Shown here: piece after piece, positions 1 through 64,000 of the stretch | Layout of the letters: every line of letters begins with the position of its first letter | How positions within the stretch are numbered: position 1 is the stretch's first letter | Origin: an uncultured Gemmatimonadales bacterium | GTDB lineage: Bacteria > Gemmatimonadota > Gemmatimonadetes > Gemmatimonadales > Gemmatimonadaceae | DNA length: 64,000 nucleotides | Reading direction: 5' to 3' | NCBI GenBank assembly: GCA_963793305.1 | Contig: CAWBZV010000005.1 | Span: forward strand, 704,001 to 768,000 | Notes under the pieces: model-generated | Told to the model about the DNA's origin: nothing | Database searches by the model: none | The model's input: only the letters and a program-made list of their open reading frames with translations | Made by a program: the position numbers and the translations under genes

Positions 1-771
1 TCAACCGGCAGCCCCCTAGCCGATCACAGCTTCGATTACGTGTATCGAGACGTAAAAGACGATGTTTGCCTGAGCAGCATCAGCGGCGGCACCGACATCG
101 TCTCCTGCTTCGCCCTCGGCAACCCAACGTCGCCGGTCTGGCGAGGCGAGCTCCAATCACTCGGCCTCGGTATGGCCGTCCAGATCTTCGACGACCACGG
201 CCGCCCCACAGACGATGCCGGCGAGCTCGTCTGCACGATGCCGTTTCCCAGCATGCCGGTCGCATTCTGGAACGACCCCGGTGGCGCCCGCTACCGGGCC
301 GCCTACTTCGAGCGCTTCAATGGCGTCTGGCGCCACGGCGACTGGGCACGCAAGACCGGACACGGCGGCCTCGTGATCTACGGCCGGAGCGACACAACAC
401 TCAACCCCGGCGGCGTGCGCATTGGCACAGCCGAGATCTACCGTCAGGTCGAGCAACTACCCGAGATCCTGGAAAGCGTCGTCGTCGGCCAAGAGATCGA
501 CGGCGATGTCCGCATCGTCCTCTTCGTACGCCTCGCACCGGGCGCAGTGCTGGACGACGCTCTCCGCGATCGCATCAAGCGATCGATCCGGCAAAATGCC
601 AGTCCGCACCACGTGCCACAGGTGATATGCGCAGTACCAGACATTCCCCGGACCGTAAGCGGAAAAATCGCCGAGATGGCCGTGCGAGACGTGCTCCACG
701 GGCGGCCTGTCAAGAATGTCGACGCACTCGCCAACCCTGAGTCACTGAAGGACTTTCGATTAGATTCCTGA
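1..771 (+). CDS. Acetoacetate--CoA ligase (acetoacetyl-CoA synthetase), 5'-truncated by the window edge
   Basis: Frame is open from base 1 ([15 protein letters not shown]). AMP-binding family motifs [38 protein letters not shown] and PRTVSGK are typical of acetoacetyl-CoA synthetases. Adjacent to hppD/hmgA. Confidence 0.85.
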
Positions 772-772
772 C

Positions 773-1894
773 ATGGCCACGCAGACGAAACCGACGCCCA
801 CGCCGACGGATACGTTCCCGATCAACGGAACCGACTATATCGAGTTCTACGTCGGCAACGCCAAGCAATCATCGATCTACTATCGCACCACATTCGGGTT
901 CCGGCTGACCGCCTATCGCGGCCCGGAAACGGGCACGCGAGATCGCGCGAGCTACGTGCTCGAGCAGAACAAGGTCCGCCTGGTCCTGACCTCGCCACTC
1001 CGCCCCGAGGGGTTCATCGCCGACCACGTCGCGCGCCACGGCGACGGCGTGCGCGACCTGGCGCTGTGGGTCGATGATGCCACGGACGCATACCAGAAGG
1101 CCGTCGAGCGCGGCGCAACGTCGGTCCAGGAACCCACCCGGTCCTCCGACGACCACGGCGAAATCGTCACCGCCGCAATCCAGACCTACGGCGAAACGAT
1201 CCACTCACTCGTCGAGCGGAAGAACTATCGCGGCCAATTCATGCCGGGTTTCGTCCCGGTCGAATCCCGCTACGCTCCGCCGCCAGTCGGCTTCCAGTAC
1301 GTCGACCATTGCGTCGGCAACGTGGAGCTCGGCGCGATGAACAAGTGGGTCGCTTTCTATGAGAAGGTGCTCGGCTTCTACAATCTGATCTCGTTCGACG
1401 ACAAGGCGATCTCGACCGAGTACTCGGCCTTGATGTCGAAAGTCGTGTCGAACGGCAACGGTCGCATCAAGTTCCCGCTGAACGAGCCAGCCCAAGGTCG
1501 CCGGAAATCCCAGATCGATGAGTATCTCGAGTTCTACAAGGGCCCAGGTGTCCAACACATCGCGATCGCAACAGACGACATCGTTGCCACAGTCCGAGCG
1601 ATGAGAGACCGGGGCGTAGAGTTCTTGCGGGTGCCGACCACGTACTACGACACGGTCCTCGACCGCGTCGGCCATATCGACGAGGACCTCGCACCGCTAC
1701 GCGACCTCGGCATCCTGGTCGACCGCGATGACGAAGGGTACCTACTGCAAATCTTCACGAAGCCAGTAGAAGATCGTCCTACGGTCTTCTATGAGGTCAT
1801 CCAGCGCAAAGGCGCCAAATCATTCGGCGCCGGCAACTTCAAGGCGCTGTTCGAGGCGATCGAGCGCGAGCAAGCCCTGCGAGGGAACCTCTGA
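773..1894 (+). CDS. hppD: 4-hydroxyphenylpyruvate dioxygenase
   Basis: Motifs DHCVGNV, KSQIDEYL, GPGVQHIA, YLLQIFTKP and EVIQRKGAKSFGAGNFKALFEAIEREQ. Confidence 0.96.
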   Translation: MATQTKPTPTPTDTFPINGTDYIEFYVGNAKQSSIYYRTTFGFRLTAYRGPETGTRDRASYVLEQNKVRLVLTSPLRPEGFIADHVARHGDGVRDLALWVDDATDAYQKAVERGATSVQEPTRSSDDHGEIVTAAIQTYGETIHSLVERKNYRGQFMPGFVPVESRYAPPPVGFQYVDHCVGNVELGAMNKWVAFYEKVLGFYNLISFDDKAISTEYSALMSKVVSNGNGRIKFPLNEPAQGRRKSQIDEYLEFYKGPGVQHIAIATDDIVATVRAMRDRGVEFLRVPTTYYDTVLDRVGHIDEDLAPLRDLGILVDRDDEGYLLQIFTKPVEDRPTVFYEVIQRKGAKSFGAGNFKALFEAIEREQALRGNL

Positions 1895-3089
1895 TGCCGA
1901 TCTACCACACGCTCGGCCAGATCCCCCGCAAACGCCACACCGCCTTCCGCAAGCCGAACGGCGGCCTCTACGCCGAGGAGCTCATGGGGCACGAGGGCTT
2001 CGTCGGCACCTCGTCGCTCCTATACCACACGCATCCTCCGACGACCGTCAAGTCCGTGCGCCGCGTACGCGAGATCTCGTACGAACCCGACCCGGACCAG
2101 ACGCTGCGGCACCGCCATTTCCTCACGGGTCGCGTGACAAAAGGTGGCAGCCCCACACTCGATCGGATCCCGCTCCTGTTCAACGCCGACGTTGCGATGC
2201 TCTACGTCGAGCCGGACGAGCAAGACCCGCATTTCTATCGCAACGCCCAAGGCGATGAGCTGGTCTACGTCAGCAAGGGCGCCGGCACGCTGGAGAGCGT
2301 GTACGGCGACCTCCCGTATCACGAAGGCGACTATCTCGTGATTCATCGCGGGATCCTGCATCGCTACAAGCTCGACATGAGCGGCCGGACCGACGAAGCT
2401 CGTCGATCATCGAATCGCGCGGTCATATCCGCTGGCCCAAGCGCTATCGCAACGACGTCGGCCAGCTGATCGAGGGTGCGCCGTATTCCGAGCGAGATAT
2501 CCGACGGCCCGAGACGCTGCGATCGCACGACGAGATGGGCGATTTTCGCCTGCTGGTCAAGCAATACAACGGCATCAACGAGTTGATCCTCGATCACCAC
2601 CCGTTCGATGTCGTCGGCTGGGATGGGTATTTCTATCCCTGGGCCTTCAACATCATGGACTTCGAGCCGATCGTCGGCCGCGTCCATCAACCGCCCCCGG
2701 TCCACCAGACGTTCCAGGGCGATGGCTTTGTGGTCTGCTCGTTCTGTCCACGCCCGTTTGACTTCGATCCGAACGCCGTCCCAGCCCCGTACAATCACAG
2801 CAACGTCGACTCCGACGAGGTGCTGTACTACGCGTCGAGCGAGTTCATGAGCCGGAAGGGCATTGAGTTTGGGAGCGTCACCCATCACCCGGACGGGATT
2901 CCCCACGGCCCACATCCGGGACGTGCCGAGGCGAGCATTGGCGCCAAGTACACGAACGAGCTCGCCGTCATGATGGACTCGTTTCGTCCCCTGAAGGTGG
3001 CAAAGGCCGCGATCCCGATCGAGGATCCGAACTATCACCGTTCCTGGATCGAAGCCCAACACGCCGGATTCAACCCGCCGACAACGTGA
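1894..3089 (+). CDS. hmgA: Homogentisate 1,2-dioxygenase (two apparent +1 insertions near 2383 and 2405)
   Basis: N-part: IPRKRHTAF, EELMGHEGF, YRNAQGDEL. C-part: HHPFDVVGWDG, HQPPPVHQTF, PYNHSNVDSDEVLYY, HHPDGIPHGPHPG. Removing two bases restores ...KLVIIESRGHIRWPKRYRNDVGQL... TGATG coupling to hppD. Confidence 0.9.
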
Positions 3090-4399
3090 GAGTGGTCGTC
3101 GCGGCCCTCGCCGCGCTGTGCACAACCGCCGGGGCCCAGATGCCCAGGTTGGCCATCGAACGCTATACGCTCCCCAACGGTCTCACGGTCGTCCTTCAGC
3201 CCGACCACTCGGCCCCCGTCGTCGCCGTCCGCATCGAGTACCATGTCGGCTCGGCCGATGAGCGCCCCGGCCGGACGGGCTTCGCCCACTTGTTCGAGCA
3301 CATCATGTTCATGGGCTCCGAGCACGTACCCCTGGGCAAGTTCGACCAGTGGCTCGAAGCGGCCGGCGCCAACAACAACGCCTACACGACCCACGACGTC
3401 ACGAGCTTCTACGAGTGGATGCCGTCGAACGCGCTCCCGCTCGCCCTGTGGCTCGACGCCGACCGCATGGGTTGGCTCCTGCCGACGATGACGCTCGCGC
3501 GCGTCGACGTGCAGCGCGACGTCGTGAAGAACGAGCGACGCCAGCGCATCGACAACGCGCCATACGGTCGCGCCAACGAGACCATTCTGGCCGCGCTCTA
3601 CCCGTCGGCCGATCCGTACTCCTGGTCTGTGATCGGCTCGATGACAGACTTGTCGGCGGCATCACTCGGCGACGTGCAAACATTCTTCAAGACCTATTAC
3701 GCGCCGAACAACGCGACCCTTGTCGTCGTCGGTGACTTCGCGCCGGATTCGGCGAAACATTGGATCGCCGCTGATTTCGGATCGATCCCACGCGGCTCCG
3801 TGGTGCCCACTCGCCCGACCGTCGCGCCGTTCGCGCTTGCGCATGACACGACGCTGACCCTCCAGGACCGCGTCCAACTGCCGCGCGTGTACTACGCATG
3901 GCACGGCGTCAAGGTCTACAGCCCGGACGATGCGGCGCTCGATCTCCTCGCCTATATCTTGGCCGGCGACAACGCGTCGCGCCTCTACACGACGCTGGTG
4001 CACGACCGCCAACTCGCACAGGACGTCGGTGCACAAAACCAAGACTTTCGTCTCGAGGGCCTGTTCACGATCGTCGTCACCCCGAAACCGAATATTTCAA
4101 CCAACGCCGTGGACTCGGTACTGCAAGCCGAGCTGTCGCGAGTCGTCGACAGTGGCGTAACAGATGCCGAGCTGACGCGCGCCAGAAATGTCCAGCGTAC
4201 GGCGATGCTCGACCGACTGGCGGGCGTCACTGAGCGCTCCGATCAGCTGGCCTTCTACGATTATGTCGTTGGCACCCCGGACTACGTCTCGCAGGATCTC
4301 GAACGCTACGAGCACGTCACGCTCGCGGATATCCAGCGCGTCGCTCGCACGTACATTGGCGCTCATAAAGTGATGCTCACCGTGGTCCCGCAAGCATGA
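3086..4399 (+). CDS. M16 family zinc metallopeptidase, catalytic subunit, with signal peptide
   Basis: Inverted zinc motif HLFEH in GRTGFAHLFEHIMF; YTLPNGL, NAYTT, VVKNERRQR, YYAPNNATLVVVGDF. Confidence 0.92.
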   Translation: MRVVVAALAALCTTAGAQMPRLAIERYTLPNGLTVVLQPDHSAPVVAVRIEYHVGSADERPGRTGFAHLFEHIMFMGSEHVPLGKFDQWLEAAGANNNAYTTHDVTSFYEWMPSNALPLALWLDADRMGWLLPTMTLARVDVQRDVVKNERRQRIDNAPYGRANETILAALYPSADPYSWSVIGSMTDLSAASLGDVQTFFKTYYAPNNATLVVVGDFAPDSAKHWIAADFGSIPRGSVVPTRPTVAPFALAHDTTLTLQDRVQLPRVYYAWHGVKVYSPDDAALDLLAYILAGDNASRLYTTLVHDRQLAQDVGAQNQDFRLEGLFTIVVTPKPNISTNAVDSVLQAELSRVVDSGVTDAELTRARNVQRTAMLDRLAGVTERSDQLAFYDYVVGTPDYVSQDLERYEHVTLADIQRVARTYIGAHKVMLTVVPQA

Positions 4400-5835
4400 A
4401 ACGTCTGCCACTCCTGGTGGTATTGGCCGCGGCGACCGCACATGCGCAGGCCACCGCGCCCGCGGGCCGGACCACGCCGCCAACGCTCGGTCCGCCGCCA
4501 AAGATCTCGCTCCCGCCGATTCACGAGCGGAACCTCCCAAACGGGATGCGACTCCTGGTCGTTGAACGCCACGAGATTCCGCTCGTCGACGCCGTTCTGG
4601 TGCTTGGCACGGGCCCGGAAGCCGACCCCACGGGCAAGCCGGGCGTCGCCACACTGGTCGCGAGCATGCTCACGCGCGGCACGCCGACGCGATCCGCCGC
4701 GGACATTGCCGCGCAGACCGCGACCCTCGGGGCGTCGCTGGACGCCGGATCCTCGTGGGATCACACGGTGGTGTCGCTGCACGTTCCGACCGCGACGCTG
4801 GACAGCGCCTGGTCGCTCTTCGCCGACGTCGTGTTGCACTCCGCGTTCCCGGACTCCGAGTTCGTGCGCGTCAAGCGTGAACGCCTCACCGATCTCGTCG
4901 AGCTCTCGGACCGCGCCCCGGAAGTGGCCGACCGCGCGCTCGCGACGATCCTCTTCGGCCCCGACCACCCCTACGGCCGTCCATCGCTCGGTAGCGAACA
5001 GTCGGTCAACGCGATCACGACCAGCGACGTCCGCGGCTTCTACGACGCGACATTCACCGCCGGGAACGCGACGTTGATCGTCGTCGGCGATGTCACCGTC
5101 GACGGGGTCGACGCCAAAGCCAAGGAGTTATTCGGCGGCTGGAAGCGCGGCTCCCCCAACGCGGATCCCGTCCCCTGGCCGTCTCCGCCGGCCCTGGCTC
5201 CGACCACGATCTACGTGATCGACAAGCACGACGCGCCGCAATCGTCGATTCGCATCGGCTCGGTCGCGGTCGCGCGGTCGACGCCCGACTACTTCTCGAT
5301 CGACGTGATGAACACGATCTTGGGCGGCGCGTTCACCAGCCGGCTGAACGAGAACCTGCGCGAAACGCACGCCTATACGTACGGCGCATTCTCGGGGTTC
5401 GGCATGCGGCGCAACCCGGGTCCGTTCCTCGCCGAGGCCGAAGTGGTGGCGACGAAAACGGATTCGTCGCTGTTGCAGTTCATGCACGAGCTCACTGCGA
5501 TTCGCGACACCGTGCCAATGACCGAGTTGCGGAAAGCGAAGCGCTATCTGGAGCTGCAGCTGCCCGGCGAGCTCGAAACGTCGCGCGACATCGCCGGGCA
5601 ACTGGTAAGCGTCGCCGTCTATCATTTGCCGCTCGACTTCTATAACACGTACCAGGCGCACATCGCCGCGGTCACCCGTGCCGATGTCCAGCGCGTCGCG
5701 CGGGCCTATGTCGACCCCACGCACGTGGTCGTCGTCGTCGTCGGCGACCGCGCCGCGATCGAGGCGTCGCTTCGTGCGACGCACGTCGGCCCCGTGCAGG
5801 ATCGGAATCTCGACGGACTCCCCACTACCCAGTGA
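4396..5835 (+). CDS. M16 family peptidase, non-catalytic partner subunit
   Basis: LPNGMRLLVVERHEIPLV and ILGGAFTSRLNENLRETHAYTYGA; no HxxEH; ATGA overlap with the previous gene. Confidence 0.88.
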   Translation: MKRLPLLVVLAAATAHAQATAPAGRTTPPTLGPPPKISLPPIHERNLPNGMRLLVVERHEIPLVDAVLVLGTGPEADPTGKPGVATLVASMLTRGTPTRSAADIAAQTATLGASLDAGSSWDHTVVSLHVPTATLDSAWSLFADVVLHSAFPDSEFVRVKRERLTDLVELSDRAPEVADRALATILFGPDHPYGRPSLGSEQSVNAITTSDVRGFYDATFTAGNATLIVVGDVTVDGVDAKAKELFGGWKRGSPNADPVPWPSPPALAPTTIYVIDKHDAPQSSIRIGSVAVARSTPDYFSIDVMNTILGGAFTSRLNENLRETHAYTYGAFSGFGMRRNPGPFLAEAEVVATKTDSSLLQFMHELTAIRDTVPMTELRKAKRYLELQLPGELETSRDIAGQLVSVAVYHLPLDFYNTYQAHIAAVTRADVQRVARAYVDPTHVVVVVVGDRAAIEASLRATHVGPVQDRNLDGLPTTQ

Positions 5836-5836
5836 T

Positions 5837-7901
5837 ATGCGCGCTCTGCGACTGCTGGCTCTCGGCACTTCGGCGCTCCTGTCCCTCGCCCTGACGAGCG
5901 ATCAGCATCCGATAACGTTCGACGAGTTCGCCGCGGTCGGCGCGGTCTCCGAGCCGCAGATCTCGCCCGATGGCCACACGGTGCTGTACACAGTCACCAC
6001 GGCTGACCTCTCGACGAATAAGCGCGCCTCCGTCACCTGGCACGTCGCCTCATCCGGTGGCTCCGCGCGCCGATTTCCTGACGATACGACAAAGGCAACC
6101 GAGGCGCGCTGGTCACCCGATGGCCGACGCGTGGCGTATATCGCGGGTGGCCAACTCTGGATCGCCAGCGCCGAAGGCGCCGCGCGCAATCAAGTCACCA
6201 GGTTGACGGGCGAAGCCACGGGTCCGAAGTGGTCGCCAGACGGCGCCAAGATCGCGTTCACCTCGCGTGTCTATCCGACGTGCATGGATGACGCATGCAA
6301 CGCCAAGACGGCGAAAGCAAGCGATGCCAACCCGGTCAAAGCGCACATCGCCGATCACTTGCTCTATCGCCATTGGAACGCCTGGGACGACGGCACGCGA
6401 GCCCATCTCTTCGTCATATCCCCGGACGGTGGCACGCCGACGGATCTCACGCCGGGCGCTCCATATGATGTCCCGCCTGGCCCGTTTGGCGGAAGCGAAG
6501 GCTACGCCTTCTCACCCGATGGCAAAGAGCTCGCGTTCAGCGCCAAAGACCAGGGCGCATCGGATGCCTGGTCAACCAACGTCGACGTGTACACGGTCCC
6601 GGTGACGGGCGGCCAGATCACCGACATCACGCGCGACAACCACGGCGCCGACGACAACCCGGTGTACTCGCCGGATGGTCGCTCCATCGCCTATCAATCA
6701 CAGGCCCGCGCGGGATTCGAGTCCGACCGCTGGCGCCTCATGCTCTACAACCGCCAGACCAATCACGCCGCCGAACTGCTCCCGTCGTGGGATCGCAACG
6801 CCGACGCCTACGAGTTCACGCCGGACAGCGCGTTAGTGATCGGCACGGTCGACAAGAGCCGAACCAAGATCTATCGCGTCCCCGTGACTGGCGGTACGCC
6901 GACGCTGCTCGTGGCGGATCACAACAACGCCGCATTCACGTTGTCGTCAGACGGCCACACGATGGCTTGGGTGCGCGACGCCGCCGATCATCCGGCCGAG
7001 GTCTATGTCGGGTCGTTGGGACCCCGCGGCATGGCGCAAGTCAAGCAGGTCTCGCACGTGAATGATGCGCTGGTCGCTCGCCTCAAGGTCTACCCGTTGG
7101 AAGAGTTCTGGTACGCCGGTGCCGGCGGCGACAGCGTGCAGGGCTTCGTCTTGAAGCCGCCGCAGTGGGACCAGGCAAGGACCTTTCCGGGTGTGGTGCT
7201 GATTCACGGTGGCCCGCAAGGCGAGTGGCTCGACAACTGGCATTCCCGTTGGAACTACCGAGATGTTCGCCGCGCCGGGTTTTGGCGTGATCATCGTCAA
7301 TCCGCGCGGTTCCGCGGGCTACGGCCAGAAGTTCGTCGACGAGGTGTCGAAGGACTGGGGTGGCAAGGCGTACACCGACATCATGGACGGCGTCGACGCC
7401 GCGCTCACCCACGCCCCCTGGATCGACCGCACCCGACTCGGCGCCGCCGGCGGCTCATACGGCGGCTACATGGTGAACTGGATTGCCGGGCACACCGACA
7501 AGTTCAAGGCGCTCGTCTCTCATGCGGGCCCGTACAACCTCGAGAACATGTACGGCGCCACGGAGGAAGTCTGGTTCCCCGAGTGGGAATACGGCGGGCC
7601 GTTCTGGGATTCGACGGCGATGGCCACGCAGTATCGCACGTATTCGCCGCACCTGTACGCGAAGAACTTCAAGACGCCGACGCTCGTGCTCCACGGGGAG
7701 CGCGACTATCGCGTGCCGTATACCGAAGGGCTCTCGATGTTCACGGCGCTGCAACGCCAGGGCGTTCCCAGCCGTCTCGTGGTCTTCCCCGACGAGGGGC
7801 ACTGGATCGGCAAGCCGCAGAACCAGCGGCTCTGGTGGTCGGAGGTGCAGGGCTGGTTGACCAAGTACTTGTCACCCCCGACCACGAAAGCGAGTCGCTA
7901 G
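5837..7901 (+). CDS. S9 family (acylaminoacyl/dipeptidyl) peptidase with TolB-like beta-propeller (+1 frameshift near 7259)
   Basis: Signal peptide MRALRLLALG; repeated W/F-SPDG units; IHGGPQG. After the frame change: NPRGSAGYG, nucleophile GGSYGG, HGERDYRV, FPDEGHW. Confidence 0.9.
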
Positions 7902-9280
7902 ACGATCGCCAGTTGCCGGAGCGCGCCCGGCGTCGTTGCCGCGACCTCTTTGAACGTATCGTCGAGGCGGCTCACAACCTCTTCGAGCAGCGGCTGCGGG
8001 ATATTGAGCGCCGGCTCGAGGCGAATAGTCTGTGCCTTCGAGTACGTACCAGCGACGAGTACGCCGCGCTTGAATAATCCCGATGCAACCTTCCACCCGA
8101 TCTCTTGGGTCGGAAACTCCATCCCGATAAGCAATCCCTTGCCGGTCGCCTCTTTCAGCACACCGGGATACTTCGCGCGAAGGATGTGGAGTTGTCGCAG
8201 CACATAGTCGCCCTTCGCGGCAGCTTGACCCGGTAGGTCCTCGTCGAGCGTGACGGTGATCGCGGCAATGCCCGCGGCGCACGCGATGGGATTGCCACCG
8301 AACGTCGTCGAGTGGATGATCGGATTCGGGATCATGACTTCCCAAATCTTCGCCGTCGACACGAACGCCGAGAGCGGCATGACGCCGCCGCCGAGGGCCT
8401 TGCCGAGGCACATGATGTCGGGCACGACGCCCCAGTGGTCGAGACCCCAGAGCTTGCCCGTTCGCCCCATGCCGGTCTGCACTTCGTCGGCGATGAATAG
8501 CGCGCCGTACCGGTCGCAGATCTCGCGCACTCTCGGGAAGTAATCGTCGGGCGGCACGACGCCGCCGGCCTCGCCCTGCACGGGCTCCAAGACGACACCG
8601 GCTACGCCCACCCCGATCGCGTCCAGCCGCTCGAACTCAGTCGCCAGCGCATCCGCGTCGCCATACGGGACGAATCGCACATCCTGCATGCCGCTCTGAA
8701 ACGGTGCGCGGAACGATGCTTTTCCCATGAGCGACAGCGATCCGAGCGATTTGCCGTGAAATCCCGACAGTGCGGCGATAAACGTAGACCGCTTCGTGTA
8801 TAAGCGGGTCAGCTTGAGTGCACCTTCGATGGCGTCGGTGCCGTTGTTGATGAAGAATGAATTCTGCAGGTCACCCGGCGTGATTTCCGCGACCAACCGG
8901 GCCAAGGCTCCGCGCCACGGCTCCAACAGCTCCTGGCTGTTGAGCGCCATCCTGGGGAGCTGGGTGCTGACGGCCGCGACGATGCGCGGGTGGTTGATGC
9001 CGGCGGAGAAGATGCCGTAGCCGCCGAGGCAGTCGATGTATTCTCGACCGAGTATGTCTTTCAGGATCGAGCCCTGGCCCGACCACTCGAGGGCGGCATA
9101 CTGGCCGGCCTCGGTTACCGACTTGCGATAGCTGATGAAGCCGCGGTTGTAGTACTCCGCGTAGTTCTGCACGGTCTCGGTGATGAGCGCGTGCGACTCG
9201 TCCAGCGTCAGGTTGGTGGCCGACAGCAGGTTGAGGTAGTGCTCAGCGTGCTGTAGCACCTCGGTGTTCGGCAAACGCAA
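7898..9280 (-). CDS. patA: Putrescine aminotransferase (class III PLP-dependent)
   Basis: EYIDCLGGYG, NSQELLEPWRG, FHGKSLGSLS, LEPVQGEAG, DEVQTGMGRTG, CLGKALGGGVMP, HSTTFGGNP resemble YgjG/PatA. Polyamine cluster context. Confidence 0.8.
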   Translation of the reverse strand: MRLPNTEVLQHAEHYLNLLSATNLTLDESHALITETVQNYAEYYNRGFISYRKSVTEAGQYAALEWSGQGSILKDILGREYIDCLGGYGIFSAGINHPRIVAAVSTQLPRMALNSQELLEPWRGALARLVAEITPGDLQNSFFINNGTDAIEGALKLTRLYTKRSTFIAALSGFHGKSLGSLSLMGKASFRAPFQSGMQDVRFVPYGDADALATEFERLDAIGVGVAGVVLEPVQGEAGGVVPPDDYFPRVREICDRYGALFIADEVQTGMGRTGKLWGLDHWGVVPDIMCLGKALGGGVMPLSAFVSTAKIWEVMIPNPIIHSTTFGGNPIACAAGIAAITVTLDEDLPGQAAAKGDYVLRQLHILRAKYPGVLKEATGKGLLIGMEFPTQEIGWKVASGLFKRGVLVAGTYSKAQTIRLEPALNIPQPLLEEVVSRLDDTFKEVAATTPGALRQLAIV

Positions 9281-9413
9281 TTAATCGGCGCTCCTGGTAA
9301 AGGTATGCTAGTAAGGTCGGCATACGCCCGATCGGAGCGCAAGTACAAGTGCTTCGCAGGGCACCCTGACACGACGGCGACGAGCCGCGGAGCGGCGAGG
9401 AGGTTAGTTGCAG

Positions 9414-10494
9414 TTACGCCGATTTGATCTCCGTCCAGATCTGGTCCCAGACTGCCGTATCGCGGCCGAGATCAACTTGCAACTCCAGTCGCCGCAACTC
9501 GTCGGCCGTCGGATACGGCACCGGATGCTGCATCAGCTTGAGCGCCGCCGCGTTAGGCGTACCGTAGCCCGTAAAGTCAGAGATCGTGGCCTGCACGTCG
9601 GGCCGCAGGATGTAATTCATGAACTCATGCGCCGCCCGTTTATGAGGGGCCGATCGCGGGATCACGAGCGAATCCTCCCAAATGGTGCAGCCTTCTTTCG
9701 GCACGACATACCCGATATTCGGCTGCTCGACTTTCGCCTGCGTGGCATCGCCGTTCCACAACTGCGCGATCCACACGTCCCCGGAGATGAGCTGCCCTTT
9801 GACGGGCGCCGAGATATATGCCTTGAGGTTCTTCTTGGCCGCGATCGCATCGAGCTTCGCATGAGCGAGCTCGTCCGAATCTTCCGAATTGAGGCTGTGT
9901 CCGCGATAGCGAAGCCACGAGCCGATGACATTCCCGCCCGTCGTCCATCTGCGTCATCTTGCCGCGATACCGCGCGTCCTGCAGCACGGCCCAACTATCG
10001 GGCGCGTCGACTTTGTCCGACCGGAACGCGATTCCGGTCACACCCCACTGCCACGGCACGGTGTGCGCGTTGCCGGGATCGAACGGCGGGTTCAAGAACA
10101 GGGGCGCAATGTTGCCCCAGTTCGTCAGATACTGCCGATGAATCGGCGATGCAATCCCCACCGCTTTGAGCACCGACACCGCATAGCTCGACGGAAACAC
10201 GAGGTCATACCCCGTCGCGCCGGTGAGCAACTTGGCGAGCATTTCTTCGTTGCTCTCATAGACGTCATACGTGACCTTCACCCCGAACTCCTTCTCGAAG
10301 TTCGAGATGGTGTCGGGCGCCACGTAATCCGACCAGTTGTAAATACTGAGCCGCTTCTCGATCGGCCCCAACGGCTCGGCCGCTTCAGCCGCATCCGCCG
10401 CCGTCCGCTGCTCCGGCGTCAGGGTATCCCGCAACTGCCGGCACGCGGCGAGGAGCGACCCCAGGCCGAGCGCGATCAGCTCACGCCGATTCAC
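9414..10494 (-). CDS. potD: Spermidine/putrescine ABC transporter substrate-binding protein (+1 frameshift near 9931)
   Basis: LSIYNWSDYV, FEKEFGVKVTYDVYESNEEMLAKL, GYDLVFPSSY, PWQWGVTGI. C-part: PKEGCTIWEDSLVIP, AHEFMNYILRP. Removing one base joins the two ORFs. Twin-Arg/lipobox N-terminus MNRRELIALGLGSLLAAC. Confidence 0.82.
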
Positions 10495-11260
10495 GAGTCA
10501 GTTTCTCCGCCACATACAACATGATGGATGTCCCGAGCACGATCAGCGTACTGATCGCGTTGATGCTCGGCTCGACGTTGCGCCGCACCATGCTATAGAT
10601 GATCAGTGGGAGCGTACTCGACCCCGATCCGGCGACAAACGACGTAATCACGAAGTCGTCGAATGACAAAATAAAGGTCAGCAGCGCCGCCGAGACGATA
10701 CCGGGCCAGAGCAGCGGCACGGTGACCTTCCAGAATGCCGTGATCTCGTCAGCGCCGAGCGTCATGGCGGCTTCTTCGAGCGTCTCGTCCATCCCCGCGA
10801 GCCGCGACAACACCACGACGACCACGAAGGAGATAGAGAACGCCACGTGCGCGATGACAATTGTCCCGAGTCCCAATGGGATACGCAAAAACACGAACAA
10901 GATAAGCAACGATATTCCCGTGACGATCTCGGGCGTGACGATGGGCACGTAGATGAGCCCCTCGTACAGCGTCCGCCCCCGGAACCGGTGCCGCGCCAGC
11001 GCCAGCGCGATCAGCGTGCCGAATGCGGTGGCGATCACCGTCGCCGAGACGCCGACGATAAGGCTGGCGCGAAGCGCCGCCAGAATATCCTCGCGCTCGA
11101 GCAGCCGCTGATACCAGTGGAGCGTAAACCCGGTCCAACTCACCGAGAACTTCGATGCGTTGAACGAGAAGGCCACGAGCACGAGTACGGGCAGATGCAT
11201 CAGGAACAGCACGATGGCCGTAAATGCCACGAGCCACCGGGGCATCCTATTCACGTTCAC
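10481..11260 (-). CDS. potC: Polyamine ABC transporter permease
   Basis: Hydrophobic; PVLVLVAFSFN, PEIVTGISLL, EAA loop LEEAAMTLGA, FILSFDDFVIT. Confidence 0.85.
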   Translation of the reverse strand: MNVNRMPRWLVAFTAIVLFLMHLPVLVLVAFSFNASKFSVSWTGFTLHWYQRLLEREDILAALRASLIVGVSATVIATAFGTLIALALARHRFRGRTLYEGLIYVPIVTPEIVTGISLLILFVFLRIPLGLGTIVIAHVAFSISFVVVVVLSRLAGMDETLEEAAMTLGADEITAFWKVTVPLLWPGIVSAALLTFILSFDDFVITSFVAGSGSSTLPLIIYSMVRRNVEPSINAISTLIVLGTSIMLYVAEKLTRESA

Positions 11261-12110
11261 GCCCGACCCTGAGATATAGCAGCGCCGCCACCAGCACGAG
11301 GGTCATCAAGATCAGCGAGGCTGCCGAGCCGAATGGCCAGTTGCGGGCGGTCGAGAACTGGTTCTGGATCAAATTGCCAACCAGCAGTCCCTTGGCTCCT
11401 CCCAGCAGATCAGATGTGAGAAACGATCCGAGCGCGGGGATGAACACGAGCAATGATCCAGCAATGAGCCCTGGCCCCGACAGCGGCAACGTGACTCGCC
11501 AAAATCGCGCGGCGGGCTTGGCGCCGAGCACTTCCGCGGCTTCCAGCAGCGAGGGGTCGATTTTCTCGAGCGACGCATACACGGGCAGGATCAGAAAGGG
11601 CAGGTACCCGTACACGAGCCCGGCAAAAACGGCGAAGGGCGTGTAGAGCATCTCGATCGGCTGCTTGATGATGCCAAGCCCGATCAGCCAGCTATTGACG
11701 AGCCCCGTATCGCGCATGAGGAAAATCATGGCGAACGTGCGCACCAGAAAACTCGTCCAGAATGGCAGCACGACGAGAAACAGCAGCAGCGTGCGCCATT
11801 TGCCGCTTCTGGTGATCGCGTACGCGACCGGGTACCCCGCCAGCACACAAAACGCCGTGGTGAGCACGGCGATCACGAACGTTCGCTCGAGGATGACGAG
11901 GTACACGGGATGCAGGAATCGCGCGTACGCTTCGAGCGTGAACCCGGGATCGACCCCGCCATATGTGCCGCGCGGCATGAAGCTGTACGCGCACATGACG
12001 ACAACGGGGACGATGAAGAACACGATCATCCACAACGTCCCCGGCCCCAGCAACGCCCACGCCTCGGCCTCCGGCCGCCGCGCGAGCCAGGCCAGGAGCC
12101 GTCGCCTCAC
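11247..12110 (-). CDS. potB: Polyamine ABC transporter permease
   Basis: LPFWTSFLVRTFA, YLPFLILPVYASLEKID, LLEAAEVLGA, RNWPFGSA. Confidence 0.85.
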   Translation of the reverse strand: MRRRLLAWLARRPEAEAWALLGPGTLWMIVFFIVPVVVMCAYSFMPRGTYGGVDPGFTLEAYARFLHPVYLVILERTFVIAVLTTAFCVLAGYPVAYAITRSGKWRTLLLFLVVLPFWTSFLVRTFAMIFLMRDTGLVNSWLIGLGIIKQPIEMLYTPFAVFAGLVYGYLPFLILPVYASLEKIDPSLLEAAEVLGAKPAARFWRVTLPLSGPGLIAGSLLVFIPALGSFLTSDLLGGAKGLLVGNLIQNQFSTARNWPFGSAASLILMTLVLVAALLYLRVGRERE

Positions 12111-13213
12111 TCATCCTCCAGGATCTGGCAGTCCTCTGGCTTCCACGCCACGACGGCTTCGTCTCCGCGACGCCACGGCAGCGGATTGATCAACTGTCCC
12201 TCGTTTCGTAGCGCCACCGTCATGTCGGTTCCCCCAGGGAGCGACACGACCACGTGCATGGTCTCCCCGAGATAGATGACGTCGCGCACGGATCCACACA
12301 GGGCATTCTCGCCGGGCGGCACATTGCCGGGCCGCACGAGGTCCAGCCACTCGGGTCTGACAGCGATACGAATGGTCTGTCCCGGCTGTACCCCATGTGC
12401 GCTGGGCACCCGAAATGTGGTGTCACCCCATTGGACGTCCCACAGGGCACCGCTTTGCCGGAGAACCTGACCATCGAGAAAATTCGACTCACCGATGAAC
12501 TTGGCGACGAACGCGGTCCGCGGATTTTCGTATATCTCGGCCGGTGTCCCGAGCTGCGCCACGCGCCCATTCGACATGACGGCGATCCGATCGGACATCG
12601 TGAGCGCTTCTTCTTGGTCGTGCGTGACGTAGATGAACGTCGTGCCGAGCTGTTTGTTGAGTGACTTGAGCTCGAGCTGCATCTCCTTCCGGAGCTGCAG
12701 GTCGATCGCGCCGAGCGGCTCGTCGAGCAACAAGATGGTGGGCTCGAGCACCAGCGCTCGCGCGAGCGCCACCCGCTGCCGCTGCCCACCCGACAACTGA
12801 CTCGGGTTGCGCCGGGCGAACGTCCCGGGATCCAATCGGACCAGCGTCAACGCGTTTCGGACGCGGTCCCCGATCTCGTTCTTTGGCGTTTTCCTCTGCT
12901 CGAGGCCGAACGCGACGTTGCGCTCGACCGTCAAATGCGGAAAGAGCGCATAATTCTGAAACACCATCGCCAACCGGCGTTCGTATGGCCGTTGGTCATT
13001 GACGACCGCGCCCATGAGTCGGACCTGACCGCCATCCGCGTCCGGCGTCTCGAACCCCGCGATGAGCCGGAGTGTCGTCGTCTTCCCACACCCCGACGGC
13101 CCGAGCATCGAGAAGAACTCGCCGCGCTCGATCGCGAACGAGACATCGCGCACGGCCTGTGTGCCATTGAAGCTTTTCGATACGCCTTTGAGCTCGACGA
13201 CCGGATCGGCCAT
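12107..13213 (-). CDS. potA: Polyamine ABC transporter ATP-binding protein
   Basis: True start MADPVVELK at 13213, overlapping the gabT stop. Walker A GPSGCGKTT, signature [39 protein letters not shown]-terminal TOBE-like region. Confidence 0.88.
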   Translation of the reverse strand: MADPVVELKGVSKSFNGTQAVRDVSFAIERGEFFSMLGPSGCGKTTTLRLIAGFETPDADGGQVRLMGAVVNDQRPYERRLAMVFQNYALFPHLTVERNVAFGLEQRKTPKNEIGDRVRNALTLVRLDPGTFARRNPSQLSGGQRQRVALARALVLEPTILLLDEPLGAIDLQLRKEMQLELKSLNKQLGTTFIYVTHDQEEALTMSDRIAVMSNGRVAQLGTPAEIYENPRTAFVAKFIGESNFLDGQVLRQSGALWDVQWGDTTFRVPSAHGVQPGQTIRIAVRPEWLDLVRPGNVPPGENALCGSVRDVIYLGETMHVVVSLPGGTDMTVALRNEGQLINPLPWRRGDEAVVAWKPEDCQILEDE

Positions 13214-14508
13214 CAGCGGGTGGCCTGGAGCGCCGCGCCCAACACCGCGAGCCCCTCGTCGACGATGGGGTCCTCGATCGTCAGTGGCGACAGAATTCTG
13301 ACGACATTGCCGAATGTCCCGGCCGAGAGGAGGACGAGCCCTCTCGCCAGCGCCTCTTTCAGCACGCGCCCGGTGCGCTCTTTGTCCGGCGCCTTTCCGT
13401 CCCGCACCAGCTCGATCGCCTTCATCGCGCCGAGTCCCCGCACGTCGCCAATCCCCGGATCCGCCTCGGCGAAGCATTGAAGCTGCGCGCCGACTCGCTC
13501 GCCAAGTCTCGCCGCTCTCCCAGGAATGTCGTCCTGGTCCATCGCGTCGAAGACGGCGAGAGCGGCCGCGCACGCCAGAGGATTCCCGCCATACGTCCCG
13601 CCGAGCCCCCCGACTTGAGCCGCATCCATAGCGTCCGCTCGCCCGGTGACCGACGCCAAGGGCAACCCACTGGCGAGCGACTTGGCGCTGATCAGGAGAT
13701 CCGGCACCAGATCGTAGTGCTCGCACGCGAAGAGCTTTCCGGTCCGAGCGAACCCAGTTTGAATCTCGTCGTCAATGAGCAGAATGCCGTGGGCTTTCGC
13801 GAACGCCGCGAGCGATCGGACATACGCCGGCGGCGCGGGCACGAATCCCCCTTCGCCCAGTTGCAGCTCGATGATGATCGCAGCCACTGACTCAGGATCG
13901 ACGAGCCCGGCGAACAGACTTTCGTCGAACACGCCAGACTCCGGATACCGATAGGTGTACGGGAAGGGGAGCCGATAGACTTCGGGCGCGAAGGGTCCAA
14001 ACCCTTTCTTGTACGGATTGACCTTCGCGGTCAATGCCATCGCCAGATTCGTCCGACCGTGGAACGCGTGATCGAAGCACACGATCGCCTGGCGCCCGGT
14101 GAATGTCCGCGCGATCTTGACCGCGTTCTCCACGGCCTCGGCGCCGCTGCTCACAAACATCGTGCGCTTCTCGTACGTCCCGGGCGTGCGTGCGTTGAGG
14201 CGCTCGGCCAACGCGATGTACGGTTCGTACGACGCGACGCCAAAGCACGTGTGCGTGAACGCCTCGAGCTGCGCCGTCACCGCATCGATGACCCGCGGAT
14301 TTCGGTGCCCGACATTCATGACGCCGATGCCGCCCGCGAAGTCGATCAACCGGTTGCCGTCCACATCGGTCAGCACGGCGCCCTCGGCGCGCGCGATGGC
14401 GATCGGCGTGGTCGCGGGCACGCCGCGCGGAACGGCACGCGCGCGACGCTCCATGAGCGCGCGGCTTGCGGGTCCTGGCACCGCCGTTCGAAGCTCGATG
14501 ACCCCCAT
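13213..14508 (-). CDS. gabT: 4-aminobutyrate--2-oxoglutarate transaminase
   Basis: DVDGNRLIDFAGGIGVMNVGH, FTHTCF, SGAEAVENAVKIAR, FHGRTNLAMALT, PYKKGFGPFAPEVYR, DEIQTGFARTG, GGLGGTYGGNP. Confidence 0.88.
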   Translation of the reverse strand: MGVIELRTAVPGPASRALMERRARAVPRGVPATTPIAIARAEGAVLTDVDGNRLIDFAGGIGVMNVGHRNPRVIDAVTAQLEAFTHTCFGVASYEPYIALAERLNARTPGTYEKRTMFVSSGAEAVENAVKIARTFTGRQAIVCFDHAFHGRTNLAMALTAKVNPYKKGFGPFAPEVYRLPFPYTYRYPESGVFDESLFAGLVDPESVAAIIIELQLGEGGFVPAPPAYVRSLAAFAKAHGILLIDDEIQTGFARTGKLFACEHYDLVPDLLISAKSLASGLPLASVTGRADAMDAAQVGGLGGTYGGNPLACAAALAVFDAMDQDDIPGRAARLGERVGAQLQCFAEADPGIGDVRGLGAMKAIELVRDGKAPDKERTGRVLKEALARGLVLLSAGTFGNVVRILSPLTIEDPIVDEGLAVLGAALQATR

Positions 14509-14554
14509 TGTCTCCTCTCTCGACGCGGCTCGTGGGACGCTATAAGATGGTGCG

Positions 14555-15715
14555 ATGAGCCGTTACACTCCAGCACTGCTCGCGTTCGCGCTCGCCTGTG
14601 GTAGCGGCGCGGACCACACGCCGGCGGCCAGCCACGGCCCCGTCACCCGGATCGCGATCGCGCGGACCAGCGACGCGCGGGCCGACGCGGTGACGTACCT
14701 GGCGAAGCTCTGCCCCAAGCCGATCGGCGGTGAGCTGAATTTCATGGTCTGGGAAGGGTACACGGACACGCTGTTCACGGCGCCGTTCGAGCGCGCCTGC
14801 GGCGTCAGGGTCAACCCGACCTACATGGGCTCGAGCGACGATCTCGTGGCCAAGCTGCGCGCCGGCGGCGCCCAGTCGGTCGACCTCATCTCGCCCTCGA
14901 GTGATGCGGTCACGGAGATCATCCAAGCCGGCCTGGCCTCGCCACTCGATCTGTCTCGCATTCCCACCTACGCGGAGCTTTCGGCGAGCTTCCGAGCGCT
15001 CCCTCTCGCTAAGAAGGACAGCCAAATATACGGGCTGCCCTGGGCATTCGGTCCCAACCCGCTGATTTACGACACGACAAAAGTCCACCCGGCACCGACC
15101 TCGTGGTCCGTGCTCTGGGAGCCGGCATATCGCGGCAAAATCTCCTTGCAAGACGACATTGCGACCTTGTACATGGTCGCCCAGTACCTGGGAATGGACG
15201 ACCCGAACGACAAGAGCAAACTCTACAACCTCTCCGACGCCGACCTGGCCAAGGTCAAGGCAAAGATGCTGGAGCTGCGACCCGGCGTCCGGAAGTACTG
15301 GGCGACCGCGGGAGATCTGACGCAACTCTTCCAGAGCGGCGAGGTCACACTCGGCGAAGGCTGGCCACTCATGACGCATCAGTTGCGCCTCGCCAAGTTC
15401 CCGGCGGGCGAGATCATTCCAAAAGAAGGCACAACCGCTTGGGCCGACCACTGGGTACTCACGTCCGGCGCCCAGAATCTCGATGCCGCATACGCGTGGC
15501 TGGAGTACGCCGCGCAGCCCTTCACCCAGAAGCTGCTCGCTGACGTCACCGGGTACATCGTCGCCAACCCGGCCGCCAGGACGTACATGACGCCGGACCA
15601 GGCCGCCGGCCAACACGACGTCGCCGACTACGGCGCGCACGTCAACTTCTGGCAGTGGAGTCCGCGACGCGAGAAGTATCAGGAGATCTGGAACGAGGTC
15701 AAGGCCGCCAAGTGA
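14555..15715 (+). CDS. ABC transporter substrate-binding lipoprotein (PotD/PotF-like), second system
   Basis: Lipobox FALAC; LNFMVWEGY, DLISPSSD, YGLPWAFG, PKEGTTAWADHW. Confidence 0.82.
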   Translation: MSRYTPALLAFALACGSGADHTPAASHGPVTRIAIARTSDARADAVTYLAKLCPKPIGGELNFMVWEGYTDTLFTAPFERACGVRVNPTYMGSSDDLVAKLRAGGAQSVDLISPSSDAVTEIIQAGLASPLDLSRIPTYAELSASFRALPLAKKDSQIYGLPWAFGPNPLIYDTTKVHPAPTSWSVLWEPAYRGKISLQDDIATLYMVAQYLGMDDPNDKSKLYNLSDADLAKVKAKMLELRPGVRKYWATAGDLTQLFQSGEVTLGEGWPLMTHQLRLAKFPAGEIIPKEGTTAWADHWVLTSGAQNLDAAYAWLEYAAQPFTQKLLADVTGYIVANPAARTYMTPDQAAGQHDVADYGAHVNFWQWSPRREKYQEIWNEVKAAK

Positions 15716-16668
15716 GTCTCCTCGAACTGAGGGAGTTGTCGCGACGCTTTGGCGACTTCGTCGCGCTCGATAGCGTCAATCTCTCCGTTCAAGCGGGCGA
15801 GTTTCTGACGGTGCTCGGCGCGTCGGGCTCGGGAAAGACGACCACCCTCCGGTTGATTGCTGGCTTCGACCGCCCAACGTCGGGCTCGATCTGGATGGAG
15901 GGGACCGACCTGGCGCCACTGCCGCCATTTCGCCGCCCGGTTAACACGGTCTTCCAGCATTACGCCTTGTTCCCGCACATGAGCGTGCGCGACAATGTCG
16001 GCTACGGACTTCGGATGCAAAAAGTCGCGCCGGCCGAGATCGCGCGTCGCGTGGACGAGGCCCTCGCGATGGTGCGACTCGGCGACTTTGGCGGTCGCGC
16101 GCCCAAGCAGCTCTCCGGCGGCCAACAACAGCGCGTGGCGCTCGCCCGTGCCTTGGTCAACCGTCCCCGCGTGCTCCTCCTCGACGAGCCGCTCGGCGCG
16201 CTCGACCTGAAACTCCGGCGCGAGATGCAGCTGGAGCTCAAGCAGCTCCAGACCCAGGTCGGCATCACGTTCATCTACGTGACGCACGACCAGGAAGAGG
16301 CTCTCACGATGTCCGACCGCATCGTCCTCATGCGCGCCGGCCGCATCGAGCAGATCGGCACGCCGCGCGAGATGTACGACAGCCCGCGCTCGCGCTATGT
16401 CGCCGACTTCATCGGCGACACGAACCTGCTCCGTTTGGGTGGCGACGAAGTGTCCGTGCGTCCCGAACACGTCCAGTTGATCGCGGCCGACGGTGGCGGC
16501 ATGCCCGGGCTCGTCGATGCCGTCACATTCGTCGGATCGACCTATCGAGTCCGAGTGGCGCTGGCCGATGGCCAAAGGGTCGTGGCCCTCCAGAGTGCAC
16601 CACGAGAGATCGGGCAGCGCGTCGCGGTGCAGTGGGACCCGAGCCGCGGCGTGATCGTCCGTGACTGA
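15712..16668 (+). CDS. ABC transporter ATP-binding protein (PotA-like)
   Basis: GTG start overlapping the previous stop (GTGA); [53 protein letters not shown]. Confidence 0.88.
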
Positions 16669-17521
16669 CCGCCGCCGCCCCTGGGTCATCGTCGGCACGG
16701 CGATCCCACTCGTGTGGGTGGCCGTCACGCTGCTGCTGCCCTACGCGCTCCTGCTCGTCCAATCGTTCTGGCACCAGGGCGCGAACGGGCGACCGACGCA
16801 CGACCTGACGCTCGCCAACTACGTCCGGCTGTTCAGCACGTCGCTGTACCCGTCGACGATCCTGTATTCGGCCGGCGTCGCGCTGCGCGTGACCATCGCG
16901 TCGCTGCTGTTGGCCTACCCGTTAGCGTATCTCCTCGCTTTCAAAGTGCAGCGCCACAAGCAGCTGCTGTACATGGCGGTGATCATCCCGCTGTGGGTCA
17001 GCTACCTCGTTCGTGCCTACGCCTGGAAGATCATCCTCGGCCAACAGGGCGTCGTGAACGGCGTCCTGATGTCACTCGGGATCGTCCACGCCCCAGTGAC
17101 ATTCTTCCTCTACAGCACGGCCGCCGTCGTGATCGCGCTCACGCACATCTACACACCGTTCACGCTGATGCCGATCTACGCGGTCCTCGAATCGATCCCG
17201 CCGTCGCTGCGCGAAGCGAGTCATGATCTCTACGGCAATCGCTGGCGCACCTTCTGGCACGTGACGCTCCCGCTGTCGCTGCCGGGCGTGCTCGCCGGCT
17301 GCACATTCGCGTTCGTCCTCAGCATGGGCGACTTCCTCGCGCCGCAGCTCCTGGGCGGCAACGACAGCGCGCTCATGGTCTCGAATCTCGTCTGGAGCTT
17401 GTTCGGCGTCTCATCCGACTGGCCACTCGGCGCCGCCGTCTCGGTCGTGATGCTGGCACTGACGCTGACCTTGCTCTGGATCGCCAACCGCGCCAGTCCC
17501 GCAGCCCGCAAGTATCGATGA
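16661..17521 (+). CDS. ABC transporter permease (PotB-like)
   Basis: IIPLWVSYLVRAYAW, PFTLMPIYAVLESI, LREASHDL, DWPLGAA. Confidence 0.85.
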   Translation: MTDRRRPWVIVGTAIPLVWVAVTLLLPYALLLVQSFWHQGANGRPTHDLTLANYVRLFSTSLYPSTILYSAGVALRVTIASLLLAYPLAYLLAFKVQRHKQLLYMAVIIPLWVSYLVRAYAWKIILGQQGVVNGVLMSLGIVHAPVTFFLYSTAAVVIALTHIYTPFTLMPIYAVLESIPPSLREASHDLYGNRWRTFWHVTLPLSLPGVLAGCTFAFVLSMGDFLAPQLLGGNDSALMVSNLVWSLFGVSSDWPLGAAVSVVMLALTLTLLWIANRASPAARKYR

Positions 17522-18309
17522 TGAAGCGCGATTGGCCACTATACGCATACAGCACGGCGGTCTTTGCTTTTCTGTATCTGCCGCTCGTGGTGGTCGTGAT
17601 GTACTCGTTCCACACCGAGAGCATCATCGCCTGGCCCCTCAAGCTCGGCACACTCAAATGGTACGGTGTCCTCGCGCACGACCGTGCCATGCTCTCCGCG
17701 ACGTGGGCCAGCCTCGAGCTCGCCGTCATGGCGGTCGCGATTGCCATACTCGTTGGCGTGCCCGGCGCGTTTGTGCTGGACCGCGTCGAATTTCCGGGGA
17801 AGGAAGCATTCCGGCAGCTCGTCTTGCTGCCGCTCATACTGCCGGGCATTATCACCGGCGTCGCACTGCTCAGCTATTTCTCGTTCCTGCATCTGAGCCT
17901 TTCGGCAGGCTACCCCACGATTCCGGGCTGGCCCGTCGTGATCGGTCACGGCGCAGCCCTCACCTCGGTTGTCGTCACACAAGTCTTCGCGCGACTCCAA
18001 CGCGTGGATCGATCGCTCGAAGAAGCCAGCGCAGACCTCTACGCCAATCCGTGGCGCACGTTCTGGTACGTGACGCTGCCCACGATTCGCACCGCGCTCC
18101 TCGGCGCCGGCCTCCTGGTCTTCACGTTGAGCCTGGATGAGATCGCGGTGACCTTTTTTCTGATCGGCCGCCAGAATACGCTTCCCTTACAAATCTGGGG
18201 CGTCTTGAGGCGCGGCATCACGCCGGAGGTCAACGCGATCTCCACGCTGATCTTCGCCGTGTCCGTCGGCGTTATCGTTCTGTGGTCCCGCTTAATGGAA
18301 GAGGCTTAG
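17518..18309 (+). CDS. ABC transporter permease (PotC-like)
   Basis: FLYLPLVVVVMYSF, LEEASADL, FTLSLDEI, TLPLQIWG, TPEVNAIST. Confidence 0.85.
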   Translation: MMKRDWPLYAYSTAVFAFLYLPLVVVVMYSFHTESIIAWPLKLGTLKWYGVLAHDRAMLSATWASLELAVMAVAIAILVGVPGAFVLDRVEFPGKEAFRQLVLLPLILPGIITGVALLSYFSFLHLSLSAGYPTIPGWPVVIGHGAALTSVVVTQVFARLQRVDRSLEEASADLYANPWRTFWYVTLPTIRTALLGAGLLVFTLSLDEIAVTFFLIGRQNTLPLQIWGVLRRGITPEVNAISTLIFAVSVGVIVLWSRLMEEA

Positions 18310-18315
18310 GGCACT

Positions 18316-19765
18316 ATGCGCGCATATCGCATGTACATCAACGGGAAGTTCGTCGACGCGGCGGACAAATCCACGCTCCCCGTCTACGAGCCCGCGACCG
18401 AAGAGGTGATGGCGACCGCGCCGGCCGGCAAGGCCGCCGATATCGATCGCGCGGTCGCCGCCGCCAAGACTGCCTTCTACGAGGTCTGGCGCGGGACCAA
18501 TGCGCAAGAGCGCGGCCGCATTCTCTTTCGCATCGCCGAGCGCATCCGCGCCCGCCGGGCCGAGCTGGCCGAGATCGAGACGCGAAACTCGGGCAAGCCG
18601 ATCGTCGAAGCCGAGTACGACATGGATGACTCGGCCACGTGCTTCGAGTACTACGGCGGGCTGGCCACCAAGATCAACGGCGAGGTAATCCCCGTTCCGG
18701 CGCCCGCGATCACGCTCGCGCTGCGTGAGCCCATGGGTGTGGCTGGCCAGATTATTCCGTGGAACTATCCACTCGGCATGGCCGCCTGGAAACTCGGCCC
18801 AGCGTTAGCCGCGGGTTGCACGGTCGTGATCAAGCCGGCCGAGCAAACCCCGCTCTCCTTACTCGCTCTCGCCGAAGACTTCGAGTCAATCGGACTCCCA
18901 GCAGGAGTCGTCAACATCGTGACCGGCGATGGTCCCGGCGCCGGCGCGCCGATCGTCCGCCACAAGGACGTTCCGCAAAATCGCATTCACGGGCAGCGCC
19001 GCGGTCGGCCGCACGATCATGCGCGAAGCGGCGGACACACTCAAGCGGGTATCACTAGAGTTGGGTGGGAAATCACCCAATATCTTTTTCGCCGACGCCG
19101 ACTTTGAAGCAGCAATAGACGGCGCGCTATTCGGTGTATTTATCAACCAAGGCGAAGTCTGCTCGGCCGGCAGCCGTGTCCTGGTCCAGAAAGACATCTA
19201 CAAGAAGTTCGTCGACGCGATGGCCGAGAAGACGAAGACGATCACCGTCGGCAACGGCCTCGATCGCGCCACAAAAATGGGGCCACTAGTGAGCGCCGAG
19301 CAGCGCGACCGCGTCCGCGAGTATCTCGCGATCGGTGCGAAAGAAGCGAAAGTCGCGGCAGGCGGGGGCGTACCGAAAGGAAAGGGCTGGTACGTCGAGC
19401 CCACGATCTTCTACGACGTCGACAACAGCGCCCGGATCGCCCAGGAAGAAATCTTTGGTCCCGTCGCCTCCGTCATCCCGTTCAAGGACGAAGCCGACGC
19501 GATTCGCATCGCCAACGCCACTGACTACGGCCTCGCCGCCGCCGTCTGGACGCGCGATATCTACAAAGCGTTCCGAGTCGTCAAAGAGCTCGAGGCAGGT
19601 ATCGTGTGGGTGAACCACATGCAGCCCACGATGATCGAAGCCCCATGGGGTGGCTACAAAGCCTCCGGCTTCGGCCGCGAGCTCGGCCACTGGGGCGTCG
19701 AGGAGTATCTCGAGACCAAGCAGGTCTACATCAACCTCGACGAGAAGCCGATCGGCTGGTACTAG
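18316..19765 (+). CDS. NAD-dependent aldehyde dehydrogenase (betaine-/aminobutyraldehyde dehydrogenase-like; +1 frameshift near 18971)
   Basis: IIPWNYP, KPAEQTP; after the frame change FTGS, LELGGKSP, catalytic Cys in NQGEVCSAG, EEIFGPV, GGYKASGFGRE. Confidence 0.88.
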
Positions 19766-21172
19766 CTAGAGGCCCATCGAGACGTACTTCGTCTCAAGGA
19801 ACGCCTCCATGCCTTCCGATCCCCCCTCGCGCCCGAGGCCCGACTCTTTGTAGCCACCAAACGGCGCCTGCGCCGTCGAGGGCAGGGGATCGTTGATGCC
19901 GACGATGCCATAGTCGAGACGCTCGGCGACTCTCCACGCCCGGCTCAAATCCCGCGTATAGAAGTACCCTGCGAGCCCGAACGGCCCGCGATTCGCGCGC
20001 TCGATCACCTCATCCTCCGATTCGAACGTCGCGATCGGCGCCACCGGCCCAAAGGTCTCCTCGCGCATCACGAGCATGTCGTCGCGCACGTCGGTGAGGA
20101 CCGTCGGCTCGAAGAAGTACCCGTGATCGCGCTCCGCAGGCCGATGTCCACCAACGCGCACCCGAGCGCCATGGCTCGTGGCATCGCGCACATGTGCCTC
20201 GACCTTGTTCACTCCCGCCTGATCGATGAGCGGCCCAATCTGCACGCCGGCATCAACGCCATTGCCCACTTTCAACGCCGCAACCAACGGCACAAACGCG
20301 TCGGTGAACGCCTTCGCGACCGATGCGTGCACATAGATGCGATTCGCGCACACGCACGTCTGCCCGGCATTCCTGAATTTCGATGTTATCGCGCCTTTCG
20401 CCGCCGCCTCGATATCCGCATCAGCGAAGACGATAAACGGTGCATGTCCCCCGAGCTCCAACGAGACCCGTTTCACCGAGGCCGCCGCCTCGCGCATCAA
20501 GTACTTGCCGACCTCGGTCGAGCCGGTGAACGTGATCTTTCGCACCAGCGAAGACTTGAGCAGCTCGTTGCCCACCGCCGCCGGATCGCTGGTGGTGACG
20601 ACCGTGAGCACCCCCGGCGGCAATCCGGCCTCGGCGAGAATCTCGGCGATGGCGATCGCCGTGAGCGGCGTCTGCTCGGCCGGCTTGAGCACAACGGAGC
20701 ACCCGGCCGCGATGGCGGGGCCGACTTTGCGTGTCACCATCGCCGCCGGAAAATTCCACGGCGTGATGGCGCCGACGACGCCAACGGGCTGACGAATGAC
20801 CATCAGCCGCTTGCTCGCCTGCGACGCGGGGATGGTCCGCCCATAGACCCGCTCGGCCTCCCCGGCAAACCAGCCAAAGAAGCTCGCCGCATAGGCGATC
20901 TCGCCCCGCGCCTCAGCGAGCGGCTTGCCGCCTTCCAGTGTCAGCGTTCGCCCGAGCGCGTCGGCGCGCTCCAGCATCAGCGCCTCCGCCCGCCTCAGCA
21001 CTCGCGCCCGCTCGATCGCTGGCACTGCCGTCCAGGCTGGCATGGCGTGCGCCGCGATCTCAATCGCCTCACGCGCGTCCTCTGCCGTCGCATCAGCGAC
21101 GTCTGCGAGGTGCTCCAACGTCGCCGGATTGTGCACCGCGAACGTCTTCGCGGCAGTCAGTGTCTCGGTCAT
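19766..21172 (-). CDS. gabD: NAD(P)-dependent succinate-semialdehyde dehydrogenase
   Basis: ITPWNFPAAMVTRK, FTGSTEVGK, LELGGHAPF, KFRNAGQTCVCANR, EETFGPVAP, GYKESGLGREG. Confidence 0.88.
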   Translation of the reverse strand: MTETLTAAKTFAVHNPATLEHLADVADATAEDAREAIEIAAHAMPAWTAVPAIERARVLRRAEALMLERADALGRTLTLEGGKPLAEARGEIAYAASFFGWFAGEAERVYGRTIPASQASKRLMVIRQPVGVVGAITPWNFPAAMVTRKVGPAIAAGCSVVLKPAEQTPLTAIAIAEILAEAGLPPGVLTVVTTSDPAAVGNELLKSSLVRKITFTGSTEVGKYLMREAAASVKRVSLELGGHAPFIVFADADIEAAAKGAITSKFRNAGQTCVCANRIYVHASVAKAFTDAFVPLVAALKVGNGVDAGVQIGPLIDQAGVNKVEAHVRDATSHGARVRVGGHRPAERDHGYFFEPTVLTDVRDDMLVMREETFGPVAPIATFESEDEVIERANRGPFGLAGYFYTRDLSRAWRVAERLDYGIVGINDPLPSTAQAPFGGYKESGLGREGGSEGMEAFLETKYVSMGL

Positions 21173-21200
21173 GCGTTTTAAGATAAACCCGGGGATGTCA

Positions 21201-21229
21201 TTGACACGCTTTCATGTGTTCTCTATATA
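21201..21229 (+). promoter_or_regulatory. Putative sigma70-type promoter for the susC/susD pair
   Basis: TTGACA (21201-21206), 17-nt spacer, TATATA (21224-21229). The -35 lies within the inverted repeat TGTCA-T-TGACA (21196-21206). Confidence 0.5.
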
Positions 21230-21430
21230 GCCGAACTGTGATCGCGCCCAGCGCCTCACGTTCGTGTCCTCAGTCGCCCATTGCCCCCGATGCGCATCCC
21301 TCGCGCTCGGGACAATTCCGTCGCGCCGGCCCGTAACGCGCCGGGTCGTCTCGTTTCGCATCCGTTGGTCATGCACCACGTCGGCTCCTTGGGCCGACGG
21401 GCGCTGTCACCTTTCAGTCGAGGGCGCATC

Positions 21431-24400
21431 GTGAGTCGCATCTGTCGTCTATTTCTGTTGGCCGCCGTTGGCGCGAGTCCCCCCGTCGGCGCGCAGCAAG
21501 CGCTGACGTTGCGCGGCACCGTCACCTCGGCCGCGGGACTCCCGCTCGACATCGCGCAGATCGTGGTCCCGTCCCTGGGGCTCGGCACACAGTCGCGCGA
21601 CGATGGCCGGTACACGTTGACCATCCCGGCCACTCTCGCGACCGGCCAGACCGTCATGGTGACGGCGCGCGCCCTCGGCTACAAGGCCAAGACCGTCTCA
21701 GTGGTCCTCCAGGCCCCGTTGGCCGACGTGAGCTTCACGTTGGAGGCGAACCCACTCCAGCTGGGTGAGGTCGTCGTCACTGGAGCCGGCACCACCCGCG
21801 AGGTCGAGAAGATCGCCAACGCGCGATCGAGCGTCGACTCCGGCCTGATCGAGAAGAGTGGCGAGACGAACATCGTCGCCGCGATCTCGGCGAAAGCGCC
21901 CGGCGTGAACGTGACGTTCGAACGCCGGCGATCCCGGTGCATCGGCGTCGATCCGCATTCGCGGCGCCAACACGATCGGACGGCCGAGCGATCCACTGAT
22001 CGTCGTCGACGGGGTCCCGGTCGACAACTCGACGAACACCGTCGCCACGCTCGACCCGCAGACCGGTGGCCCGCAGGGCGGCGTCGCCTCGCCGAACCGC
22101 GCGATCGACATCAACCCCGACGACATCGCGTCGATGGAAATCCTGAAAGGCGCGGCGGCCGGCTCGATCTACGGGGCGCGCGCGGGGCAGGGCGTGATTC
22201 TCATCACGACGAAGTCCGGGCACTCCGGCGCGACCGTGACGACATTTCGCAGCCAGTACGGCTTGAGCGATGTGAATCGGTTCCCCGATCTGCAACGCCA
22301 ATACGGGGAAGGGACCGGCGGCGTCGCCGATCCGTGCTCCTCTGGCCAACTCGGTTTCGACTGCCTCACTGATGGATTCAGCTGGGGACAGCCGCTCAAC
22401 GGCGCGCCGACGTACGACCATACGAACGAGGTGTTCCAGACCGGCGCGATGACCGACAACACCCTCAGTGTATCGGGTGGTGACGCGAAAACGACGTTCT
22501 TCTCCAGCGGCACATACACGGACCAGAATGGACCGGTCATCGGCCCGCACGACTACCTGCACCGCACGTCGGTACGCCTCAAAGCCGACCATGAGGTCGC
22601 GCCGACCCTGCGGCTCAACGGCAACGTGCAGATCGCCAACACGAACCAGGACGCGGTGCAGAAGGGATTCAACTTCTCGAGCATCACATGGACGTCGTGG
22701 CTGACGCCGCCGAACTTCAACAATCTCCCGTACCTGAACCCGAAATACGGAGTCCAGCGGTCATTCCGGTTTCCATTCCCCAGCCCGGTCTTCGCCGACA
22801 GCTCGAAGGGGTACGACAACCCGTTTTTCTCGGCGTACGACAACCAGAGCTCGACGAGCACGAACCGCGCCGTCGGCAGTGTCGGGGCGACCTGGGAGAC
22901 TTTTCCCTGGTTGACGTTCCAGTACACGCTCGGCATCGATTACGCGCACGACAATCGCATTCAGGGCGAGCCGATCGGCAACTCGCAGACCGCGCTCCCG
23001 ACGGGTCAGGTGCTCTCGCTCGATCTCGATCATTGGCAGCTCGACCACAATCTGTCCGGCACCGCCAAATGGTCCCGCGGTCCGAACATCGAAGGCACGT
23101 TCACGCTCGGCCAGAACCTCAACGCCCGCAGCGAGCAGATCACCGGCATCGTCGGCGACGGGTTGTTCCAGGACTTTCAATATTCGTTGAACAACACGAA
23201 CGCCGAGCGATCGCCCGTCCTCAACGCGCAAAGCTATATCCATAACGATGGATACTTCTCTCAGGGCACGCTGGATCTCGCGCAGCAACTGTTCTTGAAG
23301 GCCGGTATCCGCTACGACGGATCATCGACATTCGCGCGCAGCAACCAGTACGCCTGGTTTCCGAGCGCGAGCGCCGCATGGGAGTTCACGAAGCTCTTGC
23401 ACCCGCGCGGCGTCTCGGACGTCCTGTCGTTTGGCAAACTCCGCGTCGCCTACGGCGAGAGCGGCACGGAGCCCGCACCGTACCAAACGGTGCACTTCTA
23501 TCAAGCGGCGAGCGCCTTCAGCGACGATTTCAGCGCCGCCAACCTGGCGGAATTCCTGAATGGACAGTCCGGGCTCTTCTCTGCGGACACGCTGCCTGGC
23601 AACTTGAAGCCCGAGCGTACGCGGGAGCTCGAAGGGGGCGGCGACTTCGGGCTGTTCGGCGACAAGTCGGATCTGTCTCTTACCTACTATCACAAGTCTA
23701 CGAACAACGTGATCCTCCCGATCGTGGTCGCCGCATCATCGGGCGCCACGAACCAGTGGGCGAACGGTGCGTCGATTCGGAACGACGGCGTCGAGGCCTC
23801 GCTCAACGTCCGGCCGATTCAGAACAAGTTGCTCTCATGGGAAGTCGGCGGGACCTACGCCGCGAACTGGAACAAGGTGCTCTCGCTCTCCGGTCTCCAG
23901 TTCATTCCGTACGGCGGCAGCGGCAACTTCGGCAACGTGTCGGGCTCGGGCGGCAACGCCGTCACGCTGCTCGGCGGCAGCGTCGACAACTTCTTCGGCT
24001 ACGACTACGTTCGCTGCGGCAACGGCGTGGTTCTGGTGGACGCTGGCGGCAACCCCTACATCGTCGATGCGCATTGCTCGGGGAGCCAGAAGCGCAACCA
24101 CGCGCTGTTCATCGCCGACGGCAATCTCGCGGCGAACAACTCGACCGAGGGACCCGGCTACCCGATCCTCGATCCGACGCAACGCGGGATCGGCAACCCC
24201 GACCCCCGTTGGACGGGCAACATCCATACGACCCTGCGGATCAAGCACTTCACGATCAGCGGACTGCTCGATATCCGCCAGGGCGGTTCGGTGTACGACG
24301 CCACGCTGCAGACGCTCGACTACTACGGAGCGTCGGCCGAGACCGGCGAGCTGCGCAACAAGAGTGTCCTGTTCGGCTCGTCCTTCATGCCCGGGCCGGT

Positions 24401-24758
24401 CGCGGGTCCCGGGGTCGGCACGCACGCGGTGCTGGACCAGACGTTCTTCCAGAACTATCGCGGTGCGATCCTGCCGTCCCCGTACGCAACGGCGCCGTTC
24501 ATCGTCGATGGCTCGTTCATCCGGCTCCGCGAGATCTCGGTCGGTTACACGTTCCAGGGACGGTTCATCTCGCACAACCTGGGATTGGGCAGCATCGACC
24601 TCCGGGTCGCTGGACGGAACCTCGCGATCTGGACGAAATACCAAGGCGCCGATCCTGAGGTCAGCGCGGGAGGCGCCGAGAGCGGCGCGCAAGGCATCGA
24701 TTACTTCGGCGTGCCGCAGACCCGCACGTTCCTGTTCACATTGACCATCACCCGGTGA
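21431..24758 (+). CDS. SusC/RagA family TonB-dependent outer membrane receptor (+1 frameshift near 21917)
   Basis: Signal peptide; carboxypeptidase-regulatory-like N-domain; LGEVVVTG; plug SIRIRGANTI...PLIVVDGVP; DINPDDIASMEILKGAAAGSIYGARAGQGVILITTKSG; YDGSS; LKPERTRE; DGSFIRLREI; DPEV. Confidence 0.9.
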
Positions 24759-24763
24759 CTCCC

Positions 24764-26140
24764 ATGCGACGCGTGACAACGTTGTTCGGCGCCGCCGGCG
24801 TGCTCCTGACGCTCGCGGGCTGCCGCCAGTTCCTCGACAGCAAGAACCTCACGCACAACCCGAACGATCCGTCGGTCGCACCGACCGGCGCGTTGTTCGT
24901 CGCGGCACAGATCGACTTCTACTCGCAGGAGGAAGGGCAGCTCGGCCGCACGATCTCGGTCTGGACGGAGCAGTTCAGCGGCCAGGTGTCTCCGTTCAAC
25001 GCCCTCGGCAGCGGGTATCAGTACGGCGCCGACGACTATTACAACAACTGGTCCCGGACCTATGACGGCGGTGGATTGATTGATCTCCGAACGGTCGAGC
25101 AACGATCGTTAGCGGTCGGCGACTCGATCTTCGCCGGCCAGGCGATCGTGCTCGAGGCCATGGAGGTCGGCGAGGCCGCGGATATCTGGGGTGATATCCC
25201 GTACTCCCAAGCATCCCAACCGTCGACCTACCCGCATCCAAAAGTCGACCCTCAGCAGACCGTCTATGACAGCTTGCGGCATTCGCTGGCGACGGCGATC
25301 CAGTTCCTGGCTGATACCGCCCCCGCTCATCTCGTCACGAACGCGGGCGCGGGGAGCGCCTTCGACTTCACGTATGGGGCGCTCCCGTCGCTCGACGCCG
25401 AATCAGCCGCGTGGATCGCGCTCGCCCACACGCTCCGCGCGCGGATCTTCCTGCACATGGCCGCGAAGCTCGGGGCGACCATGTACGACTCCGCGTTCAA
25501 CGACGCCAGCCAGGGGATCCTCGATCCGACTGGCGCCGGGAACTACGTGACGGTGCATGGCGCCACGGCGACAACGGCCAACGTGTGGTCCGACTTCAGC
25601 AGCATCTATCCCGGGTACATCGTGGCCGGCAACACGATGATCAATCTCATGAACGCGTCGAGCGATCCACGGCTGCCGCTCTACTGGTCCACGGCGACGG
25701 TCAACACCTACGTCGGCGCGCCATTCGACTCGATCGTGGGGTATCCGGCCTCCGGGCTCTCGGGCACGCGCACGGCGCAGACCTTCTCGCAACCGGTCGT
25801 GACGTATGCCGAGAACGCCCTGATTTTGGCCGAGGCGTCGTGCCAGCTGGGCAACAAGCCAAATGCGCTGGCCTATCTCCAGCAGGAGCAAGCCGCCGCT
25901 GGCGCTACGCAGACGACGGCCGTGTCGCTCGCGGCCATCATGAATGAGAAGTACATCGCGATGTTCCAGACCGTAGAGGCGTGGAACGACTACAAGCGGA
26001 CCGGATTCCCGGTCCTCGGCGGGTCCCCGCCGCGGCGGTTGACCTATCCGCAGACGGAGCGCGAGGCGAATCCGAGCATTCCCGCCGACGGGGCGCGCAA
26101 CTGGAACGATACGGGGCCGGTCTCGTCGAACTGCGGGTGA
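24764..26140 (+). CDS. SusD/RagB family lipoprotein (SusD-like)
   Basis: Lipobox LAGC; NPNDP, DIWGDIPYSQA, EKYIAMF, EAWNDYKRTGFP, PRRLTYP. Directly follows susC; alternative GTG start at 24755. Confidence 0.87.
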   Translation: MRRVTTLFGAAGVLLTLAGCRQFLDSKNLTHNPNDPSVAPTGALFVAAQIDFYSQEEGQLGRTISVWTEQFSGQVSPFNALGSGYQYGADDYYNNWSRTYDGGGLIDLRTVEQRSLAVGDSIFAGQAIVLEAMEVGEAADIWGDIPYSQASQPSTYPHPKVDPQQTVYDSLRHSLATAIQFLADTAPAHLVTNAGAGSAFDFTYGALPSLDAESAAWIALAHTLRARIFLHMAAKLGATMYDSAFNDASQGILDPTGAGNYVTVHGATATTANVWSDFSSIYPGYIVAGNTMINLMNASSDPRLPLYWSTATVNTYVGAPFDSIVGYPASGLSGTRTAQTFSQPVVTYAENALILAEASCQLGNKPNALAYLQQEQAAAGATQTTAVSLAAIMNEKYIAMFQTVEAWNDYKRTGFPVLGGSPPRRLTYPQTEREANPSIPADGARNWNDTGPVSSNCG

Positions 26141-26158
26141 CATGCTACAGTAGTAGGC

Positions 26159-27775
26159 ATGAACGAGCAGTACAATTTGCTCGCGGAGTTCGGGCGGGTG
26201 GACGGACAGACCGTCTACCTCGCCCGAGACCGCGCCACCGGAGAGGTGGCCATCGCCCGGCGTCCCTCTGACGATCCGTCCGGGCCACTCACGATCTCAC
26301 ACGTGCTCGACGCCACCGTCCCGGCCGACGGCGCGGTGTGCTCGTCCTGTATGGACGACCTCCGGACGTGGGGGCGATTCTGTCCCAGCTGCGGTCGGGA
26401 GGTCTTCGGCGCGCAGCCCGCGTCCGCGGACTCGCCCTCGGCCGAGCAACTCCTCGACGCCGTCCGGCACGCCGCCGAGGGACGGTTTGACATCCTCGGC
26501 TCGATGCCCCGCGCCGAGGGTGGCGACACGATCTACTTCGCGGTCGATCTCAACACCGCCGACGTAGTGGCGCTCCTCCTCAATCGCGAGGGCATCGAGG
26601 CAGACGGCACGCTAGCGTACTCGCTTGAGTTGCCGCTGACGCTCTCGCCGGTCGCGAAGGGCCCAGCGGCCGCGACGGCGACGCCGGCACCACCTCCGCC
26701 TCCGCCCCCGAAGGCCGACTCGTTTACGGCGATGTTCGGCGCCGTTCCACCGCCGTCAGAACCGCCGCCAGCCGCATCGCCAGCGCCGATGGTAAAGTCG
26801 ATGGCGCCGCCGCCTGTCGTGCCACCGCCAGTCTTTGCGCCGCCGCCAGTCATGCCGCCGCCACCGGTGAGCGCGACGCTGGGACCGATGCCGGTAGCGG
26901 CGCATGCACCGGAGCGAATGCCAGAGCGCACGCGCCGCACGACTGCGCCCATTCCCGAGCCGTCAACGCCGGTCCTTTCACCACCGCCGGCGCGCCAGCG
27001 CCCGGCGGTGCCGAAGGGAGTCCTCATCGCCGGAGTCGCTGCCGTACTCGGGTTAGGCGTGCTATTCGTCGTGCTCGCTCTGCGCCCGAAGGCAGCGCCG
27101 CCCCCGATCGCCGTCGCCCAGGACACGACATCGCCGACGCCGGCCCCGGTCCCGGCCGATACCGCGAAACCGCAACCGCCGCCCGACACGACAACGGTCG
27201 CCGCGGAGACGCCCCCGCCCGTGGCCCCCGCCCCCGTAGCTCCAGCCGTCACAAAGCCGGCGCCCCCAACGCCTCGCCGCAAACGGCTCACCGGTCGCGA
27301 CACCCTCGGTCTGGCCGAGGCAATCCATGACTGCTCGACCTCGACGCTCGCCGGCGACTGGTCGACCGCGGCCCCCGTCTGCGAGCGCGCGGCCGCCGCG
27401 GGCGACCCGGACGCCGAGCTGTCACTCGGGATGATGTATCAGCGCGGCAATGGCGTTCCGGGCAGCTTGGCTGACGCGTTCAAGTGGTTCCAAAAGTCTT
27501 CCGACGGCGGAAGCATTCGCGCGACGAATTATCTGGCGTGGGCCTACGCGAACGGCGACGGCGTGAAACGCGACGGCGCGGCGGCCATCAAGCTGTTCCA
27601 AAAGAGCGCCACCGCTGGCAATGCCCAGGGCGAGTACGGGCTCGGGATGATGTACGCCAATGGAACCGGTGCGAGGCGCTCCGATAGCCTCGCGGCGCAG
27701 TGGTTCCGCAAGGCGGCGGCTCAGGGCGATCCGCTTGCCCGAGATGAGCTCACGCGCCGCGGGTTGACTCCGTGA
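26159..27775 (+). CDS. Bitopic membrane protein: two kinase-N-lobe-like modules around a Zn ribbon, Pro-rich linker, TM helix, C-terminal Sel1-like repeats
   Basis: YNLLAEFGRVDGQTVYLARDRATG; CSSC..W..FCPSCG; FDILGSM...IYFAVD; TM VLIAGVAAVLGLGVLFVVLAL; Sel1 units LGMMYQRGNGV..AFKWFQKS, LAWAYANGDGV, LGMMYANGTGA..AAQWFRKAAAQG. Confidence 0.75.
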   Translation: MNEQYNLLAEFGRVDGQTVYLARDRATGEVAIARRPSDDPSGPLTISHVLDATVPADGAVCSSCMDDLRTWGRFCPSCGREVFGAQPASADSPSAEQLLDAVRHAAEGRFDILGSMPRAEGGDTIYFAVDLNTADVVALLLNREGIEADGTLAYSLELPLTLSPVAKGPAAATATPAPPPPPPPKADSFTAMFGAVPPPSEPPPAASPAPMVKSMAPPPVVPPPVFAPPPVMPPPPVSATLGPMPVAAHAPERMPERTRRTTAPIPEPSTPVLSPPPARQRPAVPKGVLIAGVAAVLGLGVLFVVLALRPKAAPPPIAVAQDTTSPTPAPVPADTAKPQPPPDTTTVAAETPPPVAPAPVAPAVTKPAPPTPRRKRLTGRDTLGLAEAIHDCSTSTLAGDWSTAAPVCERAAAAGDPDAELSLGMMYQRGNGVPGSLADAFKWFQKSSDGGSIRATNYLAWAYANGDGVKRDGAAAIKLFQKSATAGNAQGEYGLGMMYANGTGARRSDSLAAQWFRKAAAQGDPLARDELTRRGLTP

Positions 27776-28313
27776 CGCCGCCCGAGACGACGAATGCCAT
27801 GGCCTCGGCGCTCGGCGTCGTCAGCCTCACGACCTCTGACGCCGGATAGATGAACAGGCGGCCGGACAGGCTATACGAGAACGGCAGATAGACGGCGACG
27901 TGATCGGTGAGCCCGAAGCGGGTCAGCGATTCCTGCGTGACGAACCCCACCGCTTTGGCCATTGGCGCGTCCGGCGCGGGGACCAAGACCGGCGTGTCGA
28001 ATCGCCGCTTCTCGCCGACGAACGCGTTCAGCAGGTCCTTCGTCGACGAATAGAGCAAACGGACAAACGGCAGTCGGGCGATGAGACTGTCGAGCGCAGT
28101 GATCAATCCACGCGCCAAGAGGGTCGATCCGAGAAATCCGACCAGCGTGATGACCACCACCGTGAGCGCGAATCCCAGGCCTGGGACCGACAGCCGCAGG
28201 AATTGATCAACGATCGAGAACGCGTCGAAGATCCGGTAGCAGACGTAGACCGTGATCGCGATCGGCGCGACGAAGGCGAGCCCACGCACGAAGTAGGAGA
28301 CGAGGCGGCGCAT
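27750..28313 (-). CDS. DUF502 family membrane protein
   Basis: YFVRGL..VAPIAITVYV, IARLPFVRLLYSSTKDL, VGFVT, VAVYLP, AMAFVVSGG. Confidence 0.8.
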   Translation of the reverse strand: MRRLVSYFVRGLAFVAPIAITVYVCYRIFDAFSIVDQFLRLSVPGLGFALTVVVITLVGFLGSTLLARGLITALDSLIARLPFVRLLYSSTKDLLNAFVGEKRRFDTPVLVPAPDAPMAKAVGFVTQESLTRFGLTDHVAVYLPFSYSLSGRLFIYPASEVVRLTTPSAEAMAFVVSGGVTESTRGA

Positions 28314-29415
28314 GCGGGAAATTAGCTCGGCGCAGCCGAGCTTTGTCCAACCGACGGCTAGACGGGCGCGCAGCGCCCTGTCTAGCGAACCCTCGGTCTC
28401 TTACGCTGTCGCCCTCTTGATTGGCGCCAGCCTGCTCGCGATAGCGGCCGGCGGTGTTCGCGCCTATCTCGAGCGCGTCCAGGAGTTCCCCGATATGGCG
28501 AGCTATGCCGAAGCCGCGACGGCGATTCGGCACTGGCACCTGTCGGGAATCCCGGCGCGCCAGTTCTGGGGATATGCGGATGCGGGCGCCTTGCTCTCGC
28601 TGGTGCTCCCGGGCCTGCCGATGCTGGTCGTTCTGGTCATCATCTCGACGATCTCCGGATGCGTCGCCGTCGCGCTGGCCCACCGGTTATGGGGTGGCTG
28701 GACTGCCGTGTACCTGACCGCCGTTGGCTGGCAATGGGTGCAACGCGAGGCCTTCGGCGGGTCCGAGCCACTGTTTATGGCGCTGATCTTCGCGGCGTTT
28801 CTCTCAACCCGGCAGGATCACACGCGACGCGCGGCGCTCTGGGCCGCGTTGGCCACGGTTGTCCGGCCCATCGGTATCTTCGCGCTCGGCGCGGTGCTCG
28901 TTCGACGCAAACCAACCGAGGTGCTGCTGGGCCTTGGCATTGCGGCCATTGTGTTTGGCCTGTATTGCGTGCCGCTCGCCTTCACCGGCGACGTCCTCGG
29001 AAACATCCATTGGTACGCGCCGCAAATGACGGGGGGAACGGTGTGGGGCACCCTCATCGCCGGCGAGGTGAGCCCGGTTCGCGATATTCTCGTCGTTGGC
29101 GCTATCGCCGTCGTCCTGATCGCGCCATTGGTGGTGTTTGCCAGAGAGCAAAAGGGTCGTTGGGCTGAGAATCTTTTCGCCCTCGGCACGTCGTGCTTTC
29201 TGATCACGTTGAACTGTCAGCCGTGCGCATGGGCCTTTCCTCGTTTCGCGATCGTCTCGATTCCGTTCGCGCTCATCGTCATCCGGCAATGGTTGCCGCG
29301 CGACGATCGCGTCGTATGTGTGCTGTCGATTGTCTCAGCGCTGATCGCTGCGGCGATGCAGTTCAACGATCGAGACCCCGGTACGGCCCTTTTACACCTG
29401 TTCTCACTGCATTAG
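28312..29415 (+). CDS. Polytopic membrane protein, probable GT-C fold glycosyltransferase (PIG-V/ArnT-like); start uncertain
   Basis: Many TM segments; D..SY in the first loop; GSEPLFMALI and LATVVRPIGI resemble GT-C motifs. The listed ATG overlaps the divergent DUF502 start, so the true start may be downstream. Confidence 0.5.
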   Translation: MREISSAQPSFVQPTARRARSALSSEPSVSYAVALLIGASLLAIAAGGVRAYLERVQEFPDMASYAEAATAIRHWHLSGIPARQFWGYADAGALLSLVLPGLPMLVVLVIISTISGCVAVALAHRLWGGWTAVYLTAVGWQWVQREAFGGSEPLFMALIFAAFLSTRQDHTRRAALWAALATVVRPIGIFALGAVLVRRKPTEVLLGLGIAAIVFGLYCVPLAFTGDVLGNIHWYAPQMTGGTVWGTLIAGEVSPVRDILVVGAIAVVLIAPLVVFAREQKGRWAENLFALGTSCFLITLNCQPCAWAFPRFAIVSIPFALIVIRQWLPRDDRVVCVLSIVSALIAAAMQFNDRDPGTALLHLFSLH

Positions 29416-29488
29416 TTGACTTCGGTTTGGGTGTCCGTACATTGGCGCTGGCCCTAGCGTCCGGGGGGAGTGTCTGAAGCACAAGATT

Positions 29489-30394
29489 GTGTGCGCAGGG
29501 CTGCTGGTCTGTGCCGCCGCCTGCCACCCAGCAACTGGTGTGGCGCCTGCGCGCGCCGCCGCCGATAGCGCCGCTCGTGCCGCCATTGCCCACGAGCGGT
29601 CCATTGATGTCAACTCGTTCGCCGCCCGATCGGTTGGCGTCGCGCCGCTCGCGGCCGACTCCAGCGATCCGGTGGCCGGACCCCTCGCATATGCGTTGCC
29701 AGATTTGCTCATGGCGGATCTGGCACAGAGTCATCAAGTGGTCGTCGTCGATCGCATTCGACTCGACGCGATGCTCCGAGAGCTGCATCTCGTCTCGTCG
29801 GGCCGAGTCGACACCACGACCGCGCCACGCGTCGGCCGCTTGATCCAAGCGCGCCGCTTACTCATCGGCCGCCTCACCACGGTGAACGGCGGTCAGCAGA
29901 TCAACGTCAACATCCGCATCGCCGACGTGGCGTCGTCGTCCGTCGCCCCGGCGGTGCAATCGCGCGCGACATCGGCGGACATTCTCGCGGCCGAGAAGGA
30001 GTTGGCGTTCCGGGTGCTCGATGCGCTTGGCGTGACATTGACGCCGGCGGAGCGCACCGCGATCGAGCAGCGTCCAACCAAACGGGTCTCGGCCCTCTTG
30101 GCCTACGGACGCGGCGTGCGCGACGAAGCGGCCGGCGAATATGGCGCCGCGTCGCAGCAGTACGCACAGGCCCTCCAGATTGACCCGTCATTCTCGCGGG
30201 CCCGTGCGCGATTGGCGGCGGTCCGTCAGTTGAGCGGCGACCAGGAATCGTTGTCTCGCGCGTCACTCACCGCTGCTGATGGCCTCAATCCGAGCCTCAC
30301 GGACCCCTCTGACGTGAACCATATCGGCGGCGCAGCTGACCCCTCGTTCCCACAGCCGGTGACGGTGATCCTGACGATCACCAACGTTCCATGA
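29489..30394 (+). CDS. CsgG/HfaB-like lipoprotein with C-terminal TPR
   Basis: Lipobox AAAC (an in-frame CTG at 29474 would give MKHKIVCAGLLVCAAAC). VGVAPL, LMADL, VVVDRIRLDAMLREL, RVGRLIQARRLLIG resemble the CsgG/FlgO/TolB-N fold. TPR ALQIDPSF..AR. Confidence 0.65.
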   Translation: MCAGLLVCAAACHPATGVAPARAAADSAARAAIAHERSIDVNSFAARSVGVAPLAADSSDPVAGPLAYALPDLLMADLAQSHQVVVVDRIRLDAMLRELHLVSSGRVDTTTAPRVGRLIQARRLLIGRLTTVNGGQQINVNIRIADVASSSVAPAVQSRATSADILAAEKELAFRVLDALGVTLTPAERTAIEQRPTKRVSALLAYGRGVRDEAAGEYGAASQQYAQALQIDPSFSRARARLAAVRQLSGDQESLSRASLTAADGLNPSLTDPSDVNHIGGAADPSFPQPVTVILTITNVP

Positions 30395-31588
30395 TGCGCC
30401 GAGTATTGCTCTTGGGCTTCCTGCCGGTCGCCGCCGGAGCGCAGGGACGTTCTGACGGGCGTGACGAACAGCGACGCCACGCCGCAGATCAATTACTGGT
30501 CATTCTCCTCCGGAAGCGCGGTCCAGCCGGACCAACTGGGCGGTGACAGCGTCCGTGTCGCGCACGTGTGGCAGTTCTCGATCCCCATCGATGTCGCGAT
30601 CCCCATCGGCGATCGCTTCACGATCGACGCCAGCGGCGCATATCAGACGGGCACGGTGCAGCTCGCGGGGCAGGACACGGCGCTTCACACGGATCATTAC
30701 ACATTGAGCGGCATCACGGACATCAAACTCCGTCTGGTGGCCCGGGTGATTGGCGATAACGTGTTGCTGACCCTCGGCGTCAACGCCCCGACTGGCACCA
30801 CGAATCTCAACGCCGAGCAATACAAGGCCATTCGCATTCTCGCCGCGCCGGCGCTGGAGTTGCCGAACGCGACGCTCGGCACGGGCCCCGGCGGGGTCGT
30901 CGGCATCGTGCTCGCCAAACACATCGCCGGCTGGTCATGGGCCATCGGCGGATCGTACGAGATCCGTGGGAGCTACGTCCCGATCGAGGCATACGCCGCG
31001 TTCGCGGCCGCGCCCAACTACCAGCCGGGGAACACGGCCCACTTCGAGCTCGGCGCCGACGGCTACATCGGTTCGAGCAACATGACCTTGGGGCTTACCG
31101 GCAACGTCTACGCGCACGACGCCCTGACCACCACGGACTCGGGCGGCGCGAAATACACCGCCAACGTGCACCTGGGCCCGAGCTTCCAAGGGACCTGGCA
31201 ATGGACGTTCGCCACGCCGGGATTCCGTGATCTGAGCCTCTACGCGGTCGACCGCTATCGGACGAAGTACGACGAGGGCGGACCCGCCATCGCCGGGACG
31301 AGCGGCAACTATCTCGACGCGGGGTTGCGGGCCGCGCTCCCCATTGGCGAGTCCACCAGTTGGACGGTGGGTCTTGGCTTCGTCGACCAGACGGGCCTCT
31401 CGATCGACAACTCGTTCGCCACCGCCGGCATCACCGCGGGAACGGTGACACTCGGACTCGCCCAGGATTTTGGCGCATATCGTCTTGAGCCGTTCGTGCG
31501 AGGCGGATATGGAAAACTCGACATGGGGTCGCACAACCCGACCGCCGCATCACTGGGCGGCGGCGTCGTGTTTCGGCTGAAGATCTGA
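30391..31588 (+). CDS. Putative outer-membrane beta-barrel protein (+1 frameshift near 30450 hides its signal peptide)
   Basis: ATGA overlap with the previous gene gives the signal peptide MMRRVLLLGFLPVAAGAQ. Alternating amphipathic strands; GITDIKLRL; C-terminus LGGGVVFRLKI. Confidence 0.6.
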
Positions 31589-34221
31589 TGCCAACGCGGT
31601 CGGTCTCTCAACGGTGGCGGGCGCCGATCGCGCTGATCGCGCTGGCGCTGCTCTTCGCGTGCCTCAAAGGCCGCTCCCCAACTGATGGCAGCGCCAACGA
31701 CGTACGCTTCGATTTGAGCGCGCAAGTCAGCGGCGGCTCGGTGCTGCACATCACGGTCGTCTATCTCGACCAGCCGACGAACAGCGAGACGCTCGTGCCG
31801 GTGATCCTGCTCGACCAACGGATCAACGTGGCAGCCGGCACCCAAAGCCTCCCGCTGACGATCGACCTCACGCGTTGCCTCGCCGATCCGCTGCACCTCT
31901 CGGGATCGACGTGCGAGCTCGAGGCCGGCGTCGTGCTAGAGCAGAACGGTCAGGCCGTCGATAGCGTTGGCGTCGGACCGATAGCGGTCACACCGGGCCA
32001 GACCGTGAACGCGAACGCATCGCTCGTCCCGGTTGGACGCGTCGATGTCTCTCCGACATCGGCGACCGTCGCTGTCGGCGCCACCACGCAGTTGATCGAC
32101 ACGGTGTTCTCGCCGACCAACGTCGTCCTCACGACCGTCTCGACATCGTGGAGTAGCCTGAACACGGCTGTCGCGACGGTCGATACGACCGGACTCGTCA
32201 CGGGCGTTGGCGCGGGAACCACGACCGTGACGGCGAACGCCGGCGGCCAATCCGCGTCGGCGACGATCACGGTCACGCCGGTCTCGACTGGGGCTGGCAC
32301 GATCGTGATCAACGCCCCCGTAGGCGTCACGTTCTCGGCGCCAGCCGGAGGGGCTCTCCCGGTCCGAGCGCCGATCGAAGTCACGTCGTCGGACACCGTG
32401 GTGCTCACGGGACTGACGGCGTCCATCGCCTACACGGCGGGGCAGCCCACCGGCTGGCTGGTCGCGAACATGAGCGACAGCGTCTCGTATTTCTTCGGAC
32501 AACGCGTCGGCGCAAACCGACGGGTCAGCGCGAAGCAGATTCGCCGGCAAACGAGCGGGTCGGGCATTGTGACGCCGGCCGTGCTCGACATGGTGCCCAA
32601 TACGACGAACTTGGCGGCCGGGTCCTACACGGCGGTCGTTACGGTGTCGGGCACGAACGCAACGTCGGGGAGCGTGACGGTCACGTACACCATTGGAGCA
32701 GCCGCACCGGTCTTGGCGTTCACACCGAACCCGGTGACGTTCAACCAGTACGCGTACGGCAGCACCCTCGCGCCTCTACAGACGGTCACCGCCTCCAACA
32801 CGGGTAGTGGCACGCTCGGTCCGCTCTCGGCCATCGGCACCATCACTTATACCGGCGCGGACACTGGCTGGATCACCGTCACCGCCGCGAGCGCGACGAC
32901 GGCGACCGGACAGCCGAAGACGACCGCCTTGCACCTGGGGAGCGACACGGCGAGCATCCCGATCTCGGCGACCGGCGCGACGAACAACCCAGTGACGCTC
33001 ACGGCCATCGTGAGCACGTACGTGACCTACACGAAGGTCGTGCTCGGCGCGGACTTCGGCTGCGGCCTCACGACAGCCGCGACCGTCTACTGTTGGGGCG
33101 GCTCGGCACTGGGCGAGCTCGGTGACGGTGGCGGGGACCTCAGCGTGCTAGTACCGGTACGCGCGCTGATTCCGTACTCGTCGACCAACCCGGTCATCGA
33201 CATCGAGGCCGGATCGTACCACGCATGCGCGCTGCTGCAGAACGGCCAGGCGTATTGCTGGGGCGAGAACAACAAAGGCCAAGTTGGCGTCGGTAGTGGA
33301 TCGGGTATCGTCGCCACGCCGACGCTGGTGCCAGGCCAGACGTTCGGCCAGATCACGCTCGGGGCCGAGCACACGTGCGGCATCATGGGTACGCCGCCGC
33401 TCGCGGGCGCGAACTACGTCTATTGCTGGGGCGACAACACCGACGGCGAGTTCGGCAACAACCTCCCGACCTCGGCTGTGCAGTCCACGCCTCTCAACAC
33501 GGGTCTGATCTATTACGCGATCAGCGCCGGCAACCTGTACACGTGCGGCATCAACAACAAGGCCGTGGGGGGATTGTACTGCTGGGGCAATAACCAGTTC
33601 GCTCAGCTTGGGAACGGGTACTCCGGCACCTTCTATTCGACTCCTCAGCAATCGAACGTTCTCAATCCGAGCACGGGCGGACTGGCGGTCGTGACGAGTG
33701 TCTCCGCTGGCAACACGACCACGTGCGCCATCGACAACGCCGGCCATGCCTCGTGCTGGGGCGACAACACGTACGGCCAGACCGGCAACGGCGTCACGGG
33801 GACGACGGTCCTGAATCCGACGCTCATCCCGGGCGGCTACTCGTGGACCTCGATCAGCGTGGGGTCCAATTCGGTCTGCGGCATCGCCTCGACCGCCGAC
33901 TACTGCTGGGGCTTCAACGGCTCCGGCCAGCTCGGGAACGGCACGTCCGGCACCGCGGGCACGTCGTCGCCGGCGGCCGTTATCGGGTCAGGCGCGCTGT
34001 TCACCCAGTTCACGGTAGGCGAGGGCTCGCAGTCCGCTTGCTATATCACGGGCGGCATCGTGTCCTGCTTCGGTTCCGATACCAACGGCCAACTGGGGAT
34101 CGGTCCGCCAGTCTTCAGCGCGATGCCGAATCCGACTGCGATGTTCGCCCAGCCAGCCCCGTCTGGCGTCGGTCCATTGCGCGTGGTGCCGCACCGGCCC
34201 GTTGTGACGCGCCGCCAGTAG
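31588..34221 (+). CDS. Surface lipoprotein: Cys-containing N-domain, Big_2 Ig domain, two BACON-like domains, 7-bladed RCC1/BLIP-II propeller
   Basis: Lipobox LFAC; WSSLNTAVATVDTTGLVTGVGAGTTTVTA (Big_2); GWL/GWI..GSYTAVVTV (BACON-like); seven CWG/CFG..GQLG repeats. Confidence 0.8.
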   Translation: MPTRSVSQRWRAPIALIALALLFACLKGRSPTDGSANDVRFDLSAQVSGGSVLHITVVYLDQPTNSETLVPVILLDQRINVAAGTQSLPLTIDLTRCLADPLHLSGSTCELEAGVVLEQNGQAVDSVGVGPIAVTPGQTVNANASLVPVGRVDVSPTSATVAVGATTQLIDTVFSPTNVVLTTVSTSWSSLNTAVATVDTTGLVTGVGAGTTTVTANAGGQSASATITVTPVSTGAGTIVINAPVGVTFSAPAGGALPVRAPIEVTSSDTVVLTGLTASIAYTAGQPTGWLVANMSDSVSYFFGQRVGANRRVSAKQIRRQTSGSGIVTPAVLDMVPNTTNLAAGSYTAVVTVSGTNATSGSVTVTYTIGAAAPVLAFTPNPVTFNQYAYGSTLAPLQTVTASNTGSGTLGPLSAIGTITYTGADTGWITVTAASATTATGQPKTTALHLGSDTASIPISATGATNNPVTLTAIVSTYVTYTKVVLGADFGCGLTTAATVYCWGGSALGELGDGGGDLSVLVPVRALIPYSSTNPVIDIEAGSYHACALLQNGQAYCWGENNKGQVGVGSGSGIVATPTLVPGQTFGQITLGAEHTCGIMGTPPLAGANYVYCWGDNTDGEFGNNLPTSAVQSTPLNTGLIYYAISAGNLYTCGINNKAVGGLYCWGNNQFAQLGNGYSGTFYSTPQQSNVLNPSTGGLAVVTSVSAGNTTTCAIDNAGHASCWGDNTYGQTGNGVTGTTVLNPTLIPGGYSWTSISVGSNSVCGIASTADYCWGFNGSGQLGNGTSGTAGTSSPAAVIGSGALFTQFTVGEGSQSACYITGGIVSCFGSDTNGQLGIGPPVFSAMPNPTAMFAQPAPSGVGPLRVVPHRPVVTRRQ

Positions 34222-34231
34222 CCAGCGACTC

Positions 34232-36790
34232 GTGCACCGGCGGCGCGCCCTCGCGGCGCTCATCGTCGCGGCGACGGCCTTTGGCTGCCTCAAAGGCCCG
34301 TCGCCCACCAGCATCGGCGCGAACGACGTCCGGTTCGACCTGAGCGCCCAGGTCACCGGCGGCTCGTCGCTCGCCATCACGGTGGCGTATCTCGATCAAG
34401 GCAATACCGCCGTCCAGCTGCTCCAACACACCGTCCCGGTCAGCGGGGCGACGCAGAGCCTCCCGCTGACGATCGATCTCACGCAGTGTCTGGCCGATCC
34501 CATTCATCTCTCGGTGGGATCGACGTGTGAGCTGCTCGTGACGATCGCGCTGAGCCAAGGCGGCACGGTGGTGGACAGTACGACGGTCGGTCCGGTCGTC
34601 GTGACGCCCGGCCAGGTCGTGCACGCGACGACGTCGGTGGCGTCGGTCGGACGGATCGATGTCTATCCGACGAGCCTGTCGTTGACCCCCGGCGCGATCG
34701 GCATCCTGCGCGATACCGTGTTCGGCGTGAACGGCGCCCCGATCCCCAACGCGTCGGTCACCTGGACGAGCGCCGACACCACGATCGCGCGCGTGAACGA
34801 CTCGGGTGCCGTGACCGGCGTCGCCGCGGGCATCGACACACGTGACCGCGTCATCTGGCGGCGATGGCACCTTGGTGCCGGTCGTCGTGTCGTCGCCGAC
34901 CAGCACAGGGCTCGTGCGTCGGGCAACACCGTGTCAGTTCTCGGCGCCCGTCGGAGGGACGATCCCCACGAATGCCACCCTCACGGTGACCTCGGCGGAC
35001 ACAACGACGGTCATCGGGTCTGACCGCGACGATCACCTATAGCTCGGGCGCATCGACCGGTTGGCTGCTCGCGTACGTCAGCGATAGTGGATTCGGATCG
35101 CGTGTCGTCAAAGGTCCGCTGACCCACGGTCCACGCGAAAGCGACGTCGAACGTGACCACGCCCGCGACGCTCGACATGGTACCCAACACGACGAACCTC
35201 GCCGCCGGCACGTACACGGCAACGGTGACGGTCACGGGGACGAACGCCACGCCGGTAATCTGCCGGTCACCTACACGATCAGCGCCGTGGCCGCCAACCC
35301 GCTGGTCCTCTCGCCGGACACCATCACGTTCGAGGAGTACGGCGGCGGCACGATCCTGCCGAGCGCGACGACGATCACCGGCTCGCAGACCGGACTCACG
35401 GTCACCGGCTACTCGTGGTACGGTCTCGCCGTGGGCTGGCTCAACGCGACCGATCACCGGTGGTACGACGTTCACCGTCAACCCGTCGACCACGAACGTG
35501 CCGCTCGGCCTCCTGCAAGGCTTCGTGCACGTGCAGGACGGGAACGGCGACACCGCCTCGCTGTTCGTCAACCTCGACGTGTCGGCGACGTTCACGAAGC
35601 TCGTCACGGGCGGCAGCTTCTCGTGCGGACTCACGACCGGGAGCACGGCCTACTGTTGGGGACAGAACAGCATTGGTCAGCTCGGGCTGGGCAGCGGCGG
35701 CGGTCCGTACGCGCAGCCGATGCCCGTCGCGATCCCGGGCGCTGGACTGAATGGCACGCCGGTCATCGACATCACCGCGGGCTACGAGTATGCGTGCGCC
35801 CTCATGTCGACGCAGGCGGTCTATTGCTGGGGGTACAACGCCAATGGCGAGACGGGGACCGGCAGTGTGAACGACACGCTCTCTTCGCCGGTCGCGATCT
35901 CCGGGCTGCAAGCGTCGCAGGTCAGCGCGGGCGGTTTCCACACCTGCGCAATCGGTTATCCGACGGTGACGCCCTATGGGGCTGCGCTGTCGTGCTGGGG
36001 GACCAACGCCGAGGGCCAGCTCGGGACCGGCTCCGTCGGCGCCTCGCAGGACACGCCCGTCAACACTGGGCAGACCTTCGTCTCCGTGAGCTCGGGTATC
36101 GTGCACTCGTGCGCGATTCTCGACTCGAATGCGCCGGTAGCCTACTGCTGGGGCAGCAACGGGTACGGGCAGATCGGCATCGACTCGACGGGCACCACAT
36201 ATCCAGCGCCTCACGCCGTCGGTTCGTACGCGTCGGTGGTGGCCGGGGGCTTCCACACGTGCGCGTTGACGACAGCCGGCGCGGCGTACTGCTGGGGCGA
36301 TAACGCCCACGGCCAGCTCGGCACCGGATCGCTCAATGGGAACCAACCCGCGCCCGTGGCGGTACAGGGCGGCCCGGCGCTGGCATCGATCGTCGCCGGC
36401 TACCAGCACACGTGCGGCCTGACGAGCGGCGGCGTCGCCTACTGTTGGGGATACGACTCCGCTGGCGCGCTCGGCAACGGGTCGAGCACCGGATCGGTGC
36501 TGGCGCCCGCGGCGGTCTCGGGTGGCCTCACGTTCGCCTCGCTGGCGGCGTCAATGGGCGGATACCACACGTGCGGCGTGACCACAGGTGGCGTTGCCTA
36601 TTGCTGGGGCAACAATGCCTTCGGGCAGCTCGGGGTTGCTAGTACGCAAAACTGGCCCACGCCGATGCAGGTCGTCGGCCAGCCGGCCGCGGCCGGCCTT
36701 ACACCGGGTGGCGGCGCGCGTGTCGTGAAGCGGCCGCCGGCGGTGAAGTCAAAGGTAAAGGCTACGGCGCCACGACCGGCACGCACGTGA
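34232..36790 (+). CDS. Paralogous Ig/BACON/RCC1 surface lipoprotein with several apparent indels between about 34830 and 35460
   Basis: Lipobox AFGC; N-domain nearly collinear with 31588 (CLKG.SPT...ANDVRFDLSAQV.GGS...QSLPLTIDLT.CLADP.HLS..STCEL); TPATLDMVPNTTNLAAGTYTA; seven CWG repeats. Confidence 0.72.
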
Positions 36791-39700
36791 AGCCCGAGAA
36801 GTAGCCGGGCTTCATGATCGCCGGTGCATCCCCGGCGGATAACTCGAAGGTGAACTTGATCGGGGTGCCGTTCGGCAACTGCGCGACGGTGCCCGGTCCC
36901 GAGTGCAACGCCCAGTCGAAGTTCGGCGACGTGCCGACCGCACGCCACGCGTCCGCCTGCTGCATCAGCTGGAACCCGGCCCAGGGTCCCGACGCCTCGG
37001 CCAGCGTCAACTCCTGATTGTTCACGAGGGCTGTCACCCGTCCGACGCGTTCCGCGCCTGGCTTCAACACGAACGGCGACGGGCCTGGGTTCCGCTTCGT
37101 GAATCGGACCGTGGCGTCATCGATGATCACGCTGACCGCCGGCAACGCATCAGGTATCGCGACCGGTCGCAGGGTCATGTCGAGCTCCGGCGTCGTGCTG
37201 CCGGGCTTGAACAAGGCCGCCGACACCGCTGCTGCCCTATTGAAGAACGAGACGAACGCGGGCGAGATCTGGACGGCCGACGTTGGCGCCTGCGCATAGT
37301 CGGCGCCCTGCTTGATCAGGAGCGACTGCAGCGAGCCGTCATACATCTTCCACAGGGCGCCGGTCTGGGGCGCAAAAATCGCCGCCACGTCCGCGGCCGA
37401 TGCCTGACTGGTTCCCGCGGGATTGAACGGGAATTTCGCCAGCACAGGCTTGGCCACCGAGCAGAACGTCGCGCCCGCCCCGTTGGCGGGGCCTTTGCCG
37501 ACCACGCGCAGCAACGAATTCGCGTAATCGATCGGCGACTGCAAGAGTCGCTGCACGGTTCCCGCCACGGCCGCATCGCCGCCGACCCGGAATCCCTGCG
37601 CGATCTGCGTCGCCGCCAGGCTCGCCGGGCCGATGCTCTGGCGCGCCTGATCGACGGCGGGTCCGTTCTGCCCAGGCGGCGCCGTGGCCGCCGTCTGCAC
37701 GTTGTTCTGCAGCGCGAGCAAGGCATTGATATACGGCGCGTTCTTGTCGCCGACCAACTTGTCCGCTGTACCCGGTGGGGTCACGGTCGCCGCCGGCTGA
37801 AATATTCCGGCGATCCCCGTATCGATCGTCGTGTTCTGCGCCGTGACCTGCAACAGCTGCAGCAGCGGTGACTGATTGCCGCCGAGGAGCAAGAGCTTCT
37901 TGGACGCGTCACTCAACCCATCGAAGTGCAGGACTGACGCAGTAGAGAGAAAAATTCGCCACTGCTTGACGTAGTCGGCGGCGTACCGCGCCTTGAGGTC
38001 AGCGCGCAATTTCGCCCGATCCACGCGGGCCGCCGTATCGTTGCCGAGCACCCACGCGTCGCCGGCGAGCAGCTTGTCGACGTTGTTGATCGAGTTCTGC
38101 ATCGACGCCCAGCCAGCCGCCGTATACGCGCCGGGCACCGCGTAATTATCAACCACCGCGCCCGCGGATCCGGGAAATTGCTTATTGAATTGCACGCCCG
38201 GGATGACCCGCGAAGCCTCAATGACACGGAATTGATATATCTGATCGGCGACCGCGAACTGCGACAGGAATGTCCTGCTATGCGACACGACCTGCAGATC
38301 CCCGCCGCCCGCATATGGATTCCCGAGCGCCAACTCGGTGGCGTAGCGATCAAACTGTCGCTTCGCCAGCTGCAGCCGGGTCGTATCCACCGTGCGCCCG
38401 GAAAGCCAAGTGGCCATGAGCACCGGCGTCAAAAACTCGGGCGTGCTCCGTTTCCACTCACTCGTCGTCATCAAATACGCTTCGAGATCGTTATAGATCG
38501 TCGCGTAATCGTCAGTCGGACGTGGCGCAGCGGGAAGATTTCTCAAGAACGCCGCAAGATTCGTCCTGGTCCCATCGAACATAATTTTGGAAAACCCGTC
38601 GAAATACGCGGCCCTGACAGCGGGATAGAGCGATCCGCCGGTGTACAATCCCCACTTGAGATGCAACGGCGCGCCGTTGTGCTCGTAATCACTCAGCTCC
38701 GTGAGATACTCGCCGAGCGTGTCCAGTCGCGACAACGCGTCGATGTTCGCGAGATCGGACCCCACGGCGGGCAGGACAGCCACGGCCTTCGCGGCATCAG
38801 CGGCCCCGTTCTCCAGCGACTTGTTCCCCAAGAACGACACCGTCCACGCGATGGCAAACACAATGCACGCCGCGGTCGCCAGCGCCAGCGCCGTACGCCG
38901 GAGTGCATCGATGCGCGCCCCGGCCCGGGTCGCCGCCATGGCGGCGTCGTCCGCGAGGACGATATCGCGCAGGACGCGGTCGAGGAACACCCATCGCGGC
39001 ACCCGCCGCGCGCCGCGCGCCGCTGCCGCGGGGGCGGCGGCCGCCGCCGCGGCTTGCCGCGCAAACACATTCGTCGCATTCGCCGCCAGCGCCGGCTGCA
39101 ATGCCGCCTGCTGCGGGATCGCTGCGGGCGCGACGTCCTGGATCACGACGGCTTGGACGCCCGTGAAATAGAATCCGCGCAAGAACGGATTGACCTGGAG
39201 CGCGCTCGGCTTGCACAACTCCAGCAGGAACTCGACGATCGGCGGCCCGAGCTTCCGGAACTCGCGCGGAAATTCGTAGGCTCCCGGCTTGTACTCGTTC
39301 CCATGCTCCCGCGGGAGCAACTCCACGCGCCGCGCCGCGAGCGACTGGAACAGCGTCTGGAACTCGTTCGTGAGGCGCGGGCTCATGCGATCGGCGTACG
39401 ACCCGGCCACGCCGCTATCCGCGGGCAGGGTGACACCAAGCGGCTCGCGCACTTCGTCGGCGGAGAAATTGCGAACGTAGTCGGCGAAATACGGGAGTCG
39501 ATCGGCCTTCGTAAAAATCACGTAGACCGGCAGTTTGACACCCAGCTTCTTGGCGAGCGCCGCGAGTCTCTCACTCAGCGGCCTCGCCATCGCTGCCGGT
39601 GCGGCTCCTGGCTTGATGATCTCCTCGCAGGACATACAGACGAGCGCCGCGCGCGGTGCCTGCGCCCGGCCCGTGAATGCGGCCCCGAACGTCCGCGGCG

Positions 39701-40223
39701 TCGCGTGGTCCGTGACCTTCGCCCACGAAGCAGGATCGGCGACGGCCGCGCCACCGGCGTCGAAGAACACCGTGCCCGCTCCGTACCACAAGTTGGCCGA
39801 TACTGTCGGGATGACCGCATCCCCGCGATAGACGGCTCCGGCGAGCAATTCGGGTTCGAGGCCTGAGCGAACAACAGTCGTCGTCTTCGCCGAACCGGTT
39901 GGTCCGAGCACCACGACCATTGGCAGCTTGTTCATGTCGGCGCGCTTCGCCATGGGCGATGCCGCGAGATGCGCTCGCGCCGCCGCGACGACTCCGTCGA
40001 GGTCCTCGGCAGATCCCGCGGCGCCTGGCGCGGCGCTGGTCTTCGGGAGTAGGAACCAGAGCAGCAAGCCTGCCGCGGCGATGCCGAGCAGCGAGAGACC
40101 GCCGCCAAGCATGGCGAGATCGGCGCCTTTCAGTTTGAGCAGTATGCCGAGGCCCCAAGCGAACACCAGATAGATGAGGAGCCCGACGATCGTGCCGATC
40201 CACAGGGTTCGCGGCTTGATCAC
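36762..40223 (-). CDS. tssM: T6SS membrane complex protein TssM/IcmF
   Basis: Two N-terminal TM helices; P-loop region VLGPTGSAKTT; KLPVYVIFTKADRLPYF; PFLRGFYFTG; third TM; WGLYTG; KFPFNP; 1153 aa. Confidence 0.88.
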   Translation of the reverse strand: MIKPRTLWIGTIVGLLIYLVFAWGLGILLKLKGADLAMLGGGLSLLGIAAAGLLLWFLLPKTSAAPGAAGSAEDLDGVVAAARAHLAASPMAKRADMNKLPMVVVLGPTGSAKTTTVVRSGLEPELLAGAVYRGDAVIPTVSANLWYGAGTVFFDAGGAAVADPASWAKVTDHATPRTFGAAFTGRAQAPRAALVCMSCEEIIKPGAAPAAMARPLSERLAALAKKLGVKLPVYVIFTKADRLPYFADYVRNFSADEVREPLGVTLPADSGVAGSYADRMSPRLTNEFQTLFQSLAARRVELLPREHGNEYKPGAYEFPREFRKLGPPIVEFLLELCKPSALQVNPFLRGFYFTGVQAVVIQDVAPAAIPQQAALQPALAANATNVFARQAAAAAAAPAAAARGARRVPRWVFLDRVLRDIVLADDAAMAATRAGARIDALRRTALALATAACIVFAIAWTVSFLGNKSLENGAADAAKAVAVLPAVGSDLANIDALSRLDTLGEYLTELSDYEHNGAPLHLKWGLYTGGSLYPAVRAAYFDGFSKIMFDGTRTNLAAFLRNLPAAPRPTDDYATIYNDLEAYLMTTSEWKRSTPEFLTPVLMATWLSGRTVDTTRLQLAKRQFDRYATELALGNPYAGGGDLQVVSHSRTFLSQFAVADQIYQFRVIEASRVIPGVQFNKQFPGSAGAVVDNYAVPGAYTAAGWASMQNSINNVDKLLAGDAWVLGNDTAARVDRAKLRADLKARYAADYVKQWRIFLSTASVLHFDGLSDASKKLLLLGGNQSPLLQLLQVTAQNTTIDTGIAGIFQPAATVTPPGTADKLVGDKNAPYINALLALQNNVQTAATAPPGQNGPAVDQARQSIGPASLAATQIAQGFRVGGDAAVAGTVQRLLQSPIDYANSLLRVVGKGPANGAGATFCSVAKPVLAKFPFNPAGTSQASAADVAAIFAPQTGALWKMYDGSLQSLLIKQGADYAQAPTSAVQISPAFVSFFNRAAAVSAALFKPGSTTPELDMTLRPVAIPDALPAVSVIIDDATVRFTKRNPGPSPFVLKPGAERVGRVTALVNNQELTLAEASGPWAGFQLMQQADAWRAVGTSPNFDWALHSGPGTVAQLPNGTPIKFTFELSAGDAPAIMKPGYFSGFTCVPVVAP

Positions 40224-40894
40224 CCTTTGAGTCCACCAGCTTTGAGGACCACCACGTACACCACGAAGAGCGCCACGGCGATCACCGCGGCAATGGCGGC
40301 GGTGAAGCTGAGGCGCCTGACCCAGGGATCAGTGGCTCGCGCCGGAATCACGTCCTTCGGCGGTCGCCACGATGGCGACAGCTCGACGGAACCTTCCCGC
40401 CCGACCAAGCCCCGCGCGCGCCGGATCTTCGAGCCGACCTGGGCGATCAGCGATTGCATGTCGCTGCTCTCGGTCGCGCTGTAGCGCCCATGAAATCCGA
40501 GCAGCATGCACAGCTGATAGATCTCCAGCAGATCGGCGAGCTGTTCGGAATCCTGCCGCACGAGGAGCTGGCGCACCTGCTGAAAGAACGCCTCGCCGCC
40601 CACATTGCCGCCGAACAGCTCGTCCTGGAGCGGTCGTCGCGGCCACTCGGCGAACATCGGGTTGGCCGAGTTCAGGACGGACTCATCGAGAAATGCGACG
40701 ACGGCGAACAGCGCCAATCGGACGTCGTCGCCGGCGTACCCGGCATCGAGCGCCTCGCGTTCGGCGATGCCCAGCAGATGCCGGATGTGCTCGCGGAATG
40801 AGGCGGCGTCGGCGGCGACTTGGCGCTGGGCTCTGAGTCGCACGGTCGCCGTCATGACTTCCTGCAACGTGAGCGCGAGTCGTCCGTGCCTCAT
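40220..40894 (-). CDS. tssL: T6SS protein TssL/DotU (no OmpA domain)
   Basis: Start MRHGRLAL coupled to the tssK stop; AFLDESVLNS, W.RRPLQ.ELFG..GGEAFF, LEIYQLCMLLGFHGRY; C-terminal TM. Confidence 0.9.
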   Translation of the reverse strand: MRHGRLALTLQEVMTATVRLRAQRQVAADAASFREHIRHLLGIAEREALDAGYAGDDVRLALFAVVAFLDESVLNSANPMFAEWPRRPLQDELFGGNVGGEAFFQQVRQLLVRQDSEQLADLLEIYQLCMLLGFHGRYSATESSDMQSLIAQVGSKIRRARGLVGREGSVELSPSWRPPKDVIPARATDPWVRRLSFTAAIAAVIAVALFVVYVVVLKAGGLKG

Positions 40895-42237
40895 GCCGAC
40901 CCCAGGAGAATCGACAACTCGACGGACGCGTTCGGCAGCGCGTCGGGCACGTACACGCCGATCTCGTTCGTCTGGCGCAACGTATCCCAGCACGGTCCCG
41001 ATCGCGTCACGGAGAAGTATTGCGTCTCGGCGCGCGGCACGATCGGCGAGGGCGGCACCGGCAGGTGCGTGAGCGTGAGTCCGGGAAACTGTCGCTTGAC
41101 CAATTCGAGCGTGAATTTCGCCGAGCACACTTTCACGAGCCGCGGGACCCGCGAGATGGTGTCGGCCGCGCCAGCGCTCGACCGGACGCCCAGGACCCAC
41201 GAGGCATCCTCGAACGCTCGTCGATCGGCAATCGATCCCGTATGCAGCGAGGGCGAGGTGATCGCCAGCGGCACCGTGACCAACGACGTCGGGACGATGA
41301 GCTCCAGATGCGCGCGGATATGATCGTGGAGTCGCCCCAGGCACCCGGCCAGATCCTCGTGGTCGTAGAGCGGCAGATCGCGCGGATGGGACTCGAGCGA
41401 GAAGGTGCAGAGCGCGCCCGCCAACCGCGCGAGCTCCGCGTACAGTTGCTCCGGGTGGATGCGTCGGGCGGCCGCCTGATGCCGAAGCACGGCGACGGCC
41501 GACTGAATCGCATGCAGCAGCCAGAAATTCGCCACCTCGCGCGAGGCGAACTCGGAGGGCGCCGCCGACCCGCGATTCGAGGCGATCGCGTCGCCCCGGG
41601 AGTCCAGGACGTCGACAATGCGCTGCACGAGTGCGGTCAGCGTCTCGTTCGCGCCGATCTGGAGCGACGGTGGGATGTAGTCCGAGTCGTACTGGAATCC
41701 CCCCTTGCCGTCGCGACGCACGACCGCCAGCGACAATGCGACGACGCCCTCGGTCGCCTCGCTATCGAGGATCAATCGGAAATTCCGACCGGCGAGGGTC
41801 ACCGATCGTTCATCAGTTCCCGTGAGATCGTCGCGCTGCACACGAGTGATCGCCCGGAACCGGGCGCCATCGCCATTGGCCGCCAGGTTCGCGCCGGTTG
41901 CCCGGTAGGGGGGGAGCGCCAGGAGCAGCTTGTGGCTGTCCGTGGCGGGCGAGAACGCGTCCCGAATGTCCCGAGGGGCCGGGAGCGGGTCGCCATCGGG
42001 CATCTGAAATGGCGTGCCATCGGCCATGAGGCCGCGCGCGAACAGCAGCGCCGCGGTTCCATTCCGGAGCGCATCCGTGTCCAGTTCGCAGCCTGCAAGG
42101 CCGTACGGCGTGAAAAACGAATGCGACAACGCCGTGGCAATGCAGTCCTCCACGTAGCGGCTTTGCGATTGGAAGTGGTGCTGGGCTAAATGCATGCCCT
42201 CACGCCACAGGATCTTCGCCGCGATTGCGCCGTCCAT
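40891..42237 (-). CDS. tssK: T6SS baseplate protein TssK, copy 1
   Basis: KILWREGMHLAQHHFQ, DGTPF, YIPPSL, HPEQLY..L..LAGALCTF, YDHEDL. Confidence 0.9.
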   Translation of the reverse strand: MDGAIAAKILWREGMHLAQHHFQSQSRYVEDCIATALSHSFFTPYGLAGCELDTDALRNGTAALLFARGLMADGTPFQMPDGDPLPAPRDIRDAFSPATDSHKLLLALPPYRATGANLAANGDGARFRAITRVQRDDLTGTDERSVTLAGRNFRLILDSEATEGVVALSLAVVRRDGKGGFQYDSDYIPPSLQIGANETLTALVQRIVDVLDSRGDAIASNRGSAAPSEFASREVANFWLLHAIQSAVAVLRHQAAARRIHPEQLYAELARLAGALCTFSLESHPRDLPLYDHEDLAGCLGRLHDHIRAHLELIVPTSLVTVPLAITSPSLHTGSIADRRAFEDASWVLGVRSSAGAADTISRVPRLVKVCSAKFTLELVKRQFPGLTLTHLPVPPSPIVPRAETQYFSVTRSGPCWDTLRQTNEIGVYVPDALPNASVELSILLGSA

Positions 42238-42260
42238 CGGCTGCCGGTTATCGTGTCGAG

Positions 42261-43391
42261 GTGACTGGTGCAGAATTCGCGTCAAGATACACTGTCCTGA
42301 AGCCCCTCGACCAGCGGGCGGTGCGGTCCTTCGTCGCGCAAGAGCAGTCTACGCGTCGGGCCGTCATGGTCCATTGGCTCGATCAGCTGAGCGCATCGGA
42401 CCGTGCGGCGATGCTCGCGCGCCTCGATCGTCTTCCGGCCGATGCGCGCGAGCGCGTGCTGGCCGTCGAGAACGTCGATGGCGCGCCGGTGGTCGTCACG
42501 CGCATGATTCTCGACTTCGATTCGTTCGGGAAATGGCTGGATCGCGTGGCTCCCCCCCCGTCGGGGGGATTCACGGATATCTTCGTCTCGTCCGGCACCC
42601 CCAGGGGGGCGCCCGTGGCCGAGATTGACTCGCCGACAATGTCATGGACCCCACCTTCGGTCCCAAAGACACCCCCTCCGCCAGAGCCCAAGTCGGAGCC
42701 TAAGCCACACGCCGCCCCGGCTATCTCCGTCAGATTTCGTGAGCCAGGTAGTGGCCCAAAGCCACCAGCGGCGCCTCCGCCGAAGCCTCCCACGGCGCCT
42801 CCACCGAAGCCTCCCGCGGCTCCTCCTCCACCTCCGTCCAAGGCGGCCCCTGGGGAGTTCACCAGGATTTTCGGCGCTACCCGCTCTGAACCAGACCCTG
42901 CGCCACCGGCACCCCAGTTCATGCCGCCTCCGCCGCCAATGCCATCGGGCGGCAGTAGCGGAGCCGCGCCGAGCGCCACGTCGGCCATGGAGCGCGTCGT
43001 AGCCCCGCCACCGCGGCCGGCGGCGCCCCCTCCGCCGCCACTATCGCCGTCGAGCCCTTGGTCGGGTCCGCCGCCGGTTGTCCCACTTCCGCCGTCCCAG
43101 TCAGGCTCGGCGACCCCTATGCCGGGGGCGAACATCAACCTGCCCCCGTCGGCACCGGTCATGCCCGCTCAACCGGTCCAGAGCGACTTTACGCGGATCA
43201 TTGGCGCCGCTGGCCCGTCACCAGTCGCTCCTGTGACGCCGGCCGCCCCAGCTCCGGCTCCAGCTCCCGCTCCGACACCGGCACCCGTCGCTGCCGCGAG
43301 CAAAAAGATCGCGGCCGTGCTTCTGGGCTTCGGAGCCCTACTGGTCGCGGCCCTCGGACTGGTGATAATGGCCCTTTTTAAGCGCCACTAG
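42261..43391 (+). CDS. Hypothetical protein: kinase-N-lobe-like N-terminus, Pro-rich region with FTxIF/I motifs, C-terminal TM anchor
   Basis: SRYTVLKPL...SFVAQEQSTRRAVMVH resembles kinase subdomains I-II without the Gly-loop or catalytic Lys; no HRD/DFG. C-terminal IAAVLLGFGALLVAALGLVIMALFKRH. Lies antisense between the two tssK genes. Confidence 0.65.
   Translation: MTGAEFASRYTVLKPLDQRAVRSFVAQEQSTRRAVMVHWLDQLSASDRAAMLARLDRLPADARERVLAVENVDGAPVVVTRMILDFDSFGKWLDRVAPPPSGGFTDIFVSSGTPRGAPVAEIDSPTMSWTPPSVPKTPPPPEPKSEPKPHAAPAISVRFREPGSGPKPPAAPPPKPPTAPPPKPPAAPPPPPSKAAPGEFTRIFGATRSEPDPAPPAPQFMPPPPPMPSGGSSGAAPSATSAMERVVAPPPRPAAPPPPPLSPSSPWSGPPPVVPLPPSQSGSATPMPGANINLPPSAPVMPAQPVQSDFTRIIGAAGPSPVAPVTPAAPAPAPAPAPTPAPVAAASKKIAAVLLGFGALLVAALGLVIMALFKRH
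42759..42830 (+). repeat. Three imperfect 24-bp tandem repeats encoding KPP(A/T)APPP
   Basis: aagccaccagcggcgcctccgccg / aagcctcccacggcgcctccaccg / aagcctcccgcggctcctcctcca. Confidence 0.7.
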
Positions 43392-44745
43392 ACGGCAGCA
43401 CCAGAACCAATTCGAGGTCTGGATCGGGCAGGTCCGCGGGGACGTGGACGGCGATGTTGCGCGCCTTGATCACGGCATCCCACTCGGGTCCGCCCTTCGT
43501 GATCTGGAAGTACTGCGAATTGACCTTGATGGCGACGGCGGCAGGCGGCGAGGGAGTATGCGTCAGCGGCAGCCCCGTGAGCGCCTGCCTGACGAGCAGG
43601 TCGATCCGCTCGGCCGAAGCGACTTTCACGACCTGCGGGACGCGCCTGATGATGTCGGCCTGCGACGCGCCCGCTTTGACCGCCAGGTAGAACTGGGGCG
43701 CCTGCACATATTGTTCGCGATCCAACGCGGCAGCATACACTGATGCCCGTACCCGCTTCATGGGCAAGGATACATAGCGCGCCGGCACCACAGTCTCGAG
43801 CAACTCGCGCAGCATCACGTCGAGCTTGCCAAAGCACGTCGTGAGATCATCGTGCGCGTAGGTCGGCAGGTCGCGTGGATGAATCGTTCCCGAGAACGTC
43901 GTCAGCGCACCGGCCAGCGCGAGCATGGCGGAATAGAGCTCGCCCGGGTGACCGCGTCGGACCTCTTGGATATGGCGCAGCGAGGGATAGTGGGTATTGA
44001 TCGTGTACAGCAGCCAAAAATTCGCGACATCCGAGATGCTGAACTCGGCCAGGGTTTGATTCTTTTGTCTCCGAGAGCCCGAGAGCGTTGTGCTTTTCGC
44101 CCCTAGAATCTCGACCAGCCGCGCGACGATCAACGAAAGCGATTCACTGGCTCCCACGTCCAGCAGCGGAGGGATGAACGAGGGATCGACCGTTACCTCA
44201 CCGCTGGCCGACTTGCGGAGCCGGGCGACCGGCATGGCGATGCTGCCATCGGTGGACTCCCCCTCCAACAAGAAACGCAGATTCTTCCGCGCCACCTGAA
44301 TCGGCTTCTCGGCCAGCCCGGTGTTTTCATCCCGCCGCATAACAACGTCCGGCCGAAACCGGGTGAAAGCGTCGGACGAGGAGGCGGACGCGACCGAGAC
44401 ATTGTGTCCGCCCGGTTGGTATTCCGGAACGGCCAGCGAGACGATGAGGCTGTCTTTATCCTGCTCCCACATGCCCTCGAGTGGCTTGGGCGGCGGCGGT
44501 GCGTCGACCGCGGGCACGTCGAACGGCAGGCCGTCCGGGAACGAGCCGGCGGCTTCGGTGATGGCGAACACGCCGGAGGCCAACGCTTCGCGGTCGATCG
44601 CGAGCCGCTGGAACCCCCAGGGGCTGAACGTCAACATGTTCAGCCGGAAATCGATCAGGTCTTCGTAATAGCGATCCTGGATCTGCAAGTGCTGCGGACT
44701 GAGGACCAATCCTTTTGTCCAGAGCACCGGCTGCATCTGTCTCAT
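43378..44745 (-). CDS. tssK: T6SS baseplate protein TssK, copy 2
   Basis: PVLWTKGLVLSPQHLQIQDRY, FPDGLPF, FIPPLL, VANFWLL, HPGELY..LAGALTTF, YAHDDL. Confidence 0.9.
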   Translation of the reverse strand: MRQMQPVLWTKGLVLSPQHLQIQDRYYEDLIDFRLNMLTFSPWGFQRLAIDREALASGVFAITEAAGSFPDGLPFDVPAVDAPPPPKPLEGMWEQDKDSLIVSLAVPEYQPGGHNVSVASASSSDAFTRFRPDVVMRRDENTGLAEKPIQVARKNLRFLLEGESTDGSIAMPVARLRKSASGEVTVDPSFIPPLLDVGASESLSLIVARLVEILGAKSTTLSGSRRQKNQTLAEFSISDVANFWLLYTINTHYPSLRHIQEVRRGHPGELYSAMLALAGALTTFSGTIHPRDLPTYAHDDLTTCFGKLDVMLRELLETVVPARYVSLPMKRVRASVYAAALDREQYVQAPQFYLAVKAGASQADIIRRVPQVVKVASAERIDLLVRQALTGLPLTHTPSPPAAVAIKVNSQYFQITKGGPEWDAVIKARNIAVHVPADLPDPDLELVLVLPSSGA

Positions 44746-44792
44746 AGTGAGCCCGATCAGCAATATTAGGCGGCCATGCGTCGCCATAGTCT

Positions 44793-46271
44793 ATGACCAG
44801 CCTTCGAGCCCTGCCACGCCTGGAGCGGCCCGACGATACGCGCGCCGTCCGGGACGCGCTGCTCGATGCTGGCTACACGGTCCCTAACGTGTGCGCCCGC
44901 GTGGGTCGCGAGAGCATCTACGACGCCTGGGGGCGTGCCATCCCGGACGACGCGCCACTGGATGATGCGCTCGACGCGCTGATTTGGCTCTTTCTCGACT
45001 CTCGCCGGGTACCGATCGCGGCCGCGAAATCACTGCTCGGCCCGTCTCTGTGGGAGTCTCTCGCGCGGCTCGATCTCGTCCGCCCGGTCGACGCCGCGTT
45101 GTGCGGGGCGACCGCCCTGATGGTCCCGACGGAGTCGCTGTTGGTCGCGTCCGACCTCCCGGGCTTCGACCATGACCCGCTGCCGAACGACGCCGTCTAT
45201 CCGGCGATCACGAAGAACACGCGCGCGTTCCTCGCCTCGCTGCCGCGCACGCCATGCGACCGGTTTCTCGAGATATGCGCCGGCAGCGGCATTGCGGCCT
45301 TGTTAGCCGCGCCCAATGCCACGCATGCCTGGGCGGCCGATTTGACCGAACGGTCGACTCATTTCGCGCGCTTCAACGCCCAACTGAACGGCTTCGACAA
45401 TTTCACCGCCGTGGCGGGCGACCTGTACGAGCCAGTCGCCGGGTCGACCTTCGATCGCATAGCGGCCCATCCCCCGTATGTGCCCACCGCCGACACGGCG
45501 GTGATCTACCGTGATGGGGGCGAAGACGGCGAGTCGATCAGCCGTCGAGTGATCAAAGAGCTGCCGCCCTATCTCGCGCCCGGTGGCGTGTGCTACTGCA
45601 CCTGTGTCGCCACCGACCGCGTCGGCGCACCCCTCGAGGCGCGGGTCCGTGAGTGGCTCGGCCCCGCTGGGGACGAGCTGGATGTCGTCATGGTCGTCCT
45701 CCGCTCCTCGGCGCCCGAGGAGCGCATCTCAGAGCTCGTCTCCGAGGGTATGCTCGATCCAGCCGAGGCCGAACGGCGGGTGGCGCCACTTACGGCTATG
45801 GGCATCGAGCGCCAGGTCTACGTCTCGATGGCCTTCCGGCGGCACGAGGGAGGCCGCCGCGCCATCACGTCCCGCCGTGTGCTCGGCAAGCGCGTCAGTC
45901 CTGGCATGCTCGGTCGCCTCGTTCGGTGGGAATCCGAGCTCGCGGACCCGAGCCAGCTGCCGGCCCTGATGACGATGCGACTCAAAGTCACGCCCGATAC
46001 CACGCGCCAGACCGTCGAGCGGCTGTCGGGTGGCGCCTGGGAGCCCGCGGCGCGACACCTGACCCGAGAACGGCCGTTCTTGGTGCGCGCTGAGTATGAT
46101 CCGGCGGTCGGTGCGTTATTGTCCCGGGTGGACACTGCTGGGCAATGCACGGTGCGCGAGCACTGGGAGTCAATGCGTCAGGCCGGGGTGATTCCGGCGA
46201 ATGTCGACGAATGGACATTCGCCGCTGTCGTGCGGTCCCTCGCGGCTCCGGGGATTGTCGATAACACTTGA
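44793..46271 (+). CDS. Class I SAM-dependent methyltransferase (HemK/MTS-like core with N- and C-terminal extensions)
   Basis: Motif I FLEICAGSGIAA; ARFNAQLNG; GDLYEPV; HPPYVP in place of NPPY; YRDGGEDGE; YLAPGG. Confidence 0.8.
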   Translation: MTSLRALPRLERPDDTRAVRDALLDAGYTVPNVCARVGRESIYDAWGRAIPDDAPLDDALDALIWLFLDSRRVPIAAAKSLLGPSLWESLARLDLVRPVDAALCGATALMVPTESLLVASDLPGFDHDPLPNDAVYPAITKNTRAFLASLPRTPCDRFLEICAGSGIAALLAAPNATHAWAADLTERSTHFARFNAQLNGFDNFTAVAGDLYEPVAGSTFDRIAAHPPYVPTADTAVIYRDGGEDGESISRRVIKELPPYLAPGGVCYCTCVATDRVGAPLEARVREWLGPAGDELDVVMVVLRSSAPEERISELVSEGMLDPAEAERRVAPLTAMGIERQVYVSMAFRRHEGGRRAITSRRVLGKRVSPGMLGRLVRWESELADPSQLPALMTMRLKVTPDTTRQTVERLSGGAWEPAARHLTRERPFLVRAEYDPAVGALLSRVDTAGQCTVREHWESMRQAGVIPANVDEWTFAAVVRSLAAPGIVDNT

Positions 46272-46283
46272 CGGGCCATTTGC

Positions 46284-46312
46284 TTGACACCCGAATACAC
46301 AACGCGTACCCT
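46284..46312 (+). promoter_or_regulatory. Putative sigma70 promoter of the tssB-PAAR operon
   Basis: TTGACA (46284-46289), exactly 17 nt, TACCCT (TAnnnT; 46307-46312); GGAG RBS at 46327-46330 before the GTG at 46337. Confidence 0.6.
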
Positions 46313-46336
46313 GGGACCACTTTAACGGAGTGCATC

Positions 46337-46858
46337 GTGGCGAAGGAAAGCACGCAAAAGAAGCTCGAGCGGGTTCGGCCCCCGCGCGTCAACATCACCT
46401 ACGATGTGGAGCTCGGTGGCGCCATCGAGATGAAGGAGCTCCCCTTCGTTATGGGAGTGCTAGGCGACTTCAGCGGCCAGCCCAGCGAGCCGTTGGCCCG
46501 TTTGCAGGATCGCAAGTTTGTCGACGTGACGCTCGACAACTTCAATGACGTGCTGGCGAGCATGAAGCCGCATTTGGCGTACGCGGTCGACAACAAGCTG
46601 ACCGGCGAAGCGAATGCTGGTAAACTCGGCATCGATTTGACATTTAAGAGTCTGGACGACTTCTCGCCGGAAGCAGTCGCCCGTCAGGTCGGGCCGCTCC
46701 GCGAGTTGCTCGAGCTTCGCCAGAAGCTGGCCGATCTCCGCGGGTCACTGCAGGGTAACGTCAAGCTCGACGAGATCTTGCAAGCAACACTTAGTGATGA
46801 CGAGAAGATGAAGCAGCTTAAAGCCGAGCTCGGTACTGGAGGTGGCGATGGCCAGTAA
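46337..46858 (+). CDS. tssB: T6SS contractile sheath small subunit
   Basis: STQKKLERVRPPRVNITYDVE, ELPFVMGVLGDFSG, F.SLDDFSPEAVARQV..LRELLELRQKLADL. Confidence 0.95.
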   Translation: MAKESTQKKLERVRPPRVNITYDVELGGAIEMKELPFVMGVLGDFSGQPSEPLARLQDRKFVDVTLDNFNDVLASMKPHLAYAVDNKLTGEANAGKLGIDLTFKSLDDFSPEAVARQVGPLRELLELRQKLADLRGSLQGNVKLDEILQATLSDDEKMKQLKAELGTGGGDGQ

Positions 46859-48344
46859 GGCGGAAGCGGCGGCTCAGGCGCAGGAGACGACCGCGGCGGC
46901 ACCGGCTGCCGAAGTCAGTCTGCTCGACCAGATCGTCGACAAGGGCAAGATGGGTCGCGACGTGGAGTCCAAGGCGCGCGGCAAAGACATCATCAAGGAA
47001 TTCGTGAGCCAGGTGCTCCAGGGGTCGATGACGATAGCCCCGGACACTGAAGTGATGCTCAATGCGCGCATCGCGCAGATCGACCGCTTGCTGTCGGCGC
47101 AGCTGAACGAAGTGATGCACGCCCCGGAGTTCCAAAAACTGGAAGCCTCGTGGCGCGGCCTGCACTACATGCTGCAGAACACCGAGACGAGCGAGCAGCT
47201 CAAGATCAAAGTCTTCAACGTGTCCAAGAAGGACCTGTTGAAAGACTTCCAGCGCGCGACCGATTTCGATCAGAGCGCGTTGTTCAAGAAGGTCTACGAA
47301 GAAGAATTTGGTATTTTTGGCGGATCACCATTTGGTGCGTTGGTTGGTGATTATGAGTTTGGGCGCACCGGCCCGGATATCGAGTTGCTGGAGCGTCTCT
47401 CGAACGTCGCGGCCGCGTCCCACGCGCCATTTCTGACGGCCGCCAGCCCTGAGATGCTCAACCTGGACGACTTCACGAAGCTCGATCAGCCGCGTGATAT
47501 CGCCAAGATCTTCGACTCGGGCGAGTACGCCCGGTGGAAGACGTTCCGCGCCAGTGAAGATTCGCGCTATGTCGCGCTGACGCTCCCGCGCATGCTTCTG
47601 CGGGAGCCGTACGGCAGCAAGACCGTGCCCGTCGAGGCGTTCGGGTACGAGGAACAGGTGGACGGCACGGATCACTCGAAGTATCTGTGGGGCAATGCCG
47701 CCTGGGCGCTGGCGACCCGCGCGACCAATGCGTTTGCGAGCTACGGATGGTGCGCCACGATTCGAGGCGTCGAAAGTGGCGGGTTGGTCGAAGGGCTGCC
47801 CGTCCATTCGTTCAAGACCGACTCCGGCGACGTGGCCATGAAGTGCCCGACGGAGATGCCGATCACCGATCGCCGTGAGAAAGAGCTGGCGGACCAGGGA
47901 TTCGTCCCACTCGTGCACTGCAAGGGCACGGCGAACGCGGCCTTCTTCAGCGTGCAATCGGCGCAGAAACCGAAGGTGTACAACACGGATGCCGCGACGG
48001 CGAACGCCCGTATATCGGCACAGCTACCGTACATCTTCGCCGTGTCACGGTTCGCGCACTATCTCAAATCGATGATGCGGGACAAGATTGGTGGGTACAT
48101 GAGCCGAGGTGAGGTGCAGTCTTACCTTACTAACTGGATAGCGAACTACGTCGTGGCCAATGACGACGCACCAATGTCGGTCAAGGCCAAAAGGCCGCTG
48201 AAGGAGGCCAGTATCGAAGTGCAGGAAGTGCCGGGCAAGCCAGGGGTGTACAGAGCAGTCACATTCCTCCGCCCACACTTCCAGCTCGACGAACTGAGCG
48301 TCTCGATGCGCCTGGTCGCGGAACTACCCGCGGCGGCGAAGTAG
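46848..48344 (+). CDS. tssC: T6SS contractile sheath large subunit
   Basis: FQKLEASWRGL, LFKKVYEEEFG.FGGSPFG, AASHAPF, YLWGNAA, GGLVEGLP, CPTE..ITDRREKEL, LPYIFAVSRFAHYLK, LRPHFQL. Confidence 0.96.
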   Translation: MASKAEAAAQAQETTAAAPAAEVSLLDQIVDKGKMGRDVESKARGKDIIKEFVSQVLQGSMTIAPDTEVMLNARIAQIDRLLSAQLNEVMHAPEFQKLEASWRGLHYMLQNTETSEQLKIKVFNVSKKDLLKDFQRATDFDQSALFKKVYEEEFGIFGGSPFGALVGDYEFGRTGPDIELLERLSNVAAASHAPFLTAASPEMLNLDDFTKLDQPRDIAKIFDSGEYARWKTFRASEDSRYVALTLPRMLLREPYGSKTVPVEAFGYEEQVDGTDHSKYLWGNAAWALATRATNAFASYGWCATIRGVESGGLVEGLPVHSFKTDSGDVAMKCPTEMPITDRREKELADQGFVPLVHCKGTANAAFFSVQSAQKPKVYNTDAATANARISAQLPYIFAVSRFAHYLKSMMRDKIGGYMSRGEVQSYLTNWIANYVVANDDAPMSVKAKRPLKEASIEVQEVPGKPGVYRAVTFLRPHFQLDELSVSMRLVAELPAAAK

Positions 48345-48402
48345 CTCCACGGGGCTCACGGTAGCTTATCAAATCACGTAGCACAGACGCGGGGATGCGA
48401 TC

Positions 48403-48894
48403 ATGGCAATGGACATGTACCTCCAGTTGGACAGCGTGACGGGCGAAGCGACACGCGCGAATTTTACGGGCTGGATCGAGCTGGATTCGTTCAGCTTCGG
48501 TGCCTCGAACCCGGTCAGCATCGGCACCGGCACAACCGGCGCTGGCGCTGGCAAGGCGTCACTCAGCTCGTTCAACGTGATGAAGCGGACGGACTCGTCG
48601 AGCCCGGTCCTCTTCCAGAAGTGTTGCAATGGGCAGCACTTCGCGAAGGCCTCGGTGGCGCTGAACAAGGCCGGTGGCAACACGGCCGTCAAGTTCCTGG
48701 TGTATGACTTCACGGAGCTGTACACCGAGAGCATTCAGTGGTCCGGTGGCGCGGGTGGCGATGACACGCCGGCGGAAGCGATCTCGTTCGCGTTCGCGTC
48801 GATCAACGTGACCTACACGCCGCAGAAGACGGACGGCACGGCTGGTTCCGCGGTCGTCGCGGGCTGGGATGTCAAGGCCAACGCCAAGATCTAA
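48403..48894 (+). CDS. hcp: T6SS tube protein Hcp (TssD)
   Basis: DMYLQLD.V.GE, WIELDSFSFG, K.TDSSSP.L...CCNGQHF, EAISFAFA.I..TY..Q, GWDVKAN. Confidence 0.93.
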   Translation: MAMDMYLQLDSVTGEATRANFTGWIELDSFSFGASNPVSIGTGTTGAGAGKASLSSFNVMKRTDSSSPVLFQKCCNGQHFAKASVALNKAGGNTAVKFLVYDFTELYTESIQWSGGAGGDDTPAEAISFAFASINVTYTPQKTDGTAGSAVVAGWDVKANAKI

Positions 48895-48896
48895 GC

Positions 48897-49598
48897 ATGA
48901 AAGCGAGTGAGCTGCTGGCAGCGTCGCGGCTCACCGACGCGATAGAGTCGCTGGGCGTCGAACTTCGGAGCGATCCGACCGACGCCCAGCGGCGCAGTTT
49001 GTTGTTCGAGCTGCTGGCCTTTGCGGGCCAGTTCGACCGTGCCGAGAAGCAGTTAGACGTCCTGTCACAGCGCGGGCCGGAAGCAGGGATGGGCGCACTG
49101 CTCTATCGCGCCGCAACCCACGCCGAGCGGACGCGCGCCGACATGTTCCGTACCGGCTCCACTCCGGCGCACGGGTCCTCGGCATCCATTACCGGGACGC
49201 TCAACGGGAAGCCTTTTTCGTCGATCCGCGACGCCGATCCTCGCATCGGTGACCGACTCGAGGTGTTCGCCGCTGGTCAATACATGTGGCTTCCATTCGA
49301 GCACATTGCATCGATTCGGATAGCCCCGCCGAAGCGCCTCAGAGACACGTTGTGGACGCCGGCCATCCTGCGCACGGGCCCCAAGTTCAAGGGTGTTGAA
49401 TTGGGCGAGGTGCTCTTGCCCGTGCTGACGCCACTCGCGTTCGAGAGCGATGATGATACCGTGCGTCTGGGCCGCATGACCGAATGGATCGCGACCGATG
49501 ATGGTCTCGAAGTCCCCGTGGGGCAAAAGCTCCTGATGGTTGATGACGAGGAAATCCCGATCCTCGAAGTCCGCGAGCTGACGGTCACGTCGGCGTAG
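48897..49598 (+). CDS. tagJ: T6SS accessory protein TagJ (ImpE/SciE family)
   Basis: LRSDPTDAQRRSLLFELL..GQFDRAEKQL, DADPRIG, YMWLPF, PKRLRD.LW, RLGRMTEW, GQK. Confidence 0.85.
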   Translation: MKASELLAASRLTDAIESLGVELRSDPTDAQRRSLLFELLAFAGQFDRAEKQLDVLSQRGPEAGMGALLYRAATHAERTRADMFRTGSTPAHGSSASITGTLNGKPFSSIRDADPRIGDRLEVFAAGQYMWLPFEHIASIRIAPPKRLRDTLWTPAILRTGPKFKGVELGEVLLPVLTPLAFESDDDTVRLGRMTEWIATDDGLEVPVGQKLLMVDDEEIPILEVRELTVTSA

Positions 49599-49607
49599 GC
49601 GCTTCCT

Positions 49608-51380
49608 GTGGCTCTCCCCACCGCGGACCTGCTCGCCCCGATACCTGGCGACGCGCCGGCCGGCGCCGACCTTCGCTACGCGCCCACCTATACGCAGCTG
49701 ACGGAGGCGCGCCGGGAAGAGGACGACGCTCCACAGGGCGAGTGGAAGCGCGCGCGCAAAGTCGCGGAGTACGATGTCGTCGTGAAGGTGGCCACCGACG
49801 CGCTGGCCAAGAAGTCGAAAGACCTCATGATCGCGGCCTGGCTCACGGAAGCGCTCACCCGTCGCGAAGGATTCGCGGGACTCGCCTACGGCCTCGATCT
49901 CGTGCGCGGCCTCATCGACAAATACTGGGATGGCGTCTTCCCTGAGATCGATGAAGGCGATTTGGGCTTGCGGGTTCGTCCGCTGAACTGGATTGGCTCG
50001 GGCCTCGAGCCGAGCGTCAAAGCCGTCCCGCTCAATCGGGCAGGACACGACTTCATTACCTACACGCTCTCGCGCCAGCTCGGCTACGAGTCGGCCGTCA
50101 GTAGTGACAACACCAAGAAGGCCGCGCGCCAGAAGGAGATCGACGGCGGCAAAGTCCCGCCCGAGGAATTCGACAAATCGTTCGAGGGGACGCCCAAGGC
50201 GTGGTACAAGCAGCTGGTCGCCGCGATCGACAAGTCGAAAGCGTCGCTCGCGGCCCTCGACGCGCAGGGCAACGAGAAGTTCGGCGATGATGCTCCGAGC
50301 TTCAGCAAACTCCAGACAGCCCTCGAAGCCGTTCACCACCTGGCGTCTCAGCTACTCGAAAAGAAGCTCCTCGCCGAGCCGGACCCACCAGAAGTCGTCG
50401 CCGCCGAAGCCGCCGCCGCTGCCGTCGCCTCGGGCGCCCCGGCTCCAGCCGAGGGTGCGCCGCGCGTGATGTCGGCCGAGCCGACCGACATCAACGATGC
50501 GACGATGCGTGTCGTGAGCGCGGCCCGGTGGCTCCGCAAGAATAGCCCGGGGAACCCCGCCGCGTATCTGCTGCTCCGTGGCCTCCGCTGGGGCGAGGTG
50601 CGCGCCAATGGCCGCACGCCGAACCCGAAGCTCCTCGAGGCGCCCGGTGGCGAAATGCGCGTCAAGCTCAAGACGCTGATGATCGATGGCGCTTGGGATC
50701 AGCTCCTCGACGCTGCCGAGCAGGTGATGGGCACGCCCGCCGGACGCGGATGGCTCGATCTCCAGCGCTACACGCTCACCGCATGCGCTGGACTCGGCTC
50801 GACGTACGATGCGCCAGCAGGCGCCATTCGGGGCGCCTTGCGTTCGCTGTTGGCCGACATCCCGGATCTGCCGTCGATGTCGCTTATGGATGATCTCCCG
50901 GCGGCCAACGCGGACACGCGCTCCTGGCTCCAGGAGCTCGGCCCCGTGGCGACCAGCGAGAACGGCGCCGCCGCCGACGCCCCGAGCACCGCGCCAGCGG
51001 TGCCGGCGTCATACATAGACGAGAGAGTCCGAGTCGAAATCCAGGCGGGCCGTCCGGCGAAGGCGATCGATATCTTGATGCGCGAGATCGATCGCGAAAC
51101 CAGCCGCCGCGCGCGGTGGATGCGCCAGGCGCAGATCGCGCGCGTGATGGTCGATGCGGGCCTCGAGACCGTGGCCAAGCCGATCCTCGAGCAGCTCATG
51201 GCCGAGATCGAGAACCACAAACTCGAGGAGTGGGAAGCCGGCGAGCTCGTGGCGCAGCCCCTGGTGCTGCTCTGGCGCTGTCTCGACAAGCTCGCCGGCG
51301 ACGCCAACGCGAAGCAAACCCTGTATCTGCGGATCTGTAAGCTCGACGCGCGTCAGGCGATCGCGTTCGCGAAGCCGTAA
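49608..51380 (+). CDS. tssA: T6SS protein TssA (ImpA N-terminal domain plus long C-terminal region)
   Basis: LLAPIPGDAPAGADLRY, SKDL.IAAWLTEAL, YWDGVFP; C-terminal WLDLQRY, A..DTRSWL, LEEWE. Confidence 0.87.
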   Translation: MALPTADLLAPIPGDAPAGADLRYAPTYTQLTEARREEDDAPQGEWKRARKVAEYDVVVKVATDALAKKSKDLMIAAWLTEALTRREGFAGLAYGLDLVRGLIDKYWDGVFPEIDEGDLGLRVRPLNWIGSGLEPSVKAVPLNRAGHDFITYTLSRQLGYESAVSSDNTKKAARQKEIDGGKVPPEEFDKSFEGTPKAWYKQLVAAIDKSKASLAALDAQGNEKFGDDAPSFSKLQTALEAVHHLASQLLEKKLLAEPDPPEVVAAEAAAAAVASGAPAPAEGAPRVMSAEPTDINDATMRVVSAARWLRKNSPGNPAAYLLLRGLRWGEVRANGRTPNPKLLEAPGGEMRVKLKTLMIDGAWDQLLDAAEQVMGTPAGRGWLDLQRYTLTACAGLGSTYDAPAGAIRGALRSLLADIPDLPSMSLMDDLPAANADTRSWLQELGPVATSENGAAADAPSTAPAVPASYIDERVRVEIQAGRPAKAIDILMREIDRETSRRARWMRQAQIARVMVDAGLETVAKPILEQLMAEIENHKLEEWEAGELVAQPLVLLWRCLDKLAGDANAKQTLYLRICKLDARQAIAFAKP

Positions 51381-51384
51381 GACC

Positions 51385-51900
51385 ATGAGCCCCCTGAAAT
51401 CCGACAGCGATCGCGTGATCCGCCAGTCGCTCCTCGACCGGCTGATCGACTTGGATCGCGGATCGTCGGTGGATCCCCCGACCACGTGGGGCCAGTCCGT
51501 GCGGCAGTTGAAGACGACGCTCTGCCGCGATCTCGAATGGCTGCTGAACACGCGCAAGCCGCTGGTGGAAGTGCCGCCAGGGTGCGAGAACCTCGAGGCA
51601 TCGCTGCTCCTCTATGGCATTACCGATGTCTCCTCGATGGGTCGCGAGAACCTGGAGCAGCAGGCCAAGCTCGTGAGGGACGTCGAACGCGCGGTGAGCA
51701 CGTTCGAGCCCAGGCTCGCCAACGTCAAAGTGTCGATTGCCGCGGCCGAGAAGGGCGCGGAAGGCGGCCCGATCCGCGAGCTGCGATTTGTCGTCGAGGG
51801 AATGCTGCGCATCGATCCGGAGCCCGAGCACGTCGTGTTCGACACCGTGCTCGAAGTGTCGACCGGCGACTATCACGTCCGGAGTGACGGCGGTGCGTGA
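51385..51900 (+). CDS. tssE: T6SS baseplate protein TssE (gp25-like)
   Basis: SLLDRLID, RDLEWLLNTR, S.L.YGI.D, FEPRL, VFDTVL. Confidence 0.9.
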   Translation: MSPLKSDSDRVIRQSLLDRLIDLDRGSSVDPPTTWGQSVRQLKTTLCRDLEWLLNTRKPLVEVPPGCENLEASLLLYGITDVSSMGRENLEQQAKLVRDVERAVSTFEPRLANVKVSIAAAEKGAEGGPIRELRFVVEGMLRIDPEPEHVVFDTVLEVSTGDYHVRSDGGA

Positions 51901-53737
51901 AGATCTCCTGCTGTACTACGAGCGCGAGCTCGCGTTTCTTCGCCGGATGGGGGCGGAGTTCGCCTCGACGTATCCAAAGATCGCGTCCCGCCTGCAGCTC
52001 GAGCCCTCGAAGTGCGAGGACCCGCACGTCGAGCGACTGCTGGAAGCCTTCGCGTTTCTCGCCGCCCGCGTCCACCTCAAGGTCGACGACGACTTTCCGG
52101 AGGTCAGCGAAGCGCTGCTCGACGTGCTCTATCCGCACTTCGTGCGGCCCATTCCGTCGATGTCGCTGGTGCAGTTTCAGCTCGACCCGGAGAAGGGGAA
52201 GCTGGCGACGGGATTTCCGATCGCGAAAGACACGCAACTCCTCTCCCGGTCGGTCGCCCGCACGCAGTGCCGTTTCCGTACCGTGGGCTCCACGACCGTG
52301 TGGCCGCTCACCGTCGCCAATGCGAAGTGGACGACGCCGGATCGGTTGCAACCCGCCGTCCGTGCGGCCGACGCGGTCGCCGCCCTGCGTTTCGAGTTGC
52401 GATGCCTGCCGGACATCCAATTCGCGAAGCTGTCGCTCGACACCCTGCGCCTGCACCTCGACGGGGAGCGGAGCTTCGTGTACACACTGTACGAGCTCCT
52501 CTCGAACAATGTCCTGCGCGTGATGTTCCGCGATCCCCGTCCGGGTGGCGAGAAGCGCACGATCACGCTGCCCGCATCCACGCTATCCCCAGCTGGATTC
52601 GATCCAGACGAGGCCATGCTGCCGGCGCCGCGGCGCGCGTTCGGCGGGTATCAGTTGCTGCAAGAGTATTTCACGTTCCCCGAGAAGTTTCTCTTCTTCG
52701 ACCTCGCCGGGTTCGACGCCGTACGCGCCGCGGGTTTTGGCGATCGCGTGGAAGTCGTGATCATGATCTCGCCATTCGAGCGCGCCGACCGCCGGCCGAT
52801 GCTCGAAGCGGGTGTCTCCGATAAGAGTCTCAAGCTCGGCTGCGCTCCCGTCGTCAATCTATTTCCTTTAGTCTCGGAGCCGATTCAGCTCACGGGTCGG
52901 CGCGCCGAGTACGAGATCGACCCCGACGCGCGCCGGCGGCAGACAACCGAGATCTTCTCGGTCGAGGAAGTCCTGGGGTTGACGCCGGGCGGAGGCGAGC
53001 CGGTTCGGTTCCAGCCGTTCTATTCGCACCGGCACGGAACGGACACCGCCGCGCCTCGCTTCTGGCGCGCGACGCGACGCCCGAGCGTCTGGCGACCCGA
53101 CAACGGCACCGACGTCTTCCTATCGTTCGCCGACCTCTCAGGCGACATCGCCACGCCTTCGGTCGACGCGATCTCCGCGCGCCTGACCTGCTTCAATGCC
53201 GACCTGCCGTCGCGGTTGCCGTTCGGCGACGAGAGCGCGGGGGGCGACTTCGAGATGCGCGGCGGCGGCCCGATTCGCCGCATCGTCTGCCTCATCAAGC
53301 CCACGCCCGCGATCCAGCCCGGCCTCGGCCGCCAGCTCCTGTGGCGGCTCGTGTCGATGCTGTCGCTCAACTATCTCTCGCTGACCGACGAGGGAGTCGA
53401 CGCGCTCCGCGAATTGCTGCGACTGCACAACGCCGGCAACAACGCGGCGATGGAGAAGCAGATCCAAGGCGTGCTCTCGGTGCGCGGCGCGACGGCGTAC
53501 TCGCGCGTCGCGTCCGAGCACGGCCTCAGCTTCGCGCGCGGACGTTGGGTCGAGGTCGAGTTCGACGAGGACCAATTCGCGGGCAGTGGCGTCTACTTGC
53601 TCGCCACCGTGCTGGAGCGGTTTTTGGGCCTGTACGCGTCGATGAACAGCTTCTGTGCATTGACCGCGAAAAGCCGCCAGCGCCACGAAGTCATCCGCGC
53701 GTGGCCGCCGCGCTCCGGCTGGAAGAGTCTCCTATGA
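51893..53737 (+). CDS. tssF: T6SS baseplate protein TssF
   Basis: LL.YYERELAFLR.MG.EFA..YPKIA.RL, DPHVERLLEAFAFLAAR, YQLLQEYF.FPEKFLFF, LGC.PVVNLF, WRLVS.LSLNYLSL. Confidence 0.94.
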   Translation: MREDLLLYYERELAFLRRMGAEFASTYPKIASRLQLEPSKCEDPHVERLLEAFAFLAARVHLKVDDDFPEVSEALLDVLYPHFVRPIPSMSLVQFQLDPEKGKLATGFPIAKDTQLLSRSVARTQCRFRTVGSTTVWPLTVANAKWTTPDRLQPAVRAADAVAALRFELRCLPDIQFAKLSLDTLRLHLDGERSFVYTLYELLSNNVLRVMFRDPRPGGEKRTITLPASTLSPAGFDPDEAMLPAPRRAFGGYQLLQEYFTFPEKFLFFDLAGFDAVRAAGFGDRVEVVIMISPFERADRRPMLEAGVSDKSLKLGCAPVVNLFPLVSEPIQLTGRRAEYEIDPDARRRQTTEIFSVEEVLGLTPGGGEPVRFQPFYSHRHGTDTAAPRFWRATRRPSVWRPDNGTDVFLSFADLSGDIATPSVDAISARLTCFNADLPSRLPFGDESAGGDFEMRGGGPIRRIVCLIKPTPAIQPGLGRQLLWRLVSMLSLNYLSLTDEGVDALRELLRLHNAGNNAAMEKQIQGVLSVRGATAYSRVASEHGLSFARGRWVEVEFDEDQFAGSGVYLLATVLERFLGLYASMNSFCALTAKSRQRHEVIRAWPPRSGWKSLL

Positions 53738-54732
53738 TCGAAGACCTCGTCAACGAGCCCTGGGCCTTCGAGTTCTTCCAGGCCGTACGCGTGCTGATGG
53801 CGCATTCGCCGCAGCGGACGGCGATCGGGGAATTCGGCGATCCGACCCAAGAGGCCGTGCGGTTCTCCGCGAATCCCGAGGTCGGGTTTCCGGCGGGCGA
53901 GATCCAGGCGTTCGACCCGGTCGCGAAACCGCCGAAGCTCACGGTGAACTTCATGGGCCTCACCGGCCCGCTCGGCGTGATGCCCCTCATGTACGCCGAG
54001 CTGGTCGCCGAGCGAGCGCGTTCGCGCGATACCGCGCTGCGTGATTTTCTGGACATCTTCAACCATCGCATGATCTCGCTGTTCTACAAAGCGTGGGAGA
54101 AGAACCGTTTCACGATCGCGTACGAACAAGATCGCAGCGATGGCCTCACCCGCCACTTGTTGGATGTTCTCGGTTTAGGGACCGAGGGCCTACGCGGGCG
54201 CCTGCCGCTCAATGACGAAACGCTGTTGTACTATGCGGGCGCGTTAGCGCCGCATACCCGACCGGCCGCCGCGCTCGAGGGTTTGATCGCCGACCATTTT
54301 GGCGTTCCGGTCGAAGTCGAGCAATTCGTCGGCGGCTGGTATCGCTTGGAAGAAACGGCGTACTGTGTCCTGGGCGACGAAGACGAGGCCGGCACCTTGG
54401 GCGCCGCGGTGGTAGGCGAGGAAGTCTGGGATGCCCAAGCCCGCGTTCGCCTCCGCATCGGACCGCTCACCCGCCGCCAGTACGACGACCTGCTGCCGAC
54501 CGGCAGCGGATGGCGTACACTCCTGGCGCTGGCGAAGTTCTTCGTCGGCGACCAGCTCGATGTCGATGTCCGACTCGTTCTCGCGCGCGACGAGGTGCAG
54601 CCCTGCGCGCTCGGGCAGGCCGAGGACGCCGCTCTGCCACTTGGCTGGACGACGTGGCTCGGCACTGCTCCATTGACCCACGATCCCGACGACACGCTGC
54701 TCACACTCTCCGACGCACAGGAGGCCGCATGA
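53734..54732 (+). CDS. tssG: T6SS baseplate protein TssG
   Basis: FEFFQAVRVL, VNFMGLTGPLGVMP..Y, DFLDIFNHR.ISLFYKAW.K, VEVEQFVGGW, LGWTTWL. Confidence 0.93.
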   Translation: MIEDLVNEPWAFEFFQAVRVLMAHSPQRTAIGEFGDPTQEAVRFSANPEVGFPAGEIQAFDPVAKPPKLTVNFMGLTGPLGVMPLMYAELVAERARSRDTALRDFLDIFNHRMISLFYKAWEKNRFTIAYEQDRSDGLTRHLLDVLGLGTEGLRGRLPLNDETLLYYAGALAPHTRPAAALEGLIADHFGVPVEVEQFVGGWYRLEETAYCVLGDEDEAGTLGAAVVGEEVWDAQARVRLRIGPLTRRQYDDLLPTGSGWRTLLALAKFFVGDQLDVDVRLVLARDEVQPCALGQAEDAALPLGWTTWLGTAPLTHDPDDTLLTLSDAQEAA

Positions 54733-57399
54733 CTGTCGATTTGCGAGCCCTCATCGGCAAGCTCAATCCCGCCACGAAAGGCGGTCTGGAAGCCGCCGCC
54801 GGGCTTTGTCTTTCGCGCACCCACTATGACGTCGAGATCGAGCATTACCTGCTCAAGCTCCTCGACCGGAGCGACGGCGACTTCGTGGCGATCGCCAAGC
54901 ACTACGAGATCGACCGCTCGAAGCTCGCGAAAGACCTCGCCGCGGGGCTCGACAAGCTGAAATCCGGCAACGCCCGGACGCCGAACCTGAGTCCATCGAT
55001 CGTCAAAGCCTTCACCGAAGGCTGGACGCTGGGCTCGATCGACTTCGGCGCGACCAAGGTGCGCACGGGTCACACGATCCTGGCGATCGCCGCGTCCGAT
55101 GAGCTCTCTCGTCAGGCCCGCGATATCAGCCGCGAGCTGACGAAGATCAACGCCACGGATCTGCAAAGTAAATTCTCGGACATCCTGGCCACGTCGGCCG
55201 AAGACTCGGGCCCTGCCGAGGCTAGCTCCTCGTCAGAGGAAGGCGCTCCTCGTAAGGGGGGCAGTGGCCAAAGCCCGAATCTCGACCAGTTCACCGTCGA
55301 TCTGACGGCCAAGGCCAAGTCGGGTCATATCGATCCGGTGCTCGGCCGCGACACCGAAGTCCGCCAGGTCGTCGACATTCTCACGCGCCGTCGCCAAAAC
55401 AACCCGATTCTGGTTGGCGAAGCGGGCGTCGGCAAAACGGCCGTCGTCGAAGGCTTCGCCGTCCGCATCGCTTCTGGCGATGTGCCGCCGCCGCTCAAGG
55501 GTGTGACGCTGCGCACACTCGACCTCGCGCTGCTGCAAGCCGGCGCGGGCGTCAAGGGTGAATTCGAAAATCGCCTGAAGGGGCTGATCGAAGAGGTTAA
55601 GAACTCCGAATCCCCAATTATCCTGTTCATCGACGAAGCCCATACGATGATCGGGGCAGGGGGCCAGGCGGGTCAAAACGACGCGGCCAATCTCTTGAAA
55701 CCAGCCTTGGCCCGCGGCGAGCTCCGCACGATCGGCGCGACGACGTGGTCAGAGTACAAAAAGTATTTCGAAAAAGACCCGGCCTTGTCCCGTCGGTTCC
55801 AAGTGGTAAAAGTCGATGAGCCGACAGAAGATGTCTGCAAATTGATGATGCGCGGCGTCGGTCCGGCATTGGAGAAGCACCACCGTGTGCGCATTCTCGA
55901 CGAGGGTCTCGATGCCGCTGTGAGACTTTCGCATCGCTACCTGCCGGACCGCCAGCTCCCAGACAAGGCCGTCAGCGTTCTGGACACGGCGTGCGCCCGT
56001 CTGGCATTGGAACAGAGCGCGACCCCTGCGGCCGTCGAAGACATAGGCCGGCAACTCGATGATCTCGCCGTCCAAACCAGAATCCTGGAACGCGAAGCCG
56101 CGACCGGGGCCGATGTCGCGGAGCGAATCGCGTCGATCGCGGCCCGTCGAACGGATCTCGAAAAGCAAAAAGAAACCGCGACGACGCGGTGGAAGCAGGA
56201 GCTCGACCTCGTAAAAAAATTGCTCGTCGTGCGCGAACGCCTCGAGAATGCCGGCGCGGCGAAAGCTGATGGCAATGATCGCAAAGAGTTCTCGACGCTG
56301 AACGCGGAGCTGGACAAGCTGCAAGGCGAGTCGCCACTGGTTCGCGTCTGCGTCGATGCCGGCATCGTTGGCGATGTGATCTCCGGCTGGACGGGCATCC
56401 CCGTGGGCAAGATGCTCCGCGATGACGTTGCGGCCGCGTTGAGTCTCGAGGGCCAACTGGGCAGCCGCGTGATCGGCCAGACGCACGCCCTCGAAGTGAT
56501 GGCCAAGCGCGTTCGGACGTTCGAAGGCCGGGATCGAAGATCCCAACAAGCCGGTCGGCGTGTTCATGCTCGTCGGCCCATCCGGCGTCGGCAAGACCGA
56601 GACCGCGTTGGCGCTATCGGACCTGCTCTACGGTGGTGAGCGCAATCTGATAACCATCAACATGTCCGAGTTCCAGGAAGCCCATACGGTGTCGACCCTC
56701 AAGGGCTCCCCTCCGGGCTACGTGGGCTATGGCGAGGGTGGGGTGCTCACCGAGGCGGTCCGCCGGCGTCCCTACTCGGTCGTTTTGCTCGACGAGGTCG
56801 AAAAAGCCCACCCGGACGTGCTGGAGCTCTTTTTCCAGGTGTTTGACAAGGGCCAGATGGAGGATGGTGAGGGCCGACTCATAGACTTCAGGAACAACAT
56901 CATCGTCCTCACCACGAACGCCGGTACGGAAACGATCATGAAGCTCTGTGCGGACCCCGAGACTATGCCTGGGATGGATGGTCTAGTGAAAGCCTTGAAG
57001 CCGGAATTGGACAAAGTGTTCAAGCCGGCGTTCTTGGGCCGCATGGTCATCGTGCCGTACTTCCCCATTCGCGACGAAGCCCTGGCTCGGATTATTCGCC
57101 TGAAGCTGGGCAAAATCGAGCGTCGCCTGGCCGAGGTGCATCGGGTTGCGCTGGTCTATGGCGACGACCTCGTCTCGACCGTGGCGAGCCGCTGCACGGA
57201 AGTCGAGAGCGGCGCCCGCAACGTCGACAATATCCTCACCAACGGCTTGCTGCCCGAGGTCTCGCGTATCCTGCTCGAGGCGATGGTCAGCGGGACGCGG
57301 CTGACGGCCGTGCGGGTCGGCATTGGAAGCGATGGGGCGTTCACCTACCACCCCGAGCGTGCGCCCGATGATCGCGGGCTCGCGCCACTCCCGGCCTGA
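54729..57399 (+). CDS. tssH: T6SS AAA+ ATPase ClpV/TssH (+1 frameshift near 56520)
   Basis: [70 protein letters not shown]. After the frame change: [51 protein letters not shown]. Confidence 0.92.
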
Positions 57400-57413
57400 G
57401 CGCCTTTTGATAT

Positions 57414-59471
57414 ATGTCGACCTATACACAGACCGGCCCCTATAAAGTCGTCTCGCCGCTGGGCGGCGATACGCTCCTCTTCAGCGGGATGTCCGGTGAA
57501 GAGGCAGTGTCGACGCCGTTCTTGTTCACGGTCGACATGCTCTCGGAAAAGGATACGATCTTAGCGACCCAGATCCTGCGGAAGCCACTCGTCGTCGAGT
57601 TGGATATGGGCGGCGGCACCACGCGCTATATCCATGGCCTCGTCCGCCGCTTCATCCAGATGGATAGCGCCTTCAGCGACTTGTACGCGTACCGGGCCGA
57701 GATCGTGCCATGGTTCTGGTTCCTCTCGTTGGCGGCTGACTGCCGGGTCTACGAGAACAAGTCGGTGCTCGACATCATCGAGGACGTCTTCAAGCGCAAC
57801 AACTGGACGGACTTCTCCGTGAAGACTACGGGGAGCTACCCGAAGCGTGAGTATTGCGTGCAGTATCGTGAAACCGACCTGGCATTCGTGAGTCGCCTGC
57901 TCGAGGAAGAAGGCATTTTCTACTTCTTTCAGCACACGGACTCGAAGCACACGCTGGTCCTGGCTGATGGCAACAGCGCGTTTCAACCAATACCGGGCTC
58001 GTCGACGGTCAGCGCCACCGAGCAGGTCGTTTCGAGCACCCAGTACCAGCAGAGCGTCGGCTCCTTACAGTGGGATCAGCACGTCCCACCGGGCACGGTC
58101 ACGCTGTACGACTACAACTACCTCGATGGCCAGACGCCGCTCACCGCGACGGTGTCCGCCAACGGTCCTGAGGAGATTTACGACTATCCGGGTGGCTTCA
58201 CCGATCAGGACACGGGCGACCGGTACGCGCGATCGCAGCTCGATGCCGCCGAAGCGTTCATACAGTCGCTCACGGGTGTGAGCTCGTGCATGGGGTTCAC
58301 GTCGGGATACCAGTTCACGATGTCGGACTACTTCCGCAGCGATATCAACGGCGGTTTCAACATCGTGAAGGTGCGCCACACGGCGCAACTCAACGGCTAC
58401 TATGGGTCGGCCTCAGCGACCGATCAGTCCGCCACCTACCAGAACGATTTCCGGGCGCTTGCCAAGGAAACCGTCTTTCGTCCGGACGTGCGCACGCCGC
58501 GCCCGCTGGTCCCCGGCACGCAGACCGCGCTCGTCGTCGGTCCGTCGGGCAGCGAGATCAACGTCGACAAATATGGCCGCGTGCAGGTCCAGTTCTTCTG
58601 GGAACGCACCAGCAAAGGGGATCCCGGCAGCTCGCCCTATGTGCGCGTGTCGACGTCGTGGGCCGGGAAGAACTGGGGGATCATCCACATTCCCCGTATC
58701 GGCCAGGAAGTCGTCGTCGCATTCGAGGAAGGGAATCCGGACCGGCCGATCATCGTCGGGAGCGTCTACAACCCCGACATGATGCCGCCGTACGATTTGC
58801 CCGCGAACAAGTCGCAGAGCGGCATCAAATCGCGCAGCACCGAAGGTGGCGGCACCGCGGACTACAACGAGTTTCGGTTCGAGGACAAGAAGGGCAGCGA
58901 GGAGATTCACTTGCATGCCCAAAAGGATCTCAGAATCACGGTCGAGAACAACCGCACCGAGTACATTGGCAACGCGGAAACGAAGACCATCGACAAGGGC
59001 GATTACAACGAGTTGCTCAAAGAAGGCAAGTACGTTCTCGAGATCCAGAAAGGCGACCAGGAGATCGATATCGATCAGGGCTGCCAAAAGACGACGATTT
59101 CCCAAGGCGACTGTAGCTTGGATGTCGAGATGGGCAAGTACGACGTTAGTCTCGGCCAGGGCGACATGAGCGTCTCGCTCTCGCAAGGCAACATGTCGAC
59201 CAAGCTGTCGATGGGCAATTACGACCTCGAAGCGTCGATGGGCAACGTGTCGATCAAGGCCGATCTCGGACAGGTCACGATCGAGGCGATGCAAGGCATC
59301 GAGCTCAAGGTCGGTGAGAACAGCATCAAGATCGACCAGATGGGCGTGACGATCTCCGGGATGATGATTTCGGTCAGCGGTCAGGTCCAGACGCAGGTTT
59401 CGGGTCTCATGATGCAAGTGTCCGGGAACGCGATGACGCAGATTTCGGGCGGCATCACCATGATCGGTTGA
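57414..59471 (+). CDS. vgrG: T6SS spike protein VgrG (TssI), no effector extension
   Basis: REYCVQYRETDLAFVSRLLEEEGIFYFF, YDYPG, DKYGRVQVQFFW, WAGKNWG..HIPRIGQEVVV.F..GNPDRPII.GSVYN, NE.RFEDKKG.EEI.LHAQKD; beta-helix C-terminus. Confidence 0.95.
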   Translation: MSTYTQTGPYKVVSPLGGDTLLFSGMSGEEAVSTPFLFTVDMLSEKDTILATQILRKPLVVELDMGGGTTRYIHGLVRRFIQMDSAFSDLYAYRAEIVPWFWFLSLAADCRVYENKSVLDIIEDVFKRNNWTDFSVKTTGSYPKREYCVQYRETDLAFVSRLLEEEGIFYFFQHTDSKHTLVLADGNSAFQPIPGSSTVSATEQVVSSTQYQQSVGSLQWDQHVPPGTVTLYDYNYLDGQTPLTATVSANGPEEIYDYPGGFTDQDTGDRYARSQLDAAEAFIQSLTGVSSCMGFTSGYQFTMSDYFRSDINGGFNIVKVRHTAQLNGYYGSASATDQSATYQNDFRALAKETVFRPDVRTPRPLVPGTQTALVVGPSGSEINVDKYGRVQVQFFWERTSKGDPGSSPYVRVSTSWAGKNWGIIHIPRIGQEVVVAFEEGNPDRPIIVGSVYNPDMMPPYDLPANKSQSGIKSRSTEGGGTADYNEFRFEDKKGSEEIHLHAQKDLRITVENNRTEYIGNAETKTIDKGDYNELLKEGKYVLEIQKGDQEIDIDQGCQKTTISQGDCSLDVEMGKYDVSLGQGDMSVSLSQGNMSTKLSMGNYDLEASMGNVSIKADLGQVTIEAMQGIELKVGENSIKIDQMGVTISGMMISVSGQVQTQVSGLMMQVSGNAMTQISGGITMIG

Positions 59472-59472
59472 T

Positions 59473-60066
59473 ATGACGACCACACGCACGGACACCCCAC
59501 CCGCTGCCGGTCCGCCGGCGCCCACCGACGTGGCGAAGGCCGCGGAGCTGGAGGGCGATGCCCTCGCGCTGCTCCATCCGGAGCATGGCGGGCGCGAGTT
59601 CGTCACCGCGCTGCTGAACGCGGAGTTGTTTCAGGATGCGGTTCGATTCCTGGCCCACGCGCTCCCGAAACGCGAAGCCGTATGGTGGGCGTTGCTGTGC
59701 GCCCGCGAAGTCGCCGGGGACGCGCCGTCCCAAGAGGTGAAAGCCTCACTCGACGCGACGGATGTGTGGGTACGACACCCCGGCGACGAACAGCGCCGTG
59801 CCGCGATGGCGGCTGCACAGAAGGCGACGTTTCAAACGTCGGCCGGCTGCGCTGGCCTCGCGGCATTCCTGAGCGGCGGCAGCCTCTCGGTGCCGGGACA
59901 GCCCGAGGTGCCACCCGGCCCGTTCCTGACGGCGAAGGCAGTCTTCGGCGCGGTATCGATCGCATCGCTCGGCGCCGACCCCAAGACCGCGCCCGAGCGC
60001 TTCCGGCGCTACGTCGAGCAAGCGCTCCACATCGGTGATCAGGCTGGCGCCTGGAGGAAGACCTAA
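59473..60066 (+). CDS. Conserved helical protein between vgrG and PAAR (DUF6931-like)
   Basis: DAVRFLAHALPKREAVWWA, WV..P.DEQRRAA..AA, AAFLSGGSL; position between vgrG and PAAR. Family name recalled, not searched. Confidence 0.6.
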   Translation: MTTTRTDTPPAAGPPAPTDVAKAAELEGDALALLHPEHGGREFVTALLNAELFQDAVRFLAHALPKREAVWWALLCAREVAGDAPSQEVKASLDATDVWVRHPGDEQRRAAMAAAQKATFQTSAGCAGLAAFLSGGSLSVPGQPEVPPGPFLTAKAVFGAVSIASLGADPKTAPERFRRYVEQALHIGDQAGAWRKT

Positions 60067-60356
60067 TGGGACTGCCCGCCGCTCGTCTCACCGATATGCA
60101 CGTGTGCCCGATGGTGACGGTTCTCGTCCCACACGTCGGCGGTCCCGTCGTCGGCCCTGGTTGTCCGACGGTCCTCATCGGCGGTTTGCCGGCGGCCCGC
60201 GTCGGCGACATGCTTGTTTGTGTGGGACCACCGGATGTCATCGCGATGGGGGCGTTTACCGTTCTCATTGGTGGTATGCCGGCCGCCCAGATGGGCAGCG
60301 TCACCGCTCACGGTGGGGCCATCGTCCTCGGATGCCCGACGGTTTTGGTCGGCTGA
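60066..60356 (+). CDS. PAAR domain spike-tip protein, no extension
   Basis: PAARLTDMHVCP, PHVGGP, TVLIGGLPAARVGD, MPAAQMG..TAHGG, GCPTVLVG. Confidence 0.93.
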   Translation: MGLPAARLTDMHVCPMVTVLVPHVGGPVVGPGCPTVLIGGLPAARVGDMLVCVGPPDVIAMGAFTVLIGGMPAAQMGSVTAHGGAIVLGCPTVLVG

Positions 60357-60430
60357 TTTCGATCGTCTAGCTAGCCGAAGTGGACAGATAGTATGATCTT
60401 GCTCGCGGTTCAGCCACCGGAGACCTTCTC

Positions 60431-62379
60431 GTGCGCGCAGCACTCCTGGTATGCGCGGCCGTAGGACTTGCCGCATGCAGTAGCGACAAGAACTCGACGA
60501 CCCCGGGTCACATGACGATCAACCCGGACTCGTCGAACGTATTCGTCGGGGATTCCGAACAGATCGCCGCGGTGAACGCGCCGGCATTCGTCACGTGGAG
60601 CTCGAGCGACAGCAACGTCGCCAATGTCGTCAACGGCGTGGTGTACGGTCTCGCGCCCGGGCAGGTGACGATCAATGCCTCCGCGGGCGCGAGCAACGCC
60701 TTCGCCACGATCACCGTCTCGCAACCACCGCAGATCGGGCTCTCGACGACTGGCGTGACGTTCGAAGTACCGGCGGGTGCGTCACCGCCGCCCCCGCAGA
60801 CCGTTGGTGTCGCGAACACCGGGAGTGGCCCGCTCCAGAACCTCACGGTCGGACTCGTGACCTATAGCACCGGCGCGTCCGGTTGGCTCACGGCGAATCT
60901 CCCCGCGAACGCTGCCGCGCCCGCGACGCTGACCCTCCAGCCTTCTACGACAGTCCTGCCGGCGGGGACCTACTCGGCCACGGTGCCGGTCTCGTCTCCC
61001 CAGGCGTCGAACTCGCCGCGCACCCTGACCGTCACCTACATTGTCGATCCGGCCTCTGTTCTCGTGCTCTCACGGAGCAGCGTGCCGATCGCCGCGCAAG
61101 CAAATGCCGCGCTGCCCGGCACACAGACGGTCTCGATCACGAATAGCGGCGGCGGGACGATCAACGGCATCGCGCCAGGCACGATCACGTACTCGGCCGG
61201 CGCCACGGGTTGGCTCGCCGCGAGCGTAACGTCCGCGACAACGCCCTCGACGCTGACGCTCACGCCGACATTGACGGCCCTCGCGGTCGGCAACTACTCG
61301 GCGACAGTACCGATCACGTCGGCGACGAACGGCGTGACGCCGCTGAACGTCACCGTCACCTACACGGTGTCCTCGGCGCCCGTGCCGCCAGCGATCAACC
61401 TCTCGGGCTCGTCGGCCTCGTTCAACGCGTCGAGCGGTGGGTCGATCCCGTCGAACCAACAGATCACGATCACGAATGGCGGCGGCGGAACCCTGTCCGG
61501 GTTGACCGCGCCGATCACGTACACATCGGGATCCGGTTGGCTGACCGCGACGCTCGGCAGCGCCACCGCGCCGGCAACCCTGACGCTGCAGCCGTCGTCC
61601 GTGCTCGCAATAGGAACCTATCAGGCCACGGTCGCCGTCACCGCGGCGGGGGCCAGCAACTCGCCGCAGAATATCACCGTCACCTACACGGTCACGGCGG
61701 CGCCCGTGATCCATTCTGGCGGGAACCACCGCCAACTTCCTGTCGCAGCAGGCGAACGTCGATCCCGCGAATCAGCAGATCGCGGTATCAAACACGGGCG
61801 GCGGGTCGCTGACGGGGCTCACCGCGACGGTGAACTACATCGGCAGCACCACGGGATGGCTCGCCGCCACTCTTGCCACATCCGCTCCGGCGTCGCCGTC
61901 GTCGACACCATTGACGTTGAGTGTGACAACCGGGTCGATCTCGCCAGGCACGTATCAGGCGACCGTGACCGTAGCCTCGTCGCTCTCCGGTGTTGCCTCT
62001 CAACAGGTAACGGTCACGTTCGAGCGACAGGCGACACTCACCAACGATATTCAGATGGTCTTTACGACTTGCACCGGGTGTCATGCCAGCGGGTCGCCGG
62101 CGGGCGGCGTCAACCTCTCGTCGGCCGCGGCGAGTTACACGAACCTGGTCAATGTCGCGCCGAACGTGACCGTATCGGGGTTCCCGAACCGCGTCACGCC
62201 AAGCGACTCGACCAGCAGTTGGCTGTGGGTCCAACTGTCGGCCCAGACCGGAGCATACAGCCAAAGCGAGAACATGCCGATCGGCTGTCCGGAAAACGGA
62301 CTCAATGGCGCCGGTTGCCTCACGTCCGCGCAGGAGCATTCTGGTCGCGACCTGGATTCAACAAGGAGCCGCTCAATGA
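60431..62379 (+). CDS. Lipoprotein with Big_2 domain, four BACON-like repeats and a C-terminal monoheme cytochrome c domain (+1 frameshifts near 61714 and 62339)
   Basis: Lipobox LAAC; WSSSDSNVANV; four repeats N.G.G.L..L...Y..G..GWL.A...GTY.ATV; CTGCH at 62070-62084; distal MP. The repaired end VATWIQQGAAQ* overlaps the next ATG (ATGA). Confidence 0.7.
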
Positions 62380-63665
62380 CGCGCCGGTGCGTTGGTCTCC
62401 TCCTGGTCGGCGCCTGCCTGGCCGTGCCCGTATTCGGTCAGACGCCGAACATGAAAACGGATATCCGCAACCTGTTCCACTTCGGCACCTGCGCAAACTT
62501 GATCTGCATCGATACCAGCGCCGGTCCGCACGGGACGCACTTCAATCCCGATGCGTTGGCCAGCGGAACGGAGCTGATCAACTTTCTGGAGAATGCGGTC
62601 ACGACGACGATCGGCAACCTGCCGATCGGCGGCACGTCCTCCGGCGCCGTGTTCTCATTCGATGCCAATGGCGTCCCCATCGTCTCCGCGGGGTCGACCG
62701 GACCGATCTTCGGCGAACGTGCGCAGACGCTCGGTCGTGGACATCTCGTCGTCGGCGTGAACGCGACCAGCTTGAGCTTCGCGTCGATTCGCGGTGTGCC
62801 GCTGAACGACATCTCGCTGAACCTGACCCACCAGAACATCGATCCCCAGAATGGCGGCAAGCTCGGCAGCCCGACCTTCGAGTACGATTACATCAACATC
62901 CAGACGGACATGTCGTTGTCGATGCTCGCGTACTCGGCGTACATCACGTACGGCCTCGCGAACCACGTCGACATCTCCGTGGCCGTGCCGCTGGTGCACC
63001 TGACGTTCAATGGGACGAGCATCGGCACGATCATGCATAACGAGCCCGGCCCGGCCGACCACTACTGGTCGGGCAATCCGCTCAACCCCAAGCTCGTGGA
63101 CACGACGCACTCGGGCGGAAATGTGACCGGGGTCGGCGACATGTCCGTTCGCCTCAAGGCGAATCTCCTGCAAACGGCGACGACGGGCATCGGGCTCCTG
63201 GCCGACCTGCGGCTCCCAACGGGCGACCAAAACAACCTGCTCGGGACCGGCACGATCTCTTGGCGCGCCCTGTTGATCGCCTCGACCCGCTTTGCCTTCG
63301 TCGAACCCCATGTCAATGTCGGGTATGAGTACCAAAATGCGACTACTGAAACAGGCGCCGCGCTGACCACGGTCGGACTGGATGCCCGATTGGCCCCCCC
63401 GGTGACATTTGCCGGTGAAATTATTGGACGGTGGGAGGTCGGCCCGAACGTGCCCTTGCCGGGCCCCGCGTCGTATATCGATGGGAGCGTCGTGCAGCGA
63501 ACCACGTTTCCGAACCAGCGGGACGACAACATCGATGGATCGACCGGACTCAAGATCGGGTTCGGGAAGGGCTTCACCGTGTTGGGCAACGTGATCTTCC
63601 CGATCCAGGATCGCGGCGTGAAAGCAAATATTATCTGGACCGCTGGTCTGGAACGAAGCTTTTGA
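62376..63665 (+). CDS. Putative outer-membrane beta-barrel (transporter/MetA-pathway-like)
   Basis: Signal peptide MTRRCVGLLLVGACLAVPVFGQ; ERAQTLGRG; YGLANHVDISVAVP; GVGDMSVRLK; RLPTGD...LGTG; terminal Phe in AGLERSF. Confidence 0.65.
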   Translation: MTRRCVGLLLVGACLAVPVFGQTPNMKTDIRNLFHFGTCANLICIDTSAGPHGTHFNPDALASGTELINFLENAVTTTIGNLPIGGTSSGAVFSFDANGVPIVSAGSTGPIFGERAQTLGRGHLVVGVNATSLSFASIRGVPLNDISLNLTHQNIDPQNGGKLGSPTFEYDYINIQTDMSLSMLAYSAYITYGLANHVDISVAVPLVHLTFNGTSIGTIMHNEPGPADHYWSGNPLNPKLVDTTHSGGNVTGVGDMSVRLKANLLQTATTGIGLLADLRLPTGDQNNLLGTGTISWRALLIASTRFAFVEPHVNVGYEYQNATTETGAALTTVGLDARLAPPVTFAGEIIGRWEVGPNVPLPGPASYIDGSVVQRTTFPNQRDDNIDGSTGLKIGFGKGFTVLGNVIFPIQDRGVKANIIWTAGLERSF

Positions 63666-63675
63666 ACTGGACTCA

Positions 63676-64000
63676 TTGAACACTACCCGCGTCGCTTCGC
63701 CCGTCGCTCCAGATGCCCGCGCCCATTTACTGGACGCGGTACGCGAAGCGTCCGCCGCGACATATGAAACCCTCGGCGAGCTAGGCCCGAGCGCGCGGAG
63801 CGTGATGGCCTATCTCGCCCGGACGAAGTCGGACCGGGCGCTCTCGGTCCTGCTCCTGGAACGTGACCCCATGAGTCCGATCGGCGAGGACCGTTACACC
63901 CTCGCCGAGGCCAATGAGCTCGACGATCGCGTCCCCACGCTCGGGATTACCTGCGACGCCTGCCAGGCGCCGCTCGCGACGTGGGCGGCCCGCTGCGGAG
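63676..64000 (+). CDS. 3'-truncated paralog of the 26159 protein (kinase-N-lobe-like module plus Zn ribbon); absent from the ORF track
   Basis: Manual translation: MNTTRVASPVAPDARAHLLDAVREASAATYETLGELGPSARSVMAYLARTKSDRALSVLLLERD...LDDRVPTLGITCDACQAPLATWAARCG; open to the window end. Confidence 0.65.
   Translation, partial: MNTTRVASPVAPDARAHLLDAVREASAATYETLGELGPSARSVMAYLARTKSDRALSVLLLERDPMSPIGEDRYTLAEANELDDRVPTLGITCDACQAPLATWAARCG

Follow-up and report, generated by a model that had tools for sequence, protein, structure and literature searches.

What are the gene sets that flank the T6SS locus of this soil-type Gemmatimonadaceae bacterium, and do they act on the T6SS? The original prediction saw the same accessory set on both sides of the locus, which did not hold for the window, by which we mean the whole 64,000-nucleotide stretch of DNA that was analyzed. 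The two flanks carry different sets, cassettes L and R, that are mutually unrelated and previously undescribed, each pairing an outer-membrane barrel with a membrane kinase. Their barrels belong to different families (hhalign E 0.077, over 37 columns only), and the left and right lipoproteins have only an Ig-like stalk in common (32-40%), the left N-domain being absent from the right one. The features of the window are as follows.

26159..27775, + strand: sensor-like bitopic protein without a kinase (Pfam Sel1, E 3e-22; DZR_2 below cut-off)
28312..29415, + strand: GT-C-type membrane glycosyltransferase-like gene (Pfam GT87, E 0.0027, below cut-off)
29474..30394, + strand: A, lipoprotein with CsgG-like domain, TPR and conserved C-terminal strand (originally read from 29489)
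30391..31588, + strand: B, outer-membrane beta-barrel of about 16 strands (body from 30461)
31588..34221, + strand: C1, lipoprotein with pilotin-like N-domain, conserved disulfide pair, Big_2 and Ig-like stalk, and RCC1 propeller tip
34232..36790, + strand: C2, paralogue of C1, Ig and RCC1 lipoprotein, in three pieces in the source assembly
36762..42285, - strand: tssM, short tssL without OmpA domain, tssK2 (Pfam and NCBIfam)
42261..43391, + strand: tail-anchored dead kinase N-lobe protein between tssK2 and tssK1 (the inner protein)
43378..44787, - strand: tssK1 (Pfam and NCBIfam)
44793..46271, + strand: HemK-like methyltransferase, recurring in these T6SS loci
46268..60356, + strand: tssB, tssC, hcp, tagJ, tssA, tssE, tssF, tssG, clpV, vgrG, DUF6931, PAAR
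60431..62375, + strand: cassette R lipoprotein with Big_2, Ig-like stalk repeats and c-type cytochrome tip (CxxCH at 62070), in pieces
62376..63665, + strand: cassette R barrel, putative distant PF13557/COG4313 relative with an extra N-terminal Cys-containing segment
63676..64000, + strand: start of the cassette R kinase (first 108 aa; ends at window coordinate 66168)

Barrel L, C2, the right lipoprotein and clpV are in pieces here, the signal peptide and body of B lying in different frames and clpV in two pieces. Assembly indels fit these fragmented genes because the same genes are intact in same-genus genomes, including clpV and an 850-aa C2 orthologue in G001.

The T6SSi core is present (TssB/TssC sheath, Hcp, VgrG, PAAR, TssE/F/G/K, TssA, and ClpV), as are TssL and TssM, the latter with three Pfam IcmF domains and a score of 366.8 bits, slightly below the NCBIfam cut-off of 388.15. 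Within 46268..60356, neither tssJ nor fha nor any effector gene was recognized. The TssJ lipoprotein (PF12790) was found in 0/201 family genomes, with a control that matched in E. coli. No Fha was detected among the 38 window ORFs, and none of the 10 FHA matches genome-wide lies within 400 kb of the locus. TagQ, TagR (FGE domain), TagS/T, and PppA had no match among the 38 ORFs (19766-64000, Pfam) or 19 proteins (NCBIfam), and the TagF repressor gave 0 matches in a search whose control also matched nowhere. A membrane Hanks kinase, as expected of the threonine phosphorylation pathway, is encoded at the locus. Apart from the inner protein and the core, no gene recurs in all T6SS loci examined. 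PMC9113992 places one Gemmatimonadetes and one Acidobacteria T6SS in a single i4b branch. As part of the overall explanation developed below, we consider it an even call that this is a TssJ-less T6SS with two TssK, served by a single dedicated accessory protein and by a pair of optional signaling cassettes.

The inner protein is the tightest partner of the T6SS and tracks it almost perfectly. In the co-occurrence sample of 201 family genomes (50 TssC-positive, 151 TssC-negative), it is present in 48/50 TssC-positive versus 2/151 TssC-negative genomes, one of the latter two (G186) having tssM-L-K at a contig end, and its gene lies within 30 kb of tssC in 34/35 same-contig cases. A phylum sample gave 12/13 TssC-positive versus 1/143 TssC-negative genomes, and 7/7 in a family left out of the profile. 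The inner gene lies outside the tss locus and adjoins cassette L in G029, and adjoins barrel R in G195. Its protein family comprises 867 clusters at 50% identity. The predicted third kinase-lobe-like protein inside the T6SS was borne out as an N-lobe (hhalign to kinases E 7.4e-5 over 96 columns, against E 0.11-0.62 for five control profiles), but of a different family from the lobe/ribbon domain at 26159 (hhalign E 0.0065, 33 columns); a PDB sequence search gave at best E 1.1, to PknA. The domain stops before the catalytic loop, has no C-lobe or catalytic Lys/HRD/DFG, and carries an invariant His at the VAIK Lys position. It is followed by a Pro-rich tail with the motifs GEFTRIF (42852) and SDFTRII (43182) and by a C-terminal membrane helix (43308). 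PGEFTRxF motifs are repeated in the family, according to a pattern derived from the inner proteins themselves. The best reading of these features is a putative membrane scaffold or phospho-acceptor, and the Thr motif may be a plain docking helix. The original prediction had overlooked that this protein tracks the T6SS and that the cassettes are constructed around full kinases.

Cassette L, complete in relatives, has the order A-B-C-D-E, in which A is the CsgG-like/TPR lipoprotein, B the barrel, C the Ig-stalk lipoproteins, D a periplasmic CsgG-like paralogue, and E a Zn-ribbon Ser/Thr kinase. D and E lie beside A-B-C in most relatives and elsewhere in the source genome, not in the locus. Among 41 GTDB loci of A, B is found at 40, C at 34, D at 24, E at 19, and tss genes at at least 11; 40/41 have titles beginning Gemmatimonad, in agreement with the lineage-specific module that had been proposed. 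In relatives, the kinases of the cassettes retain their catalytic motifs. The glycosyltransferase-like gene at 28312..29415 is kept at the same place in G001 and G003, and its membership of cassette L is uncertain.

Protein A, identified from the outset as a CsgG-like lipoprotein at 29489-30394, has a lipobox and a CsgG match (E 2.8e-10). The match spans only profile positions 12-100 of 210 and is followed by TPR, and a full-length CsgG curli channel with membrane hairpins was rejected on these grounds. B is a novel barrel without known family, having no Pfam, NCBIfam, or PDB sequence match; its AF2 model (pLDDT 92.0, pTM 0.86) folds as a beta-barrel with CdiB as best fold neighbor (Z 18.8, rmsd 3.6, 279 aligned). 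The left lipoproteins had been described as Ig-BACON-RCC1, of which Ig and RCC1 stand, whereas no Pfam BACON match at E<=0.05 turned up in three stalk pieces; the stalk repeats do align to one another. Tips found on the common stalk are RCC1, InlB-B repeats, and cytochrome c, which upholds the idea of interchangeable tips on a shared stalk. As modeled, the lipid-proximal N-domain of C, without Pfam match in 15 members, shares the ExsB/YscW-type pilotin fold (PDB 2yjl, 5wec), ExsB being the best of 48,161 chains (Z 9.6, rmsd 2.4, 96 aligned; Foldseek E 0.006) and the next unrelated fold scoring Z 7.6. Unlike these pilotins, it is joined to a long Ig stalk bearing a variable tip, and no secretin gene was seen, adjacent or otherwise, in the loci read.

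Cassette R consists of a cytochrome-tipped Ig lipoprotein, a PF13557-like barrel, and a full kinase with a periplasmic NTF2-like domain. The Ig-cytochrome lipoprotein and second barrel predicted for this flank were confirmed, but the protein at 63676 is not a kinase lobe; it is a complete Ser/Thr kinase of 830 aa that ends 2.2 kb past the window, with a second kinase downstream. It comprises, in order, a lobe/Zn-ribbon domain, a Zn ribbon, a Hanks kinase, a membrane helix, a linker of 114 aa (29% Pro), and the NTF2/SnoaL-like periplasmic domain. Linker length is 100-281 aa across 22 proteins. The window kinase has HCD where its orthologues have HRD. Barrel R, of ~410 aa, appears to carry the motif of the COG4313/PF13557 channels (PDB 4rl8, by title); PF13557 matches 16/42 members (best E 2.7e-9) and not the window protein itself, Atlas puts it at 0.98 to clusters with 25-40% PF13557, and it has no PDB sequence match. 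It differs from those channels in its N-terminal extension and in an almost obligatory NTF2-domain kinase neighbor, this domain lying within 5 kb of barrel R in 77/85 places and staying constant while the cytoplasmic part switches between kinase types. The source genome has one barrel R and one such NTF2-like domain. TssC-negative G120 has an Afp/PVC-like eCIS directly beside its R set and the Sel1 protein.

The protein at 26159 proved to be the kinase-lobe/Zn-ribbon/Sel1 protein it had been taken for, with two truncated N-lobe-like repeats (hhalign to kinase N-lobes E 4e-6, 44 columns) around a CxxC/CxxC double Zn ribbon, a Pro-rich linker, a membrane helix from 27017, and periplasmic Sel1 repeats. 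It is homologous to the N-terminus of the 63676 kinase (36%, E 2e-12). Its relatives adjoin tssM in G266 and G324 and are also found in 2/10 TssC-negative genomes tested.

Barrel L occurs in 36/50 TssC-positive versus 22/151 TssC-negative genomes and lies within 30 kb of tssC in 16/18 same-contig cases; barrel R occurs in 37/50 versus 37/151 and lies far from tssC in 4/12. Enrichment is overstated, because T6SS-linked loci supplied the seeds of the profiles and kin genomes are not independent. Linkage of a cassette with tssC extends over 11 genera, on either side of the T6SS locus, cassette L usually adjoining tssM. Only G000, G003, and G064 have cassettes on both sides, and G006 has L and R on one side. 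Full-length barrel L is missing in 14/50 TssC-positive genomes, 8 of those 14 being without any match, and near-complete TssC-positive G106, G139, G170, and G201 have T6SS loci without either barrel. Conversely, cassette L is intact in TssC-negative G159 (one contig, 99% complete), G162, G216, and G217. These two groups of genomes leave a T6SS-dedicated role unsupported. The predicted co-localization holds in part, the cassettes being less common in T6SS-negative relatives yet also found away from T6SS loci. Whole cassettes L occur without tssC, and CRP/metallo-hydrolase/GAF-HD genes are coupled to A-B-D in G069, G072, and G186, so that the T6SS cannot be the sole output.

We give an even chance to the explanation that the cassettes are optional trans-envelope sensor-kinase modules, TagQR-PpkA-like with unrelated parts, that have T6SS assembly as an output; they would probably relay a surface signal telling the T6SS when or where to assemble. 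From gene content, folds, pairing, and co-occurrence, we infer the following contacts, signals, and substrate. Barrel B and lipoprotein A would make up an outer-membrane sensor together with the surface-side lipoprotein C, whose tip varies, and soluble periplasmic D would relay its signal to inner-membrane kinase E through the helical domain that this kinase has in the periplasm. In cassette R, the NTF2-like domain on its long Pro-rich linker would read the PF13557-like barrel, by contact or through a barrel-passed ligand. Clustering would activate the kinases, with the repeated Thr motifs in the inner protein as their phosphorylation sites. The inner protein would dock the kinase via its dead N-lobe and gather TssK/baseplate at the membrane, in the place of Fha in Pseudomonas. 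The anatomy does reach across the envelope to cytoplasmic kinases, as the original prediction of a trans-envelope link supposed. Counted for this explanation are the cassette-tssC enrichment and linkage, the recurrence of A-B-C-D-E, the barrel R-NTF2 pairing, the tracking of the inner protein and its moves in G029 and G195, the intact kinase motifs, the lack of an FHA gene near the locus, and the R set at the eCIS of G120. Counted against it are D and E outside the locus, the HCD of the window kinase, cassettes without tssC, the coupling of A-B-D to other genes, TssC-positive genomes lacking full-length barrel L or either barrel at the locus, a barrel R that is unlinked or common in TssC-negative genomes, the overstated enrichment, the Thr motif as a possible docking helix, and the 44 kinase-like places in the source genome, any of which could act.

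A serious if unlikely competitor is that the cassettes serve general envelope or surface-contact signaling, co-travelling on an island or sharing a regulon (e.g., prey or particle attachment) without acting on the T6SS, of which only the inner protein would be part. The intact cassettes in TssC-negative genomes, the alternative cyclic-nucleotide output, T6SS loci without either barrel, a mostly unlinked barrel R, and a distant A/B paralogue pair amid housekeeping genes (G079, G173, and G188) are consistent with it, whereas the linkage that has outlasted rearrangement in 11 genera, with cassettes on one flank of the locus or the other, the relocation of the inner gene beside a cassette, and the R set beside a different contractile machine argue against it. 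It is improbable that cassette L has a structural role in which A with B, or else the pilotin-like domain on lipoprotein C, substitutes for TssJ and anchors TssM at the outer membrane. The absence of PF12790, the adjacency to tssM, the ability of Acinetobacter to make up for TssJ with other proteins (PMC13584744), and the ExsB-like fold with a weaker likeness to TssJ (Z 6.8, rmsd 3.8, 90 aligned; another Z 6.4) point that way, yet these TssJ scores fall among unrelated beta-sandwiches, and the C N-domain occurs in only 40/50 TssC-positive genomes, is absent in near-complete G106 and G201, and is present in 17/151 TssC-negative genomes. We also strongly doubt that A and B are a two-part Slam-like lipoprotein exporter solely for display of the Ig adhesin, with the kinases mere neighbors. 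Such a role is suggested by a TPR_Slam match in A (E 0.00091, 20.1 bits versus a cut-off of 35.2), by the TPR-plus-barrel exporters PgaA, BcsC, and PelB among the fold neighbors of B, and by a stand-alone paralogue of C at another place in the source genome. However, A-B stands without adjacent C in G069, G072, G186, and the distant paralogues, conservation extends from A-B-C to D and E, and the cassette R pairing is left unexplained; Slam is not listed among the fold neighbors of B. A chance neighborhood of common Gemmatimonadota lipoprotein and kinase genes, both abundant in the source genome as Ig lipoproteins and kinases, is very improbable and is contradicted by the single-copy A, B, and barrel R and the proximity of barrel L to tssC.

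The sensor-kinase explanation has a precedent. In the P. aeruginosa H1-T6SS, TagQ/TagR bind the PpkA periplasmic domain through a disordered linker (PMC13713981), a type of linker also present in the kinases here. The TagQ-TagR-TagST-PpkA-Fha1-PppA pathway (PMC13713981) shares with the cassettes an outer-membrane lipoprotein, a soluble periplasmic partner, an inner-membrane Hanks kinase, and adjacency to tss genes. In contrast, the sets here include outer-membrane barrels and long Ig surface lipoproteins, have no TagQ/TagR/TagST, Fha, or PppA match, also occur without a T6SS, and have a tail-anchored dead N-lobe protein as candidate substrate. Outer-membrane/periplasmic factors likewise set the T6SS assembly site in Acidovorax (TssW-PpkA-Fha; PMC12607579), as do envelope factors in Acinetobacter and Burkholderia (TslA/TagM1 and OmpA; PMC9251886), a porin contributing in Acinetobacter. 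No family match connects the cassettes with these factors, and the barrels here differ in being dedicated, co-encoded, and kinase-paired. The Acinetobacter T6SS with TsmK/TslA/TagX (PMC13584744) also combines a T6SSi core with the lack of TssJ, whereas here two TssK paralogues have an opposite-strand N-lobe gene between them.

A bolder proposal, which we regard as possible but tentative, is that Gemmatimonadota have an undescribed form of surface signaling, independent of TonB and sigma factors, in which a Ser/Thr kinase would reach through the periplasm and touch an outer-membrane barrel with its tip domain. It would exist in two independent versions acting as plug-in triggers for a TssJ-less T6SS, with a tail-anchored dead-lobe scaffold replacing Fha, and for an eCIS in at least one genome, the swappable lipoprotein tips setting what is sensed. 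In TonB-dependent FecA-FecR-FecI surface signaling, the periplasmic domain of an inner-membrane transducer also reads an outer-membrane barrel, but the barrel here is smaller, the cassette has no TonB or sigma factor, and the output is a Ser/Thr kinase.

The choice of T6SS assembly site is known for a handful of Proteobacteria, and the present locus supplies an inventory of parts for a soil phylum that is abundant and little studied. The inner protein is a near-universal marker without a known protein family, in a T6SS lineage without TssJ in 201 genomes. The pairing of barrel and kinase in the two cassettes is strong enough to name a candidate contact. If true, direct contact between barrel and kinase would give signals a new way through the Gram-negative envelope, of importance outside the T6SS as well because both cassettes also stand alone.

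The genome under study (G000, 5.7 Mb, 92% complete; the window is C5:704001-768000) has several window genes that are fragmented here and whole in same-genus genomes, which fits assembly indels. Among 38 ORFs between 19766 and 64000, Pfam recognised the type VI secretion genes tssM, L, K2, K1, B, C, hcp, tagJ and A, together with tssE, F, G, clpV, vgrG, DUF6931 and PAAR; tssJ, fha, a phosphatase and an effector gene are not among the matches. The main text of the Tvp paper (PMC13373197) makes no mention of DUF6931. TssC is present in 50 of the 201 family genomes compared and TssJ (PF12790) in none of the 201, with a positive control. In the accessible text of PMC9113992, one i4b branch holds both a Gemmatimonadetes and an Acidobacteria T6SS.

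The original prediction saw the same accessory set on both sides of this T6SS. The genes it named exist, subject to three corrections. The ORF at 63676, taken for a kinase-lobe/Zn-ribbon protein, is the start of a complete 830-aa kinase followed by a second kinase; the two barrels, taken to be the same, have only a 37-column motif in common (E 0.077), and their homology is ruled out; and the lobe protein inside the T6SS, described as a third kinase-lobe-like protein, belongs to a separate family from the 26159 protein. What survives of the shared set is an Ig-like stalk (32–40%) and the lobe/ribbon domain of the 26159 and 63676 proteins (36%), so that the region is better described as two cassettes, L and R, and one inner protein:

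26159-27775, lobe/Zn-ribbon/Sel1 protein
29474-30394, A, cassette L
30391-31588, barrel B, cassette L
31588-36790, lipoproteins C1 and C2, cassette L
42261-43391, inner protein, kinase-N-lobe-like
60431-62375, Ig lipoprotein, cassette R
62376-63665, barrel R, cassette R
63676-66168, NTF2-tipped kinase, cassette R

The lobe/ribbon domain of 26159 finds no support as a T6SS-specific feature: strong matches occur in two of 10 TssC-negative genomes and in none of five TssC-positive ones. A SusC/SusD-like pair (21281-26140, susC fragmented) directly before the accessory genes is missing at the corresponding place in G003 and is therefore treated as outside the finding.

The inner protein occurs in 48/50 TssC-positive versus 2/151 TssC-negative family genomes, one of the two exceptions (G186) having a cut-off tss locus, and in 12/13 versus 1/143 genomes of the phylum sample. 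Because the seeds came from T6SS loci and the genomes are related, these and the following enrichment counts are biased, and Fisher values overstate them; G012 contributes a single entry to the TssC-negative positives, and no claim depends on it alone. G240, a TssC-positive genome without the inner protein, shows a single tssK, and its core genes are divergent. The inner gene is found between tssK2 and tssK1, in the opposite orientation, in 13 of 14 loci examined. Over 96 columns the head of the protein aligns with kinase N-lobes and has His in place of the catalytic Lys, and a membrane helix is found in 95 of 102 long relatives, at a median of six residues from the end. Full-length copies carry one to five PGEFTR(L/M/I)F-type motifs in a Pro-rich tail (none in two truncated ORFs; 0.00–0.01 expected in shuffles), and the inner ORF is the only one in the genome with two, by a pattern derived from these same proteins. 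The family comprises 867 clusters, with look-alike clusters mainly in Acidobacteriota. It is a new observation that the inner gene, where displaced in G029, neighbours cassette L, and that it adjoins barrel R in G195.

Several other features of these loci were observed. A HemK-like methyltransferase (44793-46271) in the tssK1/tssB interval recurs in several genera and a second family, and in many loci this interval holds a second, divergent tssC-like gene (L055, L091, L093, L094, L099, L193), sometimes with a TssB-like N-terminus. Rhs genes lie outside the T6SS locus on contigs C3, C5 and C12, and an orphan second hcp at L088:9738-10241 (G000:C5:985738). The gene after vgrG in an environmental relative (G036, L019:14275-15552) matches the Anthrax_toxA family (E 5e-24) and is likely a T6SS effector.

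A scan of 185,579 species genomes, which detects only matches to two peptide patterns, returned 41 A loci, 40 of them titled Gemmatimonad-. Within the available DNA, many contigs being short, B accompanies A in 40 of these 41 GTDB loci, C in 34, D in 24 and E in 19, and 11 of them contain tss genes. Full-length barrel B (E <1e-55, excluding 53 further genomes with partial, distant or fragmented matches only) is present in 36/50 TssC-positive versus 22/151 TssC-negative genomes, and lies within 30 kb of tssC in 16 of 18 same-contig cases, across 11 genera and on either side of the locus. The predicted co-localisation is supported for barrel B, but not exclusively: full-length B is missing in 14 TssC-positive genomes, and the complete five-gene cassette L occurs in TssC-negative G159, G162, G216 and G217. 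Together with A-B-D sets whose neighbours are CRP, metallo-hydrolase and GAF-HD genes (G069, G072, G186) and a distant A/B paralogue pair among conserved housekeeping genes in all three cases examined (L070, L071, L072), this speaks against dedication to the T6SS and for general sensors that co-travel with it, an explanation we consider rather unlikely overall. In all four runs examined out of 24 (every share ≤0.15), soil RNA-library contigs (≥88% identity) span tssB-tssC-hcp and parts of A, B and C, but they derive from relatives and possibly include DNA, so co-expression cannot be read from them and they carry no weight as evidence.

Within cassette L, A is a lipoprotein that matches the CsgG profile over its N-terminal half only and also contains a TPR; A of the distant pair has extra N-terminal residues, and comparable partial matches occur in about 50 sample genomes. 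Barrel B has no match in PDB sequences, Pfam or NCBIfam. Its model (pLDDT 92; about 16 strands counted from DSSP elements) is closest to CdiB (Z 18.8, rmsd 3.6, 279 aligned), with generic barrels as its only neighbours and TM-scores of at most 0.46 by query. A 125-aa N-domain carrying two invariant Cys is common to the C lipoproteins and is followed by variable stalks and tips (RCC1 in the window, InlB-B repeats elsewhere); an orphan third (contig C2, L087:7971-10904) has the same pilotin-like N-domain and an RCC1 tip. The N-domain model (pLDDT 84.7) has the ExsB pilotin as its nearest structure (Z 9.6, rmsd 2.4, 96 aligned), followed by a Vibrio pilotin (Z 8.0), and TssJ (Z 6.8 and 6.4) ranks among unrelated sandwiches. 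That cassette L supplies a TssJ substitute is improbable, and the C N-domain as a universal, obligate TssJ replacement is rejected. An adhesin exporter is no more probable, and a chance neighbourhood can hardly be credited.

In relatives, cassette L is completed by two further genes: D encodes a periplasmic A paralogue (E 4e-25), and E a kinase that has a Zn ribbon and a helical tip bridged by Cys. Here D lies on contig C2 and E 46 kb before 26159. This D adjoins CRP/metallo-hydrolase/GAF-HD-like genes without A-B, and in L063:8331-14981, L065, L068 and L101:8997-11351 A-B-D stands with CRP, metallo-hydrolase and a GAF/HD protein replacing the kinase. A GT-C-type membrane glycosyltransferase that adjoins cassette L in two genera (28312-29415; L053:7584-9116) might glycosylate the Ser/Thr-rich stalks.

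Barrel R is probably related to PF13557, though distantly (the profile matches 16 of 42 members of the barrel R family), and the adjoining kinase terminates in an NTF2/SnoaL-like domain after a Pro-rich linker (114 aa here, 100–281 aa in 22 other proteins). Excluding 13 genomes with weak barrel matches, 77/85 barrel places have the domain within 5 kb and 75/101 domain matches stand beside barrel R; G000 has one of each. The domain is present in all 17 barrel R loci examined, carried by kinases of several types, by a degenerate kinase and, once, by a short protein that lacks a kinase match, and this constancy on a changing carrier argues for pairing through the periplasmic tip. The cytochrome-tipped Ig lipoprotein accompanies a subset only. 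The catalytic loop of the window kinase reads HCD, HRD in orthologues, a variant or sequencing error. Barrel R is less enriched than barrel B (37/50 TssC-positive versus 37/151 TssC-negative genomes), and lies within 30 kb of tssC in 8/12 same-contig cases and in G306 of another family. In TssC-negative G120 (three contigs, 93%), cassette R adjoins a complete Afp/PVC-like eCIS (L075, L212; G120:C3:452001-491000) that includes Pvc16 and genes for the sheath, tubes, baseplate and spike. An Ig kinase, an FHA/tail fusion and a protein orthologous to the Sel1 protein of 26159 border this eCIS as well. G120 is alone in this among the loci examined, the link being absent in 15-kb flanks of G072, G125 and G157 and in G000, and a general cassette R-eCIS link is not supported.

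A literature search covering accessible main texts found no published description of the cassettes. In the main text of the 2026 T6SS accessory-factor review (PMC13584744), which covers no barrel- or CsgG-like factor and no Gemmatimonadota, the terms 'barrel', 'CsgG' and 'Gemmatimonad' have no occurrences. For TagQ-TagR-PpkA, the accessible text of PMC13713981 proposes that a lipoprotein, together with a partner in the periplasm, dimerises the kinase via its periplasmic domain, which sits on a disordered linker. The anatomy of the cassettes matches this logic and, from the accessible texts, that of TssW-PpkA-Fha (PMC12607579) and TslA/OmpA (PMC9251886). The threonine phosphorylation pathway works similarly, but the locus is no member of it, since Fha, TagQ/R/S/T and PppA are missing.

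By analogy, cassettes L and R may be two inputs to the T6SS, a reading to which, together with the role proposed below for the inner protein, we give even chances. Input one would pass from C, B and A to D and on to E, and input two from barrel R to the NTF2 tip of its kinase; COG4313 channels conduct hydrophobic molecules. The inner protein would stand in for Fha, both as a scaffold at the membrane and as phospho-acceptor; FHA domains recognise pThr+3 hydrophobic motifs. There is a reasonable chance that the pairing of barrel and kinase represents a new signalling class.
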